From the NCBI GenBank assembly GCA_021325135.1, contig JAJPHT010000036.1:32001-96000 (forward strand): a stretch of DNA of 64,000 nucleotides. The letters run 5' to 3'. Below, piece by piece: positions 1-64,000 of this stretch. Source of the stretch: Pseudomonadota bacterium (GTDB lineage: Archaea; Thermoplasmatota; SW-10-69-26; JACQPN01; JAJPHT01). Position 1 is the first letter of the stretch, and each line of letters begins with the position of its first letter. A program made the position numbers and the translations under genes. A model generated the notes under the pieces. The model had not been told where the DNA came from. It did no database searches and was given only the letters and a program-made list of their open reading frames with translations.

Positions 1-39
1 AGGTTAACACGGCTTCCCGCGCTGATCGTTGCGGTTACC

Positions 40-792
40 ATGATCCGGACCCTCATCGTGAACGGCTTCGTCGCCGCCCTTGCGCTGACCCAGGTGGGCT
101 TCGCGACGGCGGACAACACCTGCGCGCACAACAACGACCACGTCTACGAGCTTGCGACCTCCAACACGGTCCACAGCGACCTGTACCAGGGCCTGTTTGG
201 CTTCCTCTCCAACACGGACAACGGCCTGACGGGGAAGTCGGAGGGGATCCGGCAGGACTTTTCGGTGCGCGTGTACACGTCGGCGCGGGACTGCGGCAGC
301 GGAACGGACACGGACTTCACGGGTGAGTACGACACCGGCATCGGCGGCGGCTTCTTCGGCGCCACGGACGTGTACGACCCCGACTGCGGCTACGATCTCG
401 CGGTCCACGCCTCGACGGGCATGGTCACCGACCCGTTCGCCGCCCTCGTCGACTCGTCGCCCCGCGGCGCCTACGGCGTGGACGACGTCGAGGGGCCCAC
501 GCCGCTGCCCAACGGCGAGACGGTGCCGCAGGGCCTGGTGTCGGACGGGGCCCCCTACGCAGGGAACGGCTGCGTCACGGATGGGACCATCACGCCGGAG
601 ACCGACCCCTACGACTGCCTCAACGACTTCACCCCCTACGGAGTCGGGCAGTCCACCTGGGAGCCCGGCCCCTGCCTGAGCTTCGGCGGCGACGGGGGCT
701 ACTGGCTCTTCGTCGACTCGCGCATCGCCATGGACGGCCTGTCGATCCAGGACAACCCGGCGGCGCAGGGGCATCTCATCGCGGACGCCTAG
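40..792 (+). CDS. Secreted Asp/Gly-rich hypothetical protein
   Basis: Signal-peptide-like N-terminus (FVAALALTQVGFATA), GC3-rich codons, six Cys; no recognisable family. Confidence 0.75.
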   Translation: MIRTLIVNGFVAALALTQVGFATADNTCAHNNDHVYELATSNTVHSDLYQGLFGFLSNTDNGLTGKSEGIRQDFSVRVYTSARDCGSGTDTDFTGEYDTGIGGGFFGATDVYDPDCGYDLAVHASTGMVTDPFAALVDSSPRGAYGVDDVEGPTPLPNGETVPQGLVSDGAPYAGNGCVTDGTITPETDPYDCLNDFTPYGVGQSTWEPGPCLSFGGDGGYWLFVDSRIAMDGLSIQDNPAAQGHLIADA

Positions 793-1037
793 CGCGGCGC
801 GGCGTCGGCCGGCGCCTCGGGCTCGCCCGGCCCCGCGATGAGCGTCGTGATGCGCCCGTCGCGGTCGGCCACGGCCCAGAGGATGCGCCCGTGGGAGACG
901 CCCAGGGGCATCCAGTGGCCCTCGCGGGCGCCGCCCACCTGCACCGAGGCGTCCGCGCCCACCATGGCGAGGGAGCGCGCGAGGCGGGCGACGAGGTCCT
1001 GGAGGGAGGCGTCTTCGAGCGGGGCGGGGCCGCGCAT
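789..1037 (-). CDS. Small hypothetical protein (82 aa), W-x11-W domain copy 1
   Basis: ATG at 1037 inside ORF 789..1658 (MRGPAPLEDASLQDLVARLARSL...); motif shared with 14672..15199 and 15202..15534. Confidence 0.65.
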   Translation of the reverse strand: MRGPAPLEDASLQDLVARLARSLAMVGADASVQVGGAREGHWMPLGVSHGRILWAVADRDGRITTLIAGPGEPEAPADAAPR

Positions 1038-1100
1038 GCCCCTTCCTGGGGCCCGGAAGGGCTTAGGGGCGCGCTCGCCCGGCGCGGCGGGCCCCTGGCG

Positions 1101-1131
1101 CTTCTGCCCGTCACATCCGGGCGGGCAGAAG
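1101..1131. promoter_or_regulatory. Candidate operator: inverted repeat CTTCTGCCCG-N11-CGGGCAGAAG
   Basis: Perfect 10-bp arms in a divergent intergenic region; 1105..1123 matches 2460..2478 at 16/19 positions. Confidence 0.4.
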
Positions 1132-1253
1132 CCCGTCGTGCGTCCGGGGCGCGCCCGATCCATTGCCCGCGTGTGACGAGGCGCGCAGATATCTTCCCGC
1201 AGGTGGGTCCCAGATGCATGATCCCCCGCGGCCTCCCCTTCTTCGCCGTCGAG

Positions 1254-1505
1254 ATGGTCACCCCCGACGCGGGCTCCCGGCCCAGGGGTCCCCTTCTCGC
1301 GCGGCTCCTGGAGGCCTCCCGCGACGCGGACGCCGCTGAGGCGGCCCTGGCCGAGGCGCGGGCGCGCTACGGGCGCGAGCCCTCCCCCGCGGGCCTGGAG
1401 AAGATCCGCGAGGCGTCCCTGGACGCCCTCCAGAAGGAGCTTCGCTTCGAGGCCATCTGGAAGGGCGCGGCCCAGGACCTCCTGGCCGGCGAGCGCGAGG
1501 GCTGA
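1254..1505 (+). CDS. Small alpha-helical hypothetical protein (alternative start 1218)
   Basis: 3' part of ORF 891..1505 has coding-like codons; ARYG...FEAIWKGAAQDLLAG resembles the N-half of 14672..15199. Confidence 0.65.
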   Translation: MVTPDAGSRPRGPLLARLLEASRDADAAEAALAEARARYGREPSPAGLEKIREASLDALQKELRFEAIWKGAAQDLLAGEREG

Positions 1506-1510
1506 GCGCC

Positions 1511-2329
1511 CTACTCGGCGGCGCCCAGGACGCGGCGCGCCTTGGCCCACGTCTGGTCGAAGAAGAGCGCCTCGGCCTGGACGAAGCCGGGGGCCGTGGT
1601 GTGGATGGCCACCTCGTCGCGGGCGTGGAGCGACTCGGAGGGGTCGTTGACGACCCACATGAGCAGCTCGCCGCCGTCGACGATGAGGAACTGGATGGTG
1701 CTCTCCAGCGCGGGCGCGCGGACGCTCGCCCTGGCCGCGGCGCGGAACGCGTCCAGCTTGGCCCAGCCCGCGTCCGTGGCGCGCACGAGCATGCGCAGCG
1801 CCACGTCGTCGTCGCGGCAGCGGCGCAGGAGAAGGTCGAGGCCGCCCGAGCGGTCGCTCAGGACCACGCTGGGGGGGAACGTCGTGGCCCAGTCGATGCT
1901 CCCCTTCGCGCCCTCGATGAGCCGGTCGCGCAGCGCGTAGATCTCCTCGCGCCCCTGCACGACCTTGTACGTGCTCTTCATGGGCGCGTCGGCGGTGACG
2001 TGCAGCTGCGTGAGCAGCGGGAACACGCTGTCGCGGGCGAGGCGCAGCTCGTCCACCGAGGCCAGCCGGGAGGTGATCTCCGAGTCGAAGACCATCTTGG
2101 GGTTGACCGCCGCGTACCGCGCGGGCCTCTCCAGAGTCAATTCCACGAGGCCGCGGGAGAGGAGGCGCGTGGCGTTGCGGTAGACCTCGTTGCGGTGCAG
2201 CTTGAGGGCCGCGGCGAGGTCGCCCGCCTTGGCGGGACCGGCGAGGCAGAGGTGGACGTAGATGGCCGCCTCGCCCTCCTTGAGGTCGAGGGCGCGGCTG
2301 ACGGTCTCGATGGCATCGTGGACTCGCAT
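1511..2329 (-). CDS. TrmB-family transcriptional regulator (paralog 1)
   Basis: wHTH EAAIYVHLCLAGPAKAGDLAAALKLHRNEVYR...LLSRGLV...PARYAAV plus C-terminal PLD-like effector domain (FLIVDG...FFDQTW); ATG at 2329. Confidence 0.9.
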   Translation of the reverse strand: MRVHDAIETVSRALDLKEGEAAIYVHLCLAGPAKAGDLAAALKLHRNEVYRNATRLLSRGLVELTLERPARYAAVNPKMVFDSEITSRLASVDELRLARDSVFPLLTQLHVTADAPMKSTYKVVQGREEIYALRDRLIEGAKGSIDWATTFPPSVVLSDRSGGLDLLLRRCRDDDVALRMLVRATDAGWAKLDAFRAAARASVRAPALESTIQFLIVDGGELLMWVVNDPSESLHARDEVAIHTTAPGFVQAEALFFDQTWAKARRVLGAAE

Positions 2330-2459
2330 GGAGGCCGTCACTTGTTCACCACGCGGCGGCGCCGCGCCCGCTCCATCCCCGCGGGCGGGGATATGCCGTT
2401 GCCTCCCCGGGGGCGGCGGAGGGCGTGTTGTTCGCCGCGGGCGGGCAATCCGGGCCCCC

Positions 2460-2478
2460 TGCCCGCCACACCCGGGCA
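2460..2478. promoter_or_regulatory. Candidate operator TGCCCG-N7-CGGGCA
   Basis: Palindrome between divergent trmB and pilin genes; near-copy at 1105..1123. Confidence 0.35.
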
Positions 2479-2563
2479 AGCGCGCCGCCCGGCGGCCGTT
2501 CCGCGCAAGCCGATATGCCCGCCCGGCCGGCTCTCAGGGGTCGGACCTCAAGGAGGTCATGCG

Positions 2564-3010
2564 ATGTCGAAGATGATCCACGCCCTGAACCGGAACGACC
2601 GCGCGATCTCGCCCGTCATCGGCACCATCCTCATGGTGGCCGCGACGGTCATCATCGCCGGCGCCGTCTACGCCGCCGTGAACGCCTACAGCGGGAAGAG
2701 CGCCAAGACGCCCACCGAGGCGAGCTGGAAGGCCCAGACCATCGACTCCAATGGCGACGGGCTGGACGACACCATCAAGGTGACCTACCTGGCGGGCCCC
2801 GACGGAGCCTCGAACATCGGCTTCTCCTTGAAGCAGTCCAACGGCACGGCGCTCCCGGCCGGCGGCCTGCACTCGGGCACCTGGAGCCCCGGCGACTACG
2901 AGACGTACAAGCTCCAGTACGGCGCGCCCTCGGGAGCCGTCGCCGTGTACATCACCATCTCCCAGGCCGGCAACACCGTCCTGGACCAGACCCTTACGCT
3001 GCGCCAGTGA
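2564..3010 (+). CDS. Archaeal type IV pilin (probable major pilin)
   Basis: Class III signal NDRA|ISPVIGTILMVAATVIIAGAVY; Shine-Dalgarno AGGAGGT at 2551-2557. Confidence 0.92.
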   Translation: MSKMIHALNRNDRAISPVIGTILMVAATVIIAGAVYAAVNAYSGKSAKTPTEASWKAQTIDSNGDGLDDTIKVTYLAGPDGASNIGFSLKQSNGTALPAGGLHSGTWSPGDYETYKLQYGAPSGAVAVYITISQAGNTVLDQTLTLRQ

Positions 3011-3046
3011 GGCCGTGAACCGTCGTCCGACAAGGAAGCTGACCCC

Positions 3047-5062
3047 ATGCCTTCGATCGTCCCTGTGCTTGAGTTCGTCCATGCCTTGAACTCCGCTGGC
3101 GTCGCGGCGGACTACGCGACCACCGTCGCGAACCCCACGGAGCAGTGGAACAAGCTGCCCGTGGAGCGGCGCGAGGCCTTCCTCGTCGAGCACGGCGCCG
3201 AAGGCACGGCCCAGTGGGTCTCCAGCGTGAGCGCCGTCAAGCGGCGCGGGCGCGCGGCCGACGTGGAGAACGTGTTCATCATGATCGAGTTCTCCAACGG
3301 CCGCAAGCTCTCGGGCTCGGCGCGCCGCGCGGGCGCCCGCATGCTCTACAGCGCGTTCACGCCCGCCGCCCCCGTCGACGGGGCCGAGGAGCTTCTCCTC
3401 GCCATGGACTCCGGCGGCGAGGGGGGCCGGCTGCGCGTGCTCCACGTCCTCGACGCGGCGTGGGGCGGCGAGCCCTACGACGTGGCGCACGACGGCGAGA
3501 TCACGCGCTACGACGCGCCCGCCGGCTACCGCGAGAAGGAGCGCTACTGGCTGGAGGAGCCCTTCTCCATGGCCGTCATCCTGGAGGGCGAGGACCACGA
3601 GCTTCTCTACCACGTCCAGGAGCCGCAGCTCACGGGCCTGGAGGAGGCGCTCCTCTCGACGTTGAACGACCGGCTGCGCGACGTGCTCATCCTCCAGGAG
3701 GAGGGCGACGCGGGCCGCGCCGAGTTCCTGCTCGCCAAGGTCTTCCAGCTCCTGGGCATGTACCGCCTCAAGACGGACCGCCGCACGGCCTACAAGCTGG
3801 GCTACGTGTTCCTGCGCAACTACCTGGGCCTGGGCCGCCTGGAGCCCATCATGCACGACGTCCACGTGGAGGACATCTCGTGCAACGGGCCCAACCTGCC
3901 CGTCTTCGTCGCGCACAACGCGCACCAGTCGATGCGCACCAACATCGCGTTCGACGAGATGGAGCTCAACACCTTCACCGTGAAGCTCGCGCAGCGCGGC
4001 GGGAAGCTCCTCTCCATCGCGCAGCCCCTGGTCGACGCGTCGCTGCCCGGCGGCTCGCGCATCCAGGCCGTGCTGGGCCACGAGATCACCTCGCGCGGCA
4101 GCGCCTTCACCATCCGCAAGTTCCGCGAGGACCCGCTCACCGCGGTCGACCTCGTGAAGAACGGCACGCACTCCCTGGACACCATGGCGATGCTCTGGCT
4201 CGCGGTGGAGATGCGCCGCAGCATCCTCGTCATGGGCGCCACCGCGTCGGGCAAGACCACGACGCTGAACGCGCTCTCGCAGTTCGTCCCGCCGGCCCTC
4301 AAGATCGTCAGCATCGAGGACACGCGCGAGATCACGCTGAAGCACGACAACTGGCTCGCGGCCCTGACGCGCGAGTCGTTCACGGGCAGCGCGACCGACC
4401 GCGTCTCCATGTTCGACCTGCTGCGCGCCGCGCTGCGCCAGAGGCCCGACTACCTCATCGTGGGCGAGATCCGCGGCGTGGAGGGCCTCACCCTCTTCCA
4501 GGCCATGAGCACCGGCCACACCTGCTTCAGCACGATGCACGCGGGCAGCGTGGAGAACGCCGTCTACCGCCTGGAGAACGCCCCCATCAACGTGCCCCGC
4601 GTCATGCTCACCTCCCTGGACTTCCTCGTGGTCCAGGGGCAGGTCAACCACGAGGGGCACCCCGCGCGCCGCATGCTCTCGTTGACCGAGATCAACGGCA
4701 TCGACCCCCAGAGCCGCAACCTGCGCGTGAACGACCTGTTCCACTGGGACGCGGCCAAGGACCACCACGACGCCGTGGCCGAGAGCGCCGTCTTCGAGCG
4801 CGCCCGCAGCAAGGGCGGCTGGAGCCGCGCGCGCCTGGACGAGGAGTTCTCGGCGCGCCGCCGCGTGCTGGACCGCCTCGTCAACCGCAACGAGCGCCAC
4901 TACCACGACGTGGCCAAGGCCGTCAGGCAGTTCTACGCGGACCGCTCCGAGCCCTCCGACTGGGTGCCCGGCCCCGTCTTCCCCGCCGTCGAAGGCGAGG
5001 CGTTCCCCGCGAAGCCCCTCGACGAGCCCGCGCAGGCCCGCCGCGCCAAGAGCAACCGCTGA
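3047..5062 (+). CDS. Type IV pilus assembly ATPase (VirB11/FlaI/PilB family) with unusual N-terminal domain
   Basis: Walker A GATASGKTT, SIEDTRE, ALRQRPDYLIVGEIRG, TGHTCFSTMHA. Confidence 0.95.
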   Translation: MPSIVPVLEFVHALNSAGVAADYATTVANPTEQWNKLPVERREAFLVEHGAEGTAQWVSSVSAVKRRGRAADVENVFIMIEFSNGRKLSGSARRAGARMLYSAFTPAAPVDGAEELLLAMDSGGEGGRLRVLHVLDAAWGGEPYDVAHDGEITRYDAPAGYREKERYWLEEPFSMAVILEGEDHELLYHVQEPQLTGLEEALLSTLNDRLRDVLILQEEGDAGRAEFLLAKVFQLLGMYRLKTDRRTAYKLGYVFLRNYLGLGRLEPIMHDVHVEDISCNGPNLPVFVAHNAHQSMRTNIAFDEMELNTFTVKLAQRGGKLLSIAQPLVDASLPGGSRIQAVLGHEITSRGSAFTIRKFREDPLTAVDLVKNGTHSLDTMAMLWLAVEMRRSILVMGATASGKTTTLNALSQFVPPALKIVSIEDTREITLKHDNWLAALTRESFTGSATDRVSMFDLLRAALRQRPDYLIVGEIRGVEGLTLFQAMSTGHTCFSTMHAGSVENAVYRLENAPINVPRVMLTSLDFLVVQGQVNHEGHPARRMLSLTEINGIDPQSRNLRVNDLFHWDAAKDHHDAVAESAVFERARSKGGWSRARLDEEFSARRRVLDRLVNRNERHYHDVAKAVRQFYADRSEPSDWVPGPVFPAVEGEAFPAKPLDEPAQARRAKSNR

Positions 5063-7033
5063 GTGATCCCCATGGCCGTCACCTTCCGCCGATTCAGCTC
5101 CCTCTGGTTCCGCGCGCTCGAGCCCGTGGTCTCGACGGCGCAGAGCAACGCCGCCACCGCCAAGGCGCTGCGCGCGGCGCGCATCGGGATGTTCCCCGAG
5201 TGGTACATGGCGCTCTCCTACCTCGCGTCCACCGCGACCGCCCTCGTCCTGGGCGCCGCGATGTGGGCCGCCCTCGCCGCGACGCGGGCGCTCGCCGGCT
5301 TCCCGCTGGGGCGGCCCCTCCTGGCCGTCATGGTCGCGGCGTTCGCGTTCCTCTGCATGCGCCTCGGCTTCCTCGCGTACCCGCGCCTCACGGCGGCGGG
5401 CCGCGCGCGGCGCATCGACGCGGAGATGCCGTCCGTTGTGACGCTCTGCTACGCCCTCGCGCAGGGCAACGTCGCGCCCCTGGAGATCATCCGCGCCGTC
5501 GCCTCCGAGCGCAACGCCTACGGCGAGGCCGCCGTGGAGTTCGGCGTCGTCATCCGCAACGTGGAGTGGCTGGGCCTGGACCTCGTCTCCGCGCTGAAGG
5601 AGACGGCGGCGACCTCGCCCAGCGCGCGGCTGCGCTCCTTCTTCGACGGCCTCGTGACCATGCTAAACTCGGGCGCCGACGCGAAGGACTACTTCATGCA
5701 CCAGGCGAAGACGGAGCTCAACGAGGCCGACATGGCCTTGGAGAAGGACCTGGAGCAGGCCTCGATGCTGGCCGAGATCTACGTGAGCGGCCTGCTCGTG
5801 CTGCCCCTCCTCCTCATGGTCGTCATCAGCGGCCTGGCCCCCCTCGCGGCGGGCCAGACGGCGCTCATCCCGTTCATCGTGTTCGCCTTCATCCCGCTGG
5901 GCACCATCGTCTACCTCATCCTCGTGGAGACGCTGCTGCCCCCCGTGAGCCTGGAGGTGCCCGACCTCGACGCGCAGCGCCTCGCCGACTTCGGCCTCGC
6001 CAGCGTGCCCGCGCAGACGCGCCTGCTGCCGCCCCCGTGGGAGACCAGCTGGCCCGCCAACGTCCCCGAGGGCGAGGGCAAGGAGGCCGCCCGCGAGGCG
6101 CGCCGCCTGCGCCGCGAGATCATGGTCCAACGTTTCCGCCAGCGCATGGTGGCGTCGTGGCGCCGCTTCACGGGCCGCATGCTCGCGCACCCCACCGACG
6201 CGCTCCAGTTCTCGGGCCTCGTGGGCGCGGCCGTCATCATCGGCGGCGGCGCCGTCGCGTGGATCAACGGCCTGCGCGGCAACGACCTCGCCCTCGTGGG
6301 CACGGGCGTCCTCGTGGCGGGCGCCATCTGCGCCGCCATCCCCGTGAGCGTCTTCCACGAGATCCGCGTGCGCCGCGCGCGCCGCGTCGAGGAGACGATC
6401 CCCGACAACCTCACCAAGCTCGCCGGCTTCAACGAGCGCGGCATCGGCCTTCTCCAGTCCTTCGAGATCCTGGGCCGCTCCGCGACGGGCCCCCTCGCCG
6501 CGGAGTTCCGCGCCGTGGAGCGCGACGTCTCGTGGAACGGCAACCTCGTGAGCGCCCTGCGGCGAATGCGGCAGCGCGTCAACGCGCTGGCCATGTCCAA
6601 GGTGGGCATCCTCATGGAGCGCGCCTCCGCCGCCACGGGCAACCTCCGCGAGGTGCTGGACATCGCGGCGACGGACGCGACGAAGCGCGAGAGCCTCCGC
6701 GGCACGCGCCGCCAGGCGATGCTCAGCTACGTCGTCGTGATCTACATCGTCTTCGCGGTGTTCCTCTACGTGCTCTACATGGTCGCCAACCTCTTCTACG
6801 GCCCCGCCGGCCTTGGCGCCGCGGCGGCCTCGACGACGGGCGGCGGCCTCTCGCAAGGGCTCCAGGCGCAAACGGCGCGCGTGCTCTTCGCGCAGGCCGC
6901 CGTGATGCAGGGGATCTGCTGCGGCATGGTCGCGGGCCGCCTGGGCGAGGGCTACGTCCTCTCGGGCCTCAAGCACGCGGCCATCCTGGGCGCCAGCGCC
7001 TACGCCGTCTTCCTCCTGGGGGTCCTCGCGTGA
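5063..7033 (+). CDS. Type IV pilus membrane platform protein (TadC/FlaJ, duplicated T2SSF domain)
   Basis: Two cytoplasmic T2SSF-like segments (IDAEMP...SPSARLRSFFDGL; VEETIPD...SALRRM) alternating with TM helices; directly after the ATPase. Confidence 0.92.
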   Translation: MIPMAVTFRRFSSLWFRALEPVVSTAQSNAATAKALRAARIGMFPEWYMALSYLASTATALVLGAAMWAALAATRALAGFPLGRPLLAVMVAAFAFLCMRLGFLAYPRLTAAGRARRIDAEMPSVVTLCYALAQGNVAPLEIIRAVASERNAYGEAAVEFGVVIRNVEWLGLDLVSALKETAATSPSARLRSFFDGLVTMLNSGADAKDYFMHQAKTELNEADMALEKDLEQASMLAEIYVSGLLVLPLLLMVVISGLAPLAAGQTALIPFIVFAFIPLGTIVYLILVETLLPPVSLEVPDLDAQRLADFGLASVPAQTRLLPPPWETSWPANVPEGEGKEAAREARRLRREIMVQRFRQRMVASWRRFTGRMLAHPTDALQFSGLVGAAVIIGGGAVAWINGLRGNDLALVGTGVLVAGAICAAIPVSVFHEIRVRRARRVEETIPDNLTKLAGFNERGIGLLQSFEILGRSATGPLAAEFRAVERDVSWNGNLVSALRRMRQRVNALAMSKVGILMERASAATGNLREVLDIAATDATKRESLRGTRRQAMLSYVVVIYIVFAVFLYVLYMVANLFYGPAGLGAAAASTTGGGLSQGLQAQTARVLFAQAAVMQGICCGMVAGRLGEGYVLSGLKHAAILGASAYAVFLLGVLA

Positions 7034-9420
7034 GCCTCCGAAGGAGCGACGAGGGCGTCTCCGACGTCATCGGCACGATCATCCTCATCGCCATCACGGT
7101 CTCCCTCGTGGGCGTGGCGGTGGGCGGCCTCTACTCCGCCGGCACCGGGCAGAAGACCGCGCTGCCGCGCCTCGACCTCAAGGCCAGCGCGCTGGCCAGC
7201 GGCGCCGCCAACGGCAGCGTCACCCTGACGCACGCCGGCGGCGCGAACTTCAGCCGCGCCGACCTCGACGTGCAGGTGACCTCAGGCGGCGTCCTCTACG
7301 GCCGCGCGCCCTTCCCCAACGCGACCTCGTGGTGGGACGTGGGCGAGGCCGTTCCGTTCAACCTCTCCAAGCCCCTCACGGGCGGCGAGCACCTGGAGAT
7401 TGACGTGATCTCGCGCCCCCTGGGCGCCGTCGTCTCCACGGCCATCGTGGACGTCCCCTCCCTGGGCTCCTCCGCGCCGCCGCTGGGCACCTTCACCGTC
7501 ACCGCGACCGCGCCTTCGGGCCTCTTCCCCGCGGACGTCTCGCCCGGGTCGGTCCTGCGCGTCGCCGCGCACGTCGCGCACCCCGACGGCCGCAAGGCCA
7601 TCGCGTCGGCGTGGGTCGACCTCTCGCCCCTCCACGGCCCCGCCGTGCTGCGGCTGGAGGACGACGGCGCGGGCGCGGACCTCGTCGCGGGCGACATGGA
7701 GTTCGCGGCCTACGTGAGCATCCCTCCCGAGGCCACGCCCTCCGACACGCCCGTCCCGCTGGCCCTCAACGCCCTGGACGTCGACGGCAACCGCGCGCCC
7801 GCGAGCCCCGGAAGCTCGCTGAGCGTGCGCGTCGTCCTCGCGGGCCTCGCGAACACCACCATCAACAACCAGGGCAACGTGACGGTGAACAACCCCACCA
7901 ACGTCACCATCATCCCGGGCGGCGCCGGGACGCCGGGAGCCCCCGGAAGCCCCGGCTCGCCCGGCAGCCCCGGAGCCCCCGGAAGCGGCGGCGCGGGCAA
8001 CGTCACCATCGAGGGCAACGTGTCCAACCTGACCATCGTCTACAACAACAGCACGGAGGTCAACGGCACCGGCGGCCCCGCCGGTCCCCCCGAGCTGCGC
8101 GAGCCAAGCCCCTTCGCGCCCGTCTCGGGGACCGCCAACACGCTCGTCGACGTCTTCGGCCGGAACTTCAGCTTCGTGAACTCGGTGCGCCTCGTGGGCG
8201 GCCCCGGCGCTCCGCTGGGCGTCGTCTGGTGGATCATCGACGACACGCACCTGCAGCTCATCGCGCCGGTGACGGCCGTGGCCGGCGACTATCAGGTCGC
8301 CGTGACGGACCCCATCGGCTCCGACACGAGCGTCGAGTCGTTCCACCTGGACCTGCCGGTGAACCAGCCCGGCTCGCCGCCCACCATCACCAGCATGACG
8401 CCGGCGCACGGCTTCGCCGGCACGGAGGTCACGCTGCGCGGGACGAACCTCGCGTTCCTCTCCAGCGTGCGCCTCTCCGGCGGATCGTTCGTGTTCCCCA
8501 CGGCGTTCTTCACGGTGGGCTCCGGCGGCACGGAGACGCACTTCTTCGTGCCCGACGGCGCGCCGCCCACGAGCTACACCGTGACCGCCAGCAGCGCGGG
8601 CGGCTCCGCCACGGCGCCGGGCCTCTTCACCATCGACCCGCCGCCCCCCACGAACAAGCTCAGCATCACCGGCTTCACGCCGACCCAGGGCGTGCCCTTC
8701 ACGCAGATCAACCTCACGGGCACGGGCTTCCTGGGCGTCGTCGCCGCGAACGTGGGCGGCGCCAACGTCGCCATGTGGGTCGTGAACGACACGGCGATGT
8801 CGGTCCTCACGCACCCAGCGGTCCCCGTGCAGCGCTTCAACCACATCACGCTGTTCAACGCGACGGGAAGCGTCGACGTGTGCTGCTTCAACGAGCTGGA
8901 GAACCCCAACGCGCACGAGTACGCCGTCTACCCCACGGGCTACTTCGACCGCATGGCGATCAACGTCACCAAGTCGGGCAGCACCGTCTCGGCGACGCTG
9001 AAGTTCAACCTCACGAACTACTCGTTCGTGGCCGGCGGCTCGACGTACACGCTGACCTCCGTCACCATGGAGTCGCCCGCGTTCAAGCCCGGCACGCAGA
9101 TCACCGACACCGTCGACGCGATCAGCGGCACGGTCCCGGCGAGCCGCGTCTCGCCCACGCCGTGCGGGCCCTCGGGCCCCCAGCGCAACGGCACGTACGT
9201 CATCACGTTCTCGCAGTCGCCCAAGAAGTACGACGGGAGCATCGACACGTACCCGTTCCTGTTCATCTTCGAGTGGACGTCGGCGACGAACAACTTCGAC
9301 GTCACCGTCGGATCGAGCGTGAACGCCCAATACTTCTCGCTCGGCCCCCAGAGCACGTCCAAGATCATCATGGATGGTCCCAACTATGACTGGCCCACGA
9401 CGTTCAACAACTGCAGCTAG
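7030..9420 (+). CDS. Large minor pilin/adhesin (796 aa): pilin N-domain, DDG..D..aGD module, GxP repeat, three IPT/TIG-like domains
   Basis: GTG overlapping the upstream TGA; SDEG|VSDVIGTIILIAITV; PTITSMTPAHGFAGTEVTLRGTNL and SITGFTPTQGVPFTQINLTGTGF; real portion of ORF 3145..9420. Confidence 0.88.
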   Translation: MSLRRSDEGVSDVIGTIILIAITVSLVGVAVGGLYSAGTGQKTALPRLDLKASALASGAANGSVTLTHAGGANFSRADLDVQVTSGGVLYGRAPFPNATSWWDVGEAVPFNLSKPLTGGEHLEIDVISRPLGAVVSTAIVDVPSLGSSAPPLGTFTVTATAPSGLFPADVSPGSVLRVAAHVAHPDGRKAIASAWVDLSPLHGPAVLRLEDDGAGADLVAGDMEFAAYVSIPPEATPSDTPVPLALNALDVDGNRAPASPGSSLSVRVVLAGLANTTINNQGNVTVNNPTNVTIIPGGAGTPGAPGSPGSPGSPGAPGSGGAGNVTIEGNVSNLTIVYNNSTEVNGTGGPAGPPELREPSPFAPVSGTANTLVDVFGRNFSFVNSVRLVGGPGAPLGVVWWIIDDTHLQLIAPVTAVAGDYQVAVTDPIGSDTSVESFHLDLPVNQPGSPPTITSMTPAHGFAGTEVTLRGTNLAFLSSVRLSGGSFVFPTAFFTVGSGGTETHFFVPDGAPPTSYTVTASSAGGSATAPGLFTIDPPPPTNKLSITGFTPTQGVPFTQINLTGTGFLGVVAANVGGANVAMWVVNDTAMSVLTHPAVPVQRFNHITLFNATGSVDVCCFNELENPNAHEYAVYPTGYFDRMAINVTKSGSTVSATLKFNLTNYSFVAGGSTYTLTSVTMESPAFKPGTQITDTVDAISGTVPASRVSPTPCGPSGPQRNGTYVITFSQSPKKYDGSIDTYPFLFIFEWTSATNNFDVTVGSSVNAQYFSLGPQSTSKIIMDGPNYDWPTTFNNCS
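7927..7980 (+). repeat. Coding 9-bp repeat encoding (Gly-X-Pro)6
   Basis: GTP GAP GSP GSP GSP GAP within the large pilin. Confidence 0.85.
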
Positions 9421-10321
9421 ACTCCGTGACGACGACCGCGCCGTTGCGGGCGTCGTCGGCTTCGTCCTCGTGCTCGCGGTGCTCGTGACGTACTTCGCGT
9501 ACGTCGCGCGCTCCGACGTGCCCCGCTGGGGCGCGGACGCCGAGCGCGCCTGGGACGGGAACGTGGGCGACTCGCTGGCGCGCCTCGACCGCACGGCCGC
9601 GGCCTCGCTGGGCACCGACGCCTCGACGACCGGCTCGCTGCCCGCGCCTCCGCAGCCGCGCGCGTTCGACATCCCCCTCGTCGCGCGCACGCAGGCCGCG
9701 CCGCCCACGGGCGCGCTGGCCTTCGAGCCCAACTGCGGGAACCTGACCGCGACGCACGTCGCCAACGGCGTCGTCGTCCCCGACGTCACCGACGGCGCGC
9801 ACGGCTGCCTCGTCTTCCGCGAGCAGGGCACCTACGCGGCCTCGTACGGCTACCGCTCCGAGTTCGGCGGCCTGCTGCGCGTCGAGCGCGACCGCGCCTT
9901 CGTCGTCGCGGGCCCTCCGCTGGAGCTTGGCAACGAGAGCGGGCGCTACCTCGTGGGCGTCACGTTCCTGGAGCTTCGCGGCGCGGCCAGCTCGGGCGCG
10001 GTGGGCGCCTCGGGCCTCACCGTGGACCTCGTCCCGGGCCCCGCCCTCGCGGAGACGGGCCAGACCGTCAACGCGGCCTCCGCCAACTGGACCTTCCAGA
10101 CGCTCTACCCCCAGGCGTGGAAGGCGTGGTTCGACGGCCAGCTCTCGCAGGCCGGCTTCGACCCCGCGCTCAACTACGCCTGCCTCCAGGGGGACGCGCG
10201 CTGCCCCGGCCTCCAGCCCAACGAGATCCGCGTCGTCCTGGGCGGCCCCGACCCCTCGCCCGCCACCAGCGACCTCGCGCTCTCCATCTCGTATGGCCGC
10301 TACGACGCGACGCTGAAGTGA
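9374..10321 (+). CDS. Pilin-like protein with class III signal peptide (minor pilin)
   Basis: DDRA|VAGVVGFVLVLAVLVTY...VPRW...E pattern typical of euryarchaeal T4P-associated proteins; last gene of the operon. Confidence 0.8.
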   Translation: MVPTMTGPRRSTTAARLRDDDRAVAGVVGFVLVLAVLVTYFAYVARSDVPRWGADAERAWDGNVGDSLARLDRTAAASLGTDASTTGSLPAPPQPRAFDIPLVARTQAAPPTGALAFEPNCGNLTATHVANGVVVPDVTDGAHGCLVFREQGTYAASYGYRSEFGGLLRVERDRAFVVAGPPLELGNESGRYLVGVTFLELRGAASSGAVGASGLTVDLVPGPALAETGQTVNAASANWTFQTLYPQAWKAWFDGQLSQAGFDPALNYACLQGDARCPGLQPNEIRVVLGGPDPSPATSDLALSISYGRYDATLK

Positions 10322-10372
10322 GCCGGACGCGGGGCTCCGGCCGGCCCGCGGCGTTACGAAGGCGCCTCCCGC

Positions 10373-10404
10373 GCCCCGCGACGCCGCGGGGCCACCTTTT
10401 TTTT
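10373..10404 (+). terminator. Hairpin plus T8 tract ending the pilus operon
   Basis: GCCCCGCG-ACGC-CGCGGGGC followed by TTTTTTTT about 50-80 nt after the stop. Confidence 0.6.
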
Positions 10405-10419
10405 AAAACCCCAAATTCA

Positions 10420-10448
10420 CATCTTATCTCCACTGTGGAGACAAGATG
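10420..10448. promoter_or_regulatory. 29-bp palindrome, candidate operator
   Basis: CATCTTATCTCCAC-T-GTGGAGACAAGATG (13/14 arm match) in an AT-rich stretch upstream of 10545. Confidence 0.5.
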
Positions 10449-10544
10449 ACAAATCGCCCCGCTTCCTGCGAAGTGTTATCTTTTCGTTAGGCCTTGCGGC
10501 GCCGGTGGCGGCTTGTCCGCCCCCCGGTGAACGGTGAAACCTTC

Positions 10545-11312
10545 ATGGCCCGCAACCTCCTCCCTCGCACCGTGGCTGCCCTCCTGGTCCTCTCCGCCCT
10601 GGGCGGCCTTGCCCTGCCCGCCAGGGCGGCGCTCGTCTATTCAGACTGCGTCTCCTACCTTGGCCAGGCCATGGCGCCCCCCGGAGGCGCCGCGGGCGCC
10701 GCGCCCCCTCGCGGCCCGGCCTGCCTGGACGGGAACGAGGTCGGGGACCCGGCGGCGCGCGGATCGCCACCCGGCGAATACCTCGACCTCGCGACGGGCA
10801 TCGTCTATCGCCAGGCGGGCCCCCAGTACGTCCCCGTCGGCTTGGGGGTCCCCCAAGGAGGATACGTCGAGCTCACCGCCGAGTCCTGGGCGGGCAACTC
10901 GTACTGCAGCAGCACGAACCCCCTCATGTGCCCCGACCCCATCGTCACGCAGACCCCGTGCGACGCCCAGCTGTGCGAGTCCCTCCACGTGGCCGTGACG
11001 GGGTGCCACGACGTCCAGGTCCAGCTCGATTTCGGGCCTTTGGGCTCGGCCGCGACCGGAGAGCGGTACGAGACGCACGACTATCCTCCTCAGGGGTGCG
11101 TGGCGGACGCCGACGTGTATCTCCCGGCCATGGAGCGCGGCCCGCTGGTCCCTGGAGCCGGCTTCTTCGGCCCGGTGACCCTGATCACCGACGCGTTCAA
11201 CGACGTGCCAAGCTGCTGGCTGAGCGGCACCCACATCCTGCCCCAATCCGTGACCAGCACGGTCCTCGTCGGAGGCCGGGCGTTCCCGCCCATCGTGAAC
11301 AGGATCTGCTGA
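10545..11312 (+). CDS. Secreted Cys-containing hypothetical protein
   Basis: Signal peptide MARNLLPRTVAALLVLSALGGLALPARA; paired Cys. Confidence 0.7.
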   Translation: MARNLLPRTVAALLVLSALGGLALPARAALVYSDCVSYLGQAMAPPGGAAGAAPPRGPACLDGNEVGDPAARGSPPGEYLDLATGIVYRQAGPQYVPVGLGVPQGGYVELTAESWAGNSYCSSTNPLMCPDPIVTQTPCDAQLCESLHVAVTGCHDVQVQLDFGPLGSAATGERYETHDYPPQGCVADADVYLPAMERGPLVPGAGFFGPVTLITDAFNDVPSCWLSGTHILPQSVTSTVLVGGRAFPPIVNRIC

Positions 11313-11325
11313 AGGAGGCCTCCCT

Positions 11326-11928
11326 TTGCGTTCCCTTTCGATCTTCCTTGCCCTCGCGTTCGTCTGGCCCCTGGCGCATGCTGGAGACGCGAACGACCCC
11401 GAGATCCGCGACGGGAGCCGGGACGTCGATCCCGACTTCGTCTCCATCGCGCTGGGCGCTCCCGAGATCGACCTCCTTGCCGTGTGGTTTGACGCGAACG
11501 ACACGACGGTCGCGTTCCACTGGCAGGTCGTGGATGCCTCCCACAGGCTCTTCGCCGATGAGGGGAGGAGCTTCGCGCTGACGTTCCGCTGCGGCTCGGA
11601 CGAGGCGGCGGCCATCGTCACGCTCCTCCCCGCCTTCACGTACCAGGGGGAATCCTATCCCCCCGAGTCGACCGCCAGCGTGACCGTCTATCACCCCGAC
11701 AATGGCACCACGGAGGGCGAAGACAGCGCCGCCTGGGAAACCGGCAACGTGGCGCACGCAGAGGCCCCCCGAAGCCTGTTCCGCTGCGTGAGCTTCACAC
11801 AGGAGATCGCCACGACGAACCTCCTGATCCACGAGGGGAACGGCCAGTGGGGCGGCCCCAGCGGGTCGGGATGGTTCCGCGACATCGCCCCCGACCAGGG
11901 GTACGGCCGCGACTTCGCGCTGGGGTGA
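11326..11928 (+). CDS. Secreted hypothetical protein
   Basis: TTG start after AAGGAGG; signal peptide; acidic DPEIRD...DIAPDQGYGRDF motifs. Confidence 0.7.
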   Translation: MRSLSIFLALAFVWPLAHAGDANDPEIRDGSRDVDPDFVSIALGAPEIDLLAVWFDANDTTVAFHWQVVDASHRLFADEGRSFALTFRCGSDEAAAIVTLLPAFTYQGESYPPESTASVTVYHPDNGTTEGEDSAAWETGNVAHAEAPRSLFRCVSFTQEIATTNLLIHEGNGQWGGPSGSGWFRDIAPDQGYGRDFALG

Positions 11929-11932
11929 GGCC

Positions 11933-12607
11933 TCACACCACGCTGTTCTCCATGGAGATGGTGTAGCCCAGGCCCGGCTCCAGCGCGACCTCGAAGAGGG
12001 GGACGTGGTCGCCGCCCAGGACGGGGGCGAGGCCGCGCAGCTTGGAGATGACGAGGATGCGGCGGCGCGCGGGGCCGCCGTCCTGCCAGGAGAAGCGCAG
12101 CACGCCGTCGGCGCCCTCCGCCAGGTGGGCCTCGACGGGGGCGGGGAGCGTGCCGGGGGCGTGGAGGAGGAGGAGCACGACGCCCTGCGCGTGGGCGGCG
12201 TCGGCCAATTCGTGCCAGAGGGGCATGACGCTCCAGCCGTCGCCGGGCTTGGCCAGCGAGTCGGCGGACTCCACCACGAGCACGTCGCCCTTCTGGAGGC
12301 CGGCGAGGAGCTCGGCCACGTCGTCGGGCGCGATGGCGGAGCGCAGGACGCGGACCTCGATCTTGGCCTCGGCGCCGTCCTCGAAGAGGGCGGCCACCTC
12401 GGCGCGGACGCGGGCCGCGGAGCGCAGGGCCGAGGCGAACATGGCCTTGTGGCCCTCCTTGGCCAGGGATGCGGCGTGCAGCAGGGTGAGGGCGAACTCG
12501 GTGGCGCCGGCGCCCTCCTCCCCGCTGACGAGGAGCGAGGTCCCGGGGGTGATCCCCCCGGCCAGCGCCGCATCCAGGACGCGGCTTCCGGTCTGCACTC
12601 GTTCCAT
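11933..12607 (-). CDS. KaiC/RAD55-like single-domain ATPase homolog, probably inactive
   Basis: TGSRVLDAALAGGITPGTSLLVSGEEGAGATEF, ADGVLRF, RRILVISKLRG; Walker A Lys replaced by Ala. Confidence 0.88.
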   Translation of the reverse strand: MERVQTGSRVLDAALAGGITPGTSLLVSGEEGAGATEFALTLLHAASLAKEGHKAMFASALRSAARVRAEVAALFEDGAEAKIEVRVLRSAIAPDDVAELLAGLQKGDVLVVESADSLAKPGDGWSVMPLWHELADAAHAQGVVLLLLHAPGTLPAPVEAHLAEGADGVLRFSWQDGGPARRRILVISKLRGLAPVLGGDHVPLFEVALEPGLGYTISMENSVV

Positions 12608-12631
12608 GGGGTGGAGCAGGCCGTCCCGCGG

Positions 12632-13516
12632 CTATAGAGCCCTGCCCGCGTCGGCCGTGCGAACACGCGGCCCGTCCGGGGCGGGCGCGGGGCGCTCCCC
12701 GGGGGCCCCAGGGTAGCGGGCGGCGTTGGCCCAGCACTGCTCGAAGAAGACCCGCTCCGCCTCCAGGAGGCCCGGGGCGCTGGTGTGGAGCGCCACGTCG
12801 TCGGGCGCGTAGAGCGACCGGCTGGGGTCCTCCACGACGGAGAGGACGATCTCCTTGCCGTCCACGATGAGGAAGTGCACCGCGCGGTCCGTGGGCAGGT
12901 GGCGCACCTCCAGCCCCGGGCGGGCAGGCAGGAGCCCGGCGCGCAGGAGAGTCTCCTCCGGGACGTTGAGGAGGAAGCGCATCTCGGGGCGCTCCTCGCC
13001 GGGGGCCAGGATGGCGTCCAGCGTGCCGTCGAACTCCGCGATGGCGATGGCGTGGGGCGAGGTGGTGAGGGCCAGCACCTCGTGGCGCGCGCCGGCGATG
13101 AGCTTGCGGCGCGCGGCGCTGATCTCCTGGCGCCCCTGGAGGATGCGGTAGACCGTCTTCTGGGGGCCCTGCGCGTCGCACTGGAGCGCCTTCACGAGGT
13201 CGGTGGTGCGCTGGCGGGAGGACTTGAGCGCCTCCAGCGCCGCGAGGCGCGCCTCGATCTCCAGGTCCAGCACCTTGAGGGGGTCCGCGGCGGTGTAGCG
13301 CGCGGGGCTCTCCAGCGTCGTCTCCACGAGGCCGCGCGCGCCCAGGCGCTCCAGGCTGCGGTACACGTCGTTGCGGTGGACCTCCAGCGCCTCGGCCAGG
13401 TCGCTGACCTTCCAGGGGCCCGCGACGCAGAGCTTCACGTACACGGCCGCGTCGCCCGCGCTGACGTTGAGCGTCTCGCGGACGTGGTCGACGGCGTCAT
13501 TGAGCCGGAGCGCCAT
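12632..13516 (-). CDS. TrmB-family transcriptional regulator (paralog 2)
   Basis: LCVAGPWKVSDLAEALEVHRNDVYR...RGLVE; C-terminal FLIVDG...FFEQCW. Confidence 0.9.
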   Translation of the reverse strand: MALRLNDAVDHVRETLNVSAGDAAVYVKLCVAGPWKVSDLAEALEVHRNDVYRSLERLGARGLVETTLESPARYTAADPLKVLDLEIEARLAALEALKSSRQRTTDLVKALQCDAQGPQKTVYRILQGRQEISAARRKLIAGARHEVLALTTSPHAIAIAEFDGTLDAILAPGEERPEMRFLLNVPEETLLRAGLLPARPGLEVRHLPTDRAVHFLIVDGKEIVLSVVEDPSRSLYAPDDVALHTSAPGLLEAERVFFEQCWANAARYPGAPGERPAPAPDGPRVRTADAGRAL

Positions 13517-14417
13517 GTGTCTCGAACCCGCCCAGAGGGACCGGCTCCCGGGGAATAACCGTGTCGCGAGTCCGGGCCCGGCCTGCCGACAGGAGGGGGT
13601 CTGCGCGGGGGGTGCCCACGGGGCGGGCAGCGGCCCAGCTCTGCTCGAAGAAGACCTTCTGGGCGTAGAGGAAGCCCGGCGCGGTCGTGTGGATGGCCAC
13701 CTCGTCCTCGGCGTTGAGGCTGGGGTTGGGGTCGTTGACGACGAACATGAGCAGCTCGCGGTCGTCCACCATGACGAAGCGCACGAGGCCGGGCGCGTCG
13801 AACTCGCGCATCTCGGCGTCGGGCGCGTCCACCAGCTCCCCCGCCGCGGCGTGGAGGGCCGGCGAGGGGGGCAGGAGCGCGCGGAAGCGCAGGCCCGCCA
13901 TGGCGCGGCGGCGCACCAGGGCCCACTCGCCCGACTCCTCCCAGAGCTTCAGCGCGAGGCCGTAGGTGGAGACCCAGTCGACGCTGCGCTGCGCGCCGCT
14001 GATCATGAGCTGGCGGACGTGGTAGATCTCGCGCCTCCCACGGAGGACCTTGTACGTGCTCTGCGTCGCGGGGCGCCCTCCGCCCATGGCCCCCACGAGG
14101 GCCTCGATCTCGACGCGCGTGCGGCGCAGCGTCTCGATGGCCTTCAGGCGCGCCTCCAGCGTCTCGTCGAAGACCTGCGCGAGGTCCACCGCGGCGTAGC
14201 GCGCGGGGTGGTCGTCCGTCATGCGGACCAGGCCGCGGGCGCCCAGGCGCTCGGCGGTGCGGTAGACCTCGTTGCGGTGGATCTTCAGCGCCTCGGAGAC
14301 GTCGCTCGCCTTGGAGGGGCCGGCCATGCAGAGATGGAAGTAGAGCGCGGCTTCCTCCGGGGCGATCCCCAAGTGCTGGCGAAGCTCGGCGAGGACCGTC
14401 TCCGACTGGGCGGGCAT
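13497..14417 (-). CDS. TrmB-family transcriptional regulator (paralog 3)
   Basis: ATG at 14417; LCMAGPSKASDVSEALKIHRNEVYR; C-terminal FVMVDD...FFEQSW. Confidence 0.9.
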   Translation of the reverse strand: MPAQSETVLAELRQHLGIAPEEAALYFHLCMAGPSKASDVSEALKIHRNEVYRTAERLGARGLVRMTDDHPARYAAVDLAQVFDETLEARLKAIETLRRTRVEIEALVGAMGGGRPATQSTYKVLRGRREIYHVRQLMISGAQRSVDWVSTYGLALKLWEESGEWALVRRRAMAGLRFRALLPPSPALHAAAGELVDAPDAEMREFDAPGLVRFVMVDDRELLMFVVNDPNPSLNAEDEVAIHTTAPGFLYAQKVFFEQSWAAARPVGTPRADPLLSAGRARTRDTVIPREPVPLGGFETHGAPAQ

Positions 14418-14671
14418 GGGGGCACGCTCGCACCAGGGGGACCATAACATGGCGCAGGCTCCGATTCCCCACCTTCCGAAAGGGACACAACCCCGGGAGC
14501 GGGCGCACGTCTGCCCGGCTGGGACGTGCGCCCCTTCTTCCCTCCCCCGAGGCCATGGCTCCTCCACGGTGGAAGCGTGGACTCCAACGACACGGGCGTG
14601 AATCTCGACAAGCGCAGCCCATCCCGGGCCCTCCACGCTTCCACCTCGCTCTCCACCGCGGGGGCGCTCCC

Positions 14672-15199
14672 GTGACGGAAAACCGCAAGCGGAGGGGGTC
14701 CCCCGGCCACGAGCACGAGGACGCCGTGCAGGCCGCCCGCGAAGAACTCAACCGCGCCATGCGCGCCATGTTCGCCCGCTGGGGCGAGGGCCGCATCGCG
14801 CTCCCCGCCGACCGAGCCCGGGCCAAGGAGGCCGTCGAGGAGGCCGAGAACGCCTTCGAGGCGGCGCGCAAGCGGCTCGATGCGCTGCTGGCGGGCGGCG
14901 AGCCGCACCTGGACGTCGCCGCGCTGCGCGCCGCCGTGGAGCGGCTCGCCCGCGCCCTGGAAGCCGGGCAGGCCGACCCCGAGACGCTGACGCGGGGGCC
15001 CTCCGTGTTCGGCGCCCTGCGCGAGCCCGTGCCGGGGCTCACCGATGCGCACTGGCGCCACGAGCGCGCCGCCCTGGACGTCGACGTGTGGGTCCTCGCG
15101 GATGCGCGCGCTGGCGTCGTCGCCCGGATCACCCACAGCCGCGAGCGCCCAGGGTGGAAGGCCTCGGTGCTCAACGAGTCGACCGGCGAGCTGGACTGA
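14672..15199 (+). CDS. Hypothetical protein: helical domain fused to W-x11-W domain (copy 2)
   Basis: GTG at 14672 in ORF 14555..15199; N-half resembles 1254..1505, C-half resembles 789..1037 and 15202..15534. Confidence 0.7.
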   Translation: MTENRKRRGSPGHEHEDAVQAAREELNRAMRAMFARWGEGRIALPADRARAKEAVEEAENAFEAARKRLDALLAGGEPHLDVAALRAAVERLARALEAGQADPETLTRGPSVFGALREPVPGLTDAHWRHERAALDVDVWVLADARAGVVARITHSRERPGWKASVLNESTGELD

Positions 15200-15201
15200 G
15201 G

Positions 15202-15534
15202 CTACGGGTCGAAGAGCTGCACGCGCCACTGCGTGGGCTTGGGAGCCCCCAGCCGCAGCGTGGCCAGCACGCGCCCATCCAGGTCGCGCAGCGCCCAGGA
15301 GCCCTCGCGCCGGCCCACGGAGACGCGCTCCCAGCGCGCGGCCTCGAACCCCTCGATGGGCCTCCCGCTGGGGTCCTCCACCCGGTGGTCCGTGAAGAGG
15401 GCGTCCGCCGTGGCCGCGTCCACGTGGGCCGCATTGAGGGCGTCGGCAAGGCGGACCAGGGAGCCGCGGAGGCGGGCAGCGGCAGGGGGTGGGACGGGCG
15501 CCACGACGCTCCCCACGCCATTCGAAGCCGTCAA
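15202..15534 (-). CDS. Small hypothetical protein, W-x11-W domain copy 3
   Basis: LRGSLVRLADALNAAHVD...GFEAARWERVSVGRREGSWALRD; converges on the previous gene with a 2-bp gap. Confidence 0.7.
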   Translation of the reverse strand: MTASNGVGSVVAPVPPPAAARLRGSLVRLADALNAAHVDAATADALFTDHRVEDPSGRPIEGFEAARWERVSVGRREGSWALRDLDGRVLATLRLGAPKPTQWRVQLFDP

Positions 15535-15649
15535 CCTGGCGCCCCTGCCACAATGGACCTGCGGCGAACGGTTGTCCTAGGTCCGCAGGGGGTCAGTTGC
15601 ACATCTTGACAACATGGGCTATATCCCCCTTCCACGTCGGAACGGGGCG

Positions 15650-16951
15650 ATGAACGGGAGAATCGTCGTCCTCGGCGTCCTGCTCCTGAGCGCCGGGCTC
15701 GTGGGCTGCATCGGCGGCAAGGACAACGGGGGCAAGGTCAGCCAGCAGTCGACGAACCACACGGGCGTCGTCTCCGCCAACGAGACGACGCAGCCCAACG
15801 GCGCGGAGATCTCGGCCTTCAAGGAGACGAACAAGACCGAGACCACCGGCATGGGCGCCATGATGCACATGCACGACTACTGGGGCAAGGACACGCGCAA
15901 GGTCATCTGGGACCAGGACGCGTGGCTCCTCCCGCTGCCTCTCCTGCCCGACGGCAAGAGCCCCGGCACGGCCATCGCCGACTTCGACATCCCGTACCCG
16001 AACCTCACCTACGAGGGCACGGACCACCTGGAGCTGTCGCTGACCAACGTCACGGTGGACCCCACCGGCATGGCCGCGCACCCGCAGCCCAGCCTCCTCT
16101 TCGACTACCTCACCGCCAGCGACGAGCCCGGCAAGTTCCGCACCGGCGGCGAGATCAAGCAGGGCACTCCCTTCATCCTGCCCGTGAAGCCCACCGACGC
16201 GGACATGCCCCACACCGAGAAGTCGCTCTGGGTCTTCCGCCTCTACACGTCGCAGGCCACCTCCATCAGCTTCCACATCCGCGTGACCGCGGTGAAGGGC
16301 AACGCCATCGCCAACTGGCCGCCCCACCCCAACCTCTACGCGGACAAGACCGACCGCACCGTCTACGACGGCGACGTGAAGCTCTCGAACGAGGGCACCG
16401 CGCAGGAGAACGTCGACGGCAAGGACCCCGCCTGGACGCACCCCGAGCGCGTCATCAGCTGGGGCACCGACAGCCTCGACGTCACCATCAGCAACGTCGT
16501 GTTCACCGCCCAGGGCGGCGCCGTGACGCCGGACCACTTCCTGCTGGAGTACCACAACGCGACCTTCGTGCCCAAGCTGGGCAACGGCGACCAGGCCGGC
16601 GGCCGCATCGAGGACAAGGGCACCGACGGGAAGACGTTCCACTTCCACGTCGCCGTGGACAACCAGTCCTACGACTCGCCCTACGGCCAGAAGAGCCGCT
16701 GGGGCTTCCGCCTCATGCCGCGCTTCGCCGGCACCGCGGACCCCACCAACTGCTTCGAGGTCATCGACCAGACCGACCCCGCGACCTACCACGACCTGCA
16801 GAACACGTTCATCGGCTGCCAGTTCGTCCCCTGGGACATGACGTACCACCTGACCGTCGTCGCCCACGGCCACAGCACGGCCAACGGCGTCGACGCAGGC
16901 GGATCGACCGCCGTGGCCCAAGGCGCGCCCACCCCGCCTTCGAACGCGTAA
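15650..16951 (+). CDS. Lipoprotein, tandem paralog A (433 aa)
   Basis: Lipobox LVGC; TATA-like CTATAT about 30 nt upstream; long identical blocks with 17012..18313. Confidence 0.88.
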   Translation: MNGRIVVLGVLLLSAGLVGCIGGKDNGGKVSQQSTNHTGVVSANETTQPNGAEISAFKETNKTETTGMGAMMHMHDYWGKDTRKVIWDQDAWLLPLPLLPDGKSPGTAIADFDIPYPNLTYEGTDHLELSLTNVTVDPTGMAAHPQPSLLFDYLTASDEPGKFRTGGEIKQGTPFILPVKPTDADMPHTEKSLWVFRLYTSQATSISFHIRVTAVKGNAIANWPPHPNLYADKTDRTVYDGDVKLSNEGTAQENVDGKDPAWTHPERVISWGTDSLDVTISNVVFTAQGGAVTPDHFLLEYHNATFVPKLGNGDQAGGRIEDKGTDGKTFHFHVAVDNQSYDSPYGQKSRWGFRLMPRFAGTADPTNCFEVIDQTDPATYHDLQNTFIGCQFVPWDMTYHLTVVAHGHSTANGVDAGGSTAVAQGAPTPPSNA

Positions 16952-17011
16952 AGCCCCAAAGAGGCTGCCGGGGCCCAACGCTTAAGCGTGCTCCAAGGCC
17001 CTCCCCGGGCG

Positions 17012-18313
17012 ATGCTTGGGAGAGCTTCGGTACTTGCAGTGCTCGCGCTGCTGCTGGGGGGCGGCCTGGCCGGCTGCATCGGCGGCAAGCTGGACGCCGG
17101 CAAGGTGGGGACCCAGTCGACCAACTCCACGGGCTTCGTCTCCGCCAACGAGACGAGCCAGCCCAACGGCGGGGAGATCTCGGCGTTCAAGGAGACGAAC
17201 AAGACCGAGACGACGGGCATGGGCTCCATGATGCACATGCACGACTACTGGGGCGGCCAGACGAGGAAGATCATCTGGCAGACCGACGCGGGCCTCATCC
17301 CGCTGCCGCTGCTCCCGGACGGCAAGCAGGCCGGCACCGCCATCGCGGACTTCGACATCCCGTACCCCAACCTCACCTACGAAGGGACGGGCCACCTGGA
17401 GATCCTCGCCAAGGACTACAAGGTCCTGGGCCCTGAGCCCGTGGCGCACCCGCACGTCACGTTCTACTTCGACTACCTCACCGCGGCGGACGAGCCGGGC
17501 AAGTTCCGCACGGGCGGCCAGCTCATCGACGGCACGCCCTTCATCCTGCCCGTGAAGCCCACCGACGCCGACATGCCGCACTCGGAGAAGTCGCTCTGGG
17601 TCTTCCGCCTCTACACGGGCGAGGCCAACGCCATCTCGTTCAACATCACCGTCACCGCCGTCAAGGGGAACGCCATCGCCAACTGGCCGCCGCACCCCAA
17701 CCTCTACGCGGACAAGACGGAGCGCGTCATCTTCGACGGCGACGTGAAGGAGCACTCCTCGGGCACCGTGCAGGTGAACATCGACGGCAAGGACGTCGAG
17801 TGGGTCAACCCCGAGCGCGTCATCAGCTGGGGCACGGACTCCGTGGACGTCACCGTCACGAACCCCGCGTTCAGCTCCGAGGGGAGCGTCGTCACGCCCG
17901 ACCACTACATCCTGGAGTACCACAACGCGACCTACATCCCCAAGCTGGGCAACGGCGACCAGGCGGGAGGGCGCGCGGAGGACCAGGGCAACGACGGCAA
18001 GACGTGGCACTTCCCCGCCAAGGTCGACGCGCAGTCCTACGACTCGCCCTACGGGCAGAAGAGCCGCTGGGGCTTCCGCTTCGTGCCGCGCTTCCAGGGC
18101 GATCCCACCAATTGCTACAGCAACGTGGGCGGCAGCCCCGGCCCGGACTACCAGTTCGTGCAGGAGTTCATCATCGGCTGCCAGTTCGTGCCGTGGGACC
18201 TCACCTACCACATGAGGATCGTCGCGCACGGGCACAGCACCGCGACGGGCGTGGACGGCGCCGCGGACCCCAACGCGGGAATCGCCACGCCCACGCCGCC
18301 CACCAAGGCGTGA
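17012..18313 (+). CDS. Lipoprotein, tandem paralog B (433 aa)
   Basis: Lipobox LAGC; CTTAAG about 28 nt upstream; same length as paralog A. Confidence 0.88.
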   Translation: MLGRASVLAVLALLLGGGLAGCIGGKLDAGKVGTQSTNSTGFVSANETSQPNGGEISAFKETNKTETTGMGSMMHMHDYWGGQTRKIIWQTDAGLIPLPLLPDGKQAGTAIADFDIPYPNLTYEGTGHLEILAKDYKVLGPEPVAHPHVTFYFDYLTAADEPGKFRTGGQLIDGTPFILPVKPTDADMPHSEKSLWVFRLYTGEANAISFNITVTAVKGNAIANWPPHPNLYADKTERVIFDGDVKEHSSGTVQVNIDGKDVEWVNPERVISWGTDSVDVTVTNPAFSSEGSVVTPDHYILEYHNATYIPKLGNGDQAGGRAEDQGNDGKTWHFPAKVDAQSYDSPYGQKSRWGFRFVPRFQGDPTNCYSNVGGSPGPDYQFVQEFIIGCQFVPWDLTYHMRIVAHGHSTATGVDGAADPNAGIATPTPPTKA

Positions 18314-18505
18314 CGCACGACAGCCCTTGATCCCCACGAGCTTAGTGGGGGCCCGGGTCGTGCCCACCCTCGGCCCCCCCCGCCCTCCCCGTCGTGCGGC
18401 ACGAGCCTCTGCCACGTGGACCTCGGATCGCCGCAGCCCTTCGGCTGCGGGGCGGGAACGGCCATGGCCCCCTCCTGGGGTCGCGGCAACGAGGCACAGA
18501 CCCCC

Positions 18506-19576
18506 ATGCGCCGCTTCCTTGCCCTCAGCTTGCCTGCTATCCTTCTTCTCTCCGGCGTCACGCTCGTCGCGACGGGCGCGTCGGCGTCAGATCAGCTCTG
18601 GTGGTGCCAGAGCGAGGTCAACGACAACGGCTTCTGCGCGGGCTCCGTCTGCGCCGGCAACGGCGGCTGGGGCGAGTGCGCTCCCCAGGCGTCGGAGAAG
18701 GTCTGCACGCAGGGCAACGCGCCCTGCCAGGGCCTCGACGTGCTCTGCGTCTACGGCCCCAAGGTCCACGAGTGCCTCATGGGCTGCGCGTGCTACCCGG
18801 CGTCCCCGTCCGCCTCGCAGCCGCAGCCGTGCGTGGACTGCCCGACGTACCCCATCGTGTGCGTCTCCGGCGTCACGGCGGTCCCGTGCGGCGACGGCGA
18901 CGACGCGTGCGTCCAGGTCGGCGCGCTGCCGCGCCACTGCGAGGACCTCCCCGCGACGACGTGCAACGTGCCCTGCCAGCAGCACGCGGAGTGCACGGCG
19001 TTCATCGGCTCCGGCGCCGCCGCGGCGGTCTGCTTCGTGGACGGCCACGAGGTCGGACCCGTCCAGACGTGCGACACGTGCGCGGTCCTCTTCGGCGTCA
19101 CCTGCCAGGTGGGCACCGACGCGGACGGCTGCGACGGCGTCAACCCGCCGCCCTGCGCGTGCATCCCCGCCGCCAGCAAGCCCATCCCCGTCCCCGTGTA
19201 CCTCTGCGTGCGCGGCGTCAACGCGGCCCACTGCTACTGGGGCGGCCAGGACAACACCGCCTGCCTCGCCATCGGCGAGCAGGTGCCCCACTGCGTGCCC
19301 GGCCAGGACGCGACCTTCACGTGCGGCGACCTCGCCCGCGTCTGCGCGGACCCGACGGACCCGTGCGCCTGGGGCTGGCTCGAGTGCGTCCCCTGCGAGA
19401 GCGCCAACGGCTGCTGCGGCGCCGCCTGCCCCCAGGAGGCCTCGCTGGCCCCCGCGGGCGCCGCGCCCCCGCCCCCGGAGTGCATGCAGGTCTACTGGTC
19501 CCAGGACTTCGGGCCCGTGGGCGTGACGATGCAGGACTCCTGCCACGTCACGGTCCAGCAGCACGTCCTCGCGTAG
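18506..19576 (+). CDS. Secreted Cys-rich protein (about 40 Cys in 356 aa)
   Basis: Signal peptide MRRFLALSLPAILLLSGVTLVATGASA; GC3-rich codons. Confidence 0.8.
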   Translation: MRRFLALSLPAILLLSGVTLVATGASASDQLWWCQSEVNDNGFCAGSVCAGNGGWGECAPQASEKVCTQGNAPCQGLDVLCVYGPKVHECLMGCACYPASPSASQPQPCVDCPTYPIVCVSGVTAVPCGDGDDACVQVGALPRHCEDLPATTCNVPCQQHAECTAFIGSGAAAAVCFVDGHEVGPVQTCDTCAVLFGVTCQVGTDADGCDGVNPPPCACIPAASKPIPVPVYLCVRGVNAAHCYWGGQDNTACLAIGEQVPHCVPGQDATFTCGDLARVCADPTDPCAWGWLECVPCESANGCCGAACPQEASLAPAGAAPPPPECMQVYWSQDFGPVGVTMQDSCHVTVQQHVLA

Positions 19577-19635
19577 GCGTGGAGCCGCTCCTCGTCGGGA
19601 GCAGCTTCAAGCCGGGGAACGGGCAGTCCCCCCTC

Positions 19636-19718
19636 GCGAGCGTCGCCTAGCCCGGTATGGCAGGGGACTCAAGATCCCCCGTCTCAGGACATCGTCGGTT
19701 CGAATCCGGCCGCTCGCA
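19636..19718 (+). tRNA. tRNA-Leu (CAA)
   Basis: Acceptor GCGAGCG/CGCTCGC, anticodon arm GGGGA-CTCAAGA-TCCCC, long variable arm, GGTTCGAATCC; no encoded CCA. Confidence 0.95.
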
Positions 19719-19801
19719 CTCCCCTTCTATTTGATCGCGCGGGGTTGTCCGGATTCCGGCCGACCGCAACCCGCTTTCCGCGACACCCCGGGGGGAGGAG
19801 C

Positions 19802-21967
19802 GTGCCCCGCGCCTCCGGCCCCGACGCAGGGGTGGCCAACACCCTTGAGGCGATCGTCATCGCGGTGGTCATGGTGGCCGCCGTCGCGTTCGTGGTGACG
19901 TTCCAGACGCCCGCGGCCCCCTCGGAGGGCTCGCGCGGCGTGCTGGAGGGGCGCGCCCGCGACGCGCTCTCCATCCTGGGCGACGAGCCCGTGCTGGACA
20001 GCGCGCTTGGCACGAACCTCATGAGCGTCGCCACGATGGAGTGCCTCCAGGGCAACTGCTCGCGCCTCACGACGAAGCTCGCCGACGTGCTGCCCAAGGG
20101 CGCCTCCTACGCGGTGTACCTCAGCAACGGCGTGGGGCTCTACCCGGTGTACGCGCCGCGCTCGCCGCCAGGCGAGGCGATCTCCGTGGACCGCCTCTTC
20201 GAGCCCCAGTGGAGCTACGCCTTCCTGGCGCCCTCCATGGACATCGTGAACCCGACGCAGGACCCCATGCTGGTCTACGACCTGCCGGTGTTCAACTCCA
20301 ACGTGCTCACGCCGCAGGGGCACGTCCTCGACGTGGTCGTGCACGGCACGCGCACGAGCGACGGCTCGGACTACCTCATGCGCACGAGCGTCGCGACGCG
20401 GGCCGCGGCCAGCGCCAACGCGTCGCTCACACCCGCGGCGTCGCTCTACTTCGTCGACGGCTCGGGGAGCCCCATCGCGTCGAGCGACCTGCGCAACCAG
20501 ACGCTCAGCGCGGGCATCGCCACCAAGGCGCCCGTCGCGCTGACGCTGCGGCTCAACGAGTCCGCGGGCGTCGCCATCCCCGCGGGCGCCAACGTCACGG
20601 TGCAGCTGCCCCGCGGCTGGAACGCGACGGCCTCCCCCGCCGTGAACGCCGCGGACTGGATGATCCTCTCCAACGCCACCGACGCCAACGCCAGCGCGTC
20701 GGGCGCGGACCTCGTGGCGAGCCTCAACCACGCCGTGACGAGCGGCGTCGTGGACCTCAAGCTGAACGTCACGTACCGCGGCGACCAGGACGACCACTAC
20801 GTGATCCGCGCCGCCATGAGCCGCGGCGTCTACGCCACCGCGTCGCTCCTGGTCACGGGCGACGCGCACGCGACGCTGCCCGCCTTCGAGGTGCCCGGCG
20901 TCTACCTCAGCGCGCCGCGCCCCATGGGCGCCACCGCGACCACGACGTGGACGCTGGCCGCCAACGTGCCGCAGTCCCCCTCCGTCTCGCTCTCGGACGC
21001 CGTCGCCGTGACCGAGATCGACATCACCGAGGAGACGAACGCCTCCATCTTCGGGAGCGTGACCGGCGTCTCCAGCGCCGGAGGCTCGTGGACGGCCAAC
21101 GGCAGCGCGCTGACGTGGCGTGGCAACGCCACGGTCCAGCACTTCGCGCCCCTCAACCTCACGTTCCGCGTCGCGGGCAGCGGCCTCGCGGGCTCGACGG
21201 AGGACCGCTCCCCCTTCTGGCCCACGGTGAGCCTCGGGGGCTGGAGCGGCCGCATCGCGGACCCCTCCTCGCCCGGCGTCTTCCGCACGCCCATCCTCCC
21301 TTCGGACTCGTCCTACTCGGGCTACGACGGCTCGACGGGGGCGTGGGTCGAGGCGAACCACACCGCGGCCAGCACGGCGGTCTACCGCGCGACCGCGCTC
21401 CCCGGCACGTTCGCCTACTCGTCGGGCTACGCGACGGGCATGCGCGACGCCCTCTTCGGCTCCGACGTGGGCCCCGCGCAGCGCCGCGTCGCGACGGGCG
21501 GCACCGCGAACGTCAGCGTCAACGTGCAGTCCCTCGCCTACCAGCTCGCGGAGCTTGGCATGAAGCCCATCATCACGCTGAAGCTCTACCCGCCCTGGAC
21601 GGGCGACGCGCGCGTCCCCATCTGGTCCTCGACGCTCTACGACGCGCCCGCCCTCCTGGGCAACGCTTCGTTCCTCAGCGTCCTCGACCTCAACGGCGAC
21701 GGCACGCCCGACGCCGGCAGCGTGGGCCGCTACAACGTCTCCATCCCCGTCCCCTCCAGCTGGCTCTTCGGCCCCTACGTCCTCGACGCCGAGGTGGACT
21801 GGAACGACACGCTCTCCGCCGTCGTGGGCAACGCCACCATCAACGCGCCCGTCGTCCGCGCCGCCCACGTCTACGACTACTTCCTGGCGACGCCGCCCAA
21901 CACCCTGTCTCCGGCGAGCCCGGTCTACAACGCTCGCCTGGTGGCGTGGTTCGACGACTGGCGCTAG
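19802..21967 (+). CDS. Large pilin-like surface protein with class III-type signal (721 aa)
   Basis: GGAGGAG before GTG; PDAG|VANTLEAIVIAVVMVAAVAF then ARDALSIL, beta-rich body with many N-x-S/T sites. Confidence 0.8.
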   Translation: MPRASGPDAGVANTLEAIVIAVVMVAAVAFVVTFQTPAAPSEGSRGVLEGRARDALSILGDEPVLDSALGTNLMSVATMECLQGNCSRLTTKLADVLPKGASYAVYLSNGVGLYPVYAPRSPPGEAISVDRLFEPQWSYAFLAPSMDIVNPTQDPMLVYDLPVFNSNVLTPQGHVLDVVVHGTRTSDGSDYLMRTSVATRAAASANASLTPAASLYFVDGSGSPIASSDLRNQTLSAGIATKAPVALTLRLNESAGVAIPAGANVTVQLPRGWNATASPAVNAADWMILSNATDANASASGADLVASLNHAVTSGVVDLKLNVTYRGDQDDHYVIRAAMSRGVYATASLLVTGDAHATLPAFEVPGVYLSAPRPMGATATTTWTLAANVPQSPSVSLSDAVAVTEIDITEETNASIFGSVTGVSSAGGSWTANGSALTWRGNATVQHFAPLNLTFRVAGSGLAGSTEDRSPFWPTVSLGGWSGRIADPSSPGVFRTPILPSDSSYSGYDGSTGAWVEANHTAASTAVYRATALPGTFAYSSGYATGMRDALFGSDVGPAQRRVATGGTANVSVNVQSLAYQLAELGMKPIITLKLYPPWTGDARVPIWSSTLYDAPALLGNASFLSVLDLNGDGTPDAGSVGRYNVSIPVPSSWLFGPYVLDAEVDWNDTLSAVVGNATINAPVVRAAHVYDYFLATPPNTLSPASPVYNARLVAWFDDWR

Positions 21968-21986
21968 GCCATCTGCTCGCGCTCCT

Positions 21987-22064
21987 CGATGCAACCCGAA
22001 CCCACGAACCACCGAACCAAAGATAGGACCCTGGTCCGGTGGTTCGTGGATTCGGGTTGCATCG
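21987..22064. repeat. Palindromic intergenic element, family P1 copy 1
   Basis: 33-bp arms CGATGCAACCCGAACCCACGAACCACCGAACCA / TGGTCCGGTGGTTCGTGGATTCGGGTTGCATCG with a 12-nt loop. Confidence 0.9.
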
Positions 22065-22085
22065 CGTGGCTTGATCATGATGATA

Positions 22086-23675
22086 TCAAGCGGTGGCGTC
22101 GCGCAGAGCATCCACCAGCCGATGCATCTCGGCCTCCCGCTCCGCCTCGGCACGCCGCGCGGCCTCGTCGCGGGAGTCGCGCGTCACGAGCACGAGCACG
22201 CGCCCCACGCGGCTGCGGCCCGTCCTGCCGCGGCGCTGGATGGTGCGGATCTCGCTGGGGATGGGCTCGTAGAAGACCACGAGGTCCACCGCGGGGACGT
22301 GGAGCCCCTCCTCCGCGACGCTGGTGGCGACGAGCACGCGCACGCCGCCCTCCGCGAAGCGGCGCAGCAGCGCGGCCTGCTCCTCCTGCGTGAGGCCCGG
22401 GTCCTCCGCGCCCTTGTCGGCCTGCCCCACGAAACGCTCGGCCGCGACGCCCGCGCGGCGAAGGCGCTCCAGGAGGACGCGCACCGTGTCGCGGTACTGC
22501 GCGAAGACGAGCACGAGGCTGCCGGGGCTCTCCTCCAATTGCATGCGGACGGCCTCCAGGAGGGCGTTCTCCTTGGGGTGCGAGACTCCGGCGCTCCTGG
22601 CGATCTGGAGCGCCCGCTGCACGCGCGGGTCCCGCAGGAACGTCGCCTGCGCGCGGCTGGGGTCCTCGCGCCCCGCGGCGCGCTCCACGTACATGCGGAA
22701 GGGCGCCATGCCCTGCGTCTCCAGGAGCTCCAGCGCGTGCGCGGCCTGGATGGCCACGCCGTGGTTGAGCATCGCCGCGAAGAAGAACCCCTTGGACGCG
22801 CCCCGCGCGCCGTGCAGCCTCTTCCTGATGATATCGCCCGTCTCCATGAGGAGCCCCTTGCCGATTCGCGCGTCCACGTTCCGCCGCGGGATGAAGGGCC
22901 GCAGCTTGCGCAGGCGCTCGGCCAGCACGCGCTCCAGCTCGGCGCGCGCGGCGCGGGCGGGCTCCGGGAGCGCCACCTCGCGGAAGAGCACGCGGAGGTC
23001 CTTCACGAAGGGGCGCACGTCCTCGTCCCCGCGCGCCCGCGCCTCCACGCGCGGCCGGCCCAGGGCCTCCAGCACGGCGTCGACGCGCTCCCGCCGGCTG
23101 CCAGGCGACGCGGTGAGCCCCAGGATGCGCGGCTCCGCGCGCTGCGCGAGGTAGGCCTTCGCCAGCGGAACGTAGGGGTAGTCGCCCACCGCGCGGTGCG
23201 CTTCGTCCACCACGAGAAGGGCGACGCGGGAGAGGTCGACGCGCCCCGCCTCGACGTCGTGGGCCAGGCCGTGGGGCGTCGCCACGACAACGCGCGCGGC
23301 GGCGAAGGCGACGGCGCGGCCCGCGGGTGAGACGTCGCCCGTCAGCTCCACCACGGACTCGGGGCGGAGGGCCAGCGCGTCGCGCAGCGCGCCCGCGTGC
23401 TGGCGCACCAGCGGGCGCGTGGGCGCGACGACAAGGGCCTGCGCGCCCGGCTCGCGGCGCAGGCGCTCGGCCGCGGCGAGGAGCGCGATGGCGGTCTTCC
23501 CCAGCCCGGTGGGCAGCACGACGAGGAGGCTCCCCTCCACCGCCAATTCCGCGAGGCGCGTCTGGTACTCGCGCGCCTCCAGGGCGCCTTCGCGCACCAG
23601 CGGGTGGTGGACGAGCCCGTCGCGCTGGGCGAAGGGCGAGCCCTCGTCGTAGGCGTCCAGCGTGCTCTGCGGCAT
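22086..23675 (-). CDS. hef: Hef/FANCM-like SF2 helicase lacking the C-terminal ERCC4 nuclease
   Basis: EAREYQ, LPTGLGKT, DEAH, GLTASPG, ATSVAEEGL, QRRGRTGR; ends at about 529 aa. Confidence 0.9.
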   Translation of the reverse strand: MPQSTLDAYDEGSPFAQRDGLVHHPLVREGALEAREYQTRLAELAVEGSLLVVLPTGLGKTAIALLAAAERLRREPGAQALVVAPTRPLVRQHAGALRDALALRPESVVELTGDVSPAGRAVAFAAARVVVATPHGLAHDVEAGRVDLSRVALLVVDEAHRAVGDYPYVPLAKAYLAQRAEPRILGLTASPGSRRERVDAVLEALGRPRVEARARGDEDVRPFVKDLRVLFREVALPEPARAARAELERVLAERLRKLRPFIPRRNVDARIGKGLLMETGDIIRKRLHGARGASKGFFFAAMLNHGVAIQAAHALELLETQGMAPFRMYVERAAGREDPSRAQATFLRDPRVQRALQIARSAGVSHPKENALLEAVRMQLEESPGSLVLVFAQYRDTVRVLLERLRRAGVAAERFVGQADKGAEDPGLTQEEQAALLRRFAEGGVRVLVATSVAEEGLHVPAVDLVVFYEPIPSEIRTIQRRGRTGRSRVGRVLVLVTRDSRDEAARRAEAEREAEMHRLVDALRDATA

Positions 23676-23770
23676 GGCCCCTTCGCGTGGGCGCGCATCA
23701 GGCTGGGCCATGCGCCTGGCGCGTCGAAACTGGGCTGGACGCCTGGCGGGTCCTTCCTCCGTGGGTTTGC

Positions 23771-23895
23771 CCTTTGGTCAAGGGTCCAAAGAACGCAATG
23801 AGCGCGAAGAGCGCCAAGGTCGCCAAGTTTTCTCTCGTCGTCGCGTCCTTCGCGCTCGTGGCGCTCGTCGCGTTCTTTGGACCCTTGACCGAAGG
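23771..23895. repeat. Long hairpin element with internal 9-bp units
   Basis: CCTTTGGTCAAGGGTCCAAAGAACGC ... GCGTTCTTTGGACCCTTGACCGAAGG (25/26) with inner units AGCGCGAAG/AGCGCCAAG/GTCGCCAAG. Confidence 0.8.
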
Positions 23896-23901
23896 AGAAA
23901 A

Positions 23902-24615
23902 TCACTTCCGCGCTTCCTTCTCCGCCAGCATCTTCTCGGCGCGGAGGAGGTCGTCGGACTTGCCGCTGCGGTCGGCCGCCGCGATGGCCGCCTCCACGTC
24001 CGCCATGGCGAGGAGGGGCTTGCGGGCGCGGAGCATGGCGGCGCGGCCGCGCAGCTTCTTCGCCGCGGCGCGCACGGCCTCCACGTCGGCGGGTGGCGCG
24101 ATCTTCCTGGGGGGCTCCCACCTGGGCGCGGGGTTCGCGGGGTCCACCTTCCCTTCGTAGGCGCGCACGATGACCGGCGGCTCCAGGGGCCAGTCGCCCG
24201 CGCGGGTGGGGCTGGCGAGGATGCGGCGCAGCGCGTCGCGGCCGTCCACCATGCGGCCGAAGACGCAGTAGTTCCCGTCGAGGTCCTTCTGCGGGCCGTC
24301 GCAGAGGTAGAACTCGGAGGTGGCGGTGTGCGGGTCGGGGAGCCGCGCCATGCCCAGGGCGCCGTCCGCGTGCTTCAGCGGCGAGGACTCCAGGCGGATG
24401 GGCGGGTGGATCGCGGGCTTGCGCGAGCCGTCGGGGCGGTAGCCGCCGGCCTGGGCGACGAAGCGCGGCACCACGCGGTGGAAGACGGTGCCCGCGTAGA
24501 AGCCCGCCTTGACGTAGGCGAGGAAGTTCGCCACGGTCCTGGGCGCGTCGTCGGGCGCAAGCTCCAGCGTGATGTCGCCTGCGGTCGTCTCCAGCGCCAC
24601 CAGGGGGCCCGTCAC
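23902..24615 (-). CDS. Cyclophilin-type peptidyl-prolyl isomerase with C-terminal helical extension
   Basis: APRTVANFLAYV, FHRVVPRFVAQAGG, GALGMAR, YCVFG. Confidence 0.92.
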   Translation of the reverse strand: MTGPLVALETTAGDITLELAPDDAPRTVANFLAYVKAGFYAGTVFHRVVPRFVAQAGGYRPDGSRKPAIHPPIRLESSPLKHADGALGMARLPDPHTATSEFYLCDGPQKDLDGNYCVFGRMVDGRDALRRILASPTRAGDWPLEPPVIVRAYEGKVDPANPAPRWEPPRKIAPPADVEAVRAAAKKLRGRAAMLRARKPLLAMADVEAAIAAADRSGKSDDLLRAEKMLAEKEARK

Positions 24616-24718
24616 AGGCCGGCAAGCGGCCCTCGGCGGATGAGGCTATCCACGGTGGGGAAGCGGCGAACGTGCCAGAACCGCCACGCACGGGGGCGCC
24701 AGCGACCCTGCGATCTCC

Positions 24719-26920
24719 ATGGCCAAGGAGCGGAAGGACGGACGCGGAGCGGCGGAAGGACCCAAGGCGCGCGTGGCGGAGTCGCGCCCCGGAGAGGCGG
24801 GGCGGGGCCTCGTGCGGCTGGACCCCAAGCTGGCGGAGGCGCTGGGCGTCGAGCCCGGGGACGTCGTCCTCATCCACGGCAAGAAGACGACCGCGGCGCG
24901 CGTGTGGCCCGGGCTCCCGGAGGACCGCGGCCGCGGCGTCGTGCGCATGGACGGCATCCTAAGGCACAACGCGGGCGTAGGCACCGAGGACACGGTCACG
25001 CTCTCGCGCACCGAGGCGCGCCCCGCGCAGGCCGTGGGCCTCGCGCCCACCGAGCCGCTGCGCATCGTGGGCGGCGAGCAGTACCTCAAGCAGGTGCTCG
25101 AAGGGCGCGCGCTCCACCGCGGCGACCTCATCCCCCTGGGCATCATGGGGCGGCGCGTCGACCTCGTCGTCACCGCGCTGCGGCCCCAGGCGGACGTGGC
25201 CATCATGGGCCCCGAGACGGCGCTGAGCCTGGACGAGGAGCCGCCGCGCGACGTCGAGCAGGCCGGCGCGGGCGTGCGCTACGAGGACATCGGCGGCCTG
25301 GGCGAGGAGCTGACGCGCATCCGCGAGATGATCGAGCTTCCGCTGCGGCACCCCGAGATCTTCGAGCGCCTGGGCGTCGAGGCCCCCAAGGGCGTGCTGC
25401 TCCACGGGCCTCCGGGCACCGGCAAGACGCTCATCGCCAAGGCCGTCGCCAACGAGAGCGGGGCGCAGTTCTTCCAGATCGCGGGCCCCGAGATCATGAG
25501 CAAGTTCTACGGCGAGAGCGAGGAGCGCCTCCGCCAGATGTTCGAGGAGGCCGAGAAGGGCGCGCCCAGCATCGTGTTCATCGACGAGCTTGACAGCATC
25601 GCGCCCAAGCGCGAGGAGGTGACGGGCGAGGTGGAGCGCCGCGTCGTCGCGCAGCTGCTCACGCTCATGGACGGCCTCAAGGGCCGCGGGAAGGTCGTCG
25701 TCATCGGCGCGACCAACCGGCCCAACGCGCTGGACCCCGCGCTGAGGAGGCCGGGCCGGTTCGACCGCGAGATCGTGATCGGCGTCCCCGACCGCGACGG
25801 CCGCATGGAGATTCTCCAGATCCACACGCGCGGCATGCCGCTGGCGAAGGACGTGGAGCTTCCGCTCCTGGCGGACAACACGCACGGCTTCGTGGGCGCG
25901 GACCTCGCCGCCCTGGCCAAGGAGGCCGCCATGCGCGCGGTGCGCCGCATCCTGCCCGACCTGGACCTGGAGGCGGAGGCGATCCCGGGCGAGGTGCTGG
26001 AGAAGCTGGAGGTCACCATGGAGGACTTCACCGAGGCGTTCCGCGAGATGGAGCCCAGCGCGCTGCGCGAGGTGCTCGTGCAGACGCCCAACGTGAAGTG
26101 GGACCAGGTGGGCGGCGCGGAGGAGGCGAAGCGCCAGCTCCAGCAGGCCGTCGAGTGGCCCCTCAAGTACCGCCTGCTCTTCAGCCACCTGCGCACGAAG
26201 CCGCCCCGCGGCGTGCTGCTCCACGGCCCGCCCGGCACCGGGAAGACGCTGCTCGCGAAGGCCGTCGCCACCGAGTCCAAGGCCAACTTCATCGCGGTGA
26301 AGGGGCCTGAGTTCCTCAGCAAGTGGGTGGGCGAGAGCGAGCGCGCGGTGCGCGAGGTGTTCCGCAAGGCCCGCGAGGCGGCGCCCACGATCCTCTTCTT
26401 CGACGAGATCGACAGCATCGTCCCCGCGCGCGGCCGCGGCTCGGACAGCCAGGTCACGGAGCGCATCGTGAGCAGCCTCCTCAACGAGATGGACGGCATC
26501 GAGCCGCTGCACGGCGTGACGGTGCTCGCGGCGACGAACCGCGCCGACCTGCTGGACCCCGCCCTCCTGAGGCCCGGCCGCTTCGACCGCATCGTGGAGG
26601 TGGGCATGCCCGAGGAGAAGGCGCGCCTGGAGATCCTCAACATCCACGCGCGCGGCCGGCCGCTGGGCGACGACGTGAGCCTGGAGGCGCTGGCCCGGGA
26701 CACGGAGGGCCTCTCCGGCGCGCAGATCGAGGCCCTCGTGGAGAACGCCTCGCTCCTGGCCCTGGAGGACTACCTCGCCCACGGCGGCGACCCCGCCGAC
26801 GAGGCGAAGGTCCAGGGCGTGCGCATCGAGGACACGCACATGCGCCGCGCCCTGGTGGACGTGAAGCGCGAGGCGGAGGGGCCCGCGAGCCGGTACGCGA
26901 CCGGCGTGCCCTACGCTTGA
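24719..26920 (+). CDS. cdc48: Cdc48/VAT family AAA+ ATPase
   Basis: N-domain plus two AAA modules (GPPGTGKT twice, DE.DSI, RPGRFDR twice); C-terminal PYA. Confidence 0.96.
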
Positions 26921-26952
26921 GTGGGCGCGCCCGTGCTGGGCCCCTGCTCGTG

Positions 26953-27074
26953 TCGCTGGGGCTCCGCCCCACCATCCCCGAATCTCCGAATCGCCGAATC
27001 CCCGGCGTTGGTTCGGTGGTTCCCGTGGTCCGGTGGTTTGGCGGGGGGGGGAAAGGGGGCGGAGCCCCCAGCGA
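26953..27074. repeat. Composite intergenic element: inverted GGGGCGGAGCCCC ends enclosing 8-bp tandem units
   Basis: TCGCTGGGGCTCCGCCCC ... GGGGGCGGAGCCCCCAGCGA; inside (NNCCGAAT)3 and CCCGTGGTCCGGTGGTT identical to P1 copy 3. Confidence 0.65.
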
Positions 27075-27242
27075 AAGCGAGAAGGAGCCGGACACCAAGC
27101 CCAGCGCAAGCATGGACTTATGTAGGAGGTCCATCTTCGGCCGCCTGACCAGCTGCTCCTGACCGGCCCGCGTGTCTTCGTCCCGCGTGTTCGTCGTGTG
27201 TAGGGCCTCCGCGGGAAACGCCGGTCGAGGAATTGCATTCGC

Positions 27243-28862
27243 ATGGTCAAGTTCGACTCCTTCAGCCTCAGCGAGCCCGTCCTCCGCGCCCTCTCCGACA
27301 TGGGCTTCGAGGAGGCCTCCCCCATCCAGGCCGCCATCGTCCCCACGCTCCTTGCGGGCAAGGACGCCATCGGCCAGGCGCAGACCGGCACCGGCAAGAC
27401 GGCCGCCTTCGGCATCCCCCTGGTCGAGGCCGCCATCAAGGGCGTGCCCGGCCTCGTGCTGGCGCCCACGCGCGAGCTGGCGCAGCAGGTCTGCGCCGAA
27501 TTGGACCGCATCGGCCAGCACGCGGGCATCAAGGCGCTGGCGCTCTACGGCGGCGCCGCGTTCGGGCCCCAGGCGCGCGCCATCCAGAGCGGCGACTACA
27601 GCATCCTCGTCGCGACGCCGGGCCGCCTGCGCGACCACATCGAGCGCGGCACCCTGGCGCCCGAGAGCGCGGGCATCGTCGTCCTCGACGAGGCCGACGA
27701 GATGCTGGACATGGGCTTCCTGGAGGAGGTCGAGGCGATCCTGGAGGCCGTAGGCCCCCAGCGCCAGACGCTCCTCTTCAGCGCGACCATGCCCGAGCCC
27801 ATCGTGGCCCTGGCGGACCGCTTCCTCAAGGACCCCGAGATCGTGAGCGTCGCGGGCGAGAACCGCAGCGTCGCCACGGCGAACACGACGCAGTACGCCG
27901 TCGCCGTGCAGCACCACGAGAAGCTCGACGCCCTCGTGCGCATCCTCACCGCCGAGCGCCCCACGGGCGCGCTCATCTTCCGCCACACGCGCGAGACGGT
28001 GGACGAGCTGGTCATGCAGCTTCGCGGCAAGGGCATCCGCGCCGAGGCGCTCCACGGCGGGATGGTCCAGAGCCTCCGCGAGGCCGTGCTGGACCGCCTG
28101 CGCCAGGGCGAGACCAAGGTGCTCGTCGCGACCAACGTCGCCGCGCGCGGCCTGGACGTCGACACCCTCAGCCACGTCGTCAACTACGACGCGCCCCGCG
28201 AGGCCGAGGCCTACGTCCACCGCATCGGGCGCACGGGCCGCGCCGGCCGCGAGGGGAGGAGCTTCCTCTTCGTGACGCCCGGCGACCGCGGCCGCCTGCG
28301 CGGCATCGAGCGCGCCCTGGGCGGCCGCCTGGAGTGGTTCGAGGCGCCCTCCGACGAGCAGGTCCGCGAGGCGGTGCGCGCCAACACCGAGCAGTGGCTC
28401 GCCGAGCAGACGCTCCAGACCGCCGAGGACCACCTGCGCATCGTGGACGGCCTCGTGGAGAAGGGCGCCAACCCCCGCGTGCTTGCCGCGAAGCTCCTGG
28501 GCCTCCTGGCCCGGCACGAGGGGCTCGTCGCCCCCCCGCTGGAGCCGCGCCGCGCGCCCCGCCCCGCCTCCCCCCGCCGCGAGTTCGCCGGCGCGCACGT
28601 TGCCGTGGCCTTGAACGTCGGCCGCGAGGACGGCGTGCGGCCCGCCGACATCGTGGGCGCCTTCGCCAACGAGGGCGGGCTCACGGGCGGCGAGATCGGC
28701 CGCATCGACATCCTGGCGCGCATGAGCGTCGTCGAGGTGCCCTCCGACCGCGTCGAGGAGGTCGCCGAGGCGATGCGGAGCACGACCATCCGGGGCAGGG
28801 CGCTTCAGATGCGGCCCGCCGAGCGCTGGCAGTTCCGCGCGCCCCCCAAGGCCATGAGGTAG
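27243..28862 (+). CDS. deaD: DEAD-box RNA helicase (DeaD/CsdA type) with DbpA-like RNA-binding domain
   Basis: AQTGTGKT, PTRELA, DEAD, SAT, HRIGRTGRAG, C-terminal GREDGVRPADIVGA. Confidence 0.93.
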   Translation: MVKFDSFSLSEPVLRALSDMGFEEASPIQAAIVPTLLAGKDAIGQAQTGTGKTAAFGIPLVEAAIKGVPGLVLAPTRELAQQVCAELDRIGQHAGIKALALYGGAAFGPQARAIQSGDYSILVATPGRLRDHIERGTLAPESAGIVVLDEADEMLDMGFLEEVEAILEAVGPQRQTLLFSATMPEPIVALADRFLKDPEIVSVAGENRSVATANTTQYAVAVQHHEKLDALVRILTAERPTGALIFRHTRETVDELVMQLRGKGIRAEALHGGMVQSLREAVLDRLRQGETKVLVATNVAARGLDVDTLSHVVNYDAPREAEAYVHRIGRTGRAGREGRSFLFVTPGDRGRLRGIERALGGRLEWFEAPSDEQVREAVRANTEQWLAEQTLQTAEDHLRIVDGLVEKGANPRVLAAKLLGLLARHEGLVAPPLEPRRAPRPASPRREFAGAHVAVALNVGREDGVRPADIVGAFANEGGLTGGEIGRIDILARMSVVEVPSDRVEEVAEAMRSTTIRGRALQMRPAERWQFRAPPKAMR

Positions 28863-29068
28863 ACTGTTATCCCGCCACCCCTAACAAGGGTGGACTGTTA
28901 CGCCCCTCGCGGGGCGTTTCACAATCTTCCATCGATACTGCTTTCTCTGCCTTGGCGTGTAACAGCGTGGCCCCCCGCTGTGCGGCCGGGCTCCCCGGGC
29001 GTTGCCTCTGTTCCGGGGGGCCCGGCGGCACCCGCCACGGCTAAGCTCCGCGTCGTCCAATCCTGGCC

Positions 29069-30640
29069 ATGAGCGCCACGCCCTACCTCCCGGCCGAGCC
29101 GGCGGCCGGCGAGAACTGGCTCCGCGACGACCCCGCGCTGCGGCGCGTCCTGGCCACCCGCGCGCCCCCCGCCGCGCGCAAGGACCTGGAGGCGCGCCTG
29201 GACGCCCTGGGCGCCGTCGCGCCCCGGGAGATCGACCCCCTGGCCCGCGCCGCCGACGCGCGCCCCCCTCGCCTGGAGGGCAACGAGGTCGTCCTCACCC
29301 CGGAGTACCGCGAGCTGCAGCGCCTCGCCCGCGAGCACGAGGTCTTCACCCTGGCCTGGCGCGAGGGGCCCGCCAAGGGCTCGCGCCTCGCGACGCTCCT
29401 CCTGGGCTACCTCTACGGCCAGGCCGAGTGCGGCTACTACTGCCCGGCGTGCATGACCGACGGCGCCGCCTTCGTGCTGGACCGCCAGGGCGGGCACGAG
29501 GAGGTCGTGCGCCGGCTCGTGCAGCGCGGCGTCGAGGGCGCCTACGAGGGCGCGATGCTCCTCACCGAGCCCCAGGGGGGCAGCGACGTGGCGGCCACCG
29601 CGACGCGCGCCGAGAAGGGGGCCGAGGGCGGGTGGCGCCTCACCGGCCACAAGTGGTTCGCCAGCAACGCCAACGCGGAGGTCATCCTCACCCTCGCCCG
29701 CATGCCGGACGCGCCCGCGGGCACGCGCGGGCTGGGCCTCTTCCTCGTGCTGGCGAAGGGCAACCCGGGCGTCCGCCGCGTCGCGCTCAAGGAGAAGCTG
29801 GGCGTGCGCAGCATGGCGACGGCGGAGGTCCACCTCGAAGCCGCGCCCGCGCTCCTCGTGGCCGGCGAGGGGGAGGGCTTCAAGGCCATGGCGGAGATGG
29901 TCAACCTCTCGCGCCTCTACAACTCCGTCGCCAGCGTCGCCATCGCGCGGCGCGCGCTGCGCGAGGCGCAGAAGAACGGCCTCTGGCGGCGCGCCTTCGG
30001 CAAGCCCCTCTCCGAGCAGCCGCTCTACCGCGCCATGGTCGCCGGCATGGCCAACGACGTGCGCGGCGCGTTCCTCCTGGCCATGGACTGCGCCGAGGCG
30101 TTCGACAAGCAGGACCGCCCCCTCCTGCGCGCGCTCACGCCGCTGGCCAAGGCCGGCACCGCGCGCATGGCGGTGGAGGTCGCCTCCCTCGCGTGCGAAT
30201 CCCTCGGGGGAAACGGCTACGTGCAGCCCTGGGTCACCGAGCGCCTGCTGCGCGACGCGCAGGTGCTCCCCATCTGGGAAGGCACCACCAACGTGCAGGC
30301 CCTGGACTTCCTGCGCGGCATGGCCCGCGAGGGCGCGACCGACGCGCTCGTCCGCGGCTCGCTGCGCCTCTCCCAGGGCAGCGCGGCGCTGGACGACGCG
30401 TGGCGCGACCTCGCGGCCGACGTCGCGCGCCACGGCCCCTCCGAGGACCGCGCCCTCCTCTGGCTGGAACGGTGCTATCACCTGCGCGCGGCGAGCCTGC
30501 TCTGGCGCGACGCCTCCGACGGCGACCCCGCCGCCCGGGCGCACGCCGAGGCGTACCTCGCGAGGCGCGTGCTGCGCGACGACGAGGCGTGGGTCCGCCT
30601 CGCGCGCGAGAAGGGCGCGCTCCTGGCGGGATGGGAGTGA
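29069..30640 (+). CDS. Acyl-CoA dehydrogenase, AidB-like
   Basis: CPACMTDG, LTEPQGGSDV, GHKWF, LKEKLG, LGGNGY, QVLPIWEGTTN. Confidence 0.9.
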   Translation: MSATPYLPAEPAAGENWLRDDPALRRVLATRAPPAARKDLEARLDALGAVAPREIDPLARAADARPPRLEGNEVVLTPEYRELQRLAREHEVFTLAWREGPAKGSRLATLLLGYLYGQAECGYYCPACMTDGAAFVLDRQGGHEEVVRRLVQRGVEGAYEGAMLLTEPQGGSDVAATATRAEKGAEGGWRLTGHKWFASNANAEVILTLARMPDAPAGTRGLGLFLVLAKGNPGVRRVALKEKLGVRSMATAEVHLEAAPALLVAGEGEGFKAMAEMVNLSRLYNSVASVAIARRALREAQKNGLWRRAFGKPLSEQPLYRAMVAGMANDVRGAFLLAMDCAEAFDKQDRPLLRALTPLAKAGTARMAVEVASLACESLGGNGYVQPWVTERLLRDAQVLPIWEGTTNVQALDFLRGMAREGATDALVRGSLRLSQGSAALDDAWRDLAADVARHGPSEDRALLWLERCYHLRAASLLWRDASDGDPAARAHAEAYLARRVLRDDEAWVRLAREKGALLAGWE

Positions 30641-30722
30641 ATCGCGCCCCCGGAAAGGTACAAATAGGGATTCCCCTTTCTCGCCGTGCTCCCCGGGGGT
30701 TTCCCCGAGTGGTTTGCGTTCA

Positions 30723-30797
30723 GGGCCCGTAGCTTAGTCCGGCTTGAGCATCCGGCTGATAACCGGAAGGTCCGCGGTTCGAATCCGCGCGGGCCCA
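30723..30797 (+). tRNA. tRNA-Ile (GAT)
   Basis: GGGCCCG/CGGGCCC acceptor, anticodon loop CTGATAA, GGTTCGAATCC, followed by a T-tract; no CCA. Confidence 0.95.
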
Positions 30798-30853
30798 CTT
30801 TTTCGCCGAGCGGAGCGAAGGCGAAGAAAGGGGCGCTTCGGCTTCCTGTCCGC

Positions 30854-31036
30854 TCACTCGCGGTCCTTGAAGCTCTCCTTCATGTCGCCCACGGCGTTCT
30901 TGGCCTCGCCGAGGCCCTGCTGGGCCTTGCCCTTGATCTCCTGGCCCTTGTCGCCGCGCAGGTGGCCGACGACCTCGTTGGTCTTGCCCTTGATCTTGTC
31001 CGTCGTGCCCGTGGTCTTCCGGTTCTCGTTCTCCAT
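30854..31036 (-). CDS. CsbD-like general stress protein
   Basis: DKIKGKTNEVVGHLRGD...KGKAQQGLGEAKNAVGD. Confidence 0.85.
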   Translation of the reverse strand: MENENRKTTGTTDKIKGKTNEVVGHLRGDKGQEIKGKAQQGLGEAKNAVGDMKESFKDRE

Positions 31037-31161
31037 GTGAGGTCACACCTGGTGGAGAGGACCGGCAGGCGGCCAGCAAAAAGGGTCTGGCGGCGCGGTC
31101 GATGGGCCCTTCGAAGGGCCGGCCAGAAGCCACCTCACGCGGCAGGCCCAAGACAGGCGCC

Positions 31162-31416
31162 ATGCGAAGCTGGCGGCTCCTCGTCCTCGCGCTCGTCCTC
31201 GTGGCCCCCCTGGCGGCGGCGCAGCCCGCCATGCCCACGGGGAACAACCAGACGGCCCCCAGCCCGTCGACGGGGAACAACGGCTCCGCGGTGGGGCCCA
31301 GCGAGTCGGTGGAGGGCGCGCCGGGCATCGTGTACGGCCTCCTCGTGCTGGCGGGCGTGCTCGCCTTCGCGGGCGTGCTGGGCTACGTGTCGGCGCAGTA
31401 CCGCCGGGGCCGCTAG
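31162..31416 (+). CDS. Small secreted protein with C-terminal membrane anchor
   Basis: Signal peptide, Ser/Thr/Asn linker, TM helix, Arg tail. Confidence 0.6.
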   Translation: MRSWRLLVLALVLVAPLAAAQPAMPTGNNQTAPSPSTGNNGSAVGPSESVEGAPGIVYGLLVLAGVLAFAGVLGYVSAQYRRGR

Positions 31417-31691
31417 GCGCGCAGCAGGAGCCACGCCGCGGCGGCCTGGGCGACGAGGATGCCGCCCAGCGGGAGGAGGAACGCGGCCTTGCGCGTCTTG
31501 TGCCTGGCGAGGAGCATCGCCAGCACGAGGCCCGGGGAGCCCCCGGCCAGCGCCCACGCGAGGAGCGTGCGCTCGCGGACCCGCGCGCCGCCGCGCCGCG
31601 CCTGGGACTTGTCCGCGACCGCCAGGGCGAAGTCCACGAGGGACGCGGCGCCCACCCAGGCCAGGAGGATCGTCGCCAGCGTCGCCGCCAC
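31413..31691 (-). CDS. DUF1294 family membrane protein
   Basis: DKSQARRGGARVRERTLL..ALAGGSPG...RHKTRK. Confidence 0.88.
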   Translation of the reverse strand: MAATLATILLAWVGAASLVDFALAVADKSQARRGGARVRERTLLAWALAGGSPGLVLAMLLARHKTRKAAFLLPLGGILVAQAAAAWLLLRA

Positions 31692-31846
31692 GCGCGGGGA
31701 TGGATTCGGCAGCGTTTTCTACCCTTCCCGCGGAATCCACCGGCATGGATGGGTTGCGCAGCCGAGCGTCCGCCACGCGGCGCCCTGCGTCGCGGAGGGG
31801 ATGAGGCACGGCCATCGACACGCCCATCCTGCTGCAGCTCTTCCTC

Positions 31847-33913
31847 GTGGCCCTGGGCGCCGTCGCGGGCGGCTGGGTCTGCCGGCGCGTGGGCCTCCCC
31901 GAGGTGCTCGGTTACCTGGGCGCGGGCGTCGTGCTGGGCCCCGCGATCCACCCGGCGGGGTTCGTGGACAACGGCCTCATCACCGACCTGCTCTACTTCG
32001 CGGTCGTCTTCCGCATGTTCATCCTGGGGCTCGACTTCGACGCGCGCCGCCTGCGCGGGCGCTGGAAGCCCGCCCTCATGGCCGGCGGCATGGAGATGGC
32101 CCTCTGCACACTGGCGGGCATCGTGCTGGCGCGCATCCTGGGCTGGTCCTTCCTGGAGGGCGCCATCCTGGGCGCGGCGCTGGGCACGACCTCCACGAGC
32201 ATCCTCTCCAAGGCGCTGGCCGACCGCAACCTGAGCACGCGCGAGGACGCGCGGGCCGCGGGCGCCGCGACGCTGGCCGAGGACCTCCTGGCCATGGGCC
32301 TCGTCGCCGGGCTGGGGCTCTACGTGGGCGCGACGCCCCACGGCGTCTTCGACCTCTCGGCCCTCTGGGAGAACGCGGTGGAGATGCTGGTCTTCGCGTC
32401 GCTGGCGTTCACCGCGGGCGCGGTGCTCATGCCCATCGTGCTGGAGCAGCTGGGCCGCTCGCGCTCGGAGGAGCTTCTCACCCTCGCCGTCGTGGGCGTC
32501 CTCTTCGGCTTCGCCGCGCTCTCCGAGTCCCTCCACGCGGGCCGCAACGTGGGCGCCTTCCTCGCGGGCATCGCCGTGGGCGCCGCGCGCCACGCGCCCG
32601 GCGTCTCCGCGCGCATGCTGCCGCTGCGCGACCTCTTCGCCATCACCTCCTACGTCGGCATGGGCCTCGCGCTGGACCCGGCCTACGTGCGCGAGATGCT
32701 CCCCTACGCGCTCCTGGCCGCGCCCGTCTTCGTCGCCATCAAGATGGTGAGCGTCTCGGTGGGCCTGCGCCTGGGCGGCGTCCCCCCGATCACCGCAGCG
32801 CGGGCGGGCGCCATCCTGGGCCAGGCCGGCACCATGGGCATCGTGTTCGCGTGCAGCGCGTTCCTGGGCGACACCGCCAACGACCCCGTCGCCAAGGCCA
32901 CGCTGGGGCGCCTCGCCGCGTTCGCCTTCCTCGCGTGGCTCGTCACCGTCGCGCTCACGGGCCTGCGCCTGCGCTACCTGCCCGACGCCGCCGAGCGCGT
33001 CGCGCGCGTCCTGGGCGCCCGCGACGTCGCCGCGCAGCCGCGCCGCCTGCCCCACGCCATCGACGTCAGCGTCAGGCGCCACGCGCGCGTCGCCATCACC
33101 GCCCTGGGCTGCGCGGTCGCGCTGGCCGCGCTGGCGGGCCTCGCGACGCGCGGCGCGGACCTCTTCCTGGAGGACCGGCTCGTGCTCCCCGCCGCCGTCG
33201 CGACGGGCCTCCTCGCCGCCCTCCTCGCCATCCCCTTCTCGCTCCTCGTCGCCGCCGCCATGCGCGAGGCCGCCCACGACGAGGTGCACCGCGTCGCGCT
33301 GCGCCCCGGGCGCCTCTCCCGCGGAGGGGCCGGCGGCGCGCGCTCCTGGTCCGCCACCGGCAGCGTGCTGGGCCTCGCGGTGGCGCTCGCCGCCGTCTGC
33401 GCCATGGGGTGGGCCGTCGCGTCGCCGCGCGCGCTCCCCTGGCTCCTGGCGGGCGCGGCGCTCGCGGCCGTCGGGCTCATCGCGCGCCTGCCCCTCCTCC
33501 ACGCGCTGGTGGAGCGCTGCCGCGGCCTCCTCGACGCGCGCCCCGCGCCCGACGTGCGCCTCCAGGACTTCCGCGGCGTGAGCCCCTTCGGCTACGAGGT
33601 GGAGGCCGTGCTCGTGCGCGCGGGCACCCGCGCCGCGTGGGCGCGCGTGGGCGACCTGGACCTCAAGCGCCGCAGCGGCGCCTCCCTCGTCGCGCTGCTG
33701 CGCCCCGGCACGCAGACGGCCCTCGCCCTCACCGACGCGACGCCCATCCCGCCGGGCGCCGAGGTCGTCGTGGGCGGCACGGCGGCGCAGATCGTCGCCG
33801 CGAAACGATATCTCCTGGAGCCCGCGCCCTCAGGCCTCGAAGACCGCGCGCCCGCCGAGGATGGTCATCTCGACGCGCACGCCCCCCAGGTCCCCGGCCC
33901 GCGGGTCGCGTGA
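31847..33913 (+). CDS. CPA2 cation:proton antiporter with C-terminal TrkA-C domain (true start possibly ACG at 31808)
   Basis: LPEVLGYLGAGVVLGP, TSTSI, EDL, GAFLAG, PLRDLF; C-terminal VGDLDLKRRSGASLVAL. Confidence 0.88.
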   Translation: MALGAVAGGWVCRRVGLPEVLGYLGAGVVLGPAIHPAGFVDNGLITDLLYFAVVFRMFILGLDFDARRLRGRWKPALMAGGMEMALCTLAGIVLARILGWSFLEGAILGAALGTTSTSILSKALADRNLSTREDARAAGAATLAEDLLAMGLVAGLGLYVGATPHGVFDLSALWENAVEMLVFASLAFTAGAVLMPIVLEQLGRSRSEELLTLAVVGVLFGFAALSESLHAGRNVGAFLAGIAVGAARHAPGVSARMLPLRDLFAITSYVGMGLALDPAYVREMLPYALLAAPVFVAIKMVSVSVGLRLGGVPPITAARAGAILGQAGTMGIVFACSAFLGDTANDPVAKATLGRLAAFAFLAWLVTVALTGLRLRYLPDAAERVARVLGARDVAAQPRRLPHAIDVSVRRHARVAITALGCAVALAALAGLATRGADLFLEDRLVLPAAVATGLLAALLAIPFSLLVAAAMREAAHDEVHRVALRPGRLSRGGAGGARSWSATGSVLGLAVALAAVCAMGWAVASPRALPWLLAGAALAAVGLIARLPLLHALVERCRGLLDARPAPDVRLQDFRGVSPFGYEVEAVLVRAGTRAAWARVGDLDLKRRSGASLVALLRPGTQTALALTDATPIPPGAEVVVGGTAAQIVAAKRYLLEPAPSGLEDRAPAEDGHLDAHAPQVPGPRVA

Positions 33914-35338
33914 GAGCACCACGAGGTCCGCCAGGAGGCCCGGCCGCAGCGAGCCCACCTCGTCCTCGGCGAAGCCCGCGAACGCCGCACCCGCGGTGTA
34001 CGCGTGGATCGCCTTCTCGACGCCCAAGCGCTGGCTGGGCTCGGGCGCCTCCACCGCGCTGCGGATGCCGTAGAGCGGCCCCAGCGGCATGTCGTCGCTT
34101 CCGAAGGCGAGCGGCAGCCCCGTCTCGTGGTAGACCGCGAAGCGGTTGAGCCGCCGCGCGCGCTCCCACCCCAGGCGCCTCTCGTACATCCCCCCCTTGT
34201 GCCCCCACTCGCCGGTGAAGTTGGGCTGCACGCTGGCGACGACGCCCATGGCGGCGGCGCGGCTGACGTCGTGGTCCTCGGCCATCTCGAGGTGCTCGAT
34301 GCGCGCGCGGTCCGCGGGGGTGACGCCCGCAAGCTCGAAGGCGTCCAGCACCCGCTTCGCGGCGCGGTCGCCGATGGCGTGCACCGCCACCTGGAGCCCC
34401 TTCTCCCGCGCGCGCTTCACCAGCGCCTCCAGGCGCCCTTCGCCGTGGATGAGCTGGCCGATCCCCGCCGCGTCCTGGTAGGGGAACGATATCGCGGCGG
34501 ACCGGCTGCCCAGCGAGCCGTCCGCGAAGAGCTTGAGCCCCAGGAGGCGCACCCACGCGTCGCCCAGGCCGCGGCGCGCGCCAAGCTCCACCGCGTGCTC
34601 CAGGTGCTCCTCGTAGACGAAGCACGACGCGCGGACTCCCAGGGCGCCCTGGTCGCGCGCTGCCTGGAGCGCGGCGAAGTCCTCGCCTCCGCACATGACG
34701 TGGCTGCTGGTGACGCCAAGCTCATGGGCGCGGCGCGACGCGGCGGCGACCGCCTTCACCAGCGTCTGGAGCGTCGGCGCGGTGAGCTTCACGAGGGGGT
34801 CGTAGTCCGCCTCCGCGACGAAGGGCCCCTTCGAGGCGACGCCCGCCGCCCGCAGCGCCGCGGTGGTGACGAGCCCCCCGTGCCGGTCCACGCGCGCGAG
34901 GAGGCAGCGGCGTCCGCCCGCGGCCGCGTCAAGCTCCTCCTGGGCGGGCAGCACCGGGTCGCGCCATCGGGTCTCGTCCCACGAGTGCCCGACGATCCAC
35001 CCTTCGGCGGGGGTCATGCGTGCGCGCTCCGTCACCATGGCGAGAAGCTCCCCCTTGTCCTCCACGCGCGAGAGGTCGAGGCGCATGAGGCGAAGGCCGT
35101 AGCTCACGAGGTGGTTGTGCGCGTCCACGAAGCCGGGCACGAGCGCGCGCCCGCGCAGGTCCACGACGCGCGTCGCGGGCCCGCGCATCGCGCGCGCCTC
35201 CGCGCCCAGGGCCGCGATGCGGTCGCCCACCACGGCGAGGGCGTCGCTCTCGGGCCGCGCCGGGTCCTGGGTGAGGACGGGGCCGTCGAGGAAGAGCAGG
35301 TCCGCGTGCACGCCCCGGCCACCTGGCCCGCCGCGCAT
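33830..35338 (-). CDS. Amidohydrolase (YtcJ-like)
   Basis: PGFVDAHNH, KLFADGSLGSR, HAIGDRA, RIEH, FGSD, GLLADLVVL. Confidence 0.92.
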   Translation of the reverse strand: MRGGPGGRGVHADLLFLDGPVLTQDPARPESDALAVVGDRIAALGAEARAMRGPATRVVDLRGRALVPGFVDAHNHLVSYGLRLMRLDLSRVEDKGELLAMVTERARMTPAEGWIVGHSWDETRWRDPVLPAQEELDAAAGGRRCLLARVDRHGGLVTTAALRAAGVASKGPFVAEADYDPLVKLTAPTLQTLVKAVAAASRRAHELGVTSSHVMCGGEDFAALQAARDQGALGVRASCFVYEEHLEHAVELGARRGLGDAWVRLLGLKLFADGSLGSRSAAISFPYQDAAGIGQLIHGEGRLEALVKRAREKGLQVAVHAIGDRAAKRVLDAFELAGVTPADRARIEHLEMAEDHDVSRAAAMGVVASVQPNFTGEWGHKGGMYERRLGWERARRLNRFAVYHETGLPLAFGSDDMPLGPLYGIRSAVEAPEPSQRLGVEKAIHAYTAGAAFAGFAEDEVGSLRPGLLADLVVLSRDPRAGDLGGVRVEMTILGGRAVFEA

Positions 35339-35393
35339 CAACGTTCCCCCGCGCTCGCGCGCCCCTTAAGCCAAGCCCCCCGCGTGCCCCCTC

Positions 35394-36308
35394 GTGGACC
35401 CCGTCCTCGCGTGGCTCCTCGACCCCTCCGACCCCGCCGTGCGCGCGCGGACGCTCACGGACCTCCTGGGCCGGGCGCCCGACGACCCGGAGGTCCAGGA
35501 GGCGCGCCGCGCCATCGCCCAGCGGGGCTCGGCCGCGCGCGTGCTATCAGGCCTCGCGATCGCCGGGAAGGACTCGCGCTCGCTCTACCGCCCGAAGTAC
35601 GGCGCGCCCTTCCATCGCCTGGTCGCGCTCGCGGAGATGGGCGTCCCGGCCTCGGTCCCCGCCGCGGGGGCCCTGCTGGAGGCGTGCCTCGACGCGTTCT
35701 ACGCGGACTGGGACGACCAGGAGGTGTGCCTCACGGGGAACCTCGCCCGCTCCGCGCTGCTCATGGGGCGCGGCGACGATGCGCGCGTGGAGCGCGCCCT
35801 GCGCTGGCTCGTGGACGCGCAGCTTCCCGACGGCGGCTGGCACTGCTGGCCCGACCAGGCGCCCCCCGGCACGCTGGACGCGTGGGAGGCCCTGGGCGCG
35901 TTCGCCGCGGTCCCTCCCGCGGACCGCCCGCCGAGGATGCGCGAGGCGGCGGCGCGCGGCGTCGGGTTCCTCCTGGAGAATCGCCTGGGGATGGACGACC
36001 CCTACGAGCCGTGGCGGCGCCTGCACTTCCCGCGGCACTACTACTACGACGCGCTGGTCGGCCTGGAGCTGGCGACCTCGCTGGGCGATCCGCGCGACGA
36101 GCGGTTGCGCCCCGCTCTGAGGTGGCTGGAGGGGAAGCGCGACGCGGATGGCCGCTGGCGCGCGGACCGGCCGCACCCGGACCTGGACGAGGGCGCAGAC
36201 TACACGCTGCGCGACCGCGGCTCGGTGAAGCCCCTCGTGGTGGAGGACGAGGGCAGGCCCAGCAAGTGGGTGACGCTGGCCGCGCGACACGTCCTGGCGC
36301 GCCTCTGA
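35394..36308 (+). CDS. Prenyltransferase/squalene-cyclase-repeat (alpha-alpha barrel) protein
   Basis: QW-like motifs QLPDGGW and RDADGRW, FPRHYYYD, PSKWVT. Confidence 0.75.
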   Translation: MDPVLAWLLDPSDPAVRARTLTDLLGRAPDDPEVQEARRAIAQRGSAARVLSGLAIAGKDSRSLYRPKYGAPFHRLVALAEMGVPASVPAAGALLEACLDAFYADWDDQEVCLTGNLARSALLMGRGDDARVERALRWLVDAQLPDGGWHCWPDQAPPGTLDAWEALGAFAAVPPADRPPRMREAAARGVGFLLENRLGMDDPYEPWRRLHFPRHYYYDALVGLELATSLGDPRDERLRPALRWLEGKRDADGRWRADRPHPDLDEGADYTLRDRGSVKPLVVEDEGRPSKWVTLAARHVLARL

Positions 36309-36361
36309 CGCTTTCCGGAAAACCAACGGGCTCATCCCTGGCGCGGGCAGACCGGGCGGGC

Positions 36362-37129
36362 ATGCGAGCCGCGCGTCTCGCCTTCGCCGCAGCCTGCCTC
36401 CTGATCCTCGCCCTTCCAGACGCGGCGCCCGCGGGGACCGGCCACGGCCTCCGCCTGCGGGGGGAGCGCCTGGGCACGAGCACGAACTGGGCCGGCTACG
36501 CCATCGAGACGAGCCTGGCCTCCCCGGCGCGCGGCGCGGTCTCCGACGTGAAGGGCTCGTGGATCGTGCCCGCGGTGGACTGCTCGGCCACCGGAGGCGT
36601 GAGCGCCTACAGCGCGTCGTGGGTCGGCATCGACGGCTACTCCTCCAACAGCGTCGAGCAGACCGGCACCGAGTCCGACTGCCTCAACAACGGCGCGACG
36701 CCGTACTACGCCGCGTGGTGGGAGATGTACCCCAAGGGCTCGCGGCGCATCGGCATGACGATCCACCCGGGGGACCAGATGCGCGCCGAGGTGCGCTGGA
36801 CGGGCTCCGCCTTCGTGCTGACCCTCGCCGACGCGACGACGGGCGCCACCTTCACGACGACGCAGCGCGCCAAGGCCGACCGCTCCAGCGCCGAGTGGGT
36901 CGTCGAGGCGCCCTGGTCCGGCGGCGTCCTGCCCCTGGCCGACTTCGGCTCGACCTCCATGACCGGCGCCAGCGCCACCGTGAACGGGCACACGGGCGCG
37001 ATCTCCGACGCGGCTTGGCAGGCCGACGGCATCCAGATGGTCAACGGCGCGGGGCAGACCAAGGCCGCCACTGGGCCCCTCGACGCGACGGGGGCGTCCT
37101 TCACCGTCTCGTGGCTGCGCGCTTCGTGA
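36362..37129 (+). CDS. Secreted glutamic peptidase, family G1
   Basis: Signal peptide; STNWAGY, WVGIDG, EQTGT (Gln), WWEMYP, SAEWVVE (Glu). Confidence 0.92.
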   Translation: MRAARLAFAAACLLILALPDAAPAGTGHGLRLRGERLGTSTNWAGYAIETSLASPARGAVSDVKGSWIVPAVDCSATGGVSAYSASWVGIDGYSSNSVEQTGTESDCLNNGATPYYAAWWEMYPKGSRRIGMTIHPGDQMRAEVRWTGSAFVLTLADATTGATFTTTQRAKADRSSAEWVVEAPWSGGVLPLADFGSTSMTGASATVNGHTGAISDAAWQADGIQMVNGAGQTKAATGPLDATGASFTVSWLRAS

Positions 37130-37176
37130 GCCGCTTCGCCGCGCCCCCAATTGATATCTCCCTGGCCAGGCCTGCT

Positions 37177-37246
37177 CGATGCAACCCGAACCAACGAACC
37201 AAAGTCAGAGCCGTGGTTCGGTGGTTCGTTGGTTCGGGTTGCATCG
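37177..37246. repeat. Palindromic intergenic element, family P1 copy 2
   Basis: CGATGCAACCCGAACCAACGAACCA-loop-TGGTTCGGTGGTTCGTTGGTTCGGGTTGCATCG; left arm one 8-bp unit shorter. Confidence 0.9.
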
Positions 37247-37264
37247 TGGAGCGCGAGAAAACGC

Positions 37265-37561
37265 TCAGCCCATATAGCCCGGGAGCAACAGGAGAGTGCC
37301 CTGGGACGCGGACTGGCGCAGCCGCATCACCGGCTGGTACGCGGGCGAGGCGTGCCACGCGCGCGCCTTCTCCTCCGAAGGGAACTCCAGGATGATGGCG
37401 CGCGAGGGCGCGGGCCCCCCTTCCAGCGTCTCGGGGCCGGGCCTGCGCGCGAGGAAGCGCCCCCCGAAGGGCGCGAGCGTGGCCTCCACCTGCCCCACGT
37501 ACTGCTTGTACGTCTCGGGGTCGGAGATGGACTGGATGAGGGCGACGACGTAGGCAGGCAT
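37265..37561 (-). CDS. DUF1330 domain protein
   Basis: MPAYVVA...FGGRFLAR...LEG...ILEFPS...AWHASPAYQ. Confidence 0.9.
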   Translation of the reverse strand: MPAYVVALIQSISDPETYKQYVGQVEATLAPFGGRFLARRPGPETLEGGPAPSRAIILEFPSEEKARAWHASPAYQPVMRLRQSASQGTLLLLPGYMG

Positions 37562-37587
37562 GGACCCTGCACCGCGGCGGCCTGGCT

Positions 37588-39825
37588 TCAGGCTGAGCCC
37601 CGCGCGGCGGCGAGCGCGTGGCCCCACGCGGCCGCGTAGGCCTCGGCGGGCTTGCCGCGCACGTCGTCGTCCCGCGCCAGGGGCACGTCGGTGAGGCCGA
37701 AGGAGCGCACGTAGACGCCGCGGATCCACGGGCGCGCGTTGGCCGCCTTGAGGAACGCCTCGAACGCCATGCGCTGCTCCTCGCCGCTCCACGGCTTCGC
37801 GTGGTTCACCTCGGTGTTGGCGCCCTCGCTCTCAGGGACGATGACGCCGCTGAGCGCGCCCTGGACCGACTGCGCGCTCACCTGCAGCTCGATGGGCTTG
37901 CCCAGCGTGGCGTTGAGCGGCGCGAGGCGCGAGTCCAGGAAGCCCGCGGCCCACGCGTCCACGTCCGCCTGCGTCGCGTTGGCGCTCAGGTTGTACGCCG
38001 GCGCCGATTGGGCGATGACGTCCGTGTCCTTCCAGTAGTCGAAGGCGGGCGTGAACGGGTCGTAGACGGCCACGAGCGTCCCGCGGTACTGCTGGCGCAT
38101 CTGCGCGATGATGTGCCGCATGCCCCCGTTGATCTGCGCGAGGATCGCGGGGTCCGTCACGTCGAAGCCCGGCTCGCGCCCGTGGACGAGGAGCTGGTCC
38201 ATGCCGGCGGCCTGCGCGAGGCGCGCCTGCTCGACGTTGAAGCGCTCGTTCTCCTCCAGCCACGCGGCCCACCACGTCGCGTTGAACGCGCGCGGGTGCG
38301 GGAGCAGCGCCTCGCCGCCCACCATCTGCGTGTACTCGTAGATGGACAGGTTGCGGGCGTGGGCGAGCTTCGCGGCGCGCATCGCCTCCGACGTGGGCAG
38401 GTAGAGCGTCATGGGATCGTCGCGCTGGATGCGGGGAAGAGGGTCGATGGCGGCGTAGCCCATCACCTGGTTGACGACGACGCCGTGATATCCTTCCGCG
38501 GCGTAGCGGTCGAAAAGCTCGGGGAGGTGGACGGCGTGCATCGTCCCGTAGAGGTCCGGCGGGTACGCCCACAGGTCGAAGGCGTGCTGGATGGGCGGCG
38601 CGGCGGCGTTGGCCGCGGGGATGGGCCCGTCCTGCTGCTTCCACGCCGCGACGACGTCCTCCATCGCGGGCCCCGCGACGACGCGGTCCGCCTTCGCCTC
38701 GTCCCCCGCGTCGGGGACCCCCTTGTAGTAGCGGTACGCGAGGCCCTTCGCGTCGCCCGACTCCACCAGCGTCCACGATGTCGCGTTGACGCGGTGCATG
38801 GGAAGGTACTGCACCGTCGTCCCCTTGATGCCCACGACCTCCGTGGGCGACGTGTACGCGGGCACCGTGACGTTGAACCACGTCGCGCGGTCGCCCACGA
38901 AGGACCCCAGCGCGTCGCGCAGGACGAGCCCGTCGTGGGCCACGAAGCCGCGGACGACGGGGGAGCCGTCCTCGCGGCGCTCGTAGCTCGTCGCGACGTT
39001 GCCCACGCTGTAGAGGTAGTCGACCCACTGGCCTTCGTGCAGGTCCAGGTCGAGCCCGCCCGGAGGCATCGTCTGGAAGTTCTCCTCGATGAAGCGGTTC
39101 TGGTAGAGGAACCGGGGCCCGATCTGCGCGGCCGTGCCGAACACGCGCACCTCGTGGTGGGGCGGCGTCGGGCCCGTCGCCACCAGGCGCACGCGCGCCA
39201 GCGGCGCGGCGTCCAGGCGCACCTCCATCTCCCCGGGGCGGACCACCAGGGAGCGCGCGCGGTGGCTCCCGTCCAGCGTGTAGACCGTGACCAGCATCGC
39301 GCGGTCGCGCACGGCCACGTCGAACGTGCCGTTGAGCGTGGAGGCGAGGATGCCGTCCGCGACGACGATGGGCTCCAGCACGGGCTCGCCCGTCGCATTG
39401 TCGAGGACGCGGCCCGAGAGGCGCGCGGAGCGCGGCGTCGCGTCGGGGCCGAACGCCCACGCCTCGTCTTCCACCGTCTGGTCGCGGGCGACGACCAGCG
39501 CGCGGCTGGCCTCGCGGCCGGGCTGCACCTGCTCGCGGTGGTCGTAGTCCAGCCCCACGGGCGCGTAGGCGTAGCGCACCAGCGCGCCCACGGGGAGCGC
39601 CACCGCGGCCTCGAAGGAGTCCCCCTTGCGCTGCATGTCGACGTTGGGCCGCGCGCTGGCGCCCCACTGAAAGGGGAACGCGAGCTGGAGGGCCGAGACG
39701 CCGGGCGCGTGGACGCGGAACGTGATCGAGGCCGTGGATGCGCCGGGGCTCGGGGCCGTCTCCGGCCTCGTGCAGCCCGGGAGGACGAGGAGGGCAAGGG
39801 CCAGGAGGGCGAGCGCGGGGCGCAT
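37588..39825 (-). CDS. Lipoprotein with CBM/Ig-like N-terminal modules and a GH113-like TIM barrel
   Basis: Lipobox LPGC; repeated VRYAY/VDYLY/YRYY beta modules; C-terminal ARLAQAAGMD...IIAQMRQQYRGTL...GEEQ..AFEAFL...RGKPAE. Confidence 0.7.
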   Translation of the reverse strand: MRPALALLALALLVLPGCTRPETAPSPGASTASITFRVHAPGVSALQLAFPFQWGASARPNVDMQRKGDSFEAAVALPVGALVRYAYAPVGLDYDHREQVQPGREASRALVVARDQTVEDEAWAFGPDATPRSARLSGRVLDNATGEPVLEPIVVADGILASTLNGTFDVAVRDRAMLVTVYTLDGSHRARSLVVRPGEMEVRLDAAPLARVRLVATGPTPPHHEVRVFGTAAQIGPRFLYQNRFIEENFQTMPPGGLDLDLHEGQWVDYLYSVGNVATSYERREDGSPVVRGFVAHDGLVLRDALGSFVGDRATWFNVTVPAYTSPTEVVGIKGTTVQYLPMHRVNATSWTLVESGDAKGLAYRYYKGVPDAGDEAKADRVVAGPAMEDVVAAWKQQDGPIPAANAAAPPIQHAFDLWAYPPDLYGTMHAVHLPELFDRYAAEGYHGVVVNQVMGYAAIDPLPRIQRDDPMTLYLPTSEAMRAAKLAHARNLSIYEYTQMVGGEALLPHPRAFNATWWAAWLEENERFNVEQARLAQAAGMDQLLVHGREPGFDVTDPAILAQINGGMRHIIAQMRQQYRGTLVAVYDPFTPAFDYWKDTDVIAQSAPAYNLSANATQADVDAWAAGFLDSRLAPLNATLGKPIELQVSAQSVQGALSGVIVPESEGANTEVNHAKPWSGEEQRMAFEAFLKAANARPWIRGVYVRSFGLTDVPLARDDDVRGKPAEAYAAAWGHALAAARGSA

Positions 39826-39943
39826 CGGGGCAGCAAGCATGGCGCCCGTGGATGACCGTGCCGGCTTGCGTCGGCACAATCCCTACCGGTCTATACTCTC
39901 GTGACCGGGAGGTGAACGCGATGGAGCGCCCACTCTCCTCCCG

Positions 39944-40270
39944 ATGAGACGCGCCCCCGCTGCGATCCTCTCCCTTCTCGTCAGCCTCCCCGCGGCGGGG
40001 AGCGCGCTCGTCGTCCTCTCCGCGCCGCCCCTCTCGGGCCTCCTCCCCGCGTTCGTCGAGCGCGCGCTGGCGCCCGCGGCGGAGTTGCCCTTCCGGCTCG
40101 TGGCGCGGCTGCCTTCGGGCTCCCTCGCAGCCCGCCTCTTCTACGGCTCCTTCGCGCCGCTGCCGGCGATCTTCGGGTCGGCCGCGCTGGCGGTCCACGC
40201 CGCGCTGCTGGGGCTCCCGTGGCTTGGGCTGGCCCTCCTCGTGGCCTCCCGCGCGCGGCGCGAGGCGTGA
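39944..40270 (+). CDS. Small hydrophobic membrane protein
   Basis: Hydrophobic ORF filling the gap before the CBS gene; ATGA-coupled to an 8-codon ORF at 39921. Confidence 0.5.
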   Translation: MRRAPAAILSLLVSLPAAGSALVVLSAPPLSGLLPAFVERALAPAAELPFRLVARLPSGSLAARLFYGSFAPLPAIFGSAALAVHAALLGLPWLGLALLVASRARREA

Positions 40271-40315
40271 CGGCTCCGCGCGAGCGCAAGCCAGATATCG
40301 CCCGCCAGCAGAGAG

Positions 40316-40741
40316 ATGCGCATGCTCGTGGACTCGCTCATGCATCGCCCCGTGGTGGCCGCGGACGCGCGCGCCAGCGTGCGCGACGCGGCGCGGCTCA
40401 TGGAGCGCCAGCGCGTGGGCTGCCTCGTGGTGACGCGGGGCGACGACGCGGTGGGAATCGTCACGGAGCGCGACGTGGTCTTCCGCGTCGTGGGCGCGGG
40501 GCGCGACCCCGACGCCACGCGCCTGGAGGAGATCATGAGCGCGCCCATCGCGACGGTGCCCCCCGACGCGAGCGTCGACGACGCCGCGGCGCTCATGAAG
40601 CGCCTGCGCATCAAGCGCCTCGTCGTGCTGGACGCGGGCGAGGCGCGCGGCGTCATCTCGGTGACGGACATCGCCTACGCGAGCCCCGAGGCGAGCCGCG
40701 CGATGCTGGATGCGTGGGTCAAGCAGCGATGGGAGGACTAG
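40316..40741 (+). CDS. CBS-domain pair protein
   Basis: VGCLVV...GIVTERD; IKRLVV...GVISVTD. Confidence 0.93.
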   Translation: MRMLVDSLMHRPVVAADARASVRDAARLMERQRVGCLVVTRGDDAVGIVTERDVVFRVVGAGRDPDATRLEEIMSAPIATVPPDASVDDAAALMKRLRIKRLVVLDAGEARGVISVTDIAYASPEASRAMLDAWVKQRWED

Positions 40742-40759
40742 GGGTGATGGCAAAAGCCA

Positions 40760-40858
40760 AAAGCGGGGGGTTCGGGGGGCGCAGCCCCCTGACGTGAAAG
40801 AAAAGTCCAGCAGACGACCGAAACGTCAGGGGGGCGAGCCCCCTGAAACCCCCGCTTT
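40760..40858. repeat. Inverted doublet of GGGGGC-N2/3-GCCCCC palindromes (REPIN-like)
   Basis: AAAGCGGGGGGTTCGGGGGGCGCAGCCCCCTGACGT ... ACGTCAGGGGGGCGAGCCCCCTGAAACCCCCGCTTT between convergent genes. Confidence 0.75.
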
Positions 40859-41768
40859 AGGCCGGGAACCCCACGCCGCCCGCAGGCGCCCCGCTGCCCC
40901 AGCAGGTCGCACGCAGGCCCGCCGTGCCCACGCCGACGATGGCGCAGCTGTGTCCCCAGCCGGAGGCCACGCCGATGGCGTTGCCCAGGCCGTAGGAGCC
41001 GCCGCCGTCGGACGCGCTGCCGTTGCACGAGACGTTGCCGGTGAGGTGGAGCACGCAGGTGACGCCCCAGTCGCCCGCCGCGATGGCGGTGGCGTCGCCC
41101 GTCGAGTCGACGACGGTCTCGCCCGACCAGTAGCCCCAGCCGCGGCAGCGCACGGTGTGGTCCTTGAAGAGGATGCACGTGTGGGACTGGCCCGCGGAGA
41201 CCTGGAGCGTGTCGGTCCCGGTGTAGTTGAACATCTGGTCCTCCTGGTCGCCCTCGCACGTGACCTGGCCCGTCTTCAGGCGCAGGCAGGTGTGCCAGCC
41301 GCCCACGGCGAGCTGCGCGACGTCGCCCAGGGAGCGCTGGATCGCCTCGCCCTGCGCGTCGTTGCCCCAGCAGTGGACGTCGCCCGCGCGGGTGAGCACG
41401 CACGCATGGAACGCGCCCAGGCCCACGTCCACGGCGTCGCCGCCGTTGTAGCCGCCCTCGGCGAAGAAGCCGTGGCAGTCCACGTTGCCGGTGATGCGCA
41501 GCACGCAGGTCTGGTCGATGCCGGTGGCGACCTTGGAGGCGTCGCCGGTGCGGTCCTCGAAGGTGGGCTCGCCCAGGTCGTTCACGCAGCGGACCCAGCC
41601 GGGCGTCTGGACGACGCAGGTGGTCCCCTCGCCGGCGGCGACCTGGGTGATGAGCGCGCGGGGGGCGTCGAGGGCGTCGGCCGCGCAGCAGGCAAGAAGG
41701 AGGGCGCACGCCAGGGCGGCGCTGAAGGTGGTTCGCAAGGTGAAGCCTCGCGCCGCACGAGCCGGCAA
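40857..41768 (-). CDS. Secreted RCC1-like beta-propeller protein
   Basis: Repeated VAAG..HTC.L...G.V.CWG motifs after a signal peptide. Confidence 0.85.
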   Translation of the reverse strand: MPARAARGFTLRTTFSAALACALLLACCAADALDAPRALITQVAAGEGTTCVVQTPGWVRCVNDLGEPTFEDRTGDASKVATGIDQTCVLRITGNVDCHGFFAEGGYNGGDAVDVGLGAFHACVLTRAGDVHCWGNDAQGEAIQRSLGDVAQLAVGGWHTCLRLKTGQVTCEGDQEDQMFNYTGTDTLQVSAGQSHTCILFKDHTVRCRGWGYWSGETVVDSTGDATAIAAGDWGVTCVLHLTGNVSCNGSASDGGGSYGLGNAIGVASGWGHSCAIVGVGTAGLRATCWGSGAPAGGVGFPA

Positions 41769-41873
41769 GGCGGGATGAACCCTCGCGTGTCACGCCTCGG
41801 GGTGATCCGTCAACGTCCTGCAGTCAAGCGTTATATTCCCCTCCCGTGGTTCGGGGCCCAGGGAGGCTTCCTC

Positions 41874-42599
41874 ATGCGCCGCGCGCTCGCCCTCGTCCTT
41901 CTCGTCGTCCTCACCCTTGGATGCACGCGGCCCGAGCCGCAGCGGGAGGACACCGCGTCCACGGACGTCGCCGCCGACGGGAGCGTCAACGCCACCGCGC
42001 AGGCGGGGCCGGTCAACGCCACGGCCGAGACGCAGGCGAACTCCAGCGCGCCGCAGGAGGACTCCGCGCCCCCGCCCGCGACCAACGGCACGGAGGAGCA
42101 GAACCAGAGCGCTCCGTGGAACGGGACGCCCCCCACCATCCCGCCCATGCCCCCCATGCCGCCGATGCCCCCGTTCCCCAACCAGACCGAGGTGCACCAC
42201 TTCGAGGGCGCGTTCGACCTCGTGCTCACCGCGGCGCCCGTGGCCGGCGGGGACCCCACCGGCTCGGACCCCGACTGCGTGGCCATCCTCTCGGACAACA
42301 GCACGCAGATCCTCGTGGGCGCCGCCAACGCGACCTGGGTCTCCACGCTGCCCACGGCGGACGCGCTGGCGCTCTCCCAGGACACGGCCGCCAACGGCAC
42401 GGCCGACGCGGAGGGCGCCTCGCCCCTGAAGCTCACGCTCAAGGGGACGATGGTGCCGCCCGCGGGCGCGAAGCAGGTGGACGTGCGCCTCGGGCTGCCC
42501 AGCGACGCGCCCGCCCTCGCGCTGAAGCAGGACGTGAAGCTGACGCTCGCCTTCGACTACACGGGGCCCGCGCCGAAGGCGCAGGCGAGCGTCTGCTGA
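41874..42599 (+). CDS. Lipoprotein of unknown function
   Basis: MRRALALVLLVVLTLGC lipobox; GGAGG upstream; PMP repeat linker. Confidence 0.8.
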   Translation: MRRALALVLLVVLTLGCTRPEPQREDTASTDVAADGSVNATAQAGPVNATAETQANSSAPQEDSAPPPATNGTEEQNQSAPWNGTPPTIPPMPPMPPMPPFPNQTEVHHFEGAFDLVLTAAPVAGGDPTGSDPDCVAILSDNSTQILVGAANATWVSTLPTADALALSQDTAANGTADAEGASPLKLTLKGTMVPPAGAKQVDVRLGLPSDAPALALKQDVKLTLAFDYTGPAPKAQASVC

Positions 42600-42602
42600 G
42601 CC

Positions 42603-42902
42603 TCAGAGCTGGAAGCTCTCGTCGACGAGGCAGACGTAGACGAATCCGCCGCGGCAGACCAGGATGTGGCCCGTGACGGCGCTGCCGTCGGTCTGGACCG
42701 AGGCCTCCGCGCCAAGCGTGGGGCAGTCGAAGCAGCCGGCGACGTTGCCCACGCCCGCGTGCGCGTCGACGCCGAGGCACGTCGGGCAGGACGCGGTGGG
42801 CAGCGTCGGCGTCGCGCCCACGGAGACGCCGAGGTCCTGGGACGCGGCAGCGAGGGGCGTGAGGAAGGCGAGGGCAACGAGAAGAAGGGCTGCGGTGCGC
42901 AT
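42603..42902 (-). CDS. Small secreted protein with two CxxC motifs
   Basis: Signal peptide; CPTC, CFDC and a C-terminal C-x7-C. Confidence 0.65.
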   Translation of the reverse strand: MRTAALLLVALAFLTPLAAASQDLGVSVGATPTLPTASCPTCLGVDAHAGVGNVAGCFDCPTLGAEASVQTDGSAVTGHILVCRGGFVYVCLVDESFQL

Positions 42903-42945
42903 GCACGCCCCGCAGCGGGGAAGGCGCGGAAGACGGTTCCGGTGC

Positions 42946-43263
42946 TTACTTCGCGCCGAGGCTGGACTTGAAGCCCTTGCCGGGGCGGAACTTGACCTTC
43001 GTGCTGGCGGGCTTGGGCTTCGTGATGTACTCCTCGCCCGTGAAGGGGTTCTTGGCCTTCTTGCCGCCCTTCTGCGCGGGCTTCACGGTCTTGGAGAAGA
43101 CGCCCACGCCGGTGACGGAGACGCGGTCGTTCTTCTTGAGGAGCATCGCGACGCCGTCGAAGGTCGCCTTGATGCTCTCGCGGGCCTGCTTGGGCGTGAG
43201 GCCGGTCTTCTTCGCGACGTGCTCGGCGATGTCGGTGGTCTTGGCGGTCTTGGAGGCAGCCAT
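42946..43263 (-). CDS. HU-family DNA-binding protein
   Basis: IAEHVAKKTGLT...VSVTGVGVF...NPFTGE...VKFRPGK. Confidence 0.93.
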   Translation of the reverse strand: MAASKTAKTTDIAEHVAKKTGLTPKQARESIKATFDGVAMLLKKNDRVSVTGVGVFSKTVKPAQKGGKKAKNPFTGEEYITKPKPASTKVKFRPGKGFKSSLGAK

Positions 43264-43402
43264 GAGTGGGATTCTCCCGACGCCCGAACGCGGCCCTCCC
43301 GTTTGAATCCCACTCCCATGCGTCGGCGCCGCGGGTTTTGCGCCGTTTTCGCGCGTCCGGGCTCCAACAAGAGCTAAGTGGCCGCCTTCGGGTCGCGCGT
43401 CC

Positions 43403-45436
43403 ATGCGCCACGCCCTCCTGGGCCTCGCCCTCGTGCTCCCCGCCCTCGCCGGATGCCTCGGCGCGTCGGTGGACCCCGCGCCCGCGCCCGTCGTGGAGAA
43501 GGTCCCCGAGGGCGCGCAGCTGGAGGCGATCCCCGGGGGCGCGCGCCTCGTCTTCGAGAAGGCGACGCTCCCCTTCGAGCGCAACGTCACGATCCCCCTG
43601 GGGACGACGCTGGTGCGGATGACGGTGCTCGCGGGGGAGAAGGACGCCGTGAGCGCGTCGATGCGCAGCGCGGACACGCAGCGGCGCCGCTGCAACTTCG
43701 ACCCCGTCGTCGCCGCGTGGGACGCCCCCACCGTGGGCAGCGCCTCGTGCTCGGGCGTCGCGGTGGTGGACCGCCTCCCGGCCACGTGGACCGTGCGCGC
43801 AGCCGGCCCCGGCCAAGGCACCGTGCAGGTGGACCTCCTGTCCACGCCTCTCGACGGGCCCCTGGCGAAGCTGGACCTCTCGCAGCTCTCGATGCGGGAC
43901 CACGAGCTGGAGCCCACCAAGGTCCAGACGGTGCCCAGCTTCGACGGCACGCCGCTGCGCGTCGAGGTCACGCTCCCCCAGGGCGCGGGCCCGTGGCCCG
44001 CGGTGATCTGGAGCAGCCCGTACAACACGGCGGACCGCGCGACGGGCAAGCCCGCGGCGTGGGACTACTTCGTCCACGACTGGGCGCAGCGCGGCTACGC
44101 GGTCGTCTCGGCCGACGTGCGCGGCTACGGCGAGAGCGGCGGCTGCGTCGAGGTCTGGGGCGCCAACGAGCAGAAGGACCAGGCGTTCCTCGTGGACTGG
44201 GTGGCGAAGCAGCCCTGGAGCGACGGCAAGGTGGGCTTCTACGGCCAGTCCTACGTCGCGACGACGCCGGTGGAGGCCGCCGTGCAGGACCCGCCCGCGC
44301 TGAAGGCCATCATCGCCGTGGCGCCGGTGGTCAACGCCTACGACGACTGGCACTTCGGCGGCGTCCCCAACGGCGAGGGCATGGGGAGCGCCATCTCCTA
44401 CGACCAGCTTGGCACGCAGGCGGAGCAAAACTTCGGCGACCCCTTGAGCACGGCGCTCAACGCGGCCAACGGCGTGTGCGACCCCACCGTGCTGGCCCGC
44501 GCCTCGGACCCGCGCGCCGTGTACGACGACTTCTACGCCCTCCGCAACTTCAGCGTCCCCGCGTCGAAGATCCAGGCCGCGGTGCTCTACACCCACGGCT
44601 TCGAGGACAGCAACGTCAAGGCGCAGATGATCCCCGACTGGTTCAACGCCATCACCGCGCCCAAGCTGGGCCTCTTCGGCCACTGGGTGCACCAGCACCC
44701 CGCGCGCGCCGACGACGAGGCGCTCATGCTCCTCTGGCTCGACCAATACGTCAAGGGCAAGCCCGTGGGCTTCGAGAAGCTGCCCGCCGCCCTCGTGCTG
44801 GACAGCGACGGGCGCGAGCGCGAGGCCAGCCAGTGGCCCGACCCTGCGGCGGCGGACGCCGTGCTCGCCACGGACCCCGCGGGCGGGAAGCTGGGCGGCG
44901 CGGCGGGCTCCGGCAGCGCGAGCATCCTCCTGGACACCACGGAGGGCATCCAGAACGTGCAGCCCCCCGCGGCGCGCCTGGGGCTCGCCCCCCTGCCGGT
45001 GCCCACCTCGCTGACGCTGACCTCCGCGCCCCTCGCGCAGGACGTGCGCCTCTCGGGGAACGGCGTCGTGCGCCTCGCGGTCCACCTCACCGGCGCGGAC
45101 AACGCCTACGTCGCCGCGTACCTGCGCGAGACCGACGCCAACGGCACGCGCCTCGTGACGTTCGGCATGTTCAACCTCGCGCACCGCCACGGCCACGACC
45201 AGTACGACCCCGTGCAGCCCGGCGAGACGGTGCAGGTCCCGCTGCCGCTGCTGCCCACCGAGCACGTCTTCCACGCGGGCGCGACGCTCTCGCTGGAGCT
45301 TCGCGGCGCGCGCGTCGTGGACTGGGACGCGGGGCAGCCCGGGGAGCCGGGCCTCCTGGAGATCCTCCCGCAGACGGCCCTCGCCCTGCCGGAGGCGCCC
45401 GCCGCGGGCCCCGCGCCGCTCACCGCCACGCGTTGA
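43403..45436 (+). CDS. CocE/NonD (peptidase S15) hydrolase, lipoprotein
   Basis: Lipobox LAGC; SPY, DVRGYGESGG, QPWSDGKVG, GQSY, HGFEDSNV. Confidence 0.9.
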   Translation: MRHALLGLALVLPALAGCLGASVDPAPAPVVEKVPEGAQLEAIPGGARLVFEKATLPFERNVTIPLGTTLVRMTVLAGEKDAVSASMRSADTQRRRCNFDPVVAAWDAPTVGSASCSGVAVVDRLPATWTVRAAGPGQGTVQVDLLSTPLDGPLAKLDLSQLSMRDHELEPTKVQTVPSFDGTPLRVEVTLPQGAGPWPAVIWSSPYNTADRATGKPAAWDYFVHDWAQRGYAVVSADVRGYGESGGCVEVWGANEQKDQAFLVDWVAKQPWSDGKVGFYGQSYVATTPVEAAVQDPPALKAIIAVAPVVNAYDDWHFGGVPNGEGMGSAISYDQLGTQAEQNFGDPLSTALNAANGVCDPTVLARASDPRAVYDDFYALRNFSVPASKIQAAVLYTHGFEDSNVKAQMIPDWFNAITAPKLGLFGHWVHQHPARADDEALMLLWLDQYVKGKPVGFEKLPAALVLDSDGREREASQWPDPAAADAVLATDPAGGKLGGAAGSGSASILLDTTEGIQNVQPPAARLGLAPLPVPTSLTLTSAPLAQDVRLSGNGVVRLAVHLTGADNAYVAAYLRETDANGTRLVTFGMFNLAHRHGHDQYDPVQPGETVQVPLPLLPTEHVFHAGATLSLELRGARVVDWDAGQPGEPGLLEILPQTALALPEAPAAGPAPLTATR

Positions 45437-45480
45437 CGCGTTCCGATCGGTTGAAGCTGCGCCGTCCAGGTCCGACGGCC

Positions 45481-45942
45481 ATGAGCACGCCGCTTGCGCC
45501 CCCGCCCCCGACGATGCACCCCGAGCCCGTGGCCTCCGCGCCCGCCGCGCGCCCCGTGGGCGTCAGCATCCTCGCGGTCGTCGCCTTCATCGCCGCGGGC
45601 GCCGCGGTCCTCTTCGCGCTGGGCGCCGTCCTCTTCGGCGCGATGATCGGCTCCCTGGTGGGCCAGCGCGGCGGCGCCGCCATGGGCACGGCCATCGGCA
45701 TGATGATCGCCTTCAGCGCGCTCGCCTTCGCCGCCGTCTCGGGGCTGACCGGCTACGGCCTCTGGAACGCCCGCTCGTGGGGCTGGGTCCTGGGCCTCGT
45801 GTGGGGCGGGCTCTGGGCGCTGGGCGGCGCGCTGCGCTTCCTGGGCCGCGACGCCAGCGGCATCGTCGGCCTCGCGCTGGGCGGCGCCATCCTCTGGTAC
45901 CTCCTCCAGCCGGGCGTCAAGGGCTGGTTCGGCCGCGCGTGA
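45481..45942 (+). CDS. Four-TM membrane protein
   Basis: RPVGVSILAV...GYGLWNARSWGW...ILWYLLQPGVKGWF. Confidence 0.8.
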   Translation: MSTPLAPPPPTMHPEPVASAPAARPVGVSILAVVAFIAAGAAVLFALGAVLFGAMIGSLVGQRGGAAMGTAIGMMIAFSALAFAAVSGLTGYGLWNARSWGWVLGLVWGGLWALGGALRFLGRDASGIVGLALGGAILWYLLQPGVKGWFGRA

Positions 45943-46792
45943 GGCGCCGCGACATCTCGCGCGCGAGGCGCGGGCTCGCCAGCGCGGTGCCGTGGCCGTG
46001 CCCCGCCGCGGGGATCGCCTCGCCGCCCCACTTCGAGCGCCAGCGCTCCTGCCAGGCGGGGGGCACCACCGCGTCGTGGGGCGGCACGGCGAACGCGGAG
46101 GGGGCCTTCGGCGCGGGGAGCGACGAGGGCGAGATGGGGGCGAAGGCCTCCTCGACGCGCGCCAGGTCGTACCCGTGCGCCGCCAGCGTGGCGCGGCGCG
46201 CGGCGCGGCTCTCGCCGGTGCCGTAGAACGACGCGGGGTTGTCCACCGCCGCGCAGAAGGCGAGCGCGTCGAAGGGCGCGCCCTGCGCCGCCGCGAGCCC
46301 GAGCCCCAGGGCGCCCAGCGAGAGGCCCATGCCGGCGACGCGCTGCGCGCCGCGCTCCTCGCGCAGCCAGCGCGCGGCGCCCGCCGCCTGCGCCGCCGCG
46401 TCCAGGAACGCGCGCTGCGTCTCGCCCAGGTCCGCGCGCACGAAGCCCCACCCGCTGGGCCTGCCCGGCAGCGCCCGCGGGCCGTGGTAGGGCAGCGCGA
46501 GGAGCACGACGCCGAAGCCCTCCCGGCGCAGCGCCGCCAGGTGGATACCGTAGAGGCCCGGCTCGCCCCGGCGGCCCAGCGCGCCGTAGGGCGGCGACAG
46601 CACGCACCACGCGCGGGAGCCCTGCGGCGGCTCGCGCAGCAGGGTCGGCGCCTCGCGCGACGCGCGCACGAGGGCGAGGCGCTCGTCCACCTCCGCGCGC
46701 TCCAGAGGAGGACCGAACGGATCGCCCGAGGCGTCGAGCCCCTTTCCGCGGGAGAGGAGGCGGTCCACGCCGCGGCCCACCCACGGGATCAT
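45917..46792 (-). CDS. Alpha/beta hydrolase
   Basis: LPYHGPR, nucleophile GLSLG, HDAVVP, GHG. Confidence 0.8.
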   Translation of the reverse strand: MIPWVGRGVDRLLSRGKGLDASGDPFGPPLERAEVDERLALVRASREAPTLLREPPQGSRAWCVLSPPYGALGRRGEPGLYGIHLAALRREGFGVVLLALPYHGPRALPGRPSGWGFVRADLGETQRAFLDAAAQAAGAARWLREERGAQRVAGMGLSLGALGLGLAAAQGAPFDALAFCAAVDNPASFYGTGESRAARRATLAAHGYDLARVEEAFAPISPSSLPAPKAPSAFAVPPHDAVVPPAWQERWRSKWGGEAIPAAGHGHGTALASPRLAREMSRRLTRGRTSP

Positions 46793-46833
46793 GGCGCGCC
46801 CAGCCGCGTCGCGCCGAATAAGGGTGACCGCGC

Positions 46834-47763
46834 TCAGCGCGCCCAGCGGCGGGCGACGAGGGCCACCGCGACGACACCCAGCGCGACGAGGCCGAGGCCC
46901 GGCGCGGGGACGCGGTGCTCCAGCGACTGGAGGTCCTGGGGCGGGTCGGAGGGGGAGCCCGAGCCCGGGAGGACGAGGAACGAGCGCGAGCCCGAGTCGC
47001 CGCGGAGGTTCCCGTCGAGGGCGTAGGACGAGGTCCAATGCACCGTGACGCGCTCGATGCCCGTTGCCGTCGAGCCGGGGGCGCGCTGGACGACGAAGGG
47101 GATCACCTGCGCGGTCTGCGTGCCGCCGGCCTGGCGGCTCTGGAGGATCACGGGCGCGGGGAAGGGCGCCACGACGTCGTCCCCCGACACCGTCGTCTCG
47201 AAGGAGACCTTCGTGTTGGCGTTGCCCAGGTTCACGACCTTGATGGGGACCGTGGCGATGCCGCCCGCGGGCACCGCGACCTGGCCCACCGGCGCGTCGA
47301 CCACGACGACGGAGAAGTAGTCGGCCGCGATGGGGAACTCGACCTGGCCCGTGCCGGTCGCGTGCGCGGCGGAGTCGGCCCGCGCCGCGATCTGGATGAA
47401 GGTGTTCACGAACGCGGGGGCCATGTCGGTGGTGGAGACGGAGACGGTGGCGGGGAGGTCCGCCTCGCCCTCCTGGAGGCACGTCGTCGAGTCCAGCGAG
47501 GCCGTCGCGGGGGAGACGTGGACGGCGGCCCACGCAGGCGCGCGGGTCACGGAGAGGGCCAGGGAGATGGGCTGACCGACGTAGGTCGCGTCGCAGGCGA
47601 CCCGCACCGTCATGGGGATCTCGGTCGCGGGGCCCAAGGGCACGATGGGGTCGGGGGGAGGGCGGATCGTCATCGTCACGGTCCCCGAGGAGAGGAACGC
47701 CTGCGCGTCCGCAAGAGGGGCCAGCGCGGAAACCAGGAGGGCAAGAAGGACGAAGGCTCGCAC
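46834..47763 (-). CDS. Secreted Ig-like protein with archaeosortase-type C-terminal tail
   Basis: Signal peptide from GTG 47763; [10 protein letters not shown]; tail VPAPG-TM-RRWAR; paralog of 52343..53194. Confidence 0.78.
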
Positions 47764-47850
47764 GGGGCGCCCTCCGCAGGCGCGGCCATCAAGCTTCCCG
47801 ATGCGTTGCTTGAGGGTGCCCTTATGCGCGCGCGTCGCGCTCCCGAGGCC

Positions 47851-49784
<1,934 letters not shown>

Positions 49785-49788
<4 letters not shown>

Positions 49789-50345
49789 GGCAGCTCCGTC
49801 GCGACCACCAGCGGCCCGGGCGCGGCCTCGTGGGCGTGCGCGGGATCGGACGCCGCGAGCAGGAGGCAGACCGTGACGTAGAGGACGCAATTGGCGCCCG
49901 CCGGGCACGCGCCCGCGTTGACGTCGCAATTTCCCGCGCACGTGCCCGCGTTCACGAGGCACGTGCCCCCCGCGAGGCAGACGTTCAGGTTGATCTCGCA
50001 GTGCGAGCCGAAGTTGCAGCCCATGGCGCCGCGCCCGACGTTCACGAGGCAGTCCGAGTTGCACCAGTCGACCGACACGGTGCAGGAGCCGTGGTCGTTG
50101 CACGTGCCGCTGACCTGGACGAGGCAGCTTCCGAGGCACGTGCCCACGACGATCGTGCACGAGGCCGGGCACGTCCCCGAGCAGGAGTCGCAGTCCCCGA
50201 CGGCGACGAGGCAGGTTCCACTGCAGCCTTGGGTGCCGCCGACCTGGACCAGGCAGCTGGCGCTCGCGCTGGGCGAAGCGACCAGGCTGACGCCGCCGGT
50301 CAGGAGGAGGGAAATCACGAGCAGGTGAAGGGTGCGGGTTTGCAT
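49785..50345 (-). CDS. Secreted Cys-rich repeat protein (22 Cys)
   Basis: Signal peptide ending ASASA; about 11-13 aa repeats CLVNxGTCxGx. Confidence 0.75.
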
Positions 50346-50460
50346 GCGAGTCTGGATCTCCAGGCGGGGACCTTCCCGCCGGACGTGGAGCATGAGCTGG
50401 GCGAGCTTCAGCTTGTTAGGCACCCGGCTTCCCGCGGAAGCCTGAAGCGTCCTGCGCCGG

Positions 50461-51030
50461 ATGCGATCCTCCGTGGCGCTGCGCGTCGAGCCCATCGGCC
50501 CCTCCTCCTGGCCTGATATCGAGCGCCTCTTCGGCCCCAGGGGAGCGTGCGCCGGCTGCTGGTGCATGTTCTGGCGCGAGGAGAGGGGCGAGAGGGTGCG
50601 CGACGCGGCCGCGAAGCGGCGCTTCCGCGCGCTCGTGGAGTCCGGCGAGGCGCGCGGCCTCCTGGCGTTCGACGAGGCGGGCGAGCCCGTGGGCTGGGCC
50701 GCGCTGGGGAGGAAGTCGGAGTTCCCGCGCCTGGCCCGCTCGCCCTCGCTTCGCACCGAGGACGACCCCGTCGCGGTGCCCTGCTTCTTCGTGAAGCCGG
50801 GCCTGCGCGGGCAGGGCGTCGCGACGGCGCTGCTGCGCGGCGCGATGGAGGCCGTGCGCCGCGACGGCGGAGGCAGGCTGGAGGCGTACCCCGTGAAGGG
50901 CGAGAGGCTGGCCAACGCCTTCGCGTGGACCGGCGTGCGCCCCATGTTCGAGCGCGAAGGGTTCCGCCTCGCGGGCGAGGAGCGCAAGGGGAAGGTGCGC
51001 ATGCGCAGGAGCGTGCGCGGCCGTGGCTGA
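50461..51030 (+). CDS. GNAT-family N-acetyltransferase
   Basis: GCWCM, CFFVKPGLRGQGVA, LEAYP. Confidence 0.9.
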   Translation: MRSSVALRVEPIGPSSWPDIERLFGPRGACAGCWCMFWREERGERVRDAAAKRRFRALVESGEARGLLAFDEAGEPVGWAALGRKSEFPRLARSPSLRTEDDPVAVPCFFVKPGLRGQGVATALLRGAMEAVRRDGGGRLEAYPVKGERLANAFAWTGVRPMFEREGFRLAGEERKGKVRMRRSVRGRG

Positions 51031-51901
51031 CCCCCGGCGCCGGAACCCCAAGGATCGCGGCGGCGCGTGGTTCGTGGACTCGACGTGCATCGACTGCGAC
51101 GCGGCGCGCCAGCTGGCGCCCGGCCTCATCGAGGCGGACGCGGAGGGCCTCTCCCACTTCACGCGCGAGCCGCGGGGGCCCGAGGAGGAGCGCGCCGCGT
51201 GGCTGGCCCTCCTGGCGTGCCCCACCGCCAGCATCGGCGCTCCGCGCGGCGCTGTGCCCCCCGAAGGCCTCTACCCGCACGAGGTCGCGCCGGGCGTCTT
51301 CCTCACGGGGTACCTCTCCGAGCGCTCCTTCGGCGCCAGCAGCTACTTCGTGCCGCGCCCCGGGGGCAACCTCCTCGTGGACGCGCCGCGCTGGTCGACG
51401 CGCCTCGCGGAGGCCCTCCGCGCGCGGGGCGGCATCGCGCACGTCCTGCTCACGCACCGCGACGACGTGGCCGACTTCGCGCGCTACGCCAAGGCGTTCG
51501 GCGCGCGGACCTGGATCCACGAGACCGACCGCCGCGCGGCTCCCTCGGCCACGGACCTGCTGCGCGGGGAGCGGGAGATCGCGCCGGGCGTGCGCGCCAT
51601 TCCCGTGCCGGGCCACACGCGCGGGAGCGTCTGCTTCCTCGTGGACGACCGCTTCCTCTTCAGCGGCGACTCGGTGCACTGGAGCCGCGAGCTGGGCGAC
51701 CTCAACGTCTCGCCCGACTTCACCTGGTTCTCCTTCGAGGAGCAGACGCGCTCGCTGGAGCGCCTCGCGCGGGCCGCGTCCTTCGAGTGGGTGCTCCCCG
51801 GCCACGGCGGACCGGGGCGCGCGCCGCCCGGAGAGATGAGGGAGCGCCTCCTCGCGCTGGTGGAGCGGATGCGCGCGGGCCAGGTCCGCGAGGCGTGGTA
51901 G
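51023..51901 (+). CDS. Ferredoxin-like domain fused to a metallo-beta-lactamase fold
   Basis: CIDC...CPTASIG; LTHRDDV, PGHTRGS, FSGD, LPGHG. Confidence 0.9.
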   Translation: MADPRRRNPKDRGGAWFVDSTCIDCDAARQLAPGLIEADAEGLSHFTREPRGPEEERAAWLALLACPTASIGAPRGAVPPEGLYPHEVAPGVFLTGYLSERSFGASSYFVPRPGGNLLVDAPRWSTRLAEALRARGGIAHVLLTHRDDVADFARYAKAFGARTWIHETDRRAAPSATDLLRGEREIAPGVRAIPVPGHTRGSVCFLVDDRFLFSGDSVHWSRELGDLNVSPDFTWFSFEEQTRSLERLARAASFEWVLPGHGGPGRAPPGEMRERLLALVERMRAGQVREAW

Positions 51902-52288
51902 CTACCGGGAGCGCCCCGCCCGGCGCGCGGCGGCGCGCGTGGCGGCCCGGCCCGACGGGCGCGGCGCGGGGAGGAGGAGCGGGACGAGCGCGCACAGGAT
52001 CAGGGCCAGGCCCACGATCGTCTGCCCGACGAGGTAGGCGATCCCCGAGCCCGCGAGCCACGGGTGCCCCGCCAGCCACGCGCCCAGGACGATGATCTCC
52101 AGCGCGAGCGCGACGACGCTGGTGGCGCCCGGCCGGCTCGCGCGCCAGGCGAGGAACGCGGCGACCAGCCCCGCGAGGACGGCGCTGAGGCCCCAGGCGT
52201 CCCACACGAGGAGGACGATGGGCAGGAGGGCGCCCGCGATGCCCAGGACCATCGCGGTGACGAACCATCCGGGGGAGGCGCGCGCCAT
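51902..52288 (-). CDS. Small four-TM membrane protein
   Basis: Hydrophobic ORF downstream of 52343..53194. Confidence 0.65.
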   Translation of the reverse strand: MARASPGWFVTAMVLGIAGALLPIVLLVWDAWGLSAVLAGLVAAFLAWRASRPGATSVVALALEIIVLGAWLAGHPWLAGSGIAYLVGQTIVGLALILCALVPLLLPAPRPSGRAATRAAARRAGRSR

Positions 52289-52342
52289 GGGGCGCGTCTG
52301 GCGCGCCACGGGGAAATCCCTTCTCGCCCCGTGGGGGATGCG

Positions 52343-53194
52343 CTAGCGGGCGCGGCGCGCCAGGAGGACCGCCGCGACCAGGAGCGGCGCCAGGGCCAGC
52401 GCGCCTCCCGGGCTGGGCGCGTCGAAGCCCCGCACGCGCGCCGTGAGCGTGAAGGTCGTCTCGTTGCTGGCGCCGCCCGCGGCCGAGGTGGCGTTGATCC
52501 ACACGGGGATCACGGCGTCGCCACGCACGAAACCGAAGCGGTGCGGCGTCTGCACGACGACGTTCACCGTGCCCTGCGTCACGAGGCCGCCCGCCTGCGC
52601 GGACTGGAGCGTAAGGGGCGGCGGCGCGAGGACGACCCACCCCTCCGGCGCGGCGCCCACCTCGATGGTCACGCGTGTGAGGGCGTTGCCGAGGTTGCTC
52701 ACGCGCAGCGGGAACGCGAGGATGGACTGCGGCGGGCCCTCGGCGACCGAGCGGTCGGCCGACGCGTCCACGAGGACGAAGGGCTGCGCGACGAGGGTGA
52801 TGGAGGTCGAGGCGGACTGCCCGCGCAGCGTGGCGACGAGCCCCACCTGCGCGGCGGCCAGGGCGGGCGCGCGGTCGGTGAGGCGGAGGGTGAGGTTGAC
52901 GGAGGCGACCTGGGGGTCCGCGCCGCAGGGCCCGACGCGGAACGCGGTGTCGTTGGCGTCCACGACCAGCCACGCGGGCGCGCCCTCGACATGCACGTCC
53001 CCCTCCTGCGCCGTGCCGTTGGGAAGGAGCGAGCAGGGCGCCGTCACCTTGACGGGGACGGTGAGGTTCACGAGGACCGGCTGCGCGCCCTCGGGGGACT
53101 GCGCCTCGACGGAGAACCGCTCCTGCGCGACCGCCGAAGGCGCGGCCATCGCGAGCAGGAGGCCCGCCAGGAGGAGCGCCCTCGCCGCGCGCAT
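52343..53194 (-). CDS. Secreted Ig-like protein with archaeosortase-type tail (paralog of 46834..47763)
   Basis: Signal peptide; SNLGNALTRV...LQSAQAGG; tail APSPG-TM-RRAR. Confidence 0.78.
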   Translation of the reverse strand: MRAARALLLAGLLLAMAAPSAVAQERFSVEAQSPEGAQPVLVNLTVPVKVTAPCSLLPNGTAQEGDVHVEGAPAWLVVDANDTAFRVGPCGADPQVASVNLTLRLTDRAPALAAAQVGLVATLRGQSASTSITLVAQPFVLVDASADRSVAEGPPQSILAFPLRVSNLGNALTRVTIEVGAAPEGWVVLAPPPLTLQSAQAGGLVTQGTVNVVVQTPHRFGFVRGDAVIPVWINATSAAGGASNETTFTLTARVRGFDAPSPGGALALAPLLVAAVLLARRAR

Positions 53195-53290
53195 GCGCTG
53201 GCAGCGCGCCCCGGGCCGGATCAAGCTTTCCAGATTCGTCGGCCAGAACGCGTAAGCGGGCGCGGGCGCCCAGCTTGCCAAGGTGTGACG

Positions 53291-53875
53291 ATGGCGAGCG
53301 ACGAGCTGGACTGCGTGCGCGTGGCGGTGCTGGTGAGCGACGGGTTCGAGCAAGTGGAGCTGGACGATCCGGTCGCCGCGCTGCGCGCCGCGGGCGCGCG
53401 CGTGGACATCCTGGCGGAGGACGAGGCCCACCTGGAGAGCATCCGCGGCGTGCGCCACCTCGACCCCGCCGAGGGCGCGAAGGGCGACCGCCTGCTGGAG
53501 GAGGCGCGCCCCGAGGAGTACGACGCGCTCTTCATCCCCGGCGGCCTCGCGAGCCCCGACACGATGCGGCAGAGCCTCCCGCACCTGCGCTTCGTCGCCT
53601 CGTTCTTCGAGGAGGGAAAGCCCGTCGCCGCCCTTTGCCACGGCCCCTGGCTCATCGCGGACGCGGGCTACGCGCAGGAATACCGCCTCACCTCGTGGCC
53701 CGGCATCGAGTACGACCTGGCGCGCGCGGGCGCCCTCTGGGTGGACGAGGAGGTCGTCGTGGACGGCAACCTCGTCACGAGCCGCAAGCCCGAGGACATC
53801 CCCGCCTTCGTCCCCGAGGTGATCCGCCTCTTCGCTGGCCCCAGGCAGGAATCCCCCGCCAGAACAGACTCGTAG
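53291..53875 (+). CDS. PfpI/DJ-1 family protein
   Basis: GFEQVEL, YDALFIPGG, ALCHGPW, GNLVTSRKPEDIPAF. Confidence 0.93.
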   Translation: MASDELDCVRVAVLVSDGFEQVELDDPVAALRAAGARVDILAEDEAHLESIRGVRHLDPAEGAKGDRLLEEARPEEYDALFIPGGLASPDTMRQSLPHLRFVASFFEEGKPVAALCHGPWLIADAGYAQEYRLTSWPGIEYDLARAGALWVDEEVVVDGNLVTSRKPEDIPAFVPEVIRLFAGPRQESPARTDS

Positions 53876-53922
53876 GGTGATGACGGGACAAAGGCCATCC
53901 GCCTAAGGCCCATCCAGGGGCG

Positions 53923-54420
53923 ATGGACCGCGACACCGCGCGGACGCTGCTGGAAGAGTCGAGGCGCCACATGGACGCGACGCTGCGCGCCGTGGCCGAC
54001 CTCGACCGGAAGGCGGTGGAACTGGTGAAGATGGACGGCGTGGGCCTTGGCCTCACCGCGACGGCCCTCGGCATCGCCGCGCGACGCGGGCCCGACGAGA
54101 TGGGCCCCATGGCGGGCGCCCTCCTGGCGGCGGGCATCCTCGGCGTGGCTGGCCTCATCGCCTCGATGGCGCTGGCCGTGGCGGCGCTCTTCCGCCGCGA
54201 CCTCGCCTTGGGCGTCATCGACCTGGGGGAAGGCATCGACCTGCGTTACCCCGACACCATTGGCTTCACGCTGGAGACGCACCGGGATGCCGTGGAGGCG
54301 AACCGCGCGGCCATCAACGCGAAAGGGCGCCTCGTGGAGCGGGGCGTCGCGGCGCTGCTGGCGGCCTCGCTCCTTCTCGGGGCCTCGGCCATCGGATATA
54401 TGATCCTGGAGGTTCTCTGA
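53923..54420 (+). CDS. Three-TM hypothetical membrane protein
   Basis: DLDRKA followed by two TM helices, NRAAINAK, third TM helix. Confidence 0.7.
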   Translation: MDRDTARTLLEESRRHMDATLRAVADLDRKAVELVKMDGVGLGLTATALGIAARRGPDEMGPMAGALLAAGILGVAGLIASMALAVAALFRRDLALGVIDLGEGIDLRYPDTIGFTLETHRDAVEANRAAINAKGRLVERGVAALLAASLLLGASAIGYMILEVL

Positions 54421-54523
54421 AACCTATGATGCCCTTGACCAAGTCCGTCTCGAAGAACCCCTTCCGGGTGGGCATGATCAAGACGAGCTACGTCGCGAAG
54501 GACGAGCCGGCGGACGACCCGCG

Positions 54524-55609
54524 CTAGCGCGCCACGCCCGCCTCGACGCTGAGGATGGGGGGAAGGGTCGTCGCGATCTCGCTCCACGAGCCCCCTTCGT
54601 CGCGGCTCGCGTAGAGGTGCCCGGTGGTGGTGCCGACGTAGAGCCCCGCCGGGTCCTTGCCGTCGGTCGCCATGCCCTCGCGCAGGATCGTGTGGAACGC
54701 GCCCTTCTGCGGCAGGCCCTTGGCGAGGCGCTGCCACGTCTTGCCGCCGTTCTTCGTGCGCCAGACAGCCATGGCTCCTCCAGGGGTCACGCGGTTGGCG
54801 TCGGCCTCCAGGGGCACGGTGTAGACGGTGCCCCCGTCGTGCGGGTGCGCGACCATGGGGAAGCCGAAGCGGCTGGGCAGCCCCTTGCTGATGTCGGTCC
54901 ACGCGTCGTCGCCGCGGCGGCGCCGGTAGACGCCGAAGTGGTTCTGCATGTAGAGCACCGCCGGGTCGCGGCTGTCGCGGACGATCTTGTGCGGGCAGGA
55001 GCCCGCGGCGCCCTCCTTCGTGACGCCCTCGGGGAGGTGCCCCGCCTGGATGCCGCCGTTCATGAGGCGCCACGACGCGCCGCCGTCGTTGGTGCCGAAG
55101 ATGCCCACGGCGCTGGCGGCCGCGATCATGCGCTTGGGCTCGCCGGGGTAGGGGAGGATGGTGTGCAGGCAGAGGCCGCCGCCTCCGGGCGTCCACTTGT
55201 CGCGGCCGGGCTGCGCGTTGAACCCCTCGACGCCCTCCCACGACTTGCCCCCGTCCACGCTGCGGAAGAGGCCGGCGGGCTCCACGCCCGCCCACAGCTC
55301 GTCGCCCACGGGCTCGACGTGCCAGATGCGCGACACCGAGAGGCCGCTCTCCTTGGGGTACTTGGGCGCCGCGGGCTTCGTCCAGCGCTTGCCCCAGTCG
55401 CGGCTGGAGCGCACCGTGGGGCCCCAGTGCATGCTCGCGGGCGCGGCCCACAGGGTCCTGCCGTCGCGGGGGTCCAGCGAGGCGTGATAGCATTCGACCC
55501 CCTCGAAGAAGGGGCCCTCCATCTTCCAGCGGCGGCGGTCGCGGCTGTGCGCGACGAAGACGCCCTTCCTCGTTCCGGCGACGACGACCGTCTCACCCTT
55601 GGCGACCAT
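54524..55609 (-). CDS. BNR/Asp-box beta-propeller protein (exo-alpha-sialidase-like)
   Basis: AGTRKG, SRDWGKRW, SVDGGKSW, TNDGGASW, SRFGFP, SRDEGGSW. Confidence 0.9.
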   Translation of the reverse strand: MVAKGETVVVAGTRKGVFVAHSRDRRRWKMEGPFFEGVECYHASLDPRDGRTLWAAPASMHWGPTVRSSRDWGKRWTKPAAPKYPKESGLSVSRIWHVEPVGDELWAGVEPAGLFRSVDGGKSWEGVEGFNAQPGRDKWTPGGGGLCLHTILPYPGEPKRMIAAASAVGIFGTNDGGASWRLMNGGIQAGHLPEGVTKEGAAGSCPHKIVRDSRDPAVLYMQNHFGVYRRRRGDDAWTDISKGLPSRFGFPMVAHPHDGGTVYTVPLEADANRVTPGGAMAVWRTKNGGKTWQRLAKGLPQKGAFHTILREGMATDGKDPAGLYVGTTTGHLYASRDEGGSWSEIATTLPPILSVEAGVAR

Positions 55610-55892
55610 TCCCTGATCCTCCGCTGACGGCGGGCAGCACGCGCACGACGTCCCCATCGGCGAGGCGCACCTCGCGAGGGTCCTGGTGCATGACCGGGAG
55701 CGCGTTGACGAAGAGGCCGATGTGGGGCCTCACGCGCCCGCGGTCGTCGAGGATGCGCTCCGCGAGGCCCGGCCAGCGCCGGCCCACTTCGGAGAGCGCG
55801 TCCGCCAGCGTCGCGGCGTCGAGGCGCACCTGGGGCTCGCCGGCCCAGTAGTCGCGCAGCGACCGCGGCAGCGTCAGCGTGACACCCGCCAT
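55593..55892 (-). CDS. MoaD/ThiS/SAMP ubiquitin-like protein with extension after the Gly-Gly
   Basis: LPRSLR...TLADAL...LFVN...LADGDVVRVLPAVSGG then SGNGRQG. Confidence 0.9.
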   Translation of the reverse strand: MAGVTLTLPRSLRDYWAGEPQVRLDAATLADALSEVGRRWPGLAERILDDRGRVRPHIGLFVNALPVMHQDPREVRLADGDVVRVLPAVSGGSGNGRQG

Positions 55893-55968
55893 CGGGCGGG
55901 GAGGCGCGGGCCTGCGTTTAGCGGTTTTGAGGTTCCGACCTTGGATTGCCACCCTGGTCAGGCTTGCC

Positions 55969-56046
55969 CGATGCAACCCGACCCCACGAACCACCGGACC
56001 AGAGTAAGACCCGTGGTCCGGTGGTTCGTGGGTTCGGGTTGCATCG
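55969..56046. repeat. Palindromic intergenic element, family P1 copy 3
   Basis: CGATGCAACCCGACCCCACGAACCACCGGACCA-12 nt-TGGTCCGGTGGTTCGTGGGTTCGGGTTGCATCG. Confidence 0.9.
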
Positions 56047-56076
56047 AGGAGCGTGATCAAAAGGAAAAAAAAAGTT

Positions 56077-56361
56077 TCACGCCGGCGCCAGGCCATTCTT
56101 CTGGAGGACCTTCTGCACCTCGCGCGCCAGCCGCTCATCGCGCTCCGTGAGCCGGCCCACGTCATGGGAGTACGTCACGATGCGGACGTTGTTGTAGCCG
56201 GTGAGGTGGAAGTCGGGGTGGTGCTCCAGCTCCTCGGCCAGGGGCGCGATCTCCTGCAGGAGGCGGACGGCAGCGAGGAAGTCCTCCGTCTGCACCTCCA
56301 CGGCGATGCGCTTGCCCTCGGCCTCCAGCTTCCAGCCCGGTGGCCACTTCAGGTCCGCCAT
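56077..56361 (-). CDS. Pterin-4a-carbinolamine dehydratase
   Basis: AEELEHHPD, YSHDVGRLTERDERLA. Confidence 0.9.
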   Translation of the reverse strand: MADLKWPPGWKLEAEGKRIAVEVQTEDFLAAVRLLQEIAPLAEELEHHPDFHLTGYNNVRIVTYSHDVGRLTERDERLAREVQKVLQKNGLAPA

Positions 56362-56362
56362 G

Positions 56363-58180
56363 TCAGGCGCCTAGGGGGCGCGCTGGCTTCAATTCGCCGG
56401 CCTCCGCCCGCTTCAGCGCCAGCGCCGCGCTGATGAGGCCCGCGTGGGGGAACCCCTGGGGGAAGTTCCCCAGGTGCTCGCCGCTCTTCTCGTCGATCTC
56501 CTCGGCGTAGAGGCCCAGGGGGCTCGCGCGCACGAGGAGGCTCTCCAGGAGGCGGCGCGCCTCCGCGACGCGCCCCTGGAGCGCCAGCACCTCGACGAGC
56601 CAGAAGGCGCAGTATGCGAACGTCGCCTCGCCGCCGGGGAGGCCGTCGTCGTTGCGGTAGCGGTACACGAGCCCGTCGGTCGCCAGCGTCTCGATGACGC
56701 AATCCGTCGTGCGCAGCATGCGCGGGTCGCGCGCGTCCACGAAGCCCACGAGGGGCAGGAGCAGGTTCGACGCGTCGGGCGCGACGAAGCCGTAGGCCTG
56801 CACGAAGCCCACCTCGGGGTGGACGCCGCGCTCGTCGACGTCGGCGCGGATGGCCTCGGCCTCGGAGAGCCAGGCGTCGGCGTCGCCCGCGTAGCCCTTC
56901 TCCCGCGCCAGGGCGGCGGCGCGCGTGAGGGCGGCCCACGCCATGGCCTTGCTCAGCACGAAGTGGCGCGGCTGCGCGCGCATCTCCCAGATGCCGCTGT
57001 CGGGCTCGCGCCACGTCTGCGCGACGCGCTCCGCGAGCCCGCGCACGATGGGCCACGCGCGGGGCCCCACGGCGCCCATGCCCGCGAGCGCGTCGACGAG
57101 CTCGCCGTACACGTCGAGCTGGCGCTGCTCGGCCGCGCCGTTGCCCACGCGGACCGGCGCGCTGCCGCGGTGCCCGCGCAGGTGCGCCAGCTCGCGCTCC
57201 GCGAGGTCGGTCTGCCCCGAGACGCTGTACATGATGCGCAGGTCGCCCGGCTCCCTCCCCAGCGTGCGCTCGACCCAGCTTGCGAAGGCGCGCCCCTCCT
57301 CGGGGTGGCCCACGTCGTGGAGCGCCCGGGCGCAGAGGGCCGCGTCGCGCAGCCACGCGAAGCGGTAGTCCCAGTTGCGCGCGCCGCCCAGCGCCTCCGG
57401 AAGGCTCGTGGTGGGCGCGGCGACGATGGCCCCGGTGGGCGCGTACTGGAGGAGCTTCAGCGCGAGCGCGCTGCGCCGCACCATGGGCGCCTCGGGGCCC
57501 TCGTAGCGCGTCTTCGCGCTCCACGCGCGCCACCGCGCGACGGCGCGCGCCTCCAGCGCGGCGGGGCCCATGGCGAGGGGCTCGTCGAAGGGCGCGGCCG
57601 CGACGAAGGGACGGTGCCGCAGCACGACGTCGAAGCGCTCCCCCTCGCCCACGACGAGCCGCGCCTCGCCCGCGAGGCACGCCTCGGGCGCCTGGAGGAG
57701 CATGATCTCCCCCGCGCCCCGCGCGAGGAGGCCCGCCGGCGTGCGCGCGAGGCGGGGCGTGACGGCGCCATACGCGAAGCGCGGGCGGAAGGAGAAGCCC
57801 ATCTCCACCGCGCCTTCGAGCCCCTCGACGCGCCGCACGAGCACCGCGTCCTCGACGCCCGCGTCCTCGGGGAACGGCATGAAGTCGCACACGCGCACGC
57901 GCCCGCGCTCCGTCGTGTGGACCGTCTCGAGCACGTTGGTGTCCGACACGTAGCGCATGAGGCTGGAGGCCTCCACCGTGGGCCCGAGGCGGAAGTGGCC
58001 CCCCGCCTCCGCGTCCAGGATCGCCGCGAACGCGCTGGGCGCGTCGAAGCGGCCAGGGCACCACCAGTCCAGCGTGCCGTCGCTGGCGAGCAGCGCCACG
58101 CTGCGCCCCTCGCCGATGGCGCCATGGTCCCCGATGGGCCGCTCCAGGCCGGCTGAGAGGCGGGCGAGTCTCTGGTCCAC
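56363..58180 (-). CDS. Glycoside hydrolase family 15 (trehalase/glucoamylase-like)
   Basis: AAPTTSLPE..GGARNWDYRFAWLRD, QLDVYGE, PDSGIWE, LYAEE, LGNFPQGFPH. Confidence 0.93.
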   Translation of the reverse strand: MDQRLARLSAGLERPIGDHGAIGEGRSVALLASDGTLDWWCPGRFDAPSAFAAILDAEAGGHFRLGPTVEASSLMRYVSDTNVLETVHTTERGRVRVCDFMPFPEDAGVEDAVLVRRVEGLEGAVEMGFSFRPRFAYGAVTPRLARTPAGLLARGAGEIMLLQAPEACLAGEARLVVGEGERFDVVLRHRPFVAAAPFDEPLAMGPAALEARAVARWRAWSAKTRYEGPEAPMVRRSALALKLLQYAPTGAIVAAPTTSLPEALGGARNWDYRFAWLRDAALCARALHDVGHPEEGRAFASWVERTLGREPGDLRIMYSVSGQTDLAERELAHLRGHRGSAPVRVGNGAAEQRQLDVYGELVDALAGMGAVGPRAWPIVRGLAERVAQTWREPDSGIWEMRAQPRHFVLSKAMAWAALTRAAALAREKGYAGDADAWLSEAEAIRADVDERGVHPEVGFVQAYGFVAPDASNLLLPLVGFVDARDPRMLRTTDCVIETLATDGLVYRYRNDDGLPGGEATFAYCAFWLVEVLALQGRVAEARRLLESLLVRASPLGLYAEEIDEKSGEHLGNFPQGFPHAGLISAALALKRAEAGELKPARPLGA

Positions 58181-58312
58181 CCCGCTCGTTCGCCCCCAGC
58201 CCGGAGATACCCGTTTCGATCTTCCGTCTTCGGCGCTCCGGCGTCCGCATGCCCGAGCCAACGACGGTTGAGCCGGAACGCTTGACTCCGTTGCCTGCCA
58301 CACGAGGACCTG

Positions 58313-59731
58313 ATGGAGACGCAAGGCGAGCGCCAGTCGGGGCTCCGGCTCGCGGTCAACACGCAGACGCCCCTCGTGCGCTTCCGCGACGCGGCCGCCA
58401 GCCTGGTCGGTCCGGTGAACCTCGACGGGCTCTCCGAAGGGGAGGACTACAAGTTCACCACCGGGGGCGTCACGCGGATGCTCCTCCCCCTGCTGACGAG
58501 CTGGCTGGAGAGCGGCTTCGCGCGGCGCGCCGAGTGGGTCGCGCTGGCGGCAGGCGAGCGGGCACCCGACCTCGACCACCAGGGCGTCCACCTCTCCTTC
58601 GTGGGCCACGAGGAGCCGACGACCCGGGGCTACGCGCAGGTGAAGGAGCGCCTCTGGTCGATCCTCAACTCGTACCCGGGCGGCCCGCGCCCCTACGGCG
58701 CGAAGGGCCTCTCCGAGGAGGCCTGGGCGGCGTTCGACGCGCACCAGGCGCGCAGCGCCGAGGCGCTGGAGAGGGCCGCGCGCCGCATGGGCGGGCTGGA
58801 CCTCCTCTACGTGCACGACTTCCAGCAGATCGGCGTCGCCGAGGCGTGGCGCGGCCCCGAGGTCCCCAAGGCGTTCCACCTCCACACGCCCTACCCCTCC
58901 ATCGTGCCGCCCGAGTGGCGCGACCTCTTCATCGCGCGGCTGGAGCGCTACGACGCCGTCATCGTGAGCACGCGCCGCTACGCGCACAACCTCCGCCGCG
59001 ACGGCCTGCGCCGGCCCATCCACGTCGTGCGGCCATTCATCGACCCCTCCGAGCACGCGAGGGCCCGGCCCGAGGACGTCGCCACGTTCCGGGAACGATA
59101 TCAGGTCCCGGAGCGCGACCTCGTCATCCTCAACGTGGGGCGCATGGACCCCATGAAGGGGCAGGACCGGCTCATCCGCGCGATGCCCTGCGTGCTGGGC
59201 GTCCTCCCCCACGCGCGCCTCGTCCTCGTGGGGAACGGCAGCTTCTCCTCGTCGAGCAAGGGGGGGCTGGGCCTCGACAAGGGCGCGCGCTGGCGGGCCC
59301 ACCTGGAGGAGCTGGCGAAGCGCCTGGGCGTCTCGCACCGCGTCACGTTCACCGGGCACCTGGAGGAGGGTCTCCTGCCTGCGGCCTACGAGGCCTCCTC
59401 GGTCTTCGCGCTGCCCAGCACGCGGGAAGGGTTCGGCCTCGCCGCCGTGGAGGCGTGGCTGCACGCCAAGCCCATCGTCGTCTCCGACCGCACGGGCGTC
59501 GCGGAGCTCGTCGAGCGCGACGTGAACGGCGCCGTGTGCGACTGCTCGGAGCCCGAGCCCCTGGCCGACTGCATCGTGGACATCCTGCGCGACCCCGAGC
59601 GCGCGGCCGAGATGGGGGCCGAGGGGCGTCTCGCGGCGCAGGAGGCGACGCTCCCCGTGGGCCGCGCCGCGCTGGAGGGCATCTTCGCCCCCCTCGCCGC
59701 CAAGGAGGTGCCGCATGCCCGCCGGGCGTGA
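58313..59731 (+). CDS. GT-B glycosyltransferase (GT4, TreT/OtsA-related)
   Basis: TTGGV, VHDFQ, FHLHTPYP, GRMDPMKG, STREGFGLAAVEA. Confidence 0.88.
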   Translation: METQGERQSGLRLAVNTQTPLVRFRDAAASLVGPVNLDGLSEGEDYKFTTGGVTRMLLPLLTSWLESGFARRAEWVALAAGERAPDLDHQGVHLSFVGHEEPTTRGYAQVKERLWSILNSYPGGPRPYGAKGLSEEAWAAFDAHQARSAEALERAARRMGGLDLLYVHDFQQIGVAEAWRGPEVPKAFHLHTPYPSIVPPEWRDLFIARLERYDAVIVSTRRYAHNLRRDGLRRPIHVVRPFIDPSEHARARPEDVATFRERYQVPERDLVILNVGRMDPMKGQDRLIRAMPCVLGVLPHARLVLVGNGSFSSSSKGGLGLDKGARWRAHLEELAKRLGVSHRVTFTGHLEEGLLPAAYEASSVFALPSTREGFGLAAVEAWLHAKPIVVSDRTGVAELVERDVNGAVCDCSEPEPLADCIVDILRDPERAAEMGAEGRLAAQEATLPVGRAALEGIFAPLAAKEVPHARRA

Positions 59732-60389
59732 GATCAAGGCCGTCGCCCTGGACTACGACCGCACGCTCACCACCGAGGACCTCCGCCCGGTGCCGCGCGC
59801 GCTGGACGTCATCGACCGCGCGCGCCGCGCGGGCCTCAAGGTCGTCGTCGTGTCGGGCCGCGGCATGGGCTACCTGGAGCGCGAGCTGGGCCGGCACGCC
59901 GACGCGCTGGTCGCGGAGAACGGCTGCCTCTGGAAGCTCGCGGGCGGGCCCGCGCGCATGACGCGCCCGACGCTGGGGGACGTGCGCAAGGCGCTGGAGG
60001 GGCTGGACGTGGAGGCGGAGTTCGGCGACGTGCTGGCCTCCGTCGACGCCGCGCACGCCGACCGCCTCGCAGACCACTTCCGGTCGCGCGGGCTCCCCCT
60101 GGACCTCGTGCGCAACCGCGACCGCGTCATGGTGCTGCCCCGCGGCGTCGACAAGGCGGTGGGCCTCCTCGCGGCGCTGCGCGCGCTGGGTGTCGACCCG
60201 CACGACTGCGCGGCCATGGGCGACGGCGAGAACGACGTGCCGCTCCTGCGCGCGGTGGGCCACGGCGTCGCCGTGCTCAACGCGGTGCCCCTCCTCAAGG
60301 AGGAGGCCGACGAGGTCGTGCCGCTGCCCGGCGGCGAGGGCGTCGCCCACTGGATCGCGGAGCGGTGGCTCGCGGAGGCGCGCGCGTGA
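59715..60389 (+). CDS. HAD-superfamily (Cof/SPP-like) phosphatase
   Basis: DYDRTL, SGR, AENG, GVDK, GDGEND. Confidence 0.9.
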   Translation: MPAGREIKAVALDYDRTLTTEDLRPVPRALDVIDRARRAGLKVVVVSGRGMGYLERELGRHADALVAENGCLWKLAGGPARMTRPTLGDVRKALEGLDVEAEFGDVLASVDAAHADRLADHFRSRGLPLDLVRNRDRVMVLPRGVDKAVGLLAALRALGVDPHDCAAMGDGENDVPLLRAVGHGVAVLNAVPLLKEEADEVVPLPGGEGVAHWIAERWLAEARA

Positions 60390-61381
60390 CCTGGGCCAGC
60401 GTGATCATCCCCTGCCGCAACGAGGCGGGCACGCTGGAGGCGTGCCTCGACGCGCTGGACCGGCAGAGCTTCCCCCGGGGCCGCTTCGAGGTGCTCGTCG
60501 TCGACGGCCAGTCCACGGACGGGTGCGGGGAGATCGCGCGCAAGCGCGGCGTCCGCCTGCTGGAGGACCCGGGCGACGGTCCCAGCGCCGCGCGCAACGT
60601 GGGCATCCGCGAGGCGAGAGGGGCGATCGTCGCCTTCACCGACGCCGACTGCGTGCCCTCGCCCGGCTGGCTCGCGGCCCTCCACGAGGTCTTCGCGGAG
60701 CGGCCCGCCTTGGGCGGCGTCGGGGGCGCGCTGCGCATGCCGCGCCGCACGCTCCTAGGCCGCCTGGAGGACAACGACGCGCGCGCGTTCTACCGCGGCG
60801 TCATCACGAGCAACGTCGCCTACCGGCGCGACGCGCTCCTCTCGGTGGGGGGCTTCGACGAGACGCTGGCGTGCGCCGAGGACTACGACCTCGCGTGGCG
60901 CCTGCGCGACGCGGGCTTCGAGGTCGTCCACGACCCGCGCCCCGTCGTCGTCCACGACCCGCCCGAGATCGACGGCTCCCTCTCCACGTACCTGCGCAAG
61001 CAGTTCTGGTACGCGCGCCACGACGTGCCCACGCACGCGCGCGCCCTCGCGCGGGCCAGGCGCGGCGCCTCGGGCTCGCGCGAGGCGTTGCCGGGCGTGC
61101 TGCTCAGCGCGCCGCCCGCGGGCCTCCTCGCGGCGGCCGCCGCGGGCGCCCTGGGGGGCGAGGCCTGGCTCGTGGCGGCGGGGCTCGCGGGCGCGGCCGC
61201 GCGCGCGACGCGGCGCGTGCTCAAGGGCGGCGCGGGGCGCGAGGCGCTCCCCATGATCGCGGTGGCGACGGCCAAGGAGCTGGCCCGCGGCGCGGGCACG
61301 CTGCGCGGGCTCGTGGACCTCGCTAGGTCTTCCTGGGCGCCCGCGCCGCCAGCGGCGGCGCCATGGCCGCAGGCGTCGTGA
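60386..61381 (+). CDS. Glycosyltransferase family 2
   Basis: SVIIPCRNE, VVDGQSTD, ARNVG, FTDAD, GGFDE, EDYDL. Confidence 0.92.
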   Translation: MTWASVIIPCRNEAGTLEACLDALDRQSFPRGRFEVLVVDGQSTDGCGEIARKRGVRLLEDPGDGPSAARNVGIREARGAIVAFTDADCVPSPGWLAALHEVFAERPALGGVGGALRMPRRTLLGRLEDNDARAFYRGVITSNVAYRRDALLSVGGFDETLACAEDYDLAWRLRDAGFEVVHDPRPVVVHDPPEIDGSLSTYLRKQFWYARHDVPTHARALARARRGASGSREALPGVLLSAPPAGLLAAAAAGALGGEAWLVAAGLAGAAARATRRVLKGGAGREALPMIAVATAKELARGAGTLRGLVDLARSSWAPAPPAAAPWPQAS

Positions 61382-62765
61382 CGGCGAAGCCCACGGGGTG
61401 CTCGCCCACGGCGCGCGACGCGTCCAGGTGCGCGTAGAGCGGGTCGGAGTCGACGCTCGTGGGCACGGCGCGTGCCAGTGCGCGCGCCTCCGCCTCGTCG
61501 AAGAGGATGGCTCCCGGAGGCGCGGGTGGGTCGGCGGAAAGCTGCGCCATGGCGTCGGAGAGCGCGCGCCACTCTGGCGCGTCCACGCTGTTGCCCCACA
61601 CGACGAACGCGCCATCCGCGGCGCGGCGCCACCTGCGGCCGTCGAAAGCGACGGCATGGCCAAGCTGGTGCAGCTCGCCCAAGGTGTGCATCGTGGGCGC
61701 GTCCCAGCCCTCGACCTCGTCCTCCGTCTCGACGCTCACCACGATGCGCATCGCGGTGTCGTAGCCCACGTGGGCGCGCGTCCTCAGGAGCGCCGCGAGG
61801 TTGGTCGCCGCGTCCTTGCGCGCGATGTGCAGGAACCCGAAGGGCCCCAGGGGCCCCCACGCGTAGTCGTACGCCTGGAAGACCATGACGTCAAGGCCCG
61901 CCTGCGCGATGCCGCGGTAGTCCACGCCGTGGAGGCGCGCGAGGGCGGGGTCGTAGTTCATGCAGTTGTACGCGGCGAGGATGCCGCCGGTGGCGTGGAC
62001 CGCCTCCGCCATGTCGCGGTAGTAGCCGGTCCATCGGTCGCAGCTCCACTGCACCCAGTGGTCCCAGTGGTGGGCTTTGATATCATCAGACGCCTCCTGC
62101 GTGGGGCCGCCGATGCGGCACCCCTCGTGGCGCTCGAAGGCGTGGTCCTCCGCGAACTCGGCGAGCCAGTCCTCGTGGAAGTCGAAGTGGCGCAGGTCCT
62201 TCCAGTCCTTGCCGTGGCGGCGGAAGCCCATGCCGCCGTCGCCCAGGAAGAGGCCGTCGAAGCCGAAGTCGCGGGCAAGCTGCGCGTAGCGGCGCGCGCT
62301 CCACCGGCTGTAGCGCTCGCCCTCGCGCACGTCGTGCTCGGGGTCGGCGCGCAGGCGGCGCAGCGGCGAGAAGTCGGCGTTCAGCTCCACCTCGTCCTGC
62401 CAGAGGTTGCCGTGCTGGTCGCGGATGAGAAGCTCGGGGTGGCGCTTGTCGACCCACTCGCACTCGTGGAGCCAGTAGCCGAAGAGCACCTGGACGCCCA
62501 GGTCGTGGAAGGCCGCGACCAGGCGCCGCAGGTCCTTGTGGCGCCACGCGTGCGCGTGCGGCCCGTGCCGGTTGAGGGGGACCTCCGCCTCGGGGTCGTA
62601 CCCCAGGTAGCCGTGGAAGAAGACCGGCTGGCGGTCCTCCATGACGCACACCCAGGCGGGCAGGCCCTGGGCCCTCGCCAGCCAGCTTGCCGCTCCCGCA
62701 TCCTCCAGGGAGGGATCGAACGCCCCGAGATCGACGCACACGCCCGCCGCGAAGCCCTCGCGCAT
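61323..62765 (-). CDS. Hypothetical protein, probable TIM-barrel glycoside hydrolase-like
   Basis: LRRLVAAFHDLGVQV, HPELL, FGFDGLFLGDG patterns recall GH TIM barrels. Confidence 0.65.
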   Translation of the reverse strand: MREGFAAGVCVDLGAFDPSLEDAGAASWLARAQGLPAWVCVMEDRQPVFFHGYLGYDPEAEVPLNRHGPHAHAWRHKDLRRLVAAFHDLGVQVLFGYWLHECEWVDKRHPELLIRDQHGNLWQDEVELNADFSPLRRLRADPEHDVREGERYSRWSARRYAQLARDFGFDGLFLGDGGMGFRRHGKDWKDLRHFDFHEDWLAEFAEDHAFERHEGCRIGGPTQEASDDIKAHHWDHWVQWSCDRWTGYYRDMAEAVHATGGILAAYNCMNYDPALARLHGVDYRGIAQAGLDVMVFQAYDYAWGPLGPFGFLHIARKDAATNLAALLRTRAHVGYDTAMRIVVSVETEDEVEGWDAPTMHTLGELHQLGHAVAFDGRRWRRAADGAFVVWGNSVDAPEWRALSDAMAQLSADPPAPPGAILFDEAEARALARAVPTSVDSDPLYAHLDASRAVGEHPVGFAVTTPAAMAPPLAARAPRKT

Positions 62766-62901
62766 CGAGGCCGGGGTCGGAGCCACCTCGCCTATGAAGC
62801 CTCGCTGGGCGTCGGTGCGACGGCGGAGAAGCGGGCAGCCCAGGGGGCGTGCGGGGATCGAGCCAGAAACGATTCTCCCCCGCTGGCCGCTCGCCGGCCG
62901 C

Positions 62902-63420
62902 ATGGACAACCTCCACGACCTTTTCGAGCACGAGCTGAAGGACATCTACGACGCCGAGAACAAGCTCGTCGCCGCGCTCCAGACGCTGGAGAGCGAGGCG
63001 GGCGACGAGAAGCTCCGCGAGGCGTTCCGCGCGCACCTCCAGGAGACGCGCGGCCACGTGCAGCGCCTGGAGAACGTCTTCGACATCTGGGGCCGGGAGC
63101 CCAGCCGGGGCGAGGGCTGCAAGGGCATCGACGGCCTCCTGGAGGAGAAGCGCTCGCTGGACCGCAAGGGCGACCTGGGCGAGCCCGTGCGCGACATCTT
63201 CAACGCCGGCGCGGCCGTGAAGACGGAGCGCTACGAGATCTCCGCCTACGAGGGGCTCATCGGCCTCGCGCGCTCGCTCCAGCTGGAGGACGTGGTCCAG
63301 CTCCTGCAGAAGAACCTCGACGAGGAGGTGGCCGCGCTGGAGAAGGTGAAGGGCATCCTGGACACGCGCCTCATGGGCGAGGTCCAGACGCGCCAGCAGC
63401 CCCGCCGCGCGACGCGCTGA
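62902..63420 (+). CDS. Ferritin-like DUF892 (YciE/YciF) stress protein
   Basis: ELKDIYDAE, HLQETRGHVQRLENVF, ERYEISAY, NLDEE. Confidence 0.92.
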   Translation: MDNLHDLFEHELKDIYDAENKLVAALQTLESEAGDEKLREAFRAHLQETRGHVQRLENVFDIWGREPSRGEGCKGIDGLLEEKRSLDRKGDLGEPVRDIFNAGAAVKTERYEISAYEGLIGLARSLQLEDVVQLLQKNLDEEVAALEKVKGILDTRLMGEVQTRQQPRRATR

Positions 63421-63425
63421 TCGCG

Positions 63426-64000
63426 TCACGAGAGGACCGGAAGCGCCTGCTCCAGGTCGAGGGCGGGCCGCCACAGGTCGCCCTTCTCCTCGACGCGCTC
63501 CAGCACGTCCTCCACGAGGAAGCGCATCCTCGCCGCCTCGCCGCTGCGCGCGACGGCCTCCACCTCCTCCCACGTCACGGGCGTCGAGACGGTGGGGAAC
63601 GCCTTCGCGCGAAGCGAGTAGGCGCACACCGTCGTCTTGTGGTCGTCGTTCTGGCTCCAGTCCACGAGCACGCGGCCCGGGCGCTCCGAGCGGCTCATGT
63701 TGGTCGTGACCGTCTCCGGCGTCTCGCGCTCCAGGATCTCGCCCACGGCGCGCGCGAAGGGCTTCGTCTCCTCGTAGGTCGTGGGCGTGTTCAGGGGGAC
63801 CATGACCTGGAGCCCCTTGGAGCCCGACGTCTTCGCCAGCGCGACGAGGCCAAGCTCGTCGAAGAGGTCGCGCACGCGCAGGCCCAGCCGGCAGCAGTCC
63901 ACGATGTCCGTGCCCTCGCCGGGGTCGAGGTCGAAGACGAGGCCGTCGGGCCGGGAGACGTCGCCCTTGCGGTGGAGGAACGTGTGCAGCTCCAGGTCGG
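63426..64000 (-). CDS. ligD: NHEJ LigD-type primase-polymerase domain (5' end outside window)
   Basis: Open frame reads LELH...PDGLVFDLDPG...KTSGSKGLQV...LVDWSQN...AYSLRA...VSTPVTWEE. Confidence 0.9.
   Translation of the reverse strand, partial: DLELHTFLHRKGDVSRPDGLVFDLDPGEGTDIVDCCRLGLRVRDLFDELGLVALAKTSGSKGLQVMVPLNTPTTYEETKPFARAVGEILERETPETVTTNMSRSERPGRVLVDWSQNDDHKTTVCAYSLRAKAFPTVSTPVTWEEVEAVARSGEAARMRFLVEDVLERVEEKGDLWRPALDLEQALPVLS

Follow-up and report, generated by a model that had tools for sequence, protein, structure and literature searches.

KaiC-family and TrmB-type proteins at archaeal filament loci

A census of archaeal type IV pilus (T4P) loci found KaiC-family ATPases and assorted transcription factors to be recurrent and proposed them as T4P regulators, with KaiC families adjoining ATPase/TadC operons in Methanomicrobia (Makarova, Koonin & Albers 2016, PMC4858521). 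In Haloferax volcanii, the gene for the KaiC-like protein CirA adjoins the arl genes in reverse orientation, and CirA reduces arl transcription (PMC10983859), and a model has been proposed in which CirA tunes the transcription factor CsmR (PMC13286277). The archaellum ATPase likewise has a KaiC-like partner, ArlH (FlaH) (bioRxiv 10.1101/2021.03.19.436134; PMC13286277). Furthermore, the Lrs14/AbfR1 winged helix-turn-helix (wHTH) family (pfam01978; TrmB, PF01978) regulates pili, archaella and biofilm formation in Sulfolobus; according to the census, these proteins are ~100 aa long and never encoded in T4P loci (PMC4858521).

The region described here, part of a 64,000-nucleotide stretch of DNA (the window) from a soil Thermoplasmatota archaeon, contains a PilB3-type T4P operon encoding a pilin, an assembly ATPase, a TadC-like platform and pilin-like surface proteins, together with three TrmBL2-like regulators that are paralogues of one another, a KaiC-like gene lacking the Walker A lysine, and several small genes of W-x11-W or helical type. 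Gene content and order were confirmed by GC content by codon position, translation and Pfam, so that the originally predicted gene placement around the pilus operon held with minor corrections:

789..1037, minus strand: small ORF, borderline W-x11-W member, 82 aa (coding-type GC by codon position; family profile)
1218..1505 (alternative start 1254), plus strand: helical protein Hel1, 95 aa, convergent on TrmB1 (homologue N-terminus)
1511..2329, minus strand: TrmB1 (Pfam TrmB, E 2.4e-12)
2330..2563, no strand: divergent TrmB1/pilin promoter region, 234 bp (comparison with G002)
2564..3010, plus strand: major-pilin candidate, 148 aa, class III signal peptide (Pfam Pilin_N, E 2.3e-11)
3047..5062, plus strand: PilB3-like assembly ATPase, 671 aa, N-terminal extension (Pfam T2SSE, 1e-38)
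5072..7033, plus strand: TadC/PilC-like polytopic membrane platform protein (Pfam T2SSF in two stretches, 2.7e-22)
7030..9420, plus strand: large pilin-like surface protein, 796 aa, class III signal peptide (Pfam Pilin_N, 2.4e-9; NCBIfam arch_flag_Nterm)
9374..10321, plus strand: pilin-like DUF7289 protein, pilin3 (Pfam DUF7289, 1.9e-7)
10545..11312, plus strand: secreted protein, 255 aa (signal-peptide-like N-terminus)
11326..11928, plus strand: secreted protein, 200 aa (signal-peptide-like N-terminus)
11933..12607, minus strand: predicted KaiC/RecA-fold pseudo-ATPase, 224 aa, DUF7125-type (Pfam KaiC, 27.9 bits)
12632..13516, minus strand: TrmB2, 294 aa (Pfam TrmB, 3e-14)
13497..14417, minus strand: TrmB3, 306 aa (Pfam TrmB, 5.9e-14)
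14672..15199, plus strand: fusion of helical hairpin and W-x11-W domain, 175 aa, divergent from TrmB3 (homologues; AF2 model)
15202..15534, minus strand: stand-alone W-x11-W protein, 100-110 aa, tail-to-tail with the fusion gene (family profile, E 7e-32)

Four secreted or lipoprotein genes follow downstream in the window (15614..21967).

As at the census loci, a VirB11-type ATPase/TadC/pilin operon here has a KaiC-family gene and genes for wHTH regulators as neighbours, but the KaiC-like protein is a predicted fixed pseudo-ATPase whose gene shares an operon with one or two TrmBL2-like genes. The architecture had been predicted to be undescribed, which is true only in part: KaiC-family genes and transcription factors at T4P loci had been reported, whereas no mention of TrmB-type regulators inside T4P loci, of Thermoplasmatota or of Walker A lysine loss was found in the searched passages of the census (PMC4858521). 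As with CirA, the KaiC-like gene adjoins a T4P-type filament gene cluster and runs in the opposite direction. However, CirA has a functional Walker A motif (a G33E change is disruptive) and is proposed to act by phosphorylation, with the Lrp/AsnC-like CsmR as partner and the archaellum as target, whereas the catalytic lysine is missing here and the neighbours are TrmB proteins and an adhesion pilus. The protein shares with ArlH a single-domain RecA/KaiC fold of ~225-230 aa and an association with a T4P-superfamily ATPase, but the ArlH gene is part of the arl operon, and its product binds ATP via a canonical Walker A motif.

Pilus operon, TrmB regulators and KaiC-like protein

Orthologues of the pilin were identified in three relatives (G002, G007 and G008), and the large surface protein has a 59% identical orthologue in the sister species G002. 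The ATPase shows a weak Pfam PilB3_N match, while the PilB3_N matches of its homologues are unmarked, and scores 391 bits against the NCBIfam FlaI equivalog, under the cut-off of 550. The DUF7289 gene is the last conserved gene of the operon, and in G008, G005 and L105 its homologues and the KaiC-like gene point towards each other. The secreted pair at the operon end (10545..11928) is species-specific, with no family matches in Pfam or NCBIfam and no tblastn matches in relatives; the stop of its second gene lies 4 nt from that of the convergent KaiC-like gene.

TrmB1 is a wHTH regulator similar in size to TrmBL2. It is transcribed divergently from the pilin gene and is a candidate local regulator of the pilus operon. 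This predicted arrangement was found again in G002, where a 75% identical orthologue occupies the same position (contig C104), and on the metagenomic contig ERZ1761204, where a TrmB gene also diverges from the pilin. The spacer contains the palindrome GCCGCC-C-GGCGGC (2484..2496), which occurs once in the window and is not enriched, followed ~17 nt downstream by a GATAT box (2512..2516), and AGGAGG precedes the pilin ATG. The block 2480..2520 is common to G002, while the remaining spacer has diverged with large indels. On the other side of the pilus genes, TrmB3, TrmB2 and the KaiC-like gene form an operon in this order, with a 20-nt overlap between the two TrmB genes and 24 nt between the end of TrmB2 and the KaiC-like start.

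The best solved-structure match of all three TrmB proteins is TrmBL2 of Thermococcales (E ~1e-4, profile positions 7-208 of 292), although similarity is low. They share with it a similar length (~264-306 aa), a wHTH followed by a C-terminal alpha/beta domain, and the lack of a sugar-binding domain. TrmBL2 is a global non-specific DNA binder that acts as a chromatin-like repressor, whereas the present TrmB paralogues are linked to the locus and carry HRN[ED]VYR as a conserved recognition helix. Unlike the Lrs14 proteins, they are ~270-300 aa long and encoded adjacent to a pilus locus. Linkage of this subfamily to pilus genes was not a general feature of relatives: it is present in 20 of 21 genomes of the class with one to five copies, mostly remote from pilus genes.

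In the KaiC-like protein, Walker A reads GEEGAGAT with the lysine replaced, the Walker B aspartate is changed to glutamate, and the K-x-R-G motif is kept. The predicted lysine loss holds throughout: the residue is missing in all six aligned family-f1 homologues, and none of 61 metagenomic homologues has a canonical Walker A (GxxGxGK[ST]), while 56 of them retain KxRG. The family is therefore predicted from its sequences to be a fixed pseudo-ATPase clade. Its homologues carry precomputed DUF7125 matches, and among 401 sampled genomes of the phylum it was identified in a single family only. Against the NCBIfam ArlH model the protein reaches 24 bits (cut-off 215). The gene is never located within the pilus operon and is always on the opposite strand. 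In this genome, a KaiC-family gene lies within ~4 kb of four of the five T2SSE ATPase loci.

Recurrence of the layout and distribution of the small genes

The sister species G002 has kept the order pilin, ATPase, TadC, large surface protein and pilin3 with divergent TrmB1, at 65-79% identity and, for the large surface protein, 59%. Despite this, no KaiC-like gene was identified in its 99% complete genome, and the module is thus dispensable for the pilus. On the 231-kb contig ERZ1761204, a TrmB gene and, after it, the KaiC-like gene converge on a pilus operon homologous to this one (Pilin_N/T2SSF/T2SSE(PilB3_N)/Pilin_N), which has another TrmB gene divergent at its pilin end, and on L105 the same pair is convergent on a pilin3 homologue. 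Two JGI contigs (L102 and L103) encode the complete operon, with a TrmB3 orthologue (46% identical) as first gene, a TrmB2 orthologue (54% identical) in the matching position and the KaiC-like gene; L104 carries the TrmB/KaiC-like pair. The originally predicted bracketing of a T4P operon by TrmB paralogues and a KaiC-like gene without the lysine is thus a recurring architecture. On L102, genes for giant adhesin-like surface proteins (CLIPPER/CARDB/Big_13) and for an S8 protease surround the operon, and no pilus genes are in view; the operon may target cell-surface genes in general.

Convergence of the KaiC-like gene on a pilus operon is also seen in ERZ1758434, G008:C24 and G005:C205, and in G007:C48 the distance between the two is 4.6 kb. 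In Methanoperedens-type MAGs, distant homologues that lack the lysine are 4-5 kb from ATPase/TadC/pilin genes, reproducing the census association of the KaiC family with ATPase/TadC. In 8 of ~13 loci examined, no TrmB gene precedes the KaiC-like gene (G003, two loci in G005, G006, G007, G008, ERZ1758434 and L106), so the TrmB/KaiC-like pairing is limited to a sub-clade at least 60% identical to the protein in the window.

The small genes show a different distribution. The W-x11-W family is present in 2 of 401 phylum genomes and ~8 metagenomic clusters. Of the three copies predicted in the window, the domain is robust in 14672..15199 and 15202..15534, the latter with a significant tblastn match to the locus of P0008, whereas 789..1037 scored 17 bits (E ~0.02) with a family profile built without it and is a borderline, truncated member that owes its assignment mainly to synteny with the neighbouring helical gene. 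Soil contig L084 mirrors the divergent pairing of these two genes. A fourth copy on another contig of the same genome (G000:C26:13373-13966, E 1.3e-9) lies immediately 3' of an integrase-like gene, which hints at mobile cargo, and ~12 kb from another T4P ATPase locus. Hel1 has no Pfam or NCBIfam match (1218..1505), and its start is most likely 1218, because the M-[IV]-P-R N-terminus is common to a homologue; with homologues on L084 (P0018, 40% identity) and L099 (P0019, 69% identity) it is a real gene of a tiny family. The gene that converges on the L099 homologue from downstream does not encode a TrmB.

The fusion protein has no Pfam or NCBIfam matches. Its AF2 model (pLDDT 87.5) consists of two long helices followed by a helix and a four-stranded sheet, and the fused form is common in the family, being that of at least four of the metagenomic homologues; P0005, P0007 and P0010 show this architecture. 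Two proposed relationships failed in profile comparisons: homology between the helical gene and the N-terminal half of the fusion could not be shown (hhalign probability 1%), and the ATPase N-domain likewise showed none to the W-x11-W domain. Nor do the small proteins belong to the recurring architecture as had been proposed. Their profiles match none of the conserved TrmB/KaiC-like/pilus loci elsewhere, and outside the window no homologue adjoins a TrmB, KaiC-like or pilus-operon gene, the neighbours being unrelated. Within the window, the three pieces stand in mirror order yet on the same strands, and neither simple inversion nor direct duplication explains this arrangement. A 15-kb stretch of this genome contains three of the four W-x11-W copies, each with a TrmB paralogue as neighbour, a clustering poorly explained by pure chance. 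The W-x11-W and helical genes are a real, tiny orphan family at variable locus edges, outside the conserved module, and probably encode small cytoplasmic protein-binding modules.

Candidate control of the pilus operon

We lean towards a PilB3-type adhesion pilus operon under two locally encoded control layers, with all functional links drawn from guilt by association. In the first, TrmB1 would act as resident regulator on the shared 234-bp promoter region. The second would be the accessory operon TrmB3-TrmB2-KaiC-like converging on the 3' end of the pilus operon, in which TrmB2 and TrmB3 probably form a heterodimer and the KaiC-like product may serve as a non-catalytic oligomeric partner modulating both. 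This product retains K-x-R-G, an oligomer-interface motif, without the P-loop lysine. Gene families, operon structure, the conserved loss of the lysine and the recurrent TrmB/KaiC-like/pilus arrangement are observed, while we infer the TrmB target promoters and the binding of the KaiC-like protein to the TrmB proteins. Such modulation would resemble the proposed tuning of CsmR by CirA for archaellum genes, but without phosphotransfer.

The TrmB3-TrmB2-KaiC-like operon could instead be a general regulator of cell-surface, adhesion or other genes that adjoins the pilus operon only via a cell-surface gene island, without dedicated pilus control. The surroundings of the operon on L102, the continuation of the window into secreted and lipoprotein genes, the module-free pilus operon of G002 and the global repressor role of TrmBL2 are in line with this. 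We nevertheless consider it unlikely, since the convergent KaiC-like/pilus-operon junction is shared by at least five independent contigs, at 48-66% identity, and extends to distant phyla, a recurrence not expected of a mere neutral neighbourhood. It is slightly more doubtful still that the pseudo-ATPase acts on the machine itself, docking on the PilB3-like ATPase hexamer and gating assembly as ArlH does on ArlI, with the TrmB proteins controlling only its expression. The extra N-terminal domain of the ATPase is a possible docking site, distant homologues adjoin ATPase/TadC genes, and the KaiC-like gene is linked more often to pilus operons (convergent in G008, G005, ERZ1758434, ERZ1761204 and L105) than to TrmB. 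However, its closest sub-clade couples it tightly to TrmB in an operon, it always stands outside the pilus operon on the opposite strand, and ArlH, whose model it matches far below cut-off, needs nucleotide binding through a canonical Walker A.

The original prediction went further, proposing two mirrored modules in which W-x11-W and helical adaptors would physically link all three TrmB proteins, the dead KaiC and the N-domain of the ATPase and thereby couple transcription to assembly. The clustering of three W-x11-W copies and the only helical gene within 15 kb, each adjoining a TrmB paralogue, the fourth copy near another T4P ATPase locus and the conserved divergent pair in L084 would fit such a circuit. 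It is nonetheless highly improbable given the rarity of the family, its absence from every conserved locus elsewhere, the non-TrmB gene following the 69% identical helical orthologue, the borderline status of 789..1037, the missing homology of the ATPase N-domain and fusion N-half to their proposed partners, and the integrase-like neighbour of the fourth copy.

Transcription factors and members of the KaiC family were already known from archaeal pilus loci (Makarova 2016, PMC4858521). The two-layer reading adds to them a predicted fixed pseudo-ATPase of the KaiC family whose gene forms an operon with one or two TrmBL2-like genes at a pilus locus.

The pilus locus and its TrmB paralogues

The MAG containing the window (G000:C27:32001-96000) comprises 3.77 Mb at 94% completeness and has soil and sand MAGs among its relatives. 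As raw ORF lists are unreliable at the ~71% GC of the window, genes were called by codon-position GC, translation and family scans, and the gene content and coordinates of the original prediction proved essentially correct:

789..1037, minus strand: small ORF (codon-position GC, translation)
1218..1505, plus strand: helical ORF (codon-position GC, translation)
1511..2329, minus strand: TrmB1 (Pfam TrmB)
2564..3010, plus strand: pilin (Pilin_N)
3047..5062, plus strand: T2SSE ATPase (T2SSE, weak PilB3_N match)
5072..7033, plus strand: T2SSF platform protein (T2SSF)
7030..9420, plus strand: 796-aa Pilin_N protein (Pilin_N)
9374..10321, plus strand: pilin-like protein (DUF7289)
10545..11312 and 11326..11928, plus strand: two secreted proteins
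11933..12607, minus strand: KaiC-like gene (Pfam KaiC)
12632..13516, minus strand: TrmB2 (Pfam TrmB)
13497..14417, minus strand: TrmB3 (Pfam TrmB)
14672..15199, plus strand: helical hairpin fused to a W-x11-W domain (a small domain with two tryptophans)
15202..15534, minus strand: W-x11-W gene
15614..21967, plus strand: four genes for secreted proteins or lipoproteins, with housekeeping genes beyond them

The first two genes of the last group (15614-18313), 3' of the last small gene, are a paralogous tandem pair encoding secreted proteins or lipoproteins of 445 and 441 aa without a Pfam match.

The operon combines pilins with class III signal peptides, a T2SSE ATPase and a T2SSF protein, the make-up of an archaeal adhesion-type (PilB3/PilC3-like) pilus; its Pfam matches are two Pilin_N, T2SSE, T2SSF and DUF7289. 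The PilB3_N match of the ATPase is weak (E 0.002), but close homologues carry PilB3_N matches that are not flagged as weak. With 391 bits against a cut-off of 550 for the FlaI model, the ATPase does not qualify as an archaellum ATPase, and family scans identified no archaellin or arlCDEFG genes at the locus. A separate cluster of an archaellum-like ATPase and a KaiC-like gene is located on contig C38 of the same genome. At the 3' end of the operon (11926-11935), the stop codons of its last gene (plus strand) and of the KaiC-like gene (minus strand) lie 4 nt apart, and the equivalent convergent genes of the metagenomic contig ERZ1761204 overlap by 4 nt. Transcripts of such convergent genes would overlap, which makes antisense interference possible.

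All three TrmB paralogues carry the TrmB winged helix-turn-helix domain (wHTH; PF01978; 46.9, 53.0 and 52.1 bits for TrmB1, TrmB2 and TrmB3 vs. a gathering cut-off of 25.6). They share 43-44% pairwise identity over their full length and a common HRN[ED]VYR helix, and the closest relatives of each within the genome are the other two, the next-best TrmB being 29% identical. Full-length models of sugar-sensing TrmB/TrmBL1 score far below their cut-offs (NF047392, 23 bits vs. 500; NF047390, 15 vs. 650), and the TrmB structure 3qph matches over the wHTH only; TrmBL2, rather than sugar-sensing TrmB, is their closest relative of solved structure. TrmB3 and TrmB2 overlap by 20 nt and are followed, after a 24-nt gap, by the KaiC-like gene.

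A block 5' of the pilin (2480-2520) is conserved with the same spacer of the sister species G002 (L065:12382-12775), the spacer being otherwise diverged. With the palindrome GCCGCC-C-GGCGGC and a GATAT box, it represents a candidate operator. This palindrome occurs only once in the window, is absent from the other promoters there and is not enriched, its count lying below shuffled expectation. In G002, over 100 bp of GGGAAG-type purine-rich repeats, with a partly complementary CTTCCC stretch, are also inserted in this spacer.

The KaiC-like clade and its genomic neighbourhoods

The KaiC-like protein exceeds the gathering score of the KaiC family (PF06745; 27.9 vs. 26.6 bits) over residues 4-74 only; a profile of its clade matches KaiC at 1.4e-17 among PDB structures, with RecA and RadA weaker. 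It is not an ArlH/FlaH equivalog (NF052589, 24 bits vs. a cut-off of 215), and it is encoded on the strand opposite to the operon. Precomputed matches to DUF7125 (PF23442.2) exist for the window protein (P0021) and most of its homologues, and the older model PF23442.1 gives no match in the genome at E ≤ 0.001. The Walker A motif reads GEEGAGAT, without the catalytic lysine of the canonical GxxGxGK[ST], and this position is Ala, Ser or Gly in all six genome homologues from the taxonomic family and in 61/61 metagenomic homologues, none of which contains GxxGxGK[ST]. Walker B reads VLVVES and departs from the hhhhD pattern, Glu113 being invariant in the clade instead of Asp. The C-terminal K-x-R-G motif (arginine-finger/oligomer interface) is kept, with K189, R191 and G192 invariant in the clade alignment and the motif present in 56 of the 61 metagenomic homologues. 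Loss of the lysine in all homologues with K-x-R-G in most marks the clade as an old, selected, predicted pseudo-ATPase and not a decayed gene. At a threshold of E ≤ 1e-25, a survey of 401 genomes of the phylum found the clade in this family only, in 6/9 genomes and all five genera.

The pilus operon of G002 (99% complete) is orthologous (59-79% identity); its pilin has a divergent TrmB1 of 75% identity, and the contig stops immediately beyond this TrmB1. On the 3' side, a glycosyltransferase, a histidine kinase and an HTH_10 gene follow, and the KaiC-like gene was not found anywhere in this genome. The whole layout of the locus is reproduced on a 231-kb ENA contig with a 60%-identical KaiC-like protein, where a TrmB-KaiC-like pair is convergent on genes for a 301-aa protein, an 859-aa Pilin_N protein, T2SSF, T2SSE with PilB3_N and a 161-aa Pilin_N protein, and a further TrmB is divergent at the pilin end. 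Two JGI contigs (KaiC-like protein 66% identical) encode orthologues of TrmB3 (46%) and TrmB2 (54%) and the KaiC-like protein in the order seen in the window. TrmB is also followed by the KaiC-like gene in loci L104 and L105, convergent in the latter on a homologue of the DUF7289 protein. The KaiC-like gene is convergent on pilus operons without any TrmB in ERZ1758434, G008:C24 and G005:C205, and lies 4.6 kb from a pilus operon in G007:C48; no TrmB was present upstream of the KaiC-like gene in 8 of the ~13 loci examined. In G008, the pilin has a divergent gene of 296 aa, which proved not to be TrmB-like. Most metagenomic contigs in this comparison were short, and two long ENA contigs were compared as gene tables. 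Furthermore, Methanoperedens-type MAGs encode distant lysine-less homologues (~22% identity) 4-5 kb from ATPase/TadC/pilin genes. Within the genome under study, a KaiC-family gene occurs within ~4 kb at 4/5 T2SSE ATPase loci; such sites include C26:29373-37097, C38:2400-3062 and C24:82181-82645, and an open frame of ~915 aa on C26 contains three tandem KaiC domains. KaiC and TrmB genes are also neighbours in L076 (G007:C31:40500-60499), which represents another T4P locus from another genus: a gene at 7344-8522 (minus strand) that fuses a KaiC-like domain with an Arf/Ras-like small GTPase domain has a DUF7289 pilin/ATPase/TadC cluster on one side and a response regulator and TrmB gene on the other.

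Two loci are counter-examples: the KaiC-like gene has a multihaem cytochrome and an Obg-like GTPase as neighbours in G003:C83, and giant adhesin-like genes in L102. In L102 (positions 1-8001; JGI Ga0467038_0001311), a TrmB-TrmB-KaiC-like operon is divergent from a 1302-aa CLIPPER/CARDB surface protein and adjoins a Big_13/HYR protein of at least 1722 aa, with an S8 protease downstream; this neighbourhood suggests a broader link of the operon to cell-surface genes. The TrmB subfamily is present in 20/21 genomes of the class with 1-5 copies each. The arrangement is conserved elsewhere in part: the linkage of TrmB, KaiC-like and pilus genes recurs in several contigs, but most of the TrmB subfamily occurs away from pilus genes, which are within reach in just 2/17 further loci. 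The pilus operon was originally described as bracketed by mirrored modules; their TrmB/KaiC-like part recurs in the conserved loci, where the W-x11-W and helical genes were not found.

The small W-x11-W and helical proteins

A three-copy W-x11-W profile searched against 1.84 billion cluster representatives yielded eight further small homologues, not counting proteins of the window itself and some chance matches that are rich in repeats. As at least four of the eight share the helical-hairpin plus W-x11-W architecture of 14672..15199, the family is real and its fused form common. Both 14672..15199 and 15202..15534 belong to it, with independent tblastn matches to the locus of protein P0008 (4e-14 and 9e-12); a homologue search with the fusion protein returned only itself. 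The gene at 789..1037 reaches 17.2 bits (E 0.022 at Z = 1e5) against a profile built without it, with just the W-x11-W hairpin matched, and was not reported in a six-frame profile search of the genome at E ≤ 1; it is probably a degenerate member. A fourth copy (G000:C26:13373-13966, equal to L034:9874-10467, minus strand; E 1.3e-9 against the family profile) is located directly 3' of an integrase-like gene and adjoins a histidine kinase/response regulator pair and a pilin-like giant gene, whose stop-to-stop frame of at least 1570 aa runs off the fetched region; another T4P ATPase locus lies ~12 kb away.

Confident AF2 models (pLDDT 87.5 and 88.3) predict a long helical hairpin, then a helix that packs against an antiparallel sheet of four strands. 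Searches for similar folds with the model of the whole fusion returned generic helical hairpins only (Z ~9), and the W-x11-W domain alone had no convincing solved match, its best Z of 5.0 being too weak to assign a fold family; its matches at Z 3.3-5 include several type IV pilin-like alpha/beta rolls and immunity or inhibitor proteins. Two proposed kinships found no support in profile comparisons: the N-terminal 200 aa of the ATPase gave an hhalign probability of 0.1% against the W-x11-W profile, and the helical gene, supposed to share a block with the N-half of the fusion, gave ~1% against both this half and the whole W-x11-W family, so that the "Rosetta stone" homology is rejected at the sensitivity reached with 2 and 4 sequences only. 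The helical gene has two homologues, one of which (L084) is divergent from a genuine W-x11-W gene and mirrors the 789..1505 pair; the other (L099, 69% identity) has a convergent downstream gene that is not a TrmB.

The original prediction assigned these small proteins to a signalling circuit as adaptors. Their clustering in this one genome exceeds chance expectation. A predicted complex of the helical and 789..1037 proteins scored 0.17 against a mark of 0.32, a single pair that is evidence neither way. Profile HMMs of both small families gave no matches in the conserved TrmB/KaiC-like/pilus loci elsewhere, and the W-x11-W family occurs in 2/401 genomes of the phylum, this one and one species of the same genus. 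Homologues elsewhere have unrelated neighbours, namely CarboxypepD_reg, nucleotidyltransferase, ABC and TBP genes (G002:C8), DUF1294 and a Na/H exchanger (L025), DUF1761 (L026), a P-type-ATPase-like N-terminus (L083) and a GNAT-like gene (L084), with TrmB, KaiC-like or pilus genes beside none of them. As the small proteins are missing from all other examples of the architecture and have these neighbours elsewhere, an integral adaptor role is very improbable. The TBP genes on G002:C8 (L033:4720-5838) are a full-length tandem pair (Pfam TBP, E ~1e-63 each) ~4 kb from the W-x11-W homologue.

A putative control module for adhesion pili and its precedents

The conserved unit consists of the pilus operon, TrmB1 at the 5' end of this operon and, adjoining its 3' end, an accessory TrmB(-TrmB)-KaiC-like operon. 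That TrmB3, TrmB2 and the KaiC-like gene are tightly coupled, and conserved as such, argues that the three proteins act together, and the missing P-loop lysine combined with a retained K-x-R-G speaks for an oligomeric and non-catalytic role of the KaiC-like protein. Tentatively, and with less than even confidence, we hypothesize that a DUF7125-type lysine-less KaiC-fold pseudo-ATPase together with one or two TrmBL2-like regulators constitutes a transcription-control module dedicated to PilB3-type adhesion pili, in which TrmB would take its signal from a catalytically dead KaiC oligomer instead of a small-molecule ligand; the orphan W-x11-W and helical proteins may have been recruited as extra inputs in this species.

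No dedicated TrmB/pseudo-KaiC module for PilB3-type pili is described in the literature searched. The closest functional precedent is CirA of H. volcanii, a KaiC-like protein encoded in reverse orientation beside the arl cluster that lowers arl transcription (PMC10983859) and has been proposed to tune the regulator CsmR (PMC13286277). CirA has an intact Walker A motif, whereas the KaiC-like protein of the window lacks the lysine. In addition, KaiC-family ATPases and diverse regulators are among the predicted modulators of T4P in a census of archaeal T4P loci from 2016 (PMC4858521). Given these precedents, the arrangement is not a categorically new system.

The W-x11-W proteins represent a new orphan fold family, the narrow distribution of which limits its general importance. 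How archaeal adhesion pili are regulated is poorly understood, and ideas on what the many archaeal KaiC-like proteins do are largely hypothetical. The lysine-less clade provides a clean case, as its P-loop lysine is demonstrably gone, yet the gene is selected, operonic with transcription factors and adjoining a pilus operon. A non-enzymatic role as scaffold or co-regulator is predicted for the KaiC-like protein, which is testable with recombinant proteins, and the locus would offer a first functional context for Pfam DUF7125.
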